50,000 nt of DNA from Chiloscyllium plagiosum (Eukaryota): assembly GCF_004010195.1 (NCBI RefSeq), contig NW_025214742.1, positions 1 through 50,000 on the forward strand, in the 5' to 3' direction. The translations under genes were made by a program, and so were the position numbers. The notes beneath the pieces were generated by a model that made no database searches, was not told the DNA's origin, and worked only from the letters and a program-made list of their open reading frames with translations. Shown here in pieces: positions 1-50,000 of this stretch (within the stretch, counting starts at the first letter, position 1; the number at the start of each line of letters is the position of its first letter).

Positions 1-249
1 TTCTAAAAGAGGAGAGACTTAACAAACAATCCAGGTCTTTTTTAATATATAATTTCAGTTGCATCACACTGTAAACTTTTGCTATAAATTCTGTGTCTTA
101 TGATCTTATACTCTACAACCACCTGACAAAGTGGTTGTAGAGTGTTGCGAAAGCTAACGCTTCAAAATAAACCTGTTGGACTATAACCTGTTGTTGTGTG
201 ATTTTTAACTTTGTACACCCGAGTCCAACACCGGCATCTCCAAATCATG
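1..249 (+). mobile_element. Terminal repeat of a probable Penelope-like element (family A here), with a disrupted hammerhead motif
   Basis: Shares AATAAACCTGTTGGACTATAACCTG..TGTGATTTTTAACTTTGTAC..CCAACACCGGCATCTCCAAATCA with 4690-4882 and partly with 7565-7652; remnant core CACCTGA...CGAAAGCTA. Confidence 0.65.
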
Positions 250-814
250 CCTGCTATTAAAGAAACTAAAAGAAGTTGATCCATAATTTTAATCTTTGAA
301 AAAGTTTTCTGAAGCATGTTGAAGTTAGTAAGTGTCAGTAAAAGAACTTGTAGGGAAAAATGATCCTTTTGGTCATAAGATTTAGGTTAGAAAAGGACAT
401 AGGCTAATCTAAAATTAAAAATGGAGAATGTAGAGAAGCCTGAAGAAATGCATTTTGATAGGGAGGACTAGAAACAGTAATATAGCATAAAGGATATGGA
501 TCTGAAAGGGGTACAACAGCAGATGGACCTACAGGATATATGTGCACAAATTACTGAAGATGGCAGAGTAGGTTGAGAAAGTGGAAAACATGTGACATAG
601 GAAAAATTTTGTTTTAATTTTCAAAGACACTTTTTTAGATTTTCTCAAAGCCCACCTTTTGGGTTGAAGGACTTTAGGGGCTTTTTCTATATTTTCTTTT
701 TTATTAGTCATGAAGTCACATTAACTTCTGTGTTATTGGTGATTTCATTTTGAATTTCGGATTTTGTTCTATAGATAATACAAGTGTCATAGACTGTAAA
801 GACATATTGATTGA

Positions 815-985
815 TGGATATTGGCTGGGACACTGGAAGAAGTTCCATACTCTACCTTGAAAACTGCTCTGAGATCATGTAAGTCCAATTGAGAAATTAG
901 GTGAGGTTTCTTTTCCAATATCACATCTGAAAACATTTCTTGGAATGCTGAACTCCCTCAGTATTGCCAGCCTAGATATTATATA
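815..985 (-). mobile_element. Degenerate Deu-domain SINE fragment
   Basis: Reverse complement resembles the central part of the SINE at 48730-49110. Confidence 0.4.
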
Positions 986-1189
986 TTCCAAATGACGGAC
1001 AGCCAGAAAGAGCCACCTAAACGGCCGCTTCAGATGGTGATCCTGGCGGATACTGGATTTGAGACACAGTCAGGAGGTTGAATTGATTGTTGTCTGCAGA
1101 CATCAGCCAAATGGACAAAGGTGGAAGATGATGTGGGAGGCGATTTTTCAGAGGAAACCAAACTACACCAATCAGATCAATACTGAGGT

Positions 1190-1782
1190 GATGAGCAGTT
1201 CAGAGGCTGGGAATCCTGCAGCAAGTAATTCACTTTCAATTCCCCAACGCCTGTCCACCATCGACAAGGCACAAGTCAGGATTGTGATGAATTACTTTTC
1301 ACATGCCTGCATATGAGTGCAGCTCCACCAATGTTTGAAGCTTAACAACATTCAGGACAAAGCAGCCCAAATGGTTGGCACCACATTCACAAATGTCCAC
1401 TCCCTTCACCTGAAACACAACAGCAGCAGTGTGTACTATCTACAAGATGCACTGCAAAAATTCACTAAAACTCGTCAGATGGTAAATTCCAAACCCATGA
1501 CCTCTACCAACTGGAAGGACAAGTGTTGCAGATGCAAGGGGAACACCACCCCCTGCAAGTTTCCCTTTGAGTCCTCAAAACCATCCTGACTTGGAACAAC
1601 TGTTCCTTCATTGCTGTTAGGGTCAAAGTTCTGGAGTTCCCTCTCTACTGGAGTGTTCCCACACCATATGGGACGACAGCAATTCAAAACATGGCTCATC
1701 ACCACCTTCTCAAGGGGAGGTCAGGAACAGGCAATATATGTTGGGCCCAGTCAGCAGTAGTCATGTCACACGAGTGAATAAA
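1190..1782 (+). mobile_element. CR1-clade LINE 3' fragment (second family)
   Basis: Decayed ORF2 C-terminus (LSTIDKAQVRIVMNY; LNNIQDKAA) and 3' UTR (CACCACCTTCTCAAGGG...GAATAAA); homologous to 26095-27182 and 39770-39940. Confidence 0.75.
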
Positions 1783-2205
1783 GACAGTCTCTAGAATGAG
1801 ATCAGAACACATTGTCTTCTTATTCAGAAAAGAAAAATAATACCAAAGAAACTGAATATGTCCCCATGGGAATACTGTTCCTAATCCAAACCATGATGAA
1901 ACCAAATGTAAGCACAGATAACATGTTGACAGCATTAAAATAGGGCTATTGTTAAAAAACAATGATGGTAACTTCTTCCTGGACATAATGACAGTGGCTC
2001 AAGGTCAGGCTTGAGGTGTTTGCCAGCATATCTCCTGGAAGCTGGGCCTTATGCAGGCTCTGTCGTAACTCTATCTTTCCCACATATGACGATGATCTTT
2101 ATCTCATTTGCTACCCCATCATTGAGATTTTCAAGATTTTTTGGGTTTTTTCGAGCCTCCCATCCTTGTATTTAATTTGAGCACTGATGCAGAATCTGAA
2201 GATAA

Positions 2206-2720
2206 GGTCTCCTTCCTATCGGAAAGATGTTGTGAAACCTGAAAGGGTTCAGAAAAGATTTACGAGGATGTTGACAGGGTTGGAGGATTTGAGCTACAGG
2301 GAGATGCTGAATAGGCTAGGGCTGTTTTCCCTGGAGTGTTGGATGCTGAGGGGTGACCTTATAGAGGTTTATAAAACCATGAGCGGCATGGATAGGATAA
2401 ATAGACAAAATCGTTTCCCTGGGGTCAGAGAGTCCAGAATTAGAGGGCATAGGTTTAGGTTGAGAGAGGAAAGATATAAAAGAGACCTAAGGGGCAACAT
2501 TTTCACGCTGAGGGTGGCACGAGTATGGAATGAGCTGCCAGAGAAAGTGGTGGAGGCTAGTACAATTGCAACATTTAAAAGGCATCTGAATGGGTATATG
2601 AATAGGAAGGGTTTGGAGGGATATGGGCCAGGTGCTGACAGGTGGGATATCTGATTGGCATGGATGAGTTGGACCAAAGGGTCTGTTTCCATGCTGTACA
2701 TTTCCTTGACTCTCTAACTC
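2206..2720 (+). mobile_element. HER1/CR1 LINE 3' end, 5'-truncated
   Basis: ORF2 C-terminus SPSYRKDVVKPERVQKRFTRM..LRGDLIEVYK..WNELP, then the conserved tail GGACCAAAGGGTCTGTTTCCATGCTGTA and GACTCT repeats. Confidence 0.93.
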
Positions 2721-3169
2721 CATAAAGATTTGCAGAAAGGTGACAGGTGAATGGTTCTAGCTGAATTTTCCTTGCAGGGTGGCATGGGCCAATAGGCTTG
2801 CTATGTTATAACCATTCTGTGATACTGTATTGTTTCCAATCACATATCCTAAATTTCGCTGTCTCCCTGGCAAATAATGAAGCAAAGTAATTACTTAATA
2901 TTTTTGTCTTACTGCAATCTTATGTAATTTTTCTTCTATCCATTCCTGGCCCACATGTTAGTTTAGTGGCGTCTTTTGTTTGAACTTTATCAGACTGGGG
3001 GTTTGAGAAAGGTGTTTCTTGTCATTTATACAAATTTTAACTTGGAAGAAAACAGTCTGTTTATATCAGTAATTTGAGACGTATCCAAACAATTCAGATA
3101 TATTTACAGCATACCCGAGGGGCCATAATTTGCACCTATTGATATTGGAAGGGCACCACTGACAACTGA

Positions 3170-3260
3170 CACAAAAACAGAAATTGCTGGGGAAACTCAG
3201 ACAGCACCTATGGGAAGAAAGCAGATTTAACATTTCAATTCCGGTGACTCTTCATCAGAT
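3170..3260 (-). mobile_element. Terminal fragment of repeat family D (probably Penelope-derived) with decayed hammerhead
   Basis: Homologous to 33985-34070; minus strand reads CTGATGAAGAGTCACCGGAATTGAAATGTTAA. Confidence 0.6.
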
Positions 3261-3289
3261 GTATGACACTCATTTAGTCATGGACAGGG

Positions 3290-3915
3290 ACACCACTCCC
3301 CTCACCTCTGTCCGAGGGATCTTTCCACATCCGTCAGAAATTTACTTGTACTTCTACCAATATCATCTACTGCATCCGTTGCACCTGGTGCGGTTCCTCT
3401 ATATCGGGGAGAGAGGACACCTTCTTGCTGATTGTTTCAGAGAACATCTCTGGGACCCACCAACCCCACCGGCCACGACTGAACACTTCAACTCCCCCTC
3501 CCACTCCGTCAAGGACATGCAGGTCCTGGGCCTCCTCCGCCACCGAACTGTTACCACCCGACGCCTGGTGGAGGAATGCCTCATATTTCCCCTTGGGACC
3601 CTGCAACCACATGGGATAAATGTGGATTTCAACAGCTTCCTCATTTCCTCTCCCCCCCCACATTATGTCAGTCCCAAGCCTCCAACTTGGCACCACCCTC
3701 TGGAACTGTCCATCACTCCCCTCTCTGACTTATCACCTTCTTCCCCATCTTCATCCACCTATTGCTTTCCCAGCTACCTTACCTCCAACCCACCCTGCCC
3801 ACCCCCATTTATCTCTCAGCCTGGACATACAAGCCTCATTCCTGAAATGTTGATTCTCCTGCTCCTCGGATGCTGCCTAACTTGCTGTGCATTTCCAGCA
3901 CTACATTCTCAACTT
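3290..3915 (+). mobile_element. Penelope-like element fragment (GIY-YIG endonuclease plus 3' repeat), family B
   Basis: Frameshifted FTCTSTNIIYCIRC..YIGE..LADCFREHL..EHFNSPSHS..LGTLQPHGINVDF; 3' repeat CTCCTGCTCCTCGGATGCTGCC. Confidence 0.85.
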
Positions 3916-4689
3916 TAACCTTTACCTTCCTTAAAGACCTTAATTTCCCCTTCTACGTGGTTGAAGGTGCCCTCCAACGCATCTCAACCATGTCTCGCAC
4001 CTCTGCCCTGAAACCCCACCCGTCCAACCGCAACATGGACAGAACCCCCGGTCCTCACTTTCCACCCCACCAACCTCCGCAACAAACCACATCATCTGCC
4101 AACATTTCCACCACCTACAAATGGACCCCCCCACCAGGGATATATTTCCCTCCCCATCCCTATCCATTTTCCAGAAAGACCGTTCCCTCCTGTTCAGGTC
4201 CACGCCCCCTAACAACCCACTCTCCCTTCCTGGCATCTTCCCCTGCCACCACAGGAATTGCAAAACCTGCGCCCACACCTCCCCCCTCACCTCCATCCAA
4301 GGCCCCAAAGAAGCCTTCCACATCCATCAAAGTTTCACCTCCATAAATGTCATTTATTGTATCTGTTGCTCCTGATGCGGTCTCCGTTACATTGGGGAGA
4401 CTGGATGCCTTCTTGCAGAGTGCTTTAGGGAACATCTCTGGGACACCCGCTCCAATCAACCCCACCACCCCGTGGCCGAACATTTCAATTCCCCCTCCCA
4501 CTCTGCCAAGGACATGCAAGACCTGGGCCTCTTCCACTGCCACTCCCTCACCACTTGACACCTGGAGGAAAAATGCAGTATGTTCCGCCTCGGGACCCTT
4601 CAATCCCAAGGCATCAATATGGGCTTCACCAGTTTCCTCATTTCCCCTCCGCCCACCTTACCCCAGTTCCAATGTCCCAGCTCAGCACC

Positions 4690-4882
4690 TGATTTGGAGA
4701 TGCCGATGTTGGACTGGGGTGGTACAAAGTTAAAAATCACACAACACCAGGTTATAGTCAACCTGGTTTAATTGGAAGCACTAGCTTTCGGAGCACTGCT
4801 CCTTCATCGGTTGTGGAGGACACAATTGAAAGACACAGAATAAACCTATTGGACTATAACCTGGTGTTATGTGATTTTAAAC
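4690..4882 (-). mobile_element. Short family A insertion with internal inverted repeat and ~16-bp target duplication
   Basis: Flanked by TGTCCCAGCTCAGCACC (4673-4689) and TGTCCAGCTCAGCACC (4883-4898); body is the reverse complement of ~90-249, followed by a + strand copy of the same terminus (4838-4882). Confidence 0.85.
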
Positions 4883-5069
4883 TGTCCAGCTCAGCACCAT
4901 CCCCATGACATGACCCACCTGTCAATCTTCTTTCACACCTATTTGCTCCACATTCCTCTCTGACCTATTACCTCCATCCCCACCCCCATTCACCTATTGG
5001 ACTCTTGGCCTACCTTCTCCCCAGCCCCACCCTCCCATTTCTCTCTCCACCCTGGAAGCTCCCAGCTTC

Positions 5070-5105
5070 ATTCCTGATGAAGGGCTTTTGCCCGAAATAT
5101 TGATT
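5070..5105 (+). ncRNA. Minimal type I hammerhead ribozyme motif (family B), stem III decayed
   Basis: CTGATGA-A-GGGC-TTTT-GCCC-GAAA-TATTGA. Confidence 0.7.
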
Positions 5106-5624
5106 TTTCTGCTCCTCGGATGATGCCTGACCTGCTGTTTTTTTCCAGTACCACTCTGATCTTGATTTTAGCCTCGGACATTCAAGATTTGGCCACGTAC
5201 AGAATTCACTTTATTACCCAGATCTAACATTTCAACTACAAGCCGCTCAAAGGAAATAGTCAAGGGAAACACCAAGTAAAATTCGCAGGATAATACTTTC
5301 TGAGTGTTTTTTTTCTCGCATTTTCTGCTTTTACGCGCAATTCATAATTTTTCCAATTATGTTATTTTCTTTCTTACTTCGATAGTTGGGCACATGACTA
5401 TTGGCATATTCCAGTAACAAAGTTATAACCCTACATTGGTAGGAGCGTTCTCAACCGAGGGACTGAAAAAAATCCTGTCCCATTCTGGAACAATATTCAA
5501 AGATCTTTTTGATGCCCTTTAATTGTCCTCGATGTGCACTAAATCAAAATCGAACGAATACATAAAATTCATATAACACATATGACCACCGAGAAATATT
5601 AACTGTTCGTCATTTCAACTTGTA

Positions 5625-5696
5625 GGGGATGTAGCTCAGTGGTAGAGCGCATGCTTTGCATGTATGAGGCCCCGGGTTCAATCCCCGGCATCTCCA
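5625..5696 (+). tRNA. tRNA-Ala-TGC: tRNA-Ala (anticodon TGC)
   Basis: 72-nt canonical cloverleaf, A box TAGCTCAGTGG, B box GGTTCAATCC, G3:U70 alanine identity pair, TTTT terminator immediately after (5697-5700). Confidence 0.98.
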
Positions 5697-5729
5697 TTTT
5701 ATTTGCAGTGGGTTGTGTTGAAACATTTT

Positions 5730-5920
5730 TAGATTAGATTTAGATTACTTACAGTGTGGAAACAGGGCCTTCGGCCCAACAAGTCCACACCGACCCGCCG
5801 AAGCGCACCCACCCAGACCCATTCCCCTACGTTTACCCCTGCACCTAACACTATAGGCAATTTAGCATGGCCAATTCACCTAACCTGCACATTTTTGGAC
5901 TGTGAGAGGAAACCGGAGCA
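5730..5920 (-). mobile_element. HE1 SINE, 5'-truncated
   Basis: Reverse complement of the 3' ~190 nt of the full copy at 41594-41907; (TAATC)n tail. Confidence 0.9.
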
Positions 5921-6130
5921 ATCTGAATGAGCAATCTGAAAGAAGCCACTTCACACTGTATGCGGTAGCATCGTTTCCTTTGCAGTCAGCACTAATGTAT
6001 TTTTCTTATTACAAACTAGAGCGGTTTAAAGTTATCATATCTAAAATTTAGAAAGCATCATTTTCACAAAGTTAAAAATTTGACCGGAAGCAGTTTTCAA
6101 AGAAGCGTTTGCAGAAGCGCTACAGTAGGA

Positions 6131-6202
6131 GGGGATGTAGCTCAGTGGTAGAGCGCATGCTTCGCATGTATGAGGTCCCGGGTTCAATCCCCGGCATCTC
6201 CA
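6131..6202 (+). tRNA. tRNA-Ala-CGC: tRNA-Ala (anticodon CGC)
   Basis: 72-nt cloverleaf differing from the upstream gene at 2 positions; G3:U70; TTTT at 6207-6210. Confidence 0.98.
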
Positions 6203-7189
6203 CAGATTTTGCTTACCATTCCGCAGCACTTGAATCAATATTGTGTTGAAGAATGATATTTCACGACTGATGTTACGTGAAAGTTATTACTTCATTCTGA
6301 CCAATACACACACCTTTCTCTTTGGGATATCTTTAAGTTCGGAATGGAAATAGTGATTGGTTAACACGTATAAACATTGAAAGGAAACAGTTCACATCTT
6401 TGATGAGTCCTTTGCAAGGTGGAGTTGAGTTTCTTTTAGTTACTAATTACTTAAAACAATAACGAATATATTGATATTTTGGATATACGGGATATTAGTT
6501 GATTTAATAGAGTATCTGTTGGACAGAACTAACACAAGAGGGTTAAAGGCTCTCTGCAAGTGTACTTATGTCATAATCCCCTTATTGTTTACCAATATCA
6601 CTGTTATTGTTTTTTCTTTGTTGGTTCGTTTATTGTCTCCTTTACATTTGAAATGGCTCACCGGCCTCTTCAAACAACTCACCCTCTATCTATCGCCACT
6701 CTAGCTGCTGTTCCGTCACAACACGAAAGTAAAAATGCTGCAGATGCTGGAAATTGAAAAAGAAGCAAAAGGTGCGAGATATAATCGAATCATAGAAATA
6801 TTACGACGCAGAATTACAGAATTTTTACAGCGCAGCGGGAGGCCATTAAGCCTGCACTTGCTGTCCAAATGACCATTCACTTCTACCATTCCCCTGCCTG
6901 CTCATCGGAATCCTGCACGTTATTCTTTTCAAATTAGACGACTCTCTTTTAAATGTATTCATTTAACTTACTTTTCACACTGTCAGGCAGTGAATTTCAG
7001 ATACTAACGGCTAGCTACCTGAAAAAGCTTCTTTCTCATATCATTTTTGTTTTCTTTTAGTTTTGTTTTGTGACTTTTGCTGATTATTTTAAATTTACGT
7101 CACTTGTCCTCAATCCTTTCACAAGAGAAAACAGTTTCTTTTTGTTTAGTCTGTCCAAAATCTTCATGATTTTGGAAAGTTCTATCTGA

Positions 7190-8170
7190 TCCCTTCCTAC
7201 GTCTTCTAATCTAAGGAAAACAGTAACTTCTCTAATCTTCACAACCCAAGTTCCTCATTCTTGGAACTATTTTTGTAAATGTCTTCTGTAGTCGTAACAA
7301 CGCTTCCACATCCTTCCTAAATTGTGGTACCCACAACTGGACGCAATACTACAGCTGAAGTCAAACTAGCGTCATATACAAATTCATCATAGCTTCCTTC
7401 TCTTGTCCTCTGTGTCCTTGATAAGAATGCCTGGTACTCTGCTTGCTTTATTAACTATGTTCTCAACATTTCCTTCCACTGCTGATGACATATATAAATA
7501 TACACCCAGGTCCCTCTGCTCCATTTTAAAGTTGTATTCTTTAATATGTATTGATTTTCCATGATCCTCTGATGAAGGAGCAGCAAACTGAAAACTTGTG
7601 GTTTCAGATAAACCTGTTGGACTATTAACTGGTGTCACGTGACTTCTGACTTAATCAATTAAGATATCAATGGATTGGTTGGATGGGCAGAGAAGAGGCA
7701 AATGAAGAAGTGTGATGTATTTTGGGGACACTAACTAAGCTGATCAAAAGAATATGCAATACATGGGAGAATACTAAAAAAAGAGTAGATGAAGTGAGGG
7801 ACTCTGGAATTATTGTCCATAAATCCTAACAGGAAAGCTTGATTAGTAAAAAGGAAGGAATGTGGAATCTTTTCCTCAGGATAGAGTTTAAGAGCAGGGT
7901 GGATGTTGGAAGTGTATAAATTATTAGTTAGACTATAACTTGAGTTCTGTGTGCAGTTCATTACAGAAAGGATGTAATTTGACAAGAAAGGATATAGGTG
8001 AGATATGTGTGAATGTTGCCAGGACTGAAAAACTTTAGCTATAAAGGAACATTAGGTAGGCCGTGTTTGTTCTCCTTGCAACAGAAGAAGTTGAGGGAAG
8101 ATTTAATTGAGATGCCCAAAATTGTTAGGGGCCTGAATAATGACTTATGGAGAAGACCGGTTTGTCTTGG
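7190..8170. mobile_element. Old CR1 fragments (minus ~7190-7560, plus ~7660-8170) around a family A terminal fragment (7565-7652)
   Basis: Decayed EQRDLGVY and MLPGLKNFSY..LREDLIE motifs; CTGATGAAGGAGCAGC...ATAAACCTGTTGGACTAT at 7569-7625. Confidence 0.7.
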
Positions 8171-9554
8171 TAGATATGTCAAAGATTTTTTTTCCGTCTT
8201 AAATAAATTTAATTTTATATCATTCAGCAATATTAATTAACAGATAGAGAATTTGAAATGTAATAAAATTAATATCAAACAACATTAGTGCAATTAGGAC
8301 AGTCAGCATGCCTCGGTGAATCACAGACAGCTAAACTGCAAAACATTCTTTGAGTTGACCACAGCGCTGCCTTGCTTATAACTAATGTCGCATAAAAGGT
8401 TAACACAGATAGCACGTATGCTGGCAAAGGTCATTCTGAAGTCTATAAAATTAAGATATGTCAAAGATAAGGGAGCATATGCTTAAACTGATTGGTGGAA
8501 AGATTATAAGGCTGAATAGGAATGTATTTTTTTATTCACAGGATGGAGGCTTCCTGGAATGGTAGTAGAGGCAGAAACACTGGACTCATTTCAAAGATGT
8601 CTGGGATAACCATCATGAGTACAGTAAATGCAGAGCTATGAATAAGAAGCTATGAATAAGTTTAAGGTGGGTTTTTTGATTTTTGATTGGCACAGACACT
8701 TGGCATGAGCCAAGTGGCCTTTTTTTTCTTTCCTATAAACATTCCATGGTTGTCCCTACCAAAATAAATCACCTCACATTGTATGGATGAAACACTGAGT
8801 TTTACCTGTTTTTGACTTTTCTAATATTTTATATCTTTCATTTTTTTTTGTCAAATAATTGAATGACTCATAATGTCATGCATTTTATAAAGTATTTCTT
8901 GAACAATAATTTCCACTGTGAAATCTTTAGAAAGTATAGATATTCAAAACTAAATCATTCTGTAGTCATTTTCTGTTGATGGAAATGGAGCAAATGCCAT
9001 CTAAATCTTTGTCTTGGTTTAGAATTTATTCCATCACTCACATATTTCTACTTTATAAGTTTGTTAGTTTTGGAGGTTTTGCCTAAATCCTTGACTCTCC
9101 ACAGGAAGGTGTATGCTCCAGAAAATTGAGGATCCAATGTCATAACTTTTGTTAATTTATCATTTCCCTGAATCAAATTTCCCTCACTGCCAACCTGCTA
9201 AATTTATGGAGGATGTTCAAGCAGCCAGAGTCAGAGGAAGAGAGAGCTCTGGGGCATTAGAGGAGTCGAGAGAAGGGATGAGGGATGAGGGTGAGAATAT
9301 TAAATTGAAAGCTTTGAATGATCCCAAATCTTCAGTGTATTGTTGACAATTTATAACATGTACTGCTGTGAAATGTACAGTTGATTATGCAGTTGTAACT
9401 GTGGTCTAGTCAGTAGCCAATGGCCTAAACAGATTTATGCCAGTTAGGATTTATAGTGAACAAAAACATTGAGACTAAAGCTGAGGGAGTGGTTAAGCAA
9501 GAAACTTGGAGGAAAGTAGTGGAGAAATATCCATAATAATAAGGAAACCTGAAG

Positions 9555-10072
9555 TGCTAAAGAAGGCATTTGACTTGTTTTCCTTCATTGCTCATACTAT
9601 TAAGTATCGGAATTGGGATGTCATGTTGCAGTTGCACAGGATATTGGTTTCGCTACTTCTGGAGTACTATGTATGGTTCTGGTCCACCCTGTTATAGGAG
9701 GTATCTTATTAATTTTGAGAGGGTGCAGAAAAGATTTAGAAGGATGTGACAGGGACTAGAGGGTTATAGTTAGGAGAGGCTGGATAGAAATTGGGACTCT
9801 TTTTTTCCCCGGAAGGTTGAAAGGTGACCTTATAGGGCTTTATCAAACCATGAGGGGCAGAGATAAGGTGAATAGCAAATGTCTTTTCCTTAGGGCAGGA
9901 GAGCTCAAAACTAGAGGGTATAATTTTAAGGAATGAGGTGAAAAATTTAAAAGAGACTTTGGCAATTTTTTTCAAACAGAAGATGGTTTGTATAGAGTCA
10001 TAGAGTTGTACAGCACAGAAACAGATTGTTCAGTCCAACTCGTCCATGCTGACCAGATATCCTAAATTAATC
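9555..10072 (+). mobile_element. CR1/HER1 3' fragment plus an inverted HER1 tail (9993-10072)
   Basis: KKAFDLFSFIAHTIKYRNWDVMLQL..LEYYVWFWS; TAGAGTCATAGAG is the reverse-strand tail. Confidence 0.8.
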
Positions 10073-10074
10073 TG

Positions 10075-10374
10075 AGGAGTTCATCAGGGTAGTGTTCTAG
10101 GTCCAACCACCTTCAGCTGCTTCCCTCCATCATAAGGTAAGAAGGTTTGCTGATTATTGCACAATGTTTAGCACCATTTGTGATTCCTCAGACACTGAAG
10201 TAACTCATGTCCAAATGCAACAAGACCTAGACAATATGCAAGCTTTGGCTGACAAGTGGCAAGTAACATTCAAGTAACAAATGCCAGGCTAGACCTTCAC
10301 CAATAAGAGACGATCTAAACACCCTCCCTTCACATTCAATGGTGTTACATCACTGAATCCCTCTTGATCAACAT
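10075..10374 (+). mobile_element. CR1 (second family) RT fragment, host of the Gypsy insertion
   Basis: QGSVLGPTTFSCF and FADY-like RT motifs; breaks off at ATCAACAT where the LTR starts. Confidence 0.75.
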
Positions 10375-10950
10375 TGTTCTGGACCAGGCCAGACCCCCTC
10401 AAATTATTTTAAGAAGGTAGCCTAGACTCTAACTTTTTCTTATTTTAATGGCAAATGTGAAGTGGGTATTCTGGGTGAGATGTAACTGGTCAAATCACCC
10501 ATCTTTAAGCAAAACAGAATTTATTTAAACACTACAGTTGAAACACAAATAAAAGAAAGTGGAATTTAGAATAACTAACGATTGGAAAACTTAATGGACC
10601 TGATACAGTAACTATTACTAATTAACTGTTCCAATACAATAACTTCCCATAAACACACCCCTTGGCAAAAAGGTAAATTCAAACACAGATCCTTACAGGC
10701 AGGAGGGAACAACATCCAGAGAGAGATTTCAGAGAAAGTCAGATGAATCATTTATTGAAGCTTGCATCGACTGGACTCTCACATCTTGTGACTGCTACAG
10801 TTAAAACAAACTAGGAAAAAACCTGAGCTGGGAGAACTGGCCACTCCCCTTCCTTTGTTAAACTAGACTCTTTGTCACCCCTATCTTTACGACCTCTCTT
10901 CAAATAAATCAAGGACAAAATAACCTTTTTAAAATGACAGCATCATCACA
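10375..10950 (-). repeat. 3' LTR of the Gmr1-like Gypsy element
   Basis: TG...CA ends; on the minus strand it is directly preceded by the polypurine tract GAGGGGGAGG (10960-10951); minus-strand AATAAA near 10520-10527. Confidence 0.85.
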
Positions 10951-12431
10951 CCTCCCCCTCATTAAAAAAGTGAACTGTCAATATACAAAGACGGCTTCAT
11001 TTTAAACCCCTTAGTCTTATGCCTTTAGTACACTACCTCACATATAAATTACATTGACTGTAAGCATGCAAACATCCACTACTACATTCTATTTCAGTCC
11101 ATTTACTCCTACCGCTGAACGCTTCCATCTTTCTTCATCCAAATCTCGACAACACATTGGCAATCACATTTTCTTGTCCGGCCATATGTGTAATTTTCAA
11201 TGGCTGCAATAATAAGCTCCATCTAAACAGTCTGGAATTGTTCTCCCTAAATTGCTCTAAAAACTTTAATGGGTTATGATCAGTATTACAATTGTCTCAG
11301 ACACAATACGGGCAATATAGATGTTAAAATTTTGAAACACCAACACCAAACTCACGGTCTCCTTCTCAATTCTGGAATATTTCTCTTGATGAATATTCAA
11401 TTTCCTGGTGAAGTATCCAATAGGCCATTCTATCTTCTTGTGGTCTTCTTGTAAGAGTATAGCACTGACATCCACATTTTCATACCCATAGCCACCTTGA
11501 ATGGCTTTGCATAATTAGGTGTGGCTCATACTGGGACAGCAGTTAACACAGATTTTAATCTGTCAAATGCTTTCTGACATTTCTCCGTTCATTGAAGTTT
11601 TCTGCACTTCGTCATGCATAATTAGATTAGTACTTCCCAGCTTATTCCCAAATATCTCCCATGCAATAGTAATAACTCCTTCAGGTCATTTTAATTTTCC
11701 TCTAGAAGGTAACTCAATAATTTATCCCATTTTTTGAGACCTACATCACTGTTCAATTTAATTTGAGGAATCTTGAATTCAGAATCCTCTTAACCTGATT
11801 CTTACTGTTATAATCAGTAACACATTCTCCTTTTGCTTTCCTTCCCTATCAAAATACCATTTCAGCATATTCACATGACACACTCTATGAGATTTCTTTA
11901 TATCTGGAGTCCTTATCAAATAGTTCATCTCGTTCAATCTCCTTTCGATTTGATAAGGTCCATTAAACCTTGCTTTTAAAGATTCACCTATCACTGGATG
12001 TAACGCTAATACGTCATATTCATTACCAAAACTATGAGATCTTGACTTTTTGCCTGCTTCCTGTTTCATCATATGCTGTGATATTTTTAAACACTGTCTA
12101 GCCAACACCCCCATTCTATTGAACCATTCCCTAAAATTTGATACATAGTCCAAGCATGGGATCTCTGAATTCTGATTCACTAATTTCTCCTTAATTATTT
12201 CAGTGGTCCTCTCACTCATGCCCAAAAATGAATTCAAATGGACTGAATTTGATAAATTCATTTTGTGCATTCCTAATGGCAAAAAGAACAAACAGAATTC
12301 CTTTATCTCAATTTTCTGGATAGTCTTGACTATATGATCTTAATATAGTTTTTAACGTTCGATGCCAGCTTTCTAATGCTCTTTGCGATTCTGGGTGGTA
12401 CTGTTACGATGCGGAGGACAAACTCCCTTGT

Positions 12432-14205
12432 TAGAGTCATAGAGTCAGAGAGATATACAGCATGGAAACAGACCCTTCGGTCCAATCCATCCATGCCGAC
12501 CAGATATCCCAACCCAATCTAGTCCCACCTGCCAGCACCTGGCTCATATCCCTCCAAACCCTTCCTATCATATACTCATCCAAATGCCTCTTAAATGTTG
12601 CAATCGTACCAGCCTCCACCACTTCCTCTGGCAGCTCATTCCATACCCGTACCATGCTCTGTGTGTAAAAGCTGCCCCTTAGGTCTCTTTTATATCTTTC
12701 CCCTCTCACCCTAAACCTATGCCCTCCAGTTCTGGACTCCCCAACCCTGGGAAAAGACTTTGCCTATTTACCCTATCCATGCCCCTCAAAATTTGTAAAC
12801 CTCTATAAGGTCACCCATCAGCCTCCGACACTCCAGGGAAAACAGTCCCAATCTATCCAGCCTCTCCCTATAGCTCAAATTCTCAACCCTGGCAACATCC
12901 TTGTAAGTATTTTCTGAACCCTTTCAAGTTTCACAACATCTTTCCGATAGGAAGGAGACCAGAATTGCACGCAATATTCCAAAAATGGCCTAACCAATGT
13001 CCTGTACATGACCTCCCAACTCCTGTACTCAATACTCTGACCAATAAAAGAAAGCATACCAAACGCCTTCTTCACTATCCTATCTACCTGCGACTCCACA
13101 TTCAAGGAGCTATGCACCTGCACTCCAAGGTCTCTTTGTTCAGCAACACTCCCTAGGACCTTACCATTAAGTGTATAAGTCCTGCTAAGATTTGCTTTCC
13201 CAAAATGCAGCACCTCGCATTTATCTGAATTAAACTCCATCTGTCTCTTCTCAGCCCATTGGCCCATCTGATCAAGATCCTGTTGTGATCTGAGGTAACC
13301 CTCTTCGCTGTCCACTACACCTCCAATTTTGGAGTCATCTGCAAACTTACTAACTGTACCTCTTATGCCCGCATCCAAATCATTTATGTAAATGACAAAA
13401 AGTAGAGGACCCAGCACCTATCCTTGTGGCACTCCAGTGGTTACAGGCCTCCAGTCTGAAAAACAACCCTCCACCACCACCCTCTGTCTTCTATCTTTGA
13501 GCCAGTTCTGTATCCAAATGGCTAGTTCTCCCTGTATTTCATGAGATCTAACCTTGCTAACCAGTCTCCCATGGGGAACCTTGTCAAACGCCTTACTGAA
13601 GTCCATATAGATCACATCTACCGGTCTGCCCTCATCAATCTTTTTTGTTACTTCTTCAATCAAGTTTGTGAGACATGATTTCCCACACACAAAGCCATGT
13701 TGACCATCCCTAATCAGTCCTTGCCTTTCAAAATACATGTACATCCTGTCCTTCAGGATTCCCTCCAACGACTTGCCCACCATCGAGGTCAGGTTCACTG
13801 GTCTATAGTTTCCTGGCTTGTCCTTACTACCCTTTTTAAACAGTGGCACCACATTTGCCAACCTCCAGTCTTCCGGCACCTCACCTGTGACTATCGATGA
13901 TACAAATATGAGCCATGTTTCTGTAGTTGCTATGATATCCCAGTCCCATGTTCCTAACCATGCCCTGAGTTCATCTGCCTTCCCTGTTAGGCCCCTTGCC
14001 TTGAAATAAATGCAGTTTAATTTATTAGTCCTACCTTGTCCCTGTCTGCCCTAACTGTTTGACTCGCTTCTGTTCTCAACTGTACCAGTCTCAGATTGAT
14101 CTCTTTCCTCACTATCTCTCTGGGTCCCACCACCTTCCCTTAAATCCTCCTGAGCATCTCTAGCAAATTTCCCTGCCAGTATATTAGTGCCCTTTCAATT
14201 TAGGT
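12432..14205 (-). mobile_element. HER1/CR1 LINE with an internal deletion, nested in the Gypsy element
   Basis: RT motifs [23 protein letters not shown] and a full 3' tail; at 13909/13910 the RT-proximal region is fused to the endonuclease N-terminus (CIYFKARGLTGKADELRAWLGTWDWDIIATTETWL). Confidence 0.93.
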
Positions 14206-15095
14206 CCTGTAATATCTCAGTTGCTGATTCTCCACTGGCTTTTTAACCACTGGTCAGCAGTTCTATTGTGATCCAGCTAAACTGTTACCAAGGACAAATT
14301 GTATTTCTGAATTCATGAGTTTCTCCTGTACTCCTATCACCACTTCTCCACTTTTCACTGGACACTTCAACCTCACTCTACAAAATGGAGCACTTTTTGT
14401 CTCTTCATGAATTCAACATACGAGAACCTTTTCTGGCAATAGTCCTTCTGAGTCACATATCTCCTCATTTCTCAACATTAAAGATTGATATAATGCCATA
14501 GCTGTTAAGCCTGTTTCTTTACCTGCTGCTTCTGGACTATGTGAGTACACCTTACTTCAGCAAGTAAATGATTTAAAAAGATCTGGCATTCCCTTCTCAA
14601 CCAAACTCTGACAAAGTTGTGCATTCTGGTGCAGCTTTTTAGCCTCCACTGTACTTTCCCTTACCACTTTAACAAAATTCACAGGTTTATTCTGTTTTCC
14701 TACATCTGCCTTCCCAGTGCTTTTTCTAATCCACCAACATTGTGACGTCATGTGGCCTACTTTATTGTAGTGAAAACATCTGAGCCTTTTAACTTCTATT
14801 TCTCCATCATGGGTTTCCTTTTTACATATGAGAAGCAATCTTTATTATCTTCAATGAGATCTACTTTTCCCTTACCACCTCAGGATTTCTGTTTTTCCCC
14901 AATTTCTCGCCCTCACGATTGAAATTGATGTCGGAAGCCTAACTTTGGTTTATGAAATAACTCATAACCATCAGCCATATCAGCTGCTAATCTTGGCGCT
15001 TTCACTCTCTGCTCTTCCACATGAGTTCTCACTACCTCAGGAAATGAATTTTTTTATTCCTCCAAAGTAATAATTTCTCTAACTGCATCATATGT

Positions 15096-17670
15096 TTGAT
15101 TTTGATAAGAGATTGCATTACAGCTATACTGAGGGAGGATATTCCCAGAAATACATCCAGGGAAGTTATTTGGGTGGAACTGAGAAATAAGAAAGGGATA
15201 ATCTCCTTATTGGGATTGTGTTATAGACCCCCTAATAGTCAGAGGGAAATTGGGAAGCAAATTTGTAAGGAGATCTCAGTTATGTGTAAGAATAATAGAG
15301 TGGTTATGGTAGGGGATTTTAACTTTCCAAACATAGACTGGGACTGCCATAGTGCTAAGGGAGAGGAGAGGAATTTGTTAAGTGTGTACAGGAAATTTTT
15401 TTGATTCAACATGTACCTATTAGAGAAGTGCAAAACTTGGCCTACTCTTGGGAAATAAGGCAGGGCAGGTGACTGAGGTGTCAGTGGGGGAGCACTTTGG
15501 GGCCATAATTCTATTAGTTTTAAAATAGTGATGGAAAAGGTTAGACCAGATCTAAAAGTTGAAGTTCTAAATTGGAGGAAGGCTAATTTTGATGGTATTC
15601 GGCAAGAACTTTCAAAAGCTGATTGGGGGCAGATGTTCAAAGGTAAAGGGACGACTGGAAAATGGGAAGCCTCAGAATTGAGATAATGAGGAGTCCAGAG
15701 ACAGTATATTGCAGTCAGGGTGAAAGGAAAGGCTGGTATGTACAGAGAATGCTACATGACTAAAGAAATTGAGGGTTTGGTTAAGAAAAAGAAGGAAGCA
15801 TATGTCAGGTATAGACAGGATAGATCGAATGAATCCTTAGAGTATAAAGGCAGTAAGAGTATGTTTAAGAGGGAAATCAGAAGGGCAAAAAGGGGACATG
15901 AGATAGCTTTGGCAAATAGGGTTAAGGCGAATCCAAAGGATTTTTGCAAAAAGTTTAAGGACAAAAGGGTAACTAGGGAGAGAATAGGGCCCCTCAAAGA
16001 TCAGGAAGGCGGCCTTTGTGTGGAGCCGCAGGAGAAGAGGGAGATACTAAACGAGTATTTTGCATCAGTGTTTACTGTGGAGAAGGACATGGAAGATATA
16101 GAATGTAGGGAAATAGATGGTGACATTTTGAAAAATGTCCATATTACAGAGAAGGAAGTGCTGGATGTCTTGAAACACATAAAAGTGGATAAATCCCCAG
16201 GACCTGATCAGGTATTAAATCCCCACATCCTGATCAGGTATATCCTAGAACTCTGTGGGAAGCTAGGGAAGTGATTGCTGGGCCCCTTGCTGAGATATTT
16301 GTATAATTGATAGTCACAGGTTAGTGCTGGAAGACTGGAGGTTGGCTAACGTGGTGTCCCTATTGAAGAAAGGTTGGGGACTATAGACCAGCAATCCTAA
16401 TATTGGTGGTAGGTACATTTTTGGAGGGAATCCTGAGGGACAGGATGTACATGTATTTGGAAAGGCAAGGACTGATTAGGGACAGTCAACATGGCTTTGT
16501 ACATGGGAAATCATGTCTCACAAACTTGATTGAGTTTTTTGAAGAAGTAACAAAGAAGATTGATGAGGGCAGAGGCAGTAGATGTGATCTATATGGACTT
16601 CAGTAAGGCGTTTGACAAGGTTCCCCATGGGAGACTGGTTAGCAAGGTTAGATCTCATGGAATACAGGGAGAACTAGCCATTTGGATACAGAACTGCTCG
16701 AGGGTAGTGGTGGAGGGTTGTTTTTCAGACTGGAGGCCTGTGACCAGTGGAGTGCCACAAGGATCAGTGCTGGGTCCACTACATTTCATCATTTATATAA
16801 ATGATTTGGATGTGAGCATAAGAGTTTGTAAGTTTGCAGAGGTGTAGTGGACAGTGAAGAAGGTTACCTCCGATTACAACAGGAACTTGATCAAATGGGC
16901 CAATAGGCTGAGGGGTGGCAGATGGAGTTTAATTTAGATAAATGTGAGGTGCTGCATTTTGGGAAAGCAAATCTTAGCAGAACTTACACACTTAATGGTA
17001 AGGTCCTAGGGAATGTTTCTGAACAAAGAGACCTTGGACTGCAGGTGCATAGCTCCTTGAAAGTGGAGTTGCAGGTAGATACAATAGTGAAGGTGGTGTT
17101 TGGTATGCTTTCCTTTATTGGTTAGAGTATTGAGTACAGGAATTGGGAGATCATGTTGCGGCTGTACAGGACATAGGTTAGGCCACTTTTGGAATATTGT
17201 GTGTAATTCTGGTCTCCTTCCTATGGAAGGATGTACTGAAACATGAAAGGGTTCAGAAAAGATTTACAAAGATGTTGCCAGGGTTGAAGGATTTGAGCTA
17301 TAGGGAGAGGTTGAATAGGCTAGAGCTATTTTTCCTGGAGCATCGGAGGCTGCGGGGTGACCTTATAGAGGTTTATAAAATCATGAGGGGCATGGATAGG
17401 ATAAATAGACAAAGTCTCTTCCCTGGGGTGGGGGAGTCCAGAACTAGAGGGCATAGGTTTGGGGTGAGAGGAGAAAGATATACAAAAGACCTAAGGGCAA
17501 CTTTTTCATGCAGAGGGTAGTGTGTTTATGGAATGAGCTGCCAGAGGAAGTGGTGGAAGCTAGTAAAATTGCAACATTTAAAAGGCATCTGGATTGATAT
17601 ATGAATAGGAAGGGTTTGGAGGCCTATGGGCCAGGGGCTGGCAGTTTGGACTAGATTGGGTTGGGATATC
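15096..17670 (+). mobile_element. HER1/CR1 LINE, most of ORF2 (endonuclease plus RT), pseudogenised
   Basis: [55 protein letters not shown]; many stops and frameshifts; tail cut off at 17670. Confidence 0.95.
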
Positions 17671-17830
17671 TTAGCGAGTTCTGAGAAGATTTGTAGCTCA
17701 GGTTGAGGCTCTGGATGTAAGTTTGCTCGCTGAGCTGCAAGGTTCATTTCCAAACGTTTCGTCACCCTACTAGGTAACATCTTCAGTGGGCTTCCGGGCG
17801 AAGCACTGCTGGTAAATCCTTGTTTCTATT
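17671..17830 (-). mobile_element. Terminal fragment of a probable Penelope-like element (family C)
   Basis: CpG-retaining 160-bp segment between the LINE and the DNA-transposon end; carries a complete hammerhead motif. Confidence 0.65.
17750..17789 (-). ncRNA. Minimal type I hammerhead ribozyme, all core nucleotides present
   Basis: Minus strand CCA-CTGAAGA-T-GTTACC-TAGTAG-GGTGAC-GAAA-CG-TT-TGG: stem I CCA/TGG, 6-bp stem II, palindromic ACGT stem III, GUU cleavage triplet. Confidence 0.8.
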
Positions 17831-18085
17831 TACAGAGGAACCTCAATTATCTGAATGAGATGGGCAGGCACTATTTCGTTCAGATAATCAATTATTCAGT
17901 TAATCAATTAAATGCCTTTCCTCTGAGGTTTGGAGTTTTTAAAGTATGCTCCCTGTTCAGGAGACTGCAGCTGCACACAACACGTGAGCCCCCGCCCCCA
18001 ATTCCGCCCAATACTGCCCCCAGCCCCATCCAACCCCGCCCCTGTCCAACTCCACCCTCCGCCCCCCAACCCCACTCCCCGCACC
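17831..18085 (+). mobile_element. Left end of a Tigger/pogo-like non-autonomous DNA transposon
   Basis: TA followed by CAGAGGAACCTCAATTATCTGAA, with inverted subterminal echoes (TTCAGATAATCAA, TTCAGTTAATCAA); right end not found. Confidence 0.55.
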
Positions 18086-18565
18086 TATCTGATCAAGATC
18101 TTGTTGTAATCTGAGGTAACCTTCTTCGCTGTCCACTACACCTTTTGGTGTCATCTGCAAATTTATTAACCATACCCCCTATGTTCACATCTAAATCATT
18201 TATATAAATGACAAACAGCAGGGGACCCAGCACCGATTCTTGTGACACACTGCAGATCACAGGTCTGCAGCCTGAAAAGCAACCCTCACCATCACCTTCT
18301 GTCTTCTACTTTGAGAAGTTCTACATCCAAATGACTAGTTCTCCCTGTATTCCATGTGATCTAACCATGCTAACCAGTCTCCCATGAGGAAGTGGTGGGT
18401 GCACATACAGCTTACAGTATTTAAAAGACATTTGGACAGTCATATGAACAGGAAAGGTTGAGAGGGATATGGGCCAAATGCAGGCAAATGCAACTTGTTG
18501 AATCTGGGAAAACTGGTCGGCATAGACCAATTGAACTGAAGGGCTTGTTTCTTGTGCTGTGTGAC
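18086..18565. mobile_element. CR1 RT fragment (minus, 18086-18387) abutting a CR1 3' end (plus, 18388-18565)
   Basis: Minus [35 protein letters not shown]; plus-strand tail GAACTGAAGGGCTTGTTTCTTGTGCTGT. Confidence 0.85.
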
Positions 18566-19416
18566 TTTGTGTTGTACAATAATGTTGGCTGTACGTACCT
18601 CCATCTTTTTGTACTTGTACCCAGGAGATCAGCAGACTACCAATGTTGCCGTCCCTCCCCATTGATAACTATCCGAACTAAAAAAAATCCAAATTTGCGT
18701 TAGGGAACATTGAATGTTTGAAACAGAATAAACTTAGAAAATGTACTGTGTCCGTCGGTAAGATAGTCTTTTCTCTGCGATTTGCTGCGAATTTCCAGTA
18801 TTCTCTGGTTTTAGTTTTGAAGTACAGTAATTTCACTTCCTCAAAAGATACGTAAGTGGAAAAAGTACAGTAGTTCTTGTTTAATTGTTCTGGAATTGTG
18901 GCTAAATAACCACGAAATCTTACATTTTGATAGATTTTCCTAAACACATTGTGTATTTTATACTGATATGAGTGAAACAGTATTTCCACTTTTATTGATC
19001 GGCTTTGATGTTAAACACGTTTCACTTCGGTGCATAGAGATAGGTAAAACTTCGTATAACTATTTATTTCACCTTAGGCACAATATGCACACACGGATTT
19101 AAAATGCACAGTACAGACCTAAACAGTTATAAAATAACAGTGTAAACTAAATGAAATTAAAAAGTCTAGTTGCCGTTTAATACACATTGCCTCACATGGG
19201 GCCCTGCTGTTCTATGGTGCAAGCAGCACCATTGCGCAATTTCAGGGACGTCATTTAAAAGGGGACTTTTTGCCGAGAATGTTTTCCAGTTCCTCAGGAA
19301 GGTTCTGAGACCAACTGCGGAGGCGGGCCAGACATTGTGATGGATTGTATTTCGTGTGAATGTTTGTGAAAAAGCTCTTTGAATAAATATTGATGTCAGC
19401 TTCAAATTCGAACAAT

Positions 19417-19442
19417 TGTGTGTGTATATATATATATATATA
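19417..19442. repeat. (TG)n(TA)n microsatellite
   Basis: TGTGTGTGTATATATATATATATATA. Confidence 0.9.
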
Positions 19443-19919
19443 CTTTAACCCTGAATGAAGTGCCTTTACTCTGTTGATTTTAGGGTTTTTTTCGATATAG
19501 AGTTTTAAAAGTAGAAATATTTTCTAATCGTATTTCGATTAAATACGTGACCAATTCTAAACTTATTTTCAAAAATGCTTATATCCAGTGATTTCAGTAT
19601 AAATACGGTGCAAGTATCAAACTTCCTGGAGGAGGGATTTAAGCCATATTATGGAGGCTGATCGTGTTCATGGTCAATTCGTCTTTTAAGTGTCAATATA
19701 CCTTCTTTATCCTTTAAGTCTATAATAACCTATATTCTTTTTTAAATACATGTAAATATTTAGATGTATACAGGGAGGATATGCTCCTATGACAATATTT
19801 TTTGAAATAAACTGCACTCATTTACACGGCACTGCTGATCCTGGGATTATGAAGTCTCTTTACATTGGAGATCAATGAAAAGGTCAGACATTCCTATTAG
19901 TGCAATGTATGACACTCAG

Positions 19920-20380
19920 TGTGCGGGTCTGCACCGCTCCTTTACCGACAATCAAATTATATCTGGCCCATCATGTTCGGCAGACCGGACCGAAGATGAC
20001 GATAGGGCGGGGTGTGACGGCATGATGATTGACAGCACGAGAGCGAATCGTATCGGTGGGGGCGGGACGTGTAGTTTGATTGACAGGGTTGCGCGGCCAG
20101 TTGAGTGGTCCGGGTGGTTGTGGGCGGGGCTCGAGCCGTGTCTCGCGCTGCTCTGGCCAGCGTGCGTCACAAGAGCTGGAAGAGTCAGTGTGGTTGCGCG
20201 TGATCGAAGGGCGATAGGTAGTGGTGATGGAGATCGAGGCGCCACTGGCACAGCAGCAGGTACAGATAACAGTAGTAACTACCTCTCTCTGTCTCTCAGC
20301 GACAGTTTCGGTGCAGAGAGCAGGGTAAGGTTTCGGTGCAATTAGATCGCAGGCGACCCGGGGTAGGGGGGTAGGGAAAA
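19920..20380 (+). promoter_or_regulatory. CpG-island promoter of an unidentified gene
   Basis: Dense CpG in a CpG-depleted window; GC boxes at 20005-20012, 20059-20068 and 20121-20130; TGATTGACAG at 20026-20035 and 20077-20086; splice donor at 20325. Confidence 0.85.
20185..20324 (+). other. Probable first exon (start approximate)
   Basis: Lies just downstream of the GC boxes, Inr-like TCAGT near 20185, ends at donor AGG|GTAAGG; ATG at 20227 in good Kozak context, open to the donor. Confidence 0.6.
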
Positions 20381-23352
20381 CATTTAGCAAAGGGAGGCAA
20401 ACTAGTTCAACTTTCAAGATAGTTCTATCTGAGCGTGTGACACGAAAACGTTTTCAATGTGCTGAAGAATTATTTACGTATAAATGTGCAGGTTCTTATG
20501 GTTAAAGTAAATTGGGGTGACTACTTTAAGATCGGGTCATTTGTCCATCAGCTCCCTTTCCCTTTTACCCCGCAGTCTTAATGCTCATCTTTGGATTGGA
20601 TTTCCTCATCCGTCTACTCCCACGACATATTTTCGAAGCTTCTGATGATATGAAGCGCAAACGTTGAAACCTGGGCGTTCGCCAAAAGCGTTATTTCAGA
20701 TTCTGCGTCAAACTTATTGCACAGTGCCAAGTCATTCTATTGTACTGAATAGTACTTGAAGGAAGGGTCTGAAAAAAAGGTTGGCCACAGGGAGGTTTGT
20801 CTGTTATCTTGCTGCTCCCCATAACGATAACTTTCGTGCGTGAGCCAGTGCAATGTTTCCCAATCTTTTTGATTTTTCTCAAAAGCTGTTGAGGTCGGTT
20901 GTCGTCTGACCCCTTGAGTTTTCCAGCTGATACTGGGGTGTGATCTTGTCCCCACCCACCAGCCTTTACAGTAACTGAATGGCAGGTGAAAGACAAGCTG
21001 GTCCTATAGGGTTTGGCTCTGTTTATCGGACGTTCAGCAAACATGGGGATTAGGGGAAAAAAATCTATAGTTTCTTCTCTAAACTTTAAACTCTTGCTTT
21101 TCCTCACTAACCTGCCAAATCGATTGTTCCTCCTTTATTTGTCCTGATATTTCAATTCGGTGTATTGTCACGTGCCTTCCATTCGTGTTTGGCTGGATTC
21201 CTGACCTTTAGTACGAGTTACAGCGATTGTAGAACAGCATTTTTCTTCTGGTAGTAAATGATTAATAGGTGGTTTGACTGCTTTGCGTGATGTTGTGAAA
21301 TATTTACTGTACGGTGAAGGTCATTAGCTGCAGAAAGAATCTCAATTGTTGCAGCACATGTCGTTTCTTCTCCCTCCGTTTGTTCCGGCTGGATCGACAG
21401 ATTTCGGATCAAATTCTGGTCAGATTAATAACAATCAATTTCCTGACTGTGTTGTATATAGTTAAAGGATGAAAATGGACAAAAACAGATATGTGAACAA
21501 TAAAAAAATTAAAGAACAGTGAGCTCTGATAAGGAAATATTTTAATTTCTATTTCTCTGAAATCTGCAACCATCCTCATTTTATCATTTGAAAGGTTCAC
21601 AGCTGTGTCAAGCTGTTGCGTCTGGGTGCCTTTGCTAAGTTTTTACTTAAAATCTAATTGCCTTTTGCATAGCTATTGTTTCATACTTTAATTGTTATTT
21701 TAAATGTTTAGTTTCCTCCTCTAAGGACGTGTTTTCTTTAAATCCTGTATTCAAATTGGGGCGCATTAAGAACATTACAAAAAATCTCAGTTTACTAGAG
21801 TCATCTTAAAAAAAAACTGTGCCTAGTTGTGTCAAAAGTTCCTTTGTCCACTTGTGCATCACTAACAGTTGACATTTTTATATAGCATCTTTTGGGGTAA
21901 AATATCTTTGGGTGATTCATAGGAGCATTATCAAACAACACTAAACCATGTGCGATATTCAGGCATATGACTGCCTGGTCAAAAATGTAGATTTCAAGTC
22001 TTTCTTTGAGGAAGCAGAGATTTGTGGAATAAGAGTTTACTTTGTTGCTTCACATGTGCAAAAGACCAGCTTGCATGTTTTACGTAGTGCACTAGTTTTA
22101 GCCATGATGGCTGCCAGCTAAATAATTGTAGTCTGTGACTGGAGCCTGGCAGTTAAGGCAATGAAAAGGCAAAAGCAATAGTCTGCTTGGAAATGGAAAG
22201 AGAGTTGGAGGTAAATCTGGATTTGTTGACTTGAGTACCTATTTGTATTTGTTGCCAGTGGATTGATAGTGTCTATTAGAGTTCCTTAACTTTATACACG
22301 AGCTTTCAAAATTGTAGTAACTTTTTTCTTTTTGGCTGAGAAACCACAATCTTAACAACACATAGTCACTCATTAGTTCATCTTATCATTGTAAGAATCT
22401 GCATCTGAGTGAATCTCTGCAAATCCGTTCATAATTCCAATCATAAGCCAATCACATTTTTGAACTAGCAGCAGGATAGTTGATGCAGCTGCCTTTAAAG
22501 CTGATGCAAATGAATGGTTGGATCAACACTAAGACCATTCCCATATCAATGAATTCTGGAGTTAGCCAAGGATTTATCCCCTCAACTCTCTTTGAGGTAG
22601 ATGCTGCATTTGCTGACATATGTTGTAAACATATTCCAAATGTATCATGACACCTGGCTTTACCTTCCCACCAACTCTCTTCACTTAACCACTATCTTTA
22701 CATATTGTCTGATTTATTTATCTGACATGCTCACAAATTAAAATTTGGAAAGAACAAAGCTATTGCATTTGCACCTAGCTACCAACTTCATTCCATTCTG
22801 ACAGCTAGCTCTGTCTGAATCAGAATTTGCCAGTATTCCACTTGACCCTGACATGGATAATAAATCTCTCATACTTGCTATCACACAGACTACCTGCTTA
22901 TAATGTCCCACTGCTGCTGAAATCCTAATCCTTTGTTATTTTCAGAATTGATTATTCGAGTACCTGCCACCTGATGAGCACAAGAAGTGGTGACTAAATG
23001 ATTGGTCAAAAAGCTGGTTTTAAGGAACCTGAGAAAGGACCGGTTTGAAGAGGGAACTGGAGCAATAGCTTCCACACAGTTAAAGGGATGTTTCCCATTT
23101 TACACTTCCACTAGTGGGATAATGCACAAGAAGCCTAGGTGAGAACATTGTAATGTTTTTAGGGAGCTGAAAGATTTCATAATACTGTGAAAGGGATAAG
23201 TCAAAGGGCTTTTAAGCACAAGGATAACTATTTGAAATTTGAGCTGTGCAGAACCATGATCCAATATAGGGAAATGAGCCTAGAGATAATTGAGCAGACA
23301 TTGGGTTGAAATGAACTGTAGAGTTTTGGTTCAACTGACATTTGTGGGAAAT

Positions 23353-23500
23353 GGCAGCATCTGAGGACCAGGAGAATTGACATTTCTCATCAGGATGAAG
23401 GGCTTCTGTCCAAAATGCAATTCTCCTGCCCCTCGCATGCTGCCTAACCTGCACCGTGCTCTCTACTCTGATCTCCAGTATCTGCAGTCCTCACTTTTTC
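23353..23500. mobile_element. Fold-back fragment of the Penelope family B terminal repeat
   Basis: Arms 23353-23385 and 23412-23444 are imperfect reverse complements around ATGAAGGGCTTCTGTCCAAAA. Confidence 0.75.
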
Positions 23501-24199
23501 TACTATTTGTGGGGAATGTGAGGTTGACCAAGGAGCACTGGAATTGTCATGGTCAGCTATGACTAAGATACAAGCAAGGAGTTCATAACCAGAATGAGGC
23601 TAAGTTGGGCCATAGTTACATGTTAGATTACTCCAAGCACTTTTGGTACCCCATTACACAAACTTAATCTGTGGAGAGGTTACAGCGTAGAAGCACCACG
23701 TTGAAGTCAGTTATACCTATGGAAAACTACACTTGTGGCTAGAATTAAGGCGTTGTGACAGACTCATTTAAATTTTCTCCCAACTTTCTCTAGCCTTATT
23801 TTAAATAACCAAGGAATCTGGGGTGACGTTTTGTAGGGGAAAGGCTTCATTTGTGGAAATTACTAGGATCAACACTTAGAACTTTGACAAGAGGGCCAGG
23901 GATATTTCTCTGCAGGAATGTTGGAAATTGTGTGCTTTGCCACAGGGGCTGGTTGAGGTATCTTTGCCTCTTTCGTGACATCAAACATCCAGTCAAAGCA
24001 GTACAAGACAAGCTGGTTTTGTCTTGCTCTAGTGGTGTCCACCTGGACTAGATGGGCTGAATGTCCCATTTCTGTGCTTAAGGTTTTGTTAATGAGCACA
24101 TAAAGACAATGATTGTCAGAATCACTTAATTGGCAGTAAAAATGCTTTGGAATCTCTTGAGATGCATCATAAGTTAAAGAATAATGTAAAAGTAGGTAA

Positions 24200-25300
24200 G
24201 CAATGGCTACAGTATTTTAATCCTCCTGAGAAATGGGAACTGTGCAGAAGGCTGCAAATATTACAACCTTTTATCAAAAGGATGGGGCTGAGGATAAGCA
24301 GACCAATCAGCTCTACATCAATTGCAGAAAAATCTGATTAATTCAGGACAAAGTTGATATTTGAAAAAATATGGGTTTTAAATGAAAACCAACATTTGCT
24401 AAATTTAAATCATTTTTGAATAATTTGGGTTCTTTAAAAATAACAAGGCAGACAAGAGTAATGTAGGACATATGTACCTGGACCTATGGACTGCTTCTGT
24501 AATGGACACAGATATAATACTCATTTGTTCTTAACTTAGTGTTTGCTTGAATTTAGCAAACTAGTGGAGTGGAAAAAAGCAAATGTAATACACTTCAGGG
24601 AAAAAAAAGGAGGAAGACTGAATGTAGACATTGGGCTAATTGGTCTACAGTTTCCTGTCATTAAGAAAATGAAATAATCTATTTCTAGAGTGTGGAACAT
24701 TTTTTTAAAAAACCGAACACAATTAGAGGGCCTGTGAAGTAATGTATGCAAGCCTTTTTAAAGGTGATAGCATGAATTGAGAAGACTGCCTTTGCCTTTG
24801 TTAAAAACATATGGAATCTTGTAATTAATTAGAGACTTGGAGCACAACAAGGAGGCTATGCAAAATCTTTATCAACCCTGGTGAGGGCCCAACTGGAGTA
24901 TCATAGCCAATTCTGGATGTCATGTTTTCTTTTGAAGACCTTGGAGGGCGATGATGAGATTTAATAGGATTTGTCCATAAAATTGATCCAGGAATTCTTC
25001 TTCTTTCTGGAAGATTTAAGGGTAGACTCAAGTGTACAAAACATTGAAGCATTTTATTAGAGTAAATGAGAATCTGCTTCTAATAGTAGGAGGCTTGATA
25101 AACAGAAGACACCAGTTTAAAGTAATTAAAAAATGAATCTGACAATTTTTTTAAATAGAAGATATTGTGAACTGGAGTACACTGCCTGAAGCTTTGGTGA
25201 AATCTGAGTCCAAAATATTTTGTATGGAATTGAATAAATGCTTAATGTGGGAAAATAAATACTAGGCTAAGGGAAAGAACAGGGGAATGAATAAAAACAT
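24200..25300 (+). mobile_element. Very old CR1 ORF2 remnant
   Basis: Traces of RPISSTS, YLD and LVRPQLEY-like motifs. Confidence 0.55.
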
Positions 25301-26094
25301 TTTGGTATAATACAGTTGGCTTCCTATTTTCATTATTTTCTTCAGCTACACATTTTTGTTAGAAATACTACTGAGCAACAAAGATATGTAGTTAGTAAAA
25401 GTAAGCATTTAAGTATTGAAAACAGAAGATTAAAAAACAAGAAATGGCTGGTTTGAAAGTGACTGAAAATTTTGAAGAAAGGTCTACTTGAAATGTTAAC
25501 TATTTACTGCTGTCTGTGTTATTGCTTGCACTTCTATTTGATGTCTAGAACTGTAGATTTTACTTTTCTTGACTCTGCAATTCATCATAAATGAGAGATT
25601 TATCTTTCTATTTAGAAAGATATATCCTTCAATTCAACGTATTTGTTCTACTCCCGTGTGCTAACATTCATTGTAATTCGATTGATGTTTGAAATTGATT
25701 ATAAAATTATCTATAGTGTGGTGAAGTGATTCTTGGTGAACTCTAGTGAAAGCGTGTGTACTGAGTCTGTGAACTGTGCCAGTTACTACTATTATTGCTA
25801 TACCACCTTGCTTCTATCCTGATTGTACGAATATGGTTTTGTTTCATTGCACTTTTAATGTTTTTAATAAACTCAACCTCTTCATTCATTACCATATCAG
25901 TTTATCAAATTAAGTATGAAATTTGTGGATAAAATACTTATGGTTGAAGTATGCTGGTAGATTTATGACCATACATTGTAAATGATTAAGAAAAATATTC
26001 ATGTTCTGAACCTGTTCTCGCAAAGTTAATGACAATCTTCATGCAAACAGACCTTTGCCAGCTAAATCAGTCATCTAATTTTGATGTCATACAC

Positions 26095-27182
26095 TGGATA
26101 TCAACATCTTCTGGGTCACCATTGACTAGAAACTGAACTAGGCTAAACTTAGATGCCATCTTTACAAGATCGGGTCAGGCTGGGAATTGTGCAGTGCTTA
26201 GCTTACCACCTGTGGTGAAACGGTTAAAAATTATGTCCCAATACATGTGTGAATCTAACCGGAATGGAGGTGTTGCTTAGTCCTGTGTGAATCTTATTAC
26301 ACACCTCCCCGTGTGAATCTTCTTATCTGTATGTAACCAGAATGGAATGTGTTTTTTAGCCTTGCTCTGCTGTTCACATGAATGTTTATATCTGGAAAAG
26401 AGTATATCAGCTGGAAAAGTCTCCAGTTCGGTGAGTCTGCTCCGGGGTTGCGTTTAACCGCCGAGCGTGGGTTGTTGGCAACCGCTCTACGAGAACTGAC
26501 GGCTCCCAGTTCCGGTAACATGTAGAGTGAGTATAAGCCAGACCCGTTGTAAGTATGAGACCTGGTTGTGGCGACGCTGCGGGGAATAAAATGCTCATAT
26601 TCTAGCAGACTCGCCTCTTGGTCGTTTGTTCTGTGTCAGACTACTCTCCTACGAACCTGACCTTGAGAATTTTTTAAAACACCACCTGACTTGGAAAAAC
26701 CTGCCCACCATCTATAAGGCACAAGTCAAGTATGAAAGAATACTGTTTACGTGTCTGAATGACCAACCGCATCTGAGAGGCTTGACACTATGAAGGACAA
26801 AGCCTACTTGATGGCACCCCATCTAATATGTTTGGAATTTATTGCTTCCTCCACTAATACAGTGGCAACAGTTTATACCATCTGCAAGATGCACTACAGC
26901 AACTCACTAAAGTTGTTTTATTTGCATTTTCTAAACACAACCTTTACCACCTAGCAGGTCAAGGGCGGCAGATGGAGAGAGTCCTTGCCATTTGTAGGTG
27001 ATACATTTTCAGGAAAATCCAACAAATTGTGAAAGAACAAAAATTATTTCCCAAAGGAATGAATTAATTTTCAGCATGGACTACAGTTGTTCCAGAAAGC
27101 AGCTCATCATCTTCAAAGGTAATTAGGAATTATCAACAAATACCACTTTGCAAGCAATGCCCACATTCCATGAATTAATTTG
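26095..27182 (+). mobile_element. CR1 (second family) 3' fragment interrupted by a solo LTR
   Basis: Similar to 1190-1782 on both sides of 26211-26681. Confidence 0.75.
26211..26681 (+). mobile_element. Solo LTR (471 bp) with 5-bp target site duplication
   Basis: CCACC|TGT...ACA|CCACC; TATAA 26532-26536; AATAAA 26585-26590; CpG-rich. Confidence 0.88.
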
Positions 27183-27744
27183 AAAATAGTATTTCTAAAT
27201 GCTAGCTACTTTTCTGTATTTAACATTTTTTCATGTAATCACTTTGTGTTGCACTATCAACTTTCACCTACAGATTGGTTGCGAAGATATAAAGTTATGC
27301 AGTTTAATTACATGGGTGACTGACCTAAGAACAGTGCTTTTTGTTTTCCGTTGGGATTTAATGCAGAAGCTGTGATATTGTGTTTCTTTAAAATAAATTG
27401 TTAGCTTATACATTTTTTAAGTAACTGTGCCAAATAGTTACGTTAATATAGAATCATTTCAACAATAAGATCATGATACGGTGAGAGGCGAATGCTTTTG
27501 TTCAAAGTTAATTCTGAAAGGAATTAAGGGTTATGGTTAGAGGGTGAGTAAGAGGAGCTGAGGTCATGGAAAAATCAGCCATGAGCTTATTGAATGGTGA
27601 GGGGCCAGATGACCTCCCCTTGCTCCTCGTTCCTATGTTTTTATACCTGTGAGCATGTTATACCACTTGCCAGCTGTTCCAGATGTCACCTTAAATTATA
27701 ATTGTTTCAAAATTATTGGTTTCTCCAAGCACTTCCAACCCTGC

Positions 27745-29310
27745 ATTTTTAAAGTTCATTAATGGGATGTGGGTGTTCATTCAGCTGACATTTTATTGCT
27801 CATTCCTAACTTTTTGACACTGAACTATCTTCTTGATCCACTGCGGTCCATGTGGTTAAGCTATTCCCATGGTGCTGCTAGAATAGTGTTCCAAGATTTA
27901 CTTCTGTTGACAAATGAAGATGTGATATTTCCATGTTGGATGGTCTGATTTGGAGGGTAACTAGGAGGTAGTGGTGCTTGTGCATCTCCTACCCTATTCT
28001 CGTATTGAAAGCTGGTTGTGGATTTACAAGATGCTGTTAAAATGGCCTGAGTGATTTTTCTGCAGTGCATCTTGAAACTGGGACAGTCTGCAGCCATTGT
28101 GCACTGGTTGTGGAGTGAGTGGATGTTTAAGGTGTCAATCAAACTAGTTTGTCCTGGATTATGTCAACCCTGTTTTATTGGAGCTGTACTCTATTTAGGA
28201 AATGGAGGGTTTTCCATCACACTCCTGACTTGGGTCTTGTGGATGGTGTAAAGGCTTTTAGGACATGAAGTGAGTTACTTCTCACAGAATACCCAGCCTG
28301 CTGTTGAGGGTAACAGCATGTCTGTGGTTGGTCTACTTTAAATTCTGGTCAGTGGCAACTTATCAATGCCACCTAACATCTGATAATGCTATTGAACATC
28401 AAGGGGAAATTGTTTAGTTGGAGATGGTCATCACCTGGTAATTTTATTATATAAATGTCCTGACAAACAGTACAGTGATAGCTTTTGGAGAGCAAGAATA
28501 TCTTTGCTAGCTGTGAACTCCAGGCACAAGGGTGATTTCCCCTAACCTGGCCATTATTAAGAAAGCTCCTTGGAGGCAAACATGGTCAACTGTTACCTTT
28601 GTCAAGGTCAGCCATTCTTCCTTACATTACCTGAAATCTGGCTTTTTGTCCATAAACTAAGGCTGCAATCCAGTCTAGGACCAAGCGGTTCTAGCAGAAC
28701 CCAAACTGACTTTCAGAAAGCAGGTTCTTGTTAAGTGGTATTTGAAGCACTATCGGTGACACTTTTTTTAAAGAATAGATTGCTGGCACAGTGCTCATCA
28801 CAGATGTACAGCATGGAAACAGACCCTTTGGTCCAACTTGTCCATGCTGACCAAATATCCTAAATGAATCTAGTCCCATTTGTCAGCAGTTGGTCAGTTT
28901 TTCTCAACTCTTTCTACTCACATACCCATTTCAGATGCCTTTCAAATGTTGTTGTAATTATGCCAGCCTCCCCTACTTCTAACAGCTCATTCCATACATG
29001 CAACGACCTCTGAAAAAGTGACTCATTCTGCCTTCTTGCAAATCAGATGGTGTGTAACCTTGGGCAGAATTGAGATGCATCCTTATACCTCTGTGGAGTT
29101 GAGTCCTGGGTGACTTTTAATTTGTTATAGTTGGCCTTGTAGTTGTATTGAGAATGTTTCCTGAAGGACTGCTACTTCGGAGCATACATTTTGAGGCACT
29201 AAAACTAGAGTATTGTCAGAGCCCATAATCTTTGCTGCATCCAGAGCTTTCAGCTTTTTCTTGATGTTAGATGGAGTGAATGAATTAACTTAAAAGTTGG
29301 TGATGGTGGG
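27745..29310 (-). mobile_element. Old CR1 (second family) fragments with a HER1 tail inserted at ~28800-29010
   Basis: Reverse-strand similarity to 1190-1782 and 10075-10374; CAGCATGGAAACAGACCC tail. Confidence 0.7.
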
Positions 29311-29686
29311 TGTTAGGTTTATTTTTCTCAAGGTTTCGGGCACACCAACCTCTGTGAACAGTTAGTTTATTAAAGCTCGTATAAGTTAGGTGACCCCTTT
29401 TGACCCACCCACCCCCCCACATTACAGGCATGTGAGATTGAGTCAAATTGAGGCCCTGAACAAAGGAAACACATCCCTTTTATACAGGTCAGTTGGCCGC
29501 GCCTACAGATGCTCTGGCCATGCCCCCAAGTCACATGCCACTCCAGTTATCTCAGGTAGAGAGTAACATGTGACTATGGCAGGATGCGATCATCTTCTGA
29601 GATAATGCTAATGCCCTAATTCTGGGGAATTGTTATGCAGACAATTTCCTGACTCAGTGATTCCTCAAGACCATGCAGGTGCAACA
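29311..29686 (-). mobile_element. Possible solo LTR
   Basis: TGTT...AACA ends; minus-strand TATAAAA (~29484-29478) upstream of AATAAA (~29371-29366); no clear target duplication. Confidence 0.4.
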
Positions 29687-30419
29687 TACCTCTGGCCAGA
29701 AAGCGTTTCTGGATGGAAGAGATTGAATTATAGTTTAACTTGACAGTAGCAGGGGAGTAATAGCAAGTAACTGTCTAAATGAAGTGTAAATTATAATGGA
29801 TGGTCATCCGCATTCTTCATAATTGTCGTCCCTACCCAAAGACAGACAGTGCAGTTTGACCCTTTTAATATTATATTACATGTTCAGAGATTCCCACTGT
29901 AATGTTAAAAGATTAAACGGGAATCTCAGGAGGAGGCTGATATATATAATCAACTGAGCAACTTTGGCTGAGAATAGATTGGATGATTTGAGCATTCTGT
30001 CACTTATTGGGCTTGGCCAGTGTTGAAGATGGAGATGTGTGTGGAATTCCCCTCCTGGCAAGATGTTGATCAGTGAGAATGAGGTCAGTGAAGTTTTTCC
30101 CTTGCCACAGGCCCAGTTTGGAAGATTAGTCTTTCTGGCTAGGGTGGTGCAATTTAGCTACCTCCCACCCAGAGTATGTTCTGTAACTCTTTTTTTTTTT
30201 ACTTCCAAGTGGCTTGTCAACTGTGTGGGAGGATATGTGGTGAGCAGGAGGAAGTTTCATTTTTCAATGTTGACCATGTTTTGAATATTGTCCAACAAGT
30301 CTGTTGAGACCTGACACCTCCATCCTAGGGTTCTGAGATGCATTGATAGTGGATGTGCTAGTAGTGAGGTCCAAACGTCGATACAATCATGAGTGGTCCC
30401 ATTGATTTGGAAGTTGGAA

Positions 30420-31250
30420 GGTGTTGCTTTTTTTTTCAGAAAAGGAGGCGTTGAGCAAAACTGGAAACTACAGGCCAGTTAGCCTAACACTAATTATTGG
30501 GAAAATTATGGCAACGATTTAAGGAAATTTTTATGCACTTAAAAAAAAAAACTGCAATTAAAGTAAGTCTGTGGTTTTACTAAAAGAAAAGCCCTGTTTG
30601 ACAACTTTTTGAGGATTTACCTAATAAAGCAGTTAACAGGAATAAGTAGATGTCACATGTGTACTAAGATTTCCAAAAAAAGTATTTGATAAAATTCCAC
30701 ACAGGTTAATAGGAAGGGTAATAGCTCATGGGTTTGAGGTAATTTATGAACAATACAGTATTGGTTGATGGACAGAAACAGAATGACCATACTTCATGCA
30801 TTTTCTAGTTGGCAGGTAGTGAAGAGTCAGTGCTGGTGTCTTGGCCATTTACGGTCTACATTACGCTCTCACCAATTCATTAATGTCCCAGTTGGGAAGG
30901 TAAGTTGTGGGGATGACGGAGATATTACATTGTTTGGAAGTGGACAACATGATGGCGGATGGATTATTCGCCTTGCTGAGAACAATACAAAAGCAGAATG
31001 TTTTAAAAATGTGAAACTTGTGTTGAAATTCAGATGTGAGTATACGTATACAAGGTATGGTGAAAGTTAGAAATGCAGGTATAGCAAACCAGTAGGAAGA
31101 CAACTGCTATAACGTCATAGCAGGAGAGAAATCTTGATAGAAATTTGTAGGGTTTTTGAGACCACATATGGAGTGGTATCCACATTTAGGGGAAAAGAAT
31201 ACATTTGCATTAGACTCCAGTAAAGGTTGCTGGAATGATGAGAGTATGTT
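30420..31250 (+). mobile_element. Very old CR1 RT remnant
   Basis: GGAAACTACAGGCCAGTTAGCCTAAC (GNYRPVSL) and DFQK..FDKIPH traces. Confidence 0.65.
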
Positions 31251-32329
31251 CATGATTGGAAGCTTCCAGGAATACATGCATAAAGTTTCTGCATGTACTA
31301 ATCTTGGCATATTGAGGCTAAACGTGCTATAAATCTCTTGTATTATTGCAAGCTATTGAATACAAGTGAAGGTTATTCTTGCGACATGAGCTGTTCCAGT
31401 TCATTGAAAGAAACATACAGATCTTATGTGGTGTAGGGAAATCAGTGGAGATAATGGTGTTTGCTTTGCTTGCTTTCAGGTGAGTTTAATTATTAGCCAA
31501 ACTCTTAAATTGATAACCTAATACTTGCACTTGTTTTGGGCTTTGCTCTCCTGGCCTTTTTCACAATGAAGCTGTTAGTTGTTTTTTGCAAGCAATTTTT
31601 TTTAAAAATTAGGATTAGAAATGTGGTTAGTTTAATGTATGATGGAGAACTCCAGATGGCAGGTTGCAAACAGCTGTTTGTATTGACTTGTCTCATCCCA
31701 TCCCTTAAGCAGATGCTTACTCTATCCTCCATGTTTAGAGCGCATTCTCAAAGCTTGTTTGATTCGAGGCATTTGTTTGATTGTGCAGGTGGTTATGTTC
31801 AATTCCAGTGACTGTGTGGAATAGATGGCAGCAGCTACATGTCCCACCTGATCTATTCCTTTCCAACAGGAAGGGCATTTAGGGGTATTCAGCAGTTGGC
31901 TAATCTGGTGTCGCCTGCTTCATGCTCCATCTGAAATTGCATGATGCCTGCTCAAAATGTTTTACTGTCTGGTTTGTTTTACTCGTGTATATAACTCCAC
32001 TTCTAAATGCCAACTGATGTTTTAACTTAAATAGATACAGAAAATATTAGACCAGTTAACTGTTTGGCAAAGAAATGCTAGGATGGTTCTTATCTGTGCT
32101 TTACCATGTATCTAATCTCAGCAAATAGAGCAGAACGCATTGTACCGGAAAGGAACGTTTTTTTAATTCAGTGATTTTGTGTACACAAAACCTGACTGGG
32201 TTTGTTTGTAGGTTGCCTTAGAGATGCATCTAAGCAGACAAGGATTGCAGTTATACAAGCTTAAACCTATAGTTGAACCTGAATCTATTTGATTTTAGTG
32301 AAATGGGGAGCTGTCGCTGTGTAATGTAA

Positions 32330-33120
32330 ACCAACAACTTTAAATTAGACAAAAGTTCTGAACTTCACAAGGACAGTTAGTCATAAACAGAGACGCATGA
32401 AATATTGGTCATAGGCTTTAACAACATTTCAAGAGGAAAGGAAAATGGGGTTTGGGAGATTAGACTGCTGAACACGGCCACTAATGGTGGACAGAGGAGA
32501 ATGAAGGGTGTGGAAGAAGGGAGAAGTGTATACGAGTGTTGCTGTAGCATTGAAGGAGGTCACAAAAGTAGGGAGAGAATGAGGACCTAGTAGTATTTGA
32601 AAGCTTAATAGCATAGCCAGAGCAGGAGCTATTGTAAGTCAGTATAGGGGTGATTGATAAACAGGACTTGGTGATTAGGAAATTGGCAGCAGAATTTTGG
32701 ATACCCAAATGTTTATTGTGCAGGTCTAGCCAGGAGAGTGTTAGGGAGTTGAATCCGTGTACAACAAGTTCCCATGAAGGTTTCAATAGCAGCTCAGTTG
32801 AGGCCAGGATTAAATGCCGGTAATGTTTCATAAGTGGAAGTAGCCTATTGTGGTATAAACCATCTGAGGTTGGAAGCTTCACTCAGCATGTAGTAAAATG
32901 TTACAGTCTTAAAACAGTAGCCAGGGAGAGGGATGGAGTCATTGGTAGCTAGTGAATAGAGCAGAGGCTGAAAGTAATGATTCCTAATCTCTTAATATTT
33001 AATCAGAAGAAATTTTGCCTCATAGGATTGGATGTCAGAAATATGACAAATCAGACAATGGTATGTTTGAGAGAGATTATGCTAATATAGAAGGCCAGAT
33101 ATCGTCATACACATGAACCC
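32330..33120 (-). mobile_element. L2-clade LINE 3' remnant
   Basis: Minus-strand LVVHGF..IQNSAANFLITKSCLSITPIL resembles the L2 ORF2 C-terminus (QNSAAR..ITPVL). Confidence 0.6.
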
Positions 33121-33947
33121 ATTAGGTATGAAATTCAAGGTGACCAAAAGCAACATTTGTGCCTCCTACAATATATGGATGTTAATGGCAGTACTTTTGA
33201 CTGTATTAGGTAAATGTTTTGTTTTTAATAAAGTTTAAAAACTTGCTAATTTCTGTTGTTATGCTCACTATTCTCAGTGCTTCTGTGCACCTATAAACAA
33301 ATCTGTTTTTTTAGCTTTAGTCTGTACATTGATAGCAACGTATTTTTCATAATCAGAGCCATGGGCATTGATGTAACTATTGGAGCTCACCTGCAATCAG
33401 CAAGATGTCACTGTTTTTCAGGATGTTATTTCAGAAATTCAGTTATAGCTGGGGTCAGGGAAATTATGATGCGGTGAGGCATGACTTAGGATGTGTGGCT
33501 TGGAAAAGTAGACTCCAAGGCAAGAGTGTACTGCGCTGTATTCTTCTATGTTCTATGTTCTAAATGTTGCTCATGGAGTAGATATTGAGTCTGAGTCTGT
33601 TCTTTCATCATGAGCATACAACAAAAGTGTTGGGACAAAAGTTCCATTAGTACAATCCAACAATCAGCATGAGGGAATATACTGGAAATCACTGTACTGC
33701 AAGGGATTTTTTTTTTCAGCTTCTCCATCCTCCCTCATGCTGTGGATGTTGGCTGCCTGTTAGGGATATTTTCACAGGTGATTATCCGAATTGCGTTTGT
33801 GATATCATCTCTATACCACAGGTAAACACAGATTTTGTATCCCACCTTGTCTCTGATCACTTGAAGTGCGGTGTTTTATTGGAAGTTCCTATGGAAACCT
33901 AATAGCTTAATGTTAGTCTAGACACTTGTGGCAAAATAATATAATAA

Positions 33948-35112
33948 AAAGCCACAGAACTGTGGATGCTGGAAATCAGACACCAAAACAGAAATTGCTA
34001 GGAAAACTAAGCAGGTTTGGAGAAAGCAAAGTTAATGTTTCGGATCCAGTGATCTTTCTTCCTAACTGATTTGTAGTTAGGAAAGGGTTGGGGCAGAGTA
34101 AACAATAGATAGAATTGAAGTCCAGAGAGAGCAAGAACAGCTAGCAGACAAAGGACCAGGTAAACCTCAGCCTGGGGAATTTGTGACCATTTGTGGCAGA
34201 CAATGAATGGCTGTCCTAGTCAGCTATACAACATGGAAACAGACCCTTTGGTCCACCCCGTCCATGCTGACCAATTATCCTAAACTTATCTAGTCCCATT
34301 TGCCAGCATTTGGCCCATATTTCTCCTTATTCATGGACCCATCCAAATGCCTTTTAAATGTTGTAATTGTACGTATCATCACCTCCACCCCCACCTCTGG
34401 CAGATTGTTCCATATGTGCATAATTGTTTGTGTGAAAAAGTTATCCCTCAGTTACTTTAAATCTTTTCCCTCTCTAGTTTTGGACTCCCTTACCTGAGGG
34501 GGGAGAGAAAGACCGTTGCTATTTACCTTATCTGTGCCCCTCAATATTTACGAACTTTAAGGTCAGCCCTCACTCCAGGGAAAAATGCCTCCACCAATTC
34601 AGCCTCTTTAAAGGTCAAACCGTCCAGTCTCACCAAAATCCTTGTAAATCTTTTCTGAACCCTTTCAAGTTTCACAACACCTTTCCTACATCAGAGGCCA
34701 GAAATGAACGCAGTATTCTAAAAGTGGCCTAACCAATGTCCTGTACAGTTGCAACATGACATCCCAACTGCTGTAACTCCTAGCACTTCACTTGTGCTAG
34801 GAGCCCATGTGATGATGAGACCTAGTGTGTAGGGTTGAGGTAAGGAGATGGGAGAAGGTGCCTAAATAATTGAACTCTCTCTAATGAGCCCTGAAGACTG
34901 CAGGGCCCTTATCTGTCCAACTGCTGGTCTCTGGCTCTATCTTAATTTATAATTTCTTCTTCCCTCCCCTTGCCCCACCTCATCATCTGCATACACACCA
35001 AACTTTTCCTAGCTGCAGTCAGTTCTGAAGAAAGGTCAGTGGACCCAAACATTAACCCTGTTTTCTCTCCATAGATGCTGACAGACCTGAGTTCTTCCAG
35101 CAATGTTTTTAT
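33948..35112. mobile_element. Family D element with inverted terminal copies, split by a HER1 fragment (minus, ~34230-34775)
   Basis: 33985-34090 and 35000-35112 are reverse complements; each has a decayed hammerhead core. Confidence 0.7.
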
Positions 35113-35324
35113 TAATGTTTGTACATAGTGAATTGTAATGAATGTCTTTTAGATTCTTCAATGCCATAATTTGAAAGTCTCCTTCCAAATATGTTTTGCG
35201 TTTTTTTTTTACTTAGGAATAGCTTTTAGTTATGTTGGTTTAAATGTTACAAAGAATTTTTGTATTTGTGAATTTCCTACTTCAAGGTTTTTTGAGTGGT
35301 AGTCTTGGGCTTGCCTGGATGATC

Positions 35325-38300
35325 ATGGCTAGCCATTTGCTTAGGTGATGCACCTGGAATGTCAAGGGAAGTAATTCACCAATCAAAAGGAAAAATATAT
35401 TATAAAGTCTCAAAAAAAAAAGGGTCTTACAGGACACACATCTACTTGACAAAGAACATTTAAAGCTACAACAGAGTGGATTTGATCAGGCTTTTTTCTC
35501 ATCTTTCAGTTCAAAAAATAGGAGAGTAGCCATTCTTATTCGGAAGAATCTTCCTTTCCAAATGTTAACCCAGATAAAAGATGAGTCTGGACGGAATATT
35601 TTGATCAAAGCCCTAATACATAGTCATAGAGTCACAGCATGGAAACAGACCCTTCAGTCCAACTCGTCCATGCCAGCCAGATATCCCAACCCAATCTAGT
35701 CCCACCTGACAGCACCCGGCCCATATCCTTCCAATCTCTTCCTATTCATATAGCCATCTAGATGCCTCTTGGAGAGGAATATGGAATTTTGAATCTTTAT
35801 TGCCCCCCAGTGCATCCCTTTTAAATTTGTAACACAGCGTTCTCTAAGTTGATGACTTTTGAAGTCTGCCATACAATTATAGGAGGAGATTTTAACTATA
35901 TTATGGACTCTGAGACAGATGGGATACCTAAGAGCATGACAGGTATATCTTTGACATCTAGACAACTGGCAGATCTGAATAAGGAGCTCGGGCTAGTGGA
36001 TGTACGGAGGTGCCTTCACCCCCAGGGCAGAGACTTTACTTTCTACTCTAACCCACACAAGTAACATACCAGAATTGATGTTTTCTTGACCTCTTGACCC
36101 TTTTGAATTCCATACTGTCTTGTAAAATAGGTAATATAGCTATTTCTGATCATGCTGCAGTATATATGGAAGCCAAGATTAGGGATGATGGGATAGGCCC
36201 CTGACATTGGCGTAATGATCCCTTCTTATTGAAGGATAGCAAGTTTATGAAGTGTTTTTCACAGGAATTCAAAACCTTCTGGGAAATTAATTCAGGTATG
36301 GCCTGTAACCCATCGATGATGTGGGAGACCACTAAGGCATATGTGTGAGGTTTGGTCATCTCATATTTTGTGACCTGGAAAAGACCAAAAGGAAAGCAGC
36401 AGCACCTGCTCAAGGCACACTTGAAGGCAGCGTATGTTGATAGGTCCTCCATTACTAAGCTACAAAGGATCACAGCCCTAAGGGCAGCCTTGAATACCGC
36501 ACTTAACCAAACATCAAAGAGGGAAACATTATTCGCAAAGCAGAGATTATTTGAATATGGCGACAAGCCTGGCAGATACCTAGCATACCTTACTAGAAAG
36601 AAAAAGGCTCTTCAAGCCATTACGTGCATTAGAGAAAGTGCTGTTACTCTGACTTGTGATCATAAAAAGATCAATACAGCCTTTCGAAAGTTCTATTTTG
36701 AACTATATAAATCACAGGACTGAGAGGATAGATCTGGGAAGATGGAATCCTTCTTTAAAAATTTGGCCCATCCAAGCTTAACCTCTGAGCAGGTGTCGAT
36801 CTTAAATGCCCCCCTGACAACCCAGGAGGTATTCAATGCGATTAGGCAGCTTCAGAGTGGCAAAGAGCCTGGACCAGATGGATTCCAGGTTGAGTTTTAT
36901 AAAGAATTTATAGGGGAACTGGCCGGGTCACTCATAAATATGTACAATTACTCGCACAGTCAGGGCTGTCTCCCGCCTTCGTTGAGAGAAGCAAACACCC
37001 CTCTTACTCTTAAGGGAAAGGCCCTAGAAGATTACTCATCATATAGACCCATATTCTTACTAAATGTGGATTTCAAAATTCTTTCCAAAATGTTAGCATT
37101 AAGATTGGGGAGGGTCTTAACATACATCAAAAGAGGACCAGACGGGGTTTATAAAGGGCTGCAGGTCAACTAATAACACTAGAAGTGTCTTAAATATGAT
37201 ACAAGCCTGTAACAGGGAACAATACTGGCTTTAGTTGTCTCCTTGGATGCAGAGAAGGCATTTGATCGGGTAGAATGGCCATATCTTTTCTATACACTGG
37301 AAAGGTTCGGTGTTGGAGAGAGATTTACTAAATGGGTTTCAGTATTATATAATCCCAAAGCAGCGGTGATCACCAATGGTTTAAGCTCGGATAGTTTTAG
37401 TGTTAGCAGGAGTTGTCAGCAGGGATTTCTTCTTTCTCCAATATTGTTCACGCTAGCGATTAAACCACTGGAGGAAGCTATACGAACTGACCCTAATGTA
37501 GCAGCTCTGAGGGTTGGATCGGGCAAACATAAAATCACTCTATATGCAATGATGTCGTCCTCCCCTTAAGTGATCCTTTGATAACGGTGCCCCGTCTAAT
37601 CCAAGTGATCAATTTATTTGGGATGTTCTCGGGCTATAAAATTAATTTTGTGAAATCTGAGGCATGTGCCGTTGGGAGGTCTTGTCAGTGTATCCAATTT
37701 ACCAGACAGATCTTGCTTTCCCTTTCAGTGGTCACAAAAAGGTTTTCTGTACTTAATTATTTTTATCACCCCAGTATTTGGTCAGCTGTATAAAGCTAAT
37801 TTTGTGCACTTATTAGAGAAAGTAAGACAGGACCTTCAACGCTGGGGAGATCTCCCAATATCCTGGTTAGGCAAAGTAGCCTAGTTAAGATGAATGTCCT
37901 ACCTCATCTTCTATATCCTATGAGAATGCTCCCCTTGACGCTGCCGAGACAGGCGTTGCATTAGCATTATGGCTGGCTTGGCTCCTTTATTTGGAATCAT
38001 AAACTGCCCCTTATCAAATTAGAAAAGCTGCAGCTCCCTCAAGCAAGGGGAGGATTGGACTTTCCAGACTTTACGAGGTATCAATTGAGCTCCTTATTAT
38101 CTTATGTAGCTGATTGGGGGTCACAAGAGACCCAATCTGGTTAGATATTGAGACCTCTCAAGCAAAATGTCCCCTCATCAATCTTTTGTTTATGGACAAG
38201 ATGAGAACTATTATGGACTACTGTAAAAAACATATTGTATTAAATACAATTAAAGCCTGGAGGATAATGTGGCAAGATGAGGGTAACCTTCAAAAAAACC

Positions 38301-39554
38301 TCCCTTATATTCCTATAGTGGGAGCACCGGGATTTCAGCTGGGGTGACAGATGCTACATTTAACTTGGAAGTCTAGAGGTATCTCCTGCTTGGGAGACCT
38401 GTTCGATGGGGAGGTTATGATGTCCTTTGAGCAGTTGCACCAGAAGTTTGGACTGCCTATCAGGGACCTTTTTTTGGTATTTACAAATAAGCGATTGTAT
38501 ACAAAAGAAGATCACACTGATAATTAACCCATACAAATCTGATAGGGAAAGGAGAGTGCTATGGCCAATGGGGCCCCCCCTCGGTTAGTATTCTTTATCA
38601 CTCATTATATAATAAAGTATCCAAGGACATGAATGATTATTTAAAACCTGGAATCAAGAATTAGGGCTGGAAGTCTCATTAGAAATGTGGGAGGACATCT
38701 GGGGAAAATGCCCGAAAGATCTCTATCTGTAATGGAACTCCGGCAATTCAATTAAAGATATTCATAGGGGTAATGTGGCACCTGAACGACTTGCAAAATT
38801 CAAGGTAAGAGCATTTCCAATGTGTCCTAAATGTAAAATAGAAGTTGGCACACTCACGCATTGTCTATGGATGTTCCATAAGATCCGTAGGTATTGGGAC
38901 AGAGTAGCGAATGCCTTGACAGAGATCTTGGCTACGGGGATTAGATTGGATCCAGTGTCCCTGATTTTGGGCTCTTCAGATTTTCCCTCCCTGGATGTGT
39001 ACGGGAGAAAATTATTTACCATTCTTTCTTTCTTTCTGTGCAAGGAAAAAAAGTTTAATGAATTGAGTAGCTGAAGGCCCTCCAGGATTTTCGAAGTGGC
39101 AGAGGTTAGTCATGGAATATATCCTCCTTGACTTCCTCACAAATATGGTGCGCCAAAAAACGGAATTATTCTATAAAACATGGCAGCCCTTTTTGAACTA
39201 CATCGACACCGATATTTCGGCCATACTGTCCAGGGCTCTTGTTTAGCTGTGGTAATGGTTCAGGCTGGTTCGAGGACCCCCGGGAGGAGGAATTCCGTAT
39301 AAATACAGGTTTCATTATGACTTGATGTAAATCTATTTTAAAGCATGTATATAGTTATTTAATAATTTTGTTTATTGCTAGTTAATGAATGATATTCTAT
39401 TTTATGTTTTAGCTTGTAGGATAGATTAAAGAGTAGTTGGGTTTTTCTTTTTTGGTTTTATTTATTTTTTTACATTGATGTTTATACTTTGTATTACTTT
39501 TGTAATTTTGTAAAAAATTTTAAATTTTCTTTTCAAGAATAATAAATTAAAAAA
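35325..39554 (+). mobile_element. L1-clade LINE: near-complete but disabled ORF2, 3' UTR and poly(A) end
   Basis: TWNVKG, IIGGDFN, SDHA, PGPDGF, YRPIFLLNVDFKIL, DAEKAFDRVEW, zinc finger CPKC..HCLW; stop ~39246; T-rich UTR; AATAAA 39541-39546 plus A-tail. HER1 tail inserted at 35622-35770. Confidence 0.93.
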
Positions 39555-41417
39555 TGAGCCATTACCTGGTCACAAGTTGGTCAGTGCTCATCTTGAGTTC
39601 ACAAGGTGCAAATTCTCTCTGGTTATGGGAAAACTGTCTGTTTTTATTAAATGTAAGATTGAAGTTTAATTGTAGTGCCTTTTGCTCTTTCATATGAACG
39701 GCAGATGGATCTTGGTCTGTAAATTGGCTTAGTTGCAAATTATTATTAGTTTAACCCATGTGTACAGGACAGACTTCAGCAATTCACCAAAGCTTCTTTG
39801 ATATCACCTTTTCAAACCTGCAACCCCTACCACCATGAAAGACGAGGACAACAAATGCACAGGAACACCGATACTTGCAGGTTTCCACGTCAATCAAACA
39901 GTATCCTTACTTGAAGCTATATCGCAGTTTCTTCACAGCATTGTGTTGTGCCACTCCTCGGCCCATTGGCCCAGTTAACCACGATCCTTTTGTAATCTTA
40001 GACAACTTCCTTCACTGTGCACTATACCACCAGTTTTGCTGTCATCCAGAAACTTACTAACCATGCTTTGTACGTTCTCATCCAAACATTTATATAAATG
40101 AGATTGGACACTGTGTTGGCATTGCAAGTGGTGTTGGTCTAAGAATTTTTTAAAAATCAGTTGAATTCATGCTGAGAATGGGAATAGATCCATTCTGTAA
40201 AAATATAGATTAAATATTTACATTTGGAAAGCATCTACCCTAATAGCTCCTTGCATGATAGTGTCAAATTTTGTTTTATAATACTTCTGAGAAGCACCTT
40301 GCATTTGTTTTTGAGTGCAAGTTGACCACAACCGTTCAGGATTAAGAAGATTGCTGAGAACAGTAACTGTCACTGCTGGCACCACCAGTTGATTAGACTT
40401 GCAAAGGAGTTTTCCTTCTGGTAGTTCTCAATCTTATTCACGTTGGTAGCAGAGCCTGTTTAATATTTGGCTAGTAAGTATGTCACAAGATGCAGAGATA
40501 ATTAAAAACACAGCTGAAAAACTGTCTTTGACATCAAAATAAGATAGAACAACACGTGAAAAGCTTCACGAACAATTAGGAAAGGTTTCCACCTCAGTGC
40601 ATTGATGGTGTATGCATGATTGTATAACAGTCAGATTCATTTTAGAAACAAAGACTTTGATGTAAAACAAGATGCTCTGGTAGCAGTGTGAATTGCATTA
40701 CTTGATTGATACAGTCTGAAATCCTAAAGTGGATTTACACTTGCAGGACTGTCTTCATTTTTTTAACTTGAGTAATACATACATTTCAGGACATTGACAA
40801 AACCAAACCTTTGCAGATGTATTTTAATCTTATTTTCTTTTAAACTATGCTCGCAATTAATTCATCTAAAATCTGATGTATCCTGTCCATAAAGATGTAC
40901 CACAGATACAAGAAATTCAGTCAAAAGAGAAGGTGCTAGAAAAAGGTTGGTCACTTTTCTGGAGAGAGCAGATGTTTCGGATATGAACATTGATCAGAGC
41001 TGTAAATTAGATATTTAACACTGGTTTTCTAAATATTAATAGTTCAAACACAGGGAAAGAATAGTTGTGGAAAAACAAATTAGTTAGATGACCAATTGGT
41101 GATAACCTGAGCTAATTTGAAAAATTATAGCACATCAACTGGAAGCAAATTCAGTGTCTTATGTCCAGCATGTTAACATAGGATAGTATTAACTGTTCAT
41201 CACATCATGCTTTCAGTGTTTCCTGATGGCTGCTGTTTAGTTCTGAAAGGGCTAATGCTGGGAATTTTATTAAGCTTTACCCAAAAGGTGCCATATGATT
41301 TGGGTGGAAAAACAGCTCTGCATTTCAAAGAAGGTGATTTTGTCATGTAGGTTTCAAGTCTTAAAATTCTAACTATCATATCAATGAAATGTGTGCCTAA
41401 TAGATGAGATACCAGAT

Positions 41418-41590
41418 GAAGTGGTGGAGCCTGTACAATTGCAATATTTGAGGCATCTGGATGGGTATATGAATAGGAAGGGTTTGGAGGGATATGGGCT
41501 GGGTGCTGGCAGGTGGGACTAGATTTGGTTGGGATATCAGTCAGCATGGACAAGTAGGACCAAAGGGTCTGTTTCTATGCTGAACAGCAC
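41418..41590 (+). mobile_element. HER1 LINE 3' tail
   Basis: Matches 2545-2700. Confidence 0.9.
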
Positions 41591-41593
41591 AGT

Positions 41594-41907
41594 GGGCGGC
41601 ACAGTGGCACAGTGGTTAGCACTGCTCCTCACAGCACCAGAGACCCGTGTTCAATTCCCACCTCTGGCAACTGTGTGGAGTTTGCACATTCTCCCCGTGT
41701 CTGCGTGGGTTTCCTCCGGGTGCTCTGGTTTCCTCCCACAGTCCCAAAATGTGCAGGTTAGGTGAATTGGCAATGCTAAATTGCCTATAGTGCTAGGTGC
41801 AGGGGTAAATGTAGGGGAATGGGTCTGGGTGGGTTGTGCTTCTGCGGGTCGGTGTGGACTTGTTGGGCCGTAGGGCCTGTTTCCACACTGTGTAAGTAAT
41901 CTAATCT
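41594..41907 (+). mobile_element. Full-length HE1 SINE
   Basis: tRNA-derived head (TGGCACAGTGG; GTTCAATTCC), central GTTTGCACATTCTCCCCGTGTCTGCGTGGGTTTCCTCCGGGTGCTC domain, LINE-like tail GGGCCTGTTTCCACACTGT, TAATC repeats. Confidence 0.95.
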
Positions 41908-42779
41908 ATGACTCTCTCTCTATGTAATTAACTACATCTTAAGACCAAAGCTGCCTGTCTTTAGTCCACCTTGTTGCATTCCTCCAACACACTTGAGATT
42001 GACAGAGCATACTTTGTTGATTCCAACCCAAAGGATAGTACCTGCAAACCTATCTTATGGTAACCAAGTGTCCAGCTAGTTCGTACAATGTGCTAAACAG
42101 TGGTAAGGATCCATCGTACTACACTACTCTACTGTGAAAAGAGATGGGTGCAGAAATCTAGAGCTGTAACTGAGCACAAGGCACGTTTAGTCTGCTGGTG
42201 TGTGGTTACACCCTGGTGTTCGTGAATCAGACCCCCCCCCCCCCCAATTGGTGGTAAATAGATTGTCTGCTTGTGGGTATCTTGGTGGAGGGAAAAAGCT
42301 AAGGGAGTAAATGCTGACTATCCTTCAGGACTCCAGCCTGGATTTGATTTGGAAAGTCAATTATCATGCAGCTTTGTCATCTGCAGCAGAGCATTATTAT
42401 TTTCATAATTTTCTTAGTATTAGACAAAGATGTGAACCCAGATACTTGAACAATATAGGACCTCTATACCATTTGTTCAGGCCTGGATCCTGTGGAGGAC
42501 ACCGCCCATGTGGTCTACTTTTGGCACAACTCGAGCAGCAGTTGCTAGTTACAAGCCCTCATTCAGCTTGTCTACAATATGAGCACCAGGGGTTGCATTT
42601 AAGAGAAAAAGATTATGTATCATTGGATAGCAACTGCTCACTCTGAGCTGGGTAGACTTTAGTCAACTAGGTACATGCTTGAATGGGTTCTTCAAGCTTA
42701 GTCATCTTATGATAGGTGGTTTGCTGATCTATGCGCTAAGTAGAACCAACTCAGCCAAGAAGATTCAAGTCTTTCACAT

Positions 42780-42985
42780 TGCAAGTGGGAATACCCTACA
42801 GGTTGACAATGCATTTAAGACAACTGTAGTTGAGCCTTGAATGTTCTTTCTCCATGTGGATGTCTCCACTGTACAAGAAACTTGGCTGCCTCAAAGTAGA
42901 TGCCTTTAAAGAGAAACACAACATTTTTGGGAGGGGAAAATCCCCAAAGGCAAGTTATGGAATAGATCTGGCAGTTAATTACTTT
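42780..42985 (+). mobile_element. Ancient RTE-like endonuclease remnant
   Basis: Across frames VDVSTVQETWL..EKH.IF..GKSP..YGIDLAV, resembling the RTE pattern LQETRL..YTFFW.GK..GVGFAV. Confidence 0.45.
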
Positions 42986-44507
42986 GTACGCGGCCACACC
43001 CCCTCCTCTGCCCCGGCAACCAAGAAGATTCCGATTTCTTATTGTTTGCTTGCCAACCGCATGGGCTTAGTTAATCTCATTCATCTCTGTCCTGACACTT
43101 GATGTTTTTCTATTGGATATCAGCCTTCCTGGCAAGGACAGCATTTGTTGCCCATTCCTAATTGGTCTTAAACTGAGCGGCATGTTAGGTCACTTCAGAG
43201 GTTGAGACAAACACTACTGTGGTTCTGAAGCAAGATGTAGGCCAGGCTGGATAAGGAGGGCAGATTTCCTTCTAAGTATAATGATTGAACCAGATGCCAT
43301 AATGGCAGATTAATGGCATCATTAAAAACCTGAGAGGAAAAAAAGTCACCTTTTTAAGGTAGTGGAAATATAATGGCTGATTGTCATCAAAACCTCCTGT
43401 TGTCCTTGCTTGGTCTAGTCCACATGTGGCTCCCAAACTCTCAGCAATGTGGCTGACTCCTAACCTCCACCCAGGGTAATTCGGAATAAATGAAAAATAG
43501 ATTATTTTACCTATAATTATCCTGTAAAATTCACTGCAAATTTTTAATTTCTGACCTTGCACCCTATTCTTTTAAACAACTCAGTTAACCATTTTAAAGG
43601 GAGCCTGTTTTACTTTGTAACATTTTACAGCTTGTTTACTATTCTTTCCTGTGTTTTTTATCTCATCCTTTCATTCTGTTTTTACACTGTTTATCTGTAA
43701 TGCCGTTTAAATTTACCAAGGATCCCCACCCACAAAATTAATTCGTCTGTTATTGTAGATACCAATTGACCTGCATGTTTCTAGAATGAAGTTGTGTGGC
43801 TCATGCAATATTTTATCTTTGCATCTGTCCTATTTGTGTCTCTGGGCTCTATTTGGAGTCCAACCAGCTTTACTGATTCAATTAGCTTTACATAGCTAAC
43901 GTTTGTATGCAGTTGATCTTTATTAAATGTAAGGTGTGGTGTTTCAATTTGACAGGCTTTGGCAAGTTTTGTAATAAATGATTTGTCTTGAGCTGAAATT
44001 CACTTGAAAATATTTACTTCAGTGGACGTACGCTCTGAGTGTAGAAGCTTTTTTTGCATAATCTTGAAGAGACATAGTATATTACACATGATCTTCACTA
44101 ACTGTGACTGTAAACATAAAATTACATGGAACCTACAACACAGAAGTACGTTTGGCCCAAAGGGTCTGCATCAGTGGTAGTCCTCCATGTAAATTTTACC
44201 CATCTTAATTTATGTAATAACTTAATATTTCATGTCCTATTTTACTTTCTCTTAAATCCATCCTTGCTATTCCAGTTTCAAACCAACTTCCAGGTAGAGA
44301 GGTTACTTCTGAATTCCTTTATTGGATTTATTGACCTGGTCAAACTGGCAAATAATTTTTTAAAAGCTGCTCTTCGGTTAACCTCTGGCCATCTCTTGTA
44401 AGGAAAAGAGACCAACTTGTTCAGTCTGTCTTAGTTGTAACCTCTGAGTCCTGGTATTGTAAATGAGAATGGTATCAAGCTATATCTCTGCCAGATTGTT
44501 TGAGTAG

Positions 44508-44700
44508 CCCGGTGGTTAGCATTGTTGCCTTTCAATGCCGGGAATCCAGGTTCAATTCCAGTCTTGGGCAACTCCCCTGGAGTTTGCATGTTCACTCAGT
44601 TTGTGCATATGTTTTCGCTGGGAGCTCTGGCTTCCTCCCACAGTCCACAAAGAAAGGGAAGGTGGATTAATGTGCTAAAAAGAGAATTGCCCATTGCACT
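44508..44700 (+). mobile_element. Degenerate HE1-type SINE 5' half
   Basis: GTGGTTAGCATTG..GGTTCAATTCC..GGAGTTTGCATGTTC..TTCCTCCCACAGTCC. Confidence 0.8.
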
Positions 44701-45627
44701 AATCTTATACCCCACCCCCCCTCCCCAAACACCTGCCTCATTTTCCATTAGCCATATTTAAAGTCCAATCCACCTTTTCTGAGAGCCAGCCAGTCACTTG
44801 CACCAAACAGACTGAGTTTGGAGTTGCATTTGAAATTTAAAATACATTTGCTTTTCACTTGAGTAATCCATCTATTCCTGGGAATGAAAAGAACTCCCTA
44901 TGTCCCTTCAGCTCTGAGTTGCACAGCAAGTTTAAGCTGAGAGAGTATCTGTTTATTTCTGATTTACAATAAATATTCAATAGCAGTCCAGCACACTTTT
45001 TTTTTTCTTGCCTGCAAGCTGCAGTGTTTAATATACTGCTGTCACCTGAGAGGGTTATTGAGAGTTTGCATTTATCATTCTCACTGTGCACATCCAGGTA
45101 TTTCTAGAGAAGTCTCCTTTGTCTTAAGACTGCTATACTCGGGTGGTAATTCCTTTCATTCGTGTCTACAAAGGCATTTAATAACTGACAATCCCATGTT
45201 AAACCTGAAAAGAATATTTGCACTACAGAATAATCTTAAATGCATGGTCCATCATCTTCCCTGAGTGTTTGTGATTGTGGTTTTCTCATTACACAACCAC
45301 GTGGTATAGAAGGTGGGCCACACCATTAGCTTTGTTCTTGTACAATGATTTGTTCATGTGCCAGATGTCACTGCAGATTATGCAAAAAACTTGCATCGTT
45401 TGTACCCTCTGGATGATGTAAAGTGCTTCATGGATGGTATATCTTTGAAATGTCATCAGTGTTAGAATGTTTAAAAAAAGTAATCTATTTACTCAGGAGA
45501 ATCCTAAAGATGATTGATTAATCCAAACTATTTGCTAGTTTTGGTTGAGTGATGAAAATTACTTGGGACATTGGGAGAACTCCCCTCCCCACTTTTAAAT
45601 ACTGATCCTATCTGAAAGATGGTACTA

Positions 45628-47170
45628 AGGAATGATAGACCAGTGAGTCTGACATCAGTGGTGGGTAAGTTGTCAAAGGGGATTCTGAGAAGTAGGATTT
45701 ACAAGCATTTGTAGAGACAGGGATTGATTAGGGATGGTCAGCATAACTTTGTACATGGAACATCATGTCTGTCAAGCTTGAGTTGAGTTTTTTGAGGATG
45801 TAACCAAAAAGATTGGTAGAACAGTAGACATTGTCCACATTGACTTGAGTAAAGCCTCTGACTAGGTTCTGTATGGTATACTAGTTAAAGTCAGGTCGCA
45901 TGGGATTTGGGGAGAGCTTGTCAATTGAATTCAAAATTGGTTTGATGGTAGGAGTTAGAAGGTGGTAATGGTGAGCTGTTTTTCAGACTGAAGGCCTGTG
46001 ACCAGCAGTGTTCTACAGGGATCAGTGCTCAGTCTACTATTGTTCGTCATTTTATATTAACAACTTGGATGATAATTTAGGAAGCATGTTTAGTAAGTTT
46101 GCAGATGTCACCAAAATTGGTGTATAATTGACAGTAAATAAGGTTATCTAACATTACAAAGGGATCTTGATTAAGTGGGCTAATGAGCTGAGGAGTGGCA
46201 GATGGTATTCTTTTTGGATAAATGAGGTGTTGCGTTTTGGTAAATTGAACAAGGGCAGTTAATAGGGCCCTGGGAGGTAGTGTTGTTGAACAGAGACTTA
46301 GGGGTCCAGATACGTAGTTCTTTGAAAGTTGTCATGGTGGTTAAGCAGGCGTTTAGATGTCTGCCTTTATTGCTCAGACCATTGAGTTGGAACATCATGT
46401 TGAGGCTGTAAAGGGGACATTGAGGCCACTTTTGGAGCACTGTTTTAGATTAGATTCCCTACAGTGTGAAAACAGGCCATTTAGCCCAACAAGTCCATGC
46501 TGACCCTCTGAGTAATCCACCCAGACCCATTTCCCTCTGACTAATGCTAAATTACCCATATTGTTAGGTGCATGGCCAATTCATCTGACCTGCACATCTT
46601 TGGACTGTGGGAGGAAACCCACGCAGACACCGGGATGACGTCCAAACTTAGTCACCCAAGGCTTGATTCGAACCTGGGTCCCTGGTACTGAGGTTCCCTT
46701 GCTATAGGAAGGATTTTATTAAATTGAAAGGATTCAGAATAGATTTACTGGGATGTTGCCAGGACTGGAGGGTTTGAATTATAAGGGGAAAGTAGATAGG
46801 CTGGGACATTTTCACTGGAGTTTAGGAGGTTGAGGAGTGAGCTTAGATTTCTAGGGGCATGAATAGGGTGGATAGCAATGGTCTTTTCCCTCAAGTAGGG
46901 CAGTTGAAAACTAGGCTGCATATTTTTAAGGAAAAAGATTTAAAAGGTATCTCAAAGGTAACCTTTTCAATGGTTTGTATGTGTAATGAATCAGCAGACG
47001 AAGTGGTGGTAGATGCAGGTACAGTTAAATTTAAAAGACATTTGGACAGGTACGTGAATAGCAAAGGTTTAGATTGATATGGATCAAATGCAGACCAGTT
47101 TTTTGTTTTGAGAAGCTTGGTCAGCATGGACAATTTGGATCAAAGGGTCTGTTTCCATGCTGTATGATTT
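45628..47170 (+). mobile_element. CR1/HER1 RT-to-tail fragment with an HE1 SINE inserted in reverse (46446-46692)
   Basis: QGSVL, SKFAD, EQRDLGV and tail; SINE starts TAGATTAGATTCCCTACAGTGTG. Confidence 0.9.
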
Positions 47171-48457
47171 TATAACAGTACCTTACAGTCGATCTCTGGA
47201 GTGTCTTGAACTGTCGAACTTCGAACTTAGACAAGTGAGCTAGTACTAAGCCAAGATATCTGTAAATGTTTGTTCTAGTTGTGTGCTGTTGACTGAAACT
47301 TGTGTACAATTATTGTAGAACATCATTATAGTTTGTTTACCTCAGTTTAACTCCAGTTGAGAACTCCTGTCTCAAAAGAGACAAATTTGAGCTGTTAAAT
47401 TGAAGGCCAATGTTTAAGTTTTGAGATAATCAGTTTGTCAAAATAAACCCTCTAAATAATCTCATTTCCGAGTTTGAGTGGAGAAAGACTTTGTTCTAAA
47501 AGATTATGTACAGTATAATATGTTCCTGTTACTGCTACTCATCTTTGAGTTGTGTTTGGGTGATTTTCTGTTCGCATAAGGTCAGCTGCCTGTTGCTCTA
47601 TTTCAATTGTTGTATCACTCTGGCTTGCCTTCTCCAATTGAGGCAGATCCTGCTATGAACAATCCTCCAAATGACTACTTTTGCTATCTCTGTCATTGCT
47701 TCTGTTTGAAACATGGAAGATTTTCTGAGCTGGGATTTAGCCTTCAATAATTATTAAAGGTTTCTGCATTTGCGATCTGACTATTGCATTGAAAGGCAAA
47801 ATCGTATAAAGCAATCATCAAATCATAAATTACAGCACAACAGGCCATGTGGTATCAGAATACACAGTTGGATAAAGTCCATAGAATTTATTGTGCAAAT
47901 TTTGATTATTCAATGTTGGCCAGTTAGTATTTATTCCAGGATTTTGGATTTCCTAAAAGTGAAAAGTTAAGATGTTGAAGTTGTAACATCATGAGGTATC
48001 CAGGATTATTACCCTTTGATTTATACTCTGTCCATGTTCTTTGTGCATTACTTCACAATTCTTTGCATTGAACTTCATCTATCACCCATCTGCCCCATCT
48101 ACCAATTGTCTTTGTCGTTTTGAATACTTGTCATCTGGCAAATAGTAAACTCAAAACAGCACCCACCTCGTTGTTTAGAATGCTCCCAGGTTTTGTATCA
48201 TCCACAAAGTTTGAAATTACTTCCCACACCAAGATCAAGGTCACTTGTATATGTCAGGCAAGCCAAGCATTCAATTACTAACTGTTAAGGAATTCCATTG
48301 CAAATGTTCCCCAGCCCAAAATGAGGTTTAAACACAGCTCATCAGAACACACCAGTTGAGTAGCCTGGTTTAGCCAGAGAAATCAGTAATTCACATGCTC
48401 ATGAAAAGCGTTTGTAATGAGTGCTGAGGACATTGGGTTTTGTTTCTCACTCTTCAG

Positions 48458-48719
48458 CTGGGAAGAATTCAACCAAAATGTTCAGACAAGGAGTCTGACA
48501 GTACACAGTGGATGAGCCAAGCAAGTTTGTGGATATTGGGCTGTCTTCAGCACACACAATTAGGTTGCCCCACATCCCCTACTCATGGTGTCAATGATGA
48601 AGTGCAGCATACAGATGAGGAAGACAAGGGTCAAGGATTGGTCCACCCAGAAAACAGGATAAACTTTACTGGACTTGCAAGCTCTTCCTTACCTGTATCA
48701 ACCCTGGCTTACATTCGTG
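48458..48719 (+). other. Candidate internal exon (262 nt)
   Basis: Acceptor TTTGTTTCTCACTCTTCAG, donor G|GTAAGT, one frame open throughout; no protein recognised. Confidence 0.35.
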
Positions 48720-48729
48720 GTAAGTTTGC

Positions 48730-49110
48730 TTCTGAGTTCCCTCTCCATGATTTGAACACAAAAGGGCAGAAACTTCAATGTAGTAGTGGGAAGTGCTCCA
48801 TTGATTTATGGTCTCATATTTTGGAATGAGACATTAAACAGAGGCCCTTTCTGTCTATTCAGATGTAAAAGATCCCTTGGCCTTGTTTTGGGGAATAGGG
48901 AAAGCTAAACGTGGTAACCTAGCCAATGTTTATCCTGCAATCAAAATCGCAGAAAAAAAAGTTGGTAAATATTGTTGTTTTGAGTTTGCTATTTGCCAGA
49001 TGACCAGTATTTCCTACATTATAGCATTGGCAGCACTTCAAAAGTTCTTCATTGGCTGTAAAGCACATTGAGATATGAAAAACATTTTTTTCAATGCAAG
49101 TTTTTTTCCT
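48730..49110 (+). mobile_element. Deu-domain SINE (SacSINE1/AmnSINE1-like), old
   Basis: ATGAGACATTAAACAGAGGCCC..ATGTAAAAGATCCCTTGGC..GCCAATGTTTATCC and tail CACTTCAAAAGTTCTTCATTGGCTGTAAAGCAC..AATGCAAG. Confidence 0.75.
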
Positions 49111-49449
49111 TTCATGTTTCTGTGAATTGAGTAAACTGGATGGAAGCTTTCATTGCTTTTTTTTTGTTACTTTTGAATCCATTCTTTTTGCAAATTCAGT
49201 TGCTTGATTATAAAGATGCCATGAAAGTATTCAAGTGTTTTCACTTGGAAATTCCTCATTTCTTAGTTTAAAGTTCTGTTGTTAGCTTGCCATCTGAATG
49301 TTAACAATGTCAGAATCTAGAAAAGGACAATACAGGGGCCAAATCTGAATTTTTACATTGAGCAAGAAAGATATGTCATATTTCAGACAAACTAGCTTAG
49401 TAAGTTTGCTATGAATATTAGAGGTAAATAAATCATTGCATTTGTTCAT

Positions 49450-50000
49450 GGTTCTGGTCTCCCTCCTATCAGAAGGATGTTGTGAAACTTGAAAGGGTTC
49501 GTAAAATATTTACTGGAATGTTGCCAGGGTTGGAAGATTTGAGCTATTAGGGAAGAGGCTGAATGGGCTGGGGCTGTTTTCCCTGGATCGTTGAGGCTGA
49601 GGGGGTGACCTTATAGGTTTAGACAGTGGATTTGGATTGGCTCAGGCTTGGAGGGCTGAAGGGCCTGTTCCTGGGGTGTAAAATCATGAGGGGCATGGAT
49701 AGGTAAATAGACAAGGTCTTTTCCCTGGGGTGGGGGAATCCAGAACTAGAAGGCATAGGTTTAGGGTGAGAGTGGAAAGATTTGAGATCTAAAGGGGCAA
49801 CTTTTTCACGCAGAGGGTCACGTGTGTATAGATGATCTGCCAGAGGAAGTGATGGAGGCTGGTACAATTATAACCATCCAGATGCCTTTTAAATGTTGTA
49901 TGGATTGGAAGGGTTTAGAGGAATATGGGCCAAGTGCTGGCAAATAGGACTAGATATCTGGTAAGCATGGACGAGTTGGACTGAAGTGTTTGTTTCTGTG
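49450..50000 (+). mobile_element. HER1/CR1 LINE 3' end with a ~60-bp foreign tail inserted (~49619-49677)
   Basis: Matches 2206-2700; insert ends GAGGGCTGAAGGGCCTGTTCCTG. Confidence 0.9.

Follow-up and report, generated by a model that had tools for sequence, protein, structure and literature searches.

The locus considered here raises two questions: what kind of repeat carries a hammerhead-like motif in this stretch of shark DNA, and whether the motif makes the ends of the copies that bear it. An earlier note had described the window, by which we mean the whole 50,000-nucleotide stretch of Chiloscyllium plagiosum that was analysed, as holding four distinct repeat families with a shared hammerhead architecture. 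The repeats prove to be terminal pieces, pseudo-LTR plus tail and mostly broken, of Penelope-like retrotransposons (PLEs) belonging to three lineages. We put at roughly 0.7 the probability that these ends carry a minimal type I hammerhead, for which only the dimer is predicted to cut, and that the copies were made from RNA left uncut there. Minimal hammerheads (min-HHRs) in PLE pseudo-LTRs were described in 2014 by Cervera and de la Pena (PMC4209133, covered here in part); the motif and its link to PLEs are already known, and the shark copies are further examples of the min-HHR. What stands out here is a fixed start point, together with the number of copies genome-wide.

A profile for each family, built from copies across the genome, was run on the window, with no matches in the reversed-sequence control. 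The profiles matched 10 of the 11 sites that had been listed (E 2e-62 to 8e-10), although most of these lack the motif as it had been written, and a proposed family D trace at 25472 gave no profile match at E<0.01; two inverted partners absent from the earlier list were also matched. The first copy, a family A pseudo-LTR with a long tail (1..248, plus strand, E 2e-62), has a destroyed hammerhead, with a core at 123 that reads CTGACAA and a local inverted duplication in place of stem II. A family D stub (3164..3259, minus strand, profile match) begins at a whole core at 3258 with a broken stem II, and is followed by a 5'-truncated and frameshifted PLE (3290..3904, plus strand, profile match) comprising a GIY-YIG fragment, a 3' UTR and a B-type end from which core and stem II are deleted at about 3842 (the site earlier placed at 3837/3838). 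The coding region of a family B PLE (3965..4689, plus strand) is broken by in-frame stops and retains a C-X4-C-X2-C linker (CHHRNCKTC) and a GIY-YIG domain, while its 3' UTR, complete minimal hammerhead and short tail lie at 4899..5178 (plus strand, E 6e-51). In this hammerhead the core occupies 5074-5080 and stem II 5082-5093, the predicted cut falls at 5101|5102, and helix III has decayed to ATAT, which is still palindromic. Loose contig ends at 5070, in contigs of four sequencing runs, repeat the -4 junction and have no bearing on expression.

Inserted within this family B element is a head-to-head family A pair (4690..4882), flanked by a target duplication of about 16 bases (4673-4689 and 4883-4898). 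One partner is an arm with a long tail (4690..4841, minus strand, E 4e-40), in which a 4-base deletion at core 4810 leaves CCGATGA while stem II, GAAA, AGCT and A17 are intact, and the other consists of tail only (4839..4882, plus strand, profile match). An older family A-related stub (7558..7655, plus strand, profile match) has a whole core at 7569 and a broken stem II. The family C copy, previously placed at 17750 with no strand given, is a complete motif in a Poseidon-type end with a long tail (17672..17834, minus strand, E 1e-48); its core lies at 17786, with a 7-pair stem II, ACGT, a 3-pair helix I and a predicted cut at 17753|17752. Further along are a decayed family B head-to-head pair (23391-23497, plus strand, with 23402-23353, minus strand; profile match), whose copy at 23391 has both core and GAAA mutated, and two family D ends with 3' UTR, one with a long tail and a broken core at 34064 (33947..34178, minus strand, E 2e-50) and one with a short tail, a whole core at 35025 and a mutated GAAA (34915..35121, plus strand, E 1e-50). 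The window copies are mostly dead relics, and the strict descriptor is passed by only two family copies, those at 5074 (plus strand, family B) and 17786 (minus strand, family C). A CTGATGA...GAAA string at 20642 was rejected as chance because it has neither a family match nor a stem II. An Rfam covariance-model scan of the window returned no hammerhead family up to E 5, as expected for motifs without helix III.

The strict count in the window is three, one of them chance-like (at 2196), against a mean of 0.5 and a maximum of three in 30 shuffles; the window alone is therefore not above shuffles, and significance rests on the profiles and the genome counts. Genome-wide, the exact patterns have 19,711 copies for family A, 36,754 for family B, 2,520 for family C and 7,392 for the D type, and a subfamily with a U3-A8 core, discussed below, has 1,951. 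Exact counts total about 68,300, with zero for every reversed control. In a 1.165-Mb genome sample, 91 complete motifs were found versus 0-3 in six controls, from which the whole genome is estimated to contain roughly 130,000-280,000 such motifs, along with about 1.1 million remnants. The very large number that had been anticipated was accordingly borne out. By comparison, about 4,000 motifs were reported for coelacanth and about 9,000 for Xenopus (PMC4209133) versus at least 68,300 exact copies here, a ratio that is rough because the descriptors differ; no shark is named in the text portions and two supplementary files of that report that were covered.

In the portions of PMC4209133 covered, the min-HHR is a type I motif with no true helix III, palindromic at 15.2-16.2, with one base between 9 and 10.1 followed by G10.1-C11.1, and it occurs as several families per genome, mostly as single truncated copies and opposite-strand pairs; the shark motifs resemble it in each respect. 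The single extra nucleotide before stem II, already pointed out for the window, is present in 89 of the 91 complete motifs, and a G-C closing pair follows it in the frequent types, CpG-type decay aside. No helix III loop is present, and the A15.1-N-N-U16.1 segment is palindromic in 59 of 91, with a further 26 being CpG-decayed ACGT. The sample reads ACGT in 51 cases, ATGT in 14, ACAT in 12, AGCT in five and other sequences in nine, and these counts confirm the earlier suggestion that helix III of families B and D is ACGT decayed by CpG mutation. Helix I is short (3-4 pairs), with compensatory changes in families C and D and a U-U mismatch in the commonest B form. The CUGANGA...GAAA core with its 3-8 pair is kept in the family masters and in two window copies but not in full in the other window copies. 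Minimum-energy folding of three real copies gave stem II in the monomers and returned the hammerhead dimer for none.

The association with PLE coding regions identifies the repeats as element ends. Family B motifs lie about 1.0-1.1 kb downstream of a reverse transcriptase (RT) on the same strand in 13 of 19 RT loci. Similarly, a motif lies downstream of the RT in four of five short and five of six long loci for family A, and in three of five short loci (one being the query's own) and all six long loci (one repeating a short locus) for family C. A full-length family A copy contains, in order, a motif, an ATG, RT, linker, GIY-YIG region and a second motif, the ATG lying where the long tail ends, about 120 bases downstream of the core. 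Endonuclease-positive PLEs have this layout, a single ORF with RT and then GIY-YIG, flanked by pseudo-LTR motifs. The copies here are interrupted by frameshifts and stops; none of the loci examined yielded an intact ORF, and their long open frames are mostly unreadable stretches. For family D, the coding evidence consists of GIY-YIG fragments upstream of three copies. Pfam placed RVT_1 above cut-off in three of nine proteins and GIY-YIG in one (E 0.002), and overlooked most PLE domains.

The CX2-5CxxC linker is present in families A (CHGGRCKTC) and B (CHRRNCKTC), whereas family C has none and retains a C-terminal GIY-YIG, as described for the Penelope/Poseidon clade; both features match what Craig et al. 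2021 (bioRxiv 10.1101/2021.04.23.441226, seen in part) describe for the Neptune and Penelope/Poseidon clades. Families A and B are therefore probably Neptune-type and family C Poseidon-type, taking the linker motif as the sole marker of clade and noting that the linker of A and B is of Neptune or Nematis type. Family D is related to B and is put in the Neptune clade by tail homology to B. Since B and D share a tail (75% identity over 69 bases), the common architecture that had been described stands, but the four families reduce to three lineages.

Compensatory changes affect both the core pair 3-8 and helix I, as counted on copies. The core pair is C-G in 32 copies, U-A in seven and other in two (of 41), while a helix I pair is U-A in 21 and C-G in 10 of 41 copies of the D lineage, and C-G in 21 and U-A in nine of 32 family C copies. 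Among the first 100 copies of the U3-A8 subfamily, whose flanks are known from a few sample copies only, U3-A8 occurs in 95 and G8 in none; the same core variant is reported from Schistosoma (PMC4209133, in part). Core position 7, a free position, takes all four bases. As far as copies can tell, these changes, including the U3-A8 core, point to selection on the fold.

Ends had been expected at the cut site; insertion ends in the DNA instead cluster just before the motif, with 5' ends piling up 4-8 bases before the core. In an unbiased sample, 47 of 186 family B ends (p ~1e-19 versus the upstream rate) and 32 of 108 family D ends (p ~1e-21) fall at -6..-2, while the predicted cut site shows no enrichment (two in B versus 5.4 expected, one in A versus 3.1, seven in D versus 4.1, p 0.12); family C has no 5' peak near the core among 19 copies. 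Each peak is an A with a pyrimidine before it, and initiators are likewise an A preceded by a pyrimidine. The base before the start is G in 85 and A in 15 of the first 100 of 3,172 family A copies, compared with 48/52 one base further up (tallied by hand; Fisher p 4e-8), and in family B it is G in 5,925 and A in 3,303 copies against a background ratio of 0.68. In the unbiased sets, which include copies of subfamilies whose upstream sequence was outside the model, the excess is weak in family B (12 G, 5 A of 37), not significant in A (3 G, 0 A of 9) and absent in D (4 G, 5 A of 30). The flank itself offers G at this place in six of eight B stubs with a target duplication, and G is available at junctions with an inverted partner in nine of 13 A and five of 12 B cases, so the extra G is often not provably untemplated. 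The fixed start point nevertheless likely marks the capped front end of an uncut RNA template, which the G excess in A and B likely reflects. No such peak or cap signature is reported in the portions covered of PMC4209133, and no paper on shark PLE hammerheads or a cap signature of PLE insertions was found in the literature searched, which was chiefly open-access.

At the other side, copies end at two fixed 3' points, giving long and short tails. Among 377 copies, 144 head-to-head arrangements were found versus four tail-to-tail, and 60 of 65 head-to-head pairs combine one long and one short tail. Target duplications surround eight of 16 solo B stubs (control mean 0.3) and were found around none of eight solo A stubs. 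The 5' truncation, inverted copies and 30-40-base tail on one end of endonuclease-positive PLEs are all present, resembling the partial tandems, inverted 5'-truncated copies and one-sided tails in the covered parts of Craig et al. 2021 (bioRxiv 10.1101/2021.04.23.441226).

The 5' peak could also be a hotspot at which the RT stops or switches template at the edge of the folded motif and adds an untemplated C, with no capped start. The frequent match of the G to flank or partner, the lack of a G excess in family D and the coincidence of the peak, in B and D, with the edge of helix I would all fit. We nonetheless consider this unlikely, as the family A peak lies five bases outside a 3-pair helix I with its G excess at one position only, an enzyme moving 3' to 5' is already past the structure at the peak, and every peak has the initiator-like form; moreover, the Drosophila Penelope pseudo-LTR has an initiator-type internal promoter (PMC2377424, seen in part).

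It is more doubtful still that the short units are independent elements of a non-autonomous, retrozyme- or SINE-like kind, propagating themselves, possibly via self-cleaved circular RNAs. It is true that the ends of stubs are fixed and that target duplications occur, old stubs of family D could have been re-copied, and, in the sources as covered, an origin of retrozymes from PLE ends has been proposed (Cervera and de la Pena 2020, PMC7229834; bioRxiv 10.64898/2026.07.22.740005), with PLE-end-derived retrozymes reported in one cartilaginous fish among others (the latter preprint). Animal non-LTR retrozymes likewise carry type I hammerheads and are extremely numerous, with as many as 120,000 in axolotl (same two sources, in part). 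However, retrozymes are described there as tandem, with canonical ribozymes and circular RNAs, whereas the shark units carry minimal motifs, occur singly or inverted and adjoin PLE coding regions; the tandem repeats, canonical hammerheads and lack of coding sequence of non-LTR retrozymes were not found together here. No tandem array of the unit occurs in the window, stubs and ends attached to coding regions have subfamily sequences in common, ends miss the cut site, and opposite-strand pairs, not direct repeats, dominate. Least credible is that the motif is a vestige, or a protein-binding or promoter element, whose cleavage has been lost in sharks: minimal motifs are weakly active in vitro (PMC4209133), insertion in vitro can do without cleavage (PMC11167929; both seen in part), helix I is weak in B and most copies are decayed, but the U3-A8 swap preserves a tertiary pair of known catalytic role, the free position 7 varies fully, and a double change between AGCT and ACGT leaves the palindrome intact.

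Under the favoured reading of copying from uncut RNA, transcription of the element would begin at the initiator-like site bordering helix I on its front side and yield a capped mRNA. Relative to C3, this start would lie at -4 in B and D and at -8 in A, and the predicted cut at +28 to +30 in A, B and D and at +34 in C. The element's enzyme would nick target DNA and initiate reverse transcription from two positions inside the RNA, some 85-95 and 115-130 bases downstream of the core. If it began in the 3' repeat, ordinary copies truncated at the 5' end would result; from the 5' repeat it would reach the cap after 95-135 bases and run off, leaving stubs that have an additional G. Inverted pairs would arise where both DNA strands are primed. 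The ribozyme would fold when two repeats pair through their four-base palindromes, and would likely trim or regulate precursor RNA, rather than set insertion ends. The role of PLE hammerheads is described as an open question by Craig et al. 2021 (bioRxiv 10.1101/2021.04.23.441226, in part), and in vitro work on an anole PLE has demonstrated internal initiation, the tail and the uncut template (Frangieh et al. 2024, PMC11167929, seen in part). As with Poseidon_Ac of Anolis carolinensis in that work, two internal reverse-transcription starts would explain the pair of 3' ends and the tail, priming would take place on both DNA strands and the RNA template would be uncut; there, no RNA ends lie at the cut site. 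The Poseidon_Ac ORF begins inside stem II, in contrast to the distant family A ATG, and no mapping of its RNA start appears in the portions of PMC11167929 covered.

As a whole, the earlier observation is confirmed in part: its reading of hammerhead-architecture repeats with a palindromic helix III in huge number is supported, with three corrections. With about one million end fragments, the genome offers enough copies to locate the RNA start, both priming sites and the lack of cut-site ends at single-base resolution, and it names exact start and cut positions for CAGE and cleavage tests. On balance, we think that shark Neptune-type mRNAs start capped at the hammerhead front and that the 95-135-base stubs, numbering tens of thousands, are full cDNAs of the uncut leader from cap to primer. 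If so, the genome would preserve a record of where the RNA starts, of the two sites where it is primed and of the priming on both strands that creates inverted insertions; the ribozyme, though its core is under selection, would not make insertion ends; and more than 100,000 complete motifs would be among the densest vertebrate hammerhead loads known.

Exact-pattern searches of the 3.56 Gb genome returned 19,711 matches for family A, 36,754 for family B, 2,520 for family C, 7,392 for the D type and 1,951 for a D-related subfamily (U3-A8), about 68,300 when summed over the five patterns, while every reversed control returned 0; the earlier note, which had listed about ten copies in 50 kb, was thus correct in expecting a very large genome-wide number. 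A profile search of a 1.165 Mb sample (22 blocks at arbitrary places in 22 large contigs; 0.03% of the genome) recovered 377 end fragments (5–46 per block; reversed control 0), comprising B (186), D (108), A (60), C (19) and a further D-like group (4), with the core spanned by 261. Extrapolation from this 0.03% of the genome gives about 1.15 million end fragments. In the same sample, a family-free descriptor identified 91 complete motifs versus 0–3 in six controls; 59 of these retained the palindrome, 44 of them with two or more helix I pairs, and scaling up from 0.03% of the genome gives roughly 130,000–280,000 complete motifs genome-wide. For comparison, up to 120,000 canonical motifs are reported in the axolotl, whose genome is much larger (PMC7229834; bioRxiv 10.64898/2026.07.22.740005); one cartilaginous fish is covered by the latter study, whose counts, however, are of tandem retrozymes.

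Within the window, a strict descriptor gave 3 hits versus a mean of 0.5 (maximum 3) across 30 shuffles, and an Rfam scan found no hammerhead match; the expected excess of motifs over shuffled sequence was not significant in the window alone, but the genome-wide exact counts far exceeded their reversed controls. When the window was scanned with profiles built from genome copies and the sites were read, ten of the eleven originally cited sites proved to be real family members, while 25472 was unsupported. The whole motif occurs in only two of them, at 5074 (plus strand, family B) and 17786 (minus strand, family C), the core, stem II or GAAA box being broken in the remaining copies, so that the original patterns were, as acknowledged at the time, reconstructions.

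Compensatory changes among the copies appear as signs of selection on the fold, with the covariation reflecting a few subfamily-level events rather than many independent ones. At core pair 3-8, 32 of 41 D-lineage copies have C-G and 7 have U-A, and one helix I pair of these copies is U-A (21 copies) or C-G (10 copies); of 32 family C copies, 21 have C-G and 9 have U-A at a helix I pair. Of the first 100 listed matches to the U3-A8 subfamily, 95 carried U3-A8 and none G8, a swap also described in Schistosoma minimal hammerheads (PMC4209133). Among the sampled complete motifs, position 7 varied freely and the extra base was present in 89 of 91. In B, C and D, helix III read ACGT or sequences derived from it by CpG decay, as had been proposed for B and D; in A it read AGCT.

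Both B-type ends in the window are preceded by GIY-YIG coding fragments. When the genome was searched with RT or endonuclease pieces and the flanks then read, 13 of 19 loci had the family B motif ~1.0–1.1 kb downstream of RT, and motifs were linked to RT/endonuclease matches in 4/5 and 5/6 loci for family A and 3/5 and 6/6 loci for family C. One full-length but broken family A element (locus L219) is ordered as motif, start codon ~120 bases on, RT, linker, endonuclease region and second motif; its ORF start codon (L219:1419) coincides with the end point of the family A long tail. The C-X4-C-X2-C linker, which marks Neptune/Nematis and is lacking in Penelope/Poseidon (bioRxiv 10.1101/2021.04.23.441226), is present in A and B and absent from C, and the A and B proteins share only 29–40% identity. 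Because B and D tails are 72–75% identical and, in the comparison among families, A and C tails resembled no other, the four families proposed as distinct form three lineages. Sharks supply the nearest named proteins (up to 90% identity), in keeping with the earlier description of these as shark families, and turtles and alligator come next. A second Poseidon-type subfamily, differing in stem II and upstream sequence, occurs in sampled blocks C6, C9 and C2; among the sampled copies it outnumbers the family C of the window.

The window also holds many fragments of one LINE-like family (2181–2720, 12434–14050, 15690–17671, 45635–47165, 49452–50000 and others), presumably of CR1/L2 type, an RT domain being recognised in one of them (Pfam RVT_1, E 6e-16); a second LINE-like RT fragment at 36349–37173 (plus strand; RVT_1, E 0.015), which we take to be L1/Tx1; and a gypsy-type LTR retrotransposon fragment (integrase C-terminal/SH3) at 11779–12339 (minus strand). 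Two tRNA-Ala genes, 97% identical, lie at 5625–5696 and 6131–6203 (plus strand; anticodons TGC and CGC). Positions 18500–21500 are CpG-rich (observed/expected 0.63–1.04 versus <0.3 either side), possibly a promoter, and two open frames there had no Pfam match.

In the sample, 5' ends were concentrated at -6 to -2 relative to the core in B (47/186) and D (32/108), and loosely at -12 to +3 in A (22/60), the sequence ahead of them being either an unrelated flank or an inverted partner; no such peak was found among 19 family C copies. At the predicted cut site, sampled 5' ends were not enriched (B, 2 versus 5.4 expected; A, 1 versus 3.1; D, 7 versus 4.1). Every family has two 3' ends, near +80–95 and +115–130. 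A head-to-head partner adjoins 144 of the 377 sampled copies and a tail-to-tail partner 4, and 60 of 65 head-to-head pairs combine one long and one short tail, an arrangement also drawn in Craig 2021 (bioRxiv 10.1101/2021.04.23.441226). The window pair at 4690–4882 has this form and is flanked by 16-base target duplications.

In copies that start at the peak, G tends to stand in place of the element's C or T. Hand counts of the first 100 matches in family A gave 85 G versus 15 A at the peak (of 3,172) and 48 G versus 52 A one base upstream (of 1,250; p 4e-8), while B gave 5,925 G versus 3,303 A (background ratio 0.68). With flanks read, 30 A matches were junctions rather than a subfamily, as were 29 of 30 B matches, the other apparently running on into 3' UTR. 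Several results count against this signal. No G excess was found in D (4 G and 5 A among 30), and it was weak in the small unbiased A and B sets. The G was supplied by the flank itself in 6/8 target duplications and by the inverted partner in 9/13 (A) and 5/12 (B) junctions. At locus L327 (G000:C1:8039409), a family A stub that begins with G directly abuts an inverted copy of family C, which may be a cross-family chimera. Copying of a cap leaves a G, and each peak conforms to the initiator consensus, being an A that follows a pyrimidine. The frequent presence of a G in flank or partner is consistent with a cDNA whose terminal C annealed to it, the C being either copied from the cap or simply added.

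Linkage, covariation and end positions are established for the shark families. The element RNA probably starts, capped, at the front of helix I, the stubs would have arisen by run-off copying of the 5' leader, and the predicted dimer cleavage would act on the precursor RNA and not define where insertions end. In other systems, the Drosophila Penelope has an initiator-type internal promoter (PMC2377424), an anole PLE uses two internal priming sites, two-strand priming and an uncut template, with its ribozyme assisted by protein (PMC11167929), and minimal motifs have low, dimer-dependent activity (PMC4209133).

The earlier note was unsure whether these families had been described. All the architectural features it listed already appear in the minimal hammerhead of PMC4209133, and a literature search of limited coverage found no paper on the shark families or on a PLE cap signature. 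The shark families are further members of the known PLE hammerhead type, notable for their number and for offering a testable clue to the RNA start site.

Follow-up and report, generated by a model that had tools for sequence, protein, structure and literature searches.

The 50,000-nucleotide stretch of Chiloscyllium plagiosum DNA analyzed here (the window) contains a lone, mutated, 160-base terminal-repeat fragment that is very probably a relic of a likely Penelope-like retrotransposon, probably of the Penelope/Poseidon type, and whose hammerhead motif is predicted to have little or no activity and to need a dimer or the protein of the element. The Penelope/Poseidon assignment is favored because the family has two 3' ends 40 bases apart, an ATG at stem II, and a few fold-back junctions. 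The features of this region are collected in Table 1.

Table 1. Coordinates of the terminal-repeat fragment, its hammerhead motif, and the adjoining repeats in the window
Feature	Position	Strand	Remarks
Terminal-repeat fragment (likely pLTR and tail) of a high-copy repeat, 160 bp	17672..17831	-	3' end at 17671/2
Optional 40-base 3' extension (tail)	17672..17711	-	Lies between two preferred family ends
Open frame, 36 codons from ATG to element end	17673..17780	-	ATG at start of stem II
Minimal type I hammerhead motif (min-HHR)	17750..17789	-	From sequence reading and descriptor scan
Stem I	5' arm 17789-17787, 3' arm 17752-17750	-	3 bp
First core box, C3-A9	17780..17786	-	N7 = 17782
Extra U between A9 and stem II	17779	-	
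Stem II and loop II	17761..17778	-	17778-17773 paired with 17766-17761
Second core box, G12-A15.1	17760-17757	-	
C15.2, G16.2, U16.1	17756, 17755, 17754	-	
Second core box and palindromic ACGU	17754..17760	-	ACGU = 17757-17754, predicted site of trans-pairing in a dimer (model of PMC4209133)
H17	17753	-	U in the window copy; predicted cut on its 3' side
3' part of a LINE, stopping at the element end	17000..17671	+	9 other copies in the window; loose ends behind 17671
Different repeat interrupting the element, beginning after TA	17832..17940	+	357/352/269 loose ends before 17831

The original prediction had read the minus strand as a hammerhead with intact core boxes, a 6-bp stem II, a 3-bp stem I, and a palindromic ACGU. 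That reading matches the sequence exactly from 17789 to 17750, and all of these parts are present, stem II measuring 6-7 bp since a U-G pair (17772/17767) lengthens it in the window copy. The core boxes CUGANGA and GAAA are accompanied by an NUH cleavage triplet and by the G10.1-C11.1 pair (G17778-C17761), and the palindrome occupies the place of helix III (15.1-16.1), where its 4-mer self-duplex has a predicted energy of only -1.7 kcal/mol. A search for type I hammerheads had been proposed along with the prediction; when a descriptor of this type was run on both strands of the 50 kb, the motif was the single match, and in 200 order-3 Markov simulations the strict form of the descriptor gave 0 matches and the loose form 0.04 per window.

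In folding calculations, stem II of the window copy was predicted to pair with a probability of 0.97-1.0 in every context, and stem I with a probability of ∼0.6 in a 51-nt piece that dropped to at most 0.02 in all eight longer contexts. A "masking hairpin" upstream (17808-17804 with 17788-17784, predicted at 0.54-0.62) was considered as a regulatory switch and rejected: stem I stayed at 0.02 or less when that arm was absent, and it was at 0.05 or less in 230/300 and 276/300 shuffles. In the same test, core pairing was as strong in 24/300 and 5/300 shuffles.

Minimal hammerheads in the terminal repeats (pLTRs) of metazoan Penelope-like elements have been described since 2014 (Cervera and De la Pena, PMC4209133). 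The min-HHRs listed there include those of fish Poseidon, Xena, and Neptune along with those of coelacanth and Xenopus, two animals in which single min-HHR copies number in the thousands. The shark motif has the same core boxes, extra base before stem II, long stem II (5-8 bp in that paper), short stem I, G10.1-C11.1 pair, and C-G palindrome without loop 3 as these min-HHRs, and it is likewise dispersed in great numbers as single truncated copies; its 3-bp stem I is at the short end of their range. Supplement file 2 of the paper has 0 entries under shark, Callorhinchus, skate, or Leucoraja. Penelope-like elements are reported to be expanded in the whale shark (10.1101/443036), and in our literature search the shark family was undescribed, although Repbase and bioRxiv supplements, which lay outside that search, may contain it.

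To place the fragment in its repeat family, public runs were aligned to 17630-17940 at 80% likeness (4 of 24 runs, three of DNA and one of RNA). The aligned DNA contigs numbered 19,519, 18,397, and 12,838 for organisms A, C, and B, respectively, and were mostly 90-95% alike; these counts include both flanking repeats, and depth is not equivalent to copy number. Together, the motif and this high-copy alignment support the proposal that the repeat carries a minimal type I hammerhead like those of Penelope-like elements. No second copy of the 17672-17831 element was found within the 50-kb window.

In each of the three DNA runs, family copies favor two 3' end points, which are separated by 40 bases. 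Loose contig ends accumulate before 17671 (314, 307, and 240 contigs in runs X5, X14, and X9, respectively, with 187 more beside the 307, the site being 17671/2) and before 17712 (251, 246, and 186 contigs in the same runs), and the flanks beyond both ends are unrelated among contigs (agreement 0.36-0.38). The motif thus lies 78-117 bases from the distal end of the family. Of 15 joints listed (18 in total), 4 are strand reversals that fall at 17785-17790, each in one contig; these reversals are few and confounded by alignment limits, and they fit what is expected of inverted 5'-truncated copies.

Within the motif, the variation listed for the family affects N7, loop II, the outer stem I pair, CpG bases, and H17, as judged from the 40 of 113 differences that were listed, so that a change at G12 (17760, in a CpG) may lie outside them. 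N7 (17782) varies in 0.6-14% of DNA depth, and both outer stem I bases (17789 and 17750) vary among the differences listed, these changes being unphased. In the palindrome, another base replaces the C in 17-24% and the G in 28-45% of DNA depth, so that many family copies have lost it.

On its distal side, the fragment adjoins a LINE that we take to be CR1-like. The normal continuation of the 3' region of this LINE is missing beside the element, and a target-site duplication is therefore unreadable. The repeat that interrupts the other side is presumably a Tigger/pogo-like terminus; neither its far end nor the continuation of the element was found when they were looked for. The start of this interrupting element includes a 43-base inverted repeat (17846-17888, 77% match) with a strong predicted hairpin.

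The arrangement of start codon, cleavage site, and 3' ends resembles that of Poseidon of Anolis carolinensis (PAc), as described by Frangieh et al. (2024, PMC11167929). In PAc, the ORF starts at stem II, C3 and G8 precede the ATG, the cut falls 26 bases behind the ATG, and two starts of reverse transcription (the distal at about +111-118) delimit a tail of 30-40 bp. In the shark fragment, the ATG (17780) likewise stands at the start of stem II behind C3 and G8; counted from it, the predicted cut is at +28 (versus +26 in PAc), and the two 3' ends that define the tail are at +69 and +109 (versus initiation at +111-118). A tail is a general trait of Penelope-like elements (PMC8557442). This likeness is one of position and not of alignment. 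PAc is an intact element for which cleavage assisted by its protein has been shown, whereas the window copy is a fragment. Cleavage of PAc needs the protein of the element and is dispensable for insertion in vitro (PMC11167929).

The 36-codon open frame would by itself be weak evidence of coding. When its peptide was used to search longer proteins, 0 of 6 candidates were true relatives, and among proteins of similar length the search gave no candidate; two phmmer matches, to tandem-repeat proteins of an alga and a moth, were rejected as sums of weak matches. Five frames of the window gave no match in Pfam (0/5). Within the 50-kb window, no RT/GIY-YIG ORF adjoins the 17672-17831 fragment. RT/GIY-YIG remnants at 3317-3537 and 3933-4671 (+) are 52-72% identical in their main stretches, and the second of them 68-72% identical, to a protein of Chiloscyllium punctatum whose Pfam matches to GIY-YIG and RVT_1 are weak and under the cut-offs. 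Their similarity to that protein supports a shark-like host. The remnants were rejected as the coding part of the hammerhead family, their ends having no blastn match to the element; a cysteine-rich linker suggests, by the account in PMC8557442, that they belong to the Neptune group.

Upstream of the core, depth in run X5 falls steeply, from 386k (17773-83) through 203k, 50k, and 10k to 3.8k (17817-27), a drop that is confounded by CpG decay, by the differences of the window copy itself at 17792-17822, and by alignment limits. If taken at face value, this drop indicates that most aligned copies are short, and the family could then be a non-autonomous short retroposon, either a dispersed monomer of a non-LTR retrozyme or a SINE-like derivative, that has a Penelope-type end and is without a coding partner of its own sequence. 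The lack of a relative in the protein searches with the frame peptide is in keeping with such a retroposon, as is the reported presence of non-LTR retrozymes, with a mean unit of 363 bp, in the one chondrichthyan genome sampled in a survey of vertebrates (Li, Clavereau, Pollet 2026, 10.64898/2026.07.22.740005). The window copy shares with the retrozymes described there a type I hammerhead, non-coding character, and probably derivation from Penelope-like terminal repeats; in contrast, those retrozymes are tandem units that each have a hammerhead, and the window copy is solitary in 50 kb with no tandem partner. In addition, some family copies continue past 17811 and 17831, where the window copy stops at 17831, and the positions of the ATG and the tail match those of the autonomous Poseidon (PMC11167929). 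A short retroposon is therefore an unlikely source of the fragment, and we continue to regard it as a relic of a Penelope-like element.

The window copy itself is altered at the cleavage nucleotide. The family base at 17753 is C, which accounts for 97.9, 97.8, and 96.7% of the depth of the three DNA runs and for 182/203 RNA reads, so the family triplet is GUC and the GUU is a change of the window copy's own; cutting after GUU, which the original prediction gave as a trait of the family, does not hold at this level. GUU is permitted but stands near the bottom of the NUH triplet ranking (PMC8879150). Since context matters and GUU-cleaving ribozymes can perform well (PMC9217987), and since GUU is frequent among natural min-HHRs (PMC4209133), the C17U change alone is not proof of inactivity. 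We nevertheless predict that the window copy is nearly or wholly inactive, because it combines this low-ranked triplet with a stem I probability of 0.02 or less and has no partner in the window, and because single min-HHRs were uncleaved and dimers cleaved weakly in the experiments reported in PMC4209133.

Relative to the family majority, the window copy has at least 10 differences in 160 bases (6.2%), two of which (17720 and 17738) may be subfamily variants; none of these 10 is at a CpG, and one is at the cleavage nucleotide. By contrast, all six CpGs of 17672-17831 are intact, in a family with losses of 17-45% at every CpG base listed; the observed/expected CpG ratio is 0.69 for the element, 0.10 for the adjacent LINE, and 0.28 for the window. 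Local protection from methylation is not evident, the adjacent LINE being CpG-poor. The copy had been called apparently intact and young: its CpGs agree with this description, but its non-CpG differences, including that at the cleavage nucleotide, do not. The CpG retention sits oddly with a divergence of ∼6%, and it is in part a selection effect of this copy having been noticed for its intact core. Dating, and any inference of orthology, from shared 31-mers was rejected: organisms B and C share 0.62 of the words that were sampled, yet in 70 of the 206 words there is at most one listed difference, and other copies are a possible source of them. No RNA data set was listed as sharing the words, which speaks neither for nor against. 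None of the aligned pieces listed spanned the stretch.

The RNA reads come from a single-cell poly(A) data set of organism A (run X21, of which ∼2% was analyzed). It gave 631 aligned reads, 13 of them at 95-99% likeness and 0 at 99% or more; the reads speak for the family and are not assignable to the window copy. Across 17707-17783, first mates on the plus strand outnumbered those on the minus strand three- to six-fold per bin (121-245 versus 33-41), and the adjacent LINE, whose sense strand is plus, had the reverse bias (52 versus 200). If the LINE RNA is mostly sense, the family RNA would be mostly of the ribozyme strand. Read ends did not pile up at the cut site or elsewhere in this run; the anole RNA-seq described in PMC11167929 likewise has no ends at the cut site.

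Several variants were more frequent in RNA than in DNA: 17750 (119/202 reads versus 7-11% of DNA), 17789 (63/83 versus 37-42%), 17782 (39/138 versus 0.6-14%), 17768 (48/166 versus <1%), and 17746 (75/210 versus ∼3.5%), in a comparison that is unphased, draws its RNA from another individual than its DNA, and measures the two differently. The variants at 17750 and 17789 would constitute a compensatory change of stem I from C-G to U-A if they occur on the same molecules, which is only a lead. It is possible that the five variants mark a transcribed sister subfamily.

The retained CpGs, the intact core boxes, stem II, and palindrome, and the enrichment of family RNA on the ribozyme strand might also be explained if the window copy were a recent insertion of a small subfamily, or had been kept by selection to cleave a read-through host transcript. 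We consider this very unlikely. In the three DNA runs, the letter of the window copy reaches no more than 0.9-4.3% of depth at 17681, 17753, and 17792 and no more than ∼5% at 17709, which argues against a sizeable subfamily; the copy has since been interrupted by another repeat; and RNA matches at 99% likeness or more and a pile-up of read ends are both absent, the latter blank being shared with the anole (PMC11167929). Moreover, choosing this copy for its intact core biases the sample toward CpG retention.

No hammerhead match was obtained from Rfam at the gathering threshold, and at E values of up to 10 the region 17400-18100 gave four weak, unrelated matches and no hammerhead; this poor scoring would be expected because such models include a helix III, which the motif lacks. 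The folding energy of the 40-nt motif is unremarkable (z = -1.31; 20/200 shuffles equally good), and the significance of the motif rests on its core boxes and helix geometry, not on folding energy. A hammerhead pattern scan of viral contigs and prokaryote genomes gave 0 matches in each. In metagenomes it gave seven loci (L001-L007), all from one data set and with the same minimal hammerhead layout; they represent a different dispersed repeat with no blastn match to the window and have GUU in 5 of 7 cases. L001 carries an inverted copy of itself. Compared with the window copy, these loci have every stem II cell paired (100%), with a double change in one case and a single change in another; most bases of this comparison were fixed by the search pattern, the loci constitute one family, and shuffles were not exceeded (81-225/500). 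The loci illustrate the architecture rather than prove covariation. A chance origin of the motif within repeat DNA is hardly credible: the blank Rfam search, the ordinary folding energy, and the ∼2 matches per simulated window of a relaxed descriptor would allow it, but the strict descriptor found nothing in 200 simulations, and an unrelated metagenome repeat, if one pattern-selected family, has the same layout with a double change in a fully paired stem II.

The window includes other features of note. A relaxed scan gave six hammerhead-like matches versus ∼2 expected, and four worn hammerhead-like motifs lie in other repeat families at 5074 (+), 4810 (-), 3258 (-), and 123 (+). The motif at 5074 comes after the RT/GIY-YIG remnant at 3933-4671, those at 123 and 4810 have a common downstream repeat (88% over 107 bases), and around the latter, at 4690-4900, a short repeat is nested with its own inverted copy (43 bases, 86%) in the manner of a fold-back insertion. 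Two near-identical tRNA genes (5625-5696 and 6131-6202 (+); Rfam 70 and 69 bits) are ∼500 bases apart and differ in the anticodon loop. A CpG-rich segment at 19800-20500 (observed/expected 0.97) has overlapping open frames, and broken frames at 36349-37569 (+) are, we assume, those of an L1/Tx1-type reverse transcriptase.

Based on the layouts in PMC4209133 and PMC11167929, we infer that full elements of this family would be transcribed through tandem terminal repeats. As the hammerhead overlaps the start of the ORF, cleavage behind GUC would take place 28 bases downstream of the ATG. The hammerhead lacks a stem III and, to fold, would need either a second copy, with ACGU pairing in trans, or the protein of the element. 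Two alternative start sites of reverse transcription, ∼69 and ∼109 bases downstream of the ATG, would account for the two 3' ends observed among genomic copies, and insertions would mostly be short and 5'-truncated. A bolder and improbable, though not negligible, extension of this model is that the family hammerhead still works and that its cut, by removing the start codon of the element itself, would act as a protein-triggered switch from mRNA to reverse-transcription template; the putative sister subfamily over-represented in RNA, with the outer stem I pair apparently changed from C-G to U-A, a U at N7, and an altered loop II, would then still be under selection for cleavage.

The finding adds one shark-type family to the known Penelope-like hammerheads and is of modest importance in that respect. 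A single damaged copy is a poor start, but a family as abundant as this one would allow a test of selection across thousands of copies. The presence in a distant vertebrate of the layout known from anole Poseidon, with an ATG at stem II, a cleavage site within the first codons, and a 40-base tail, suggests that this layout is old.
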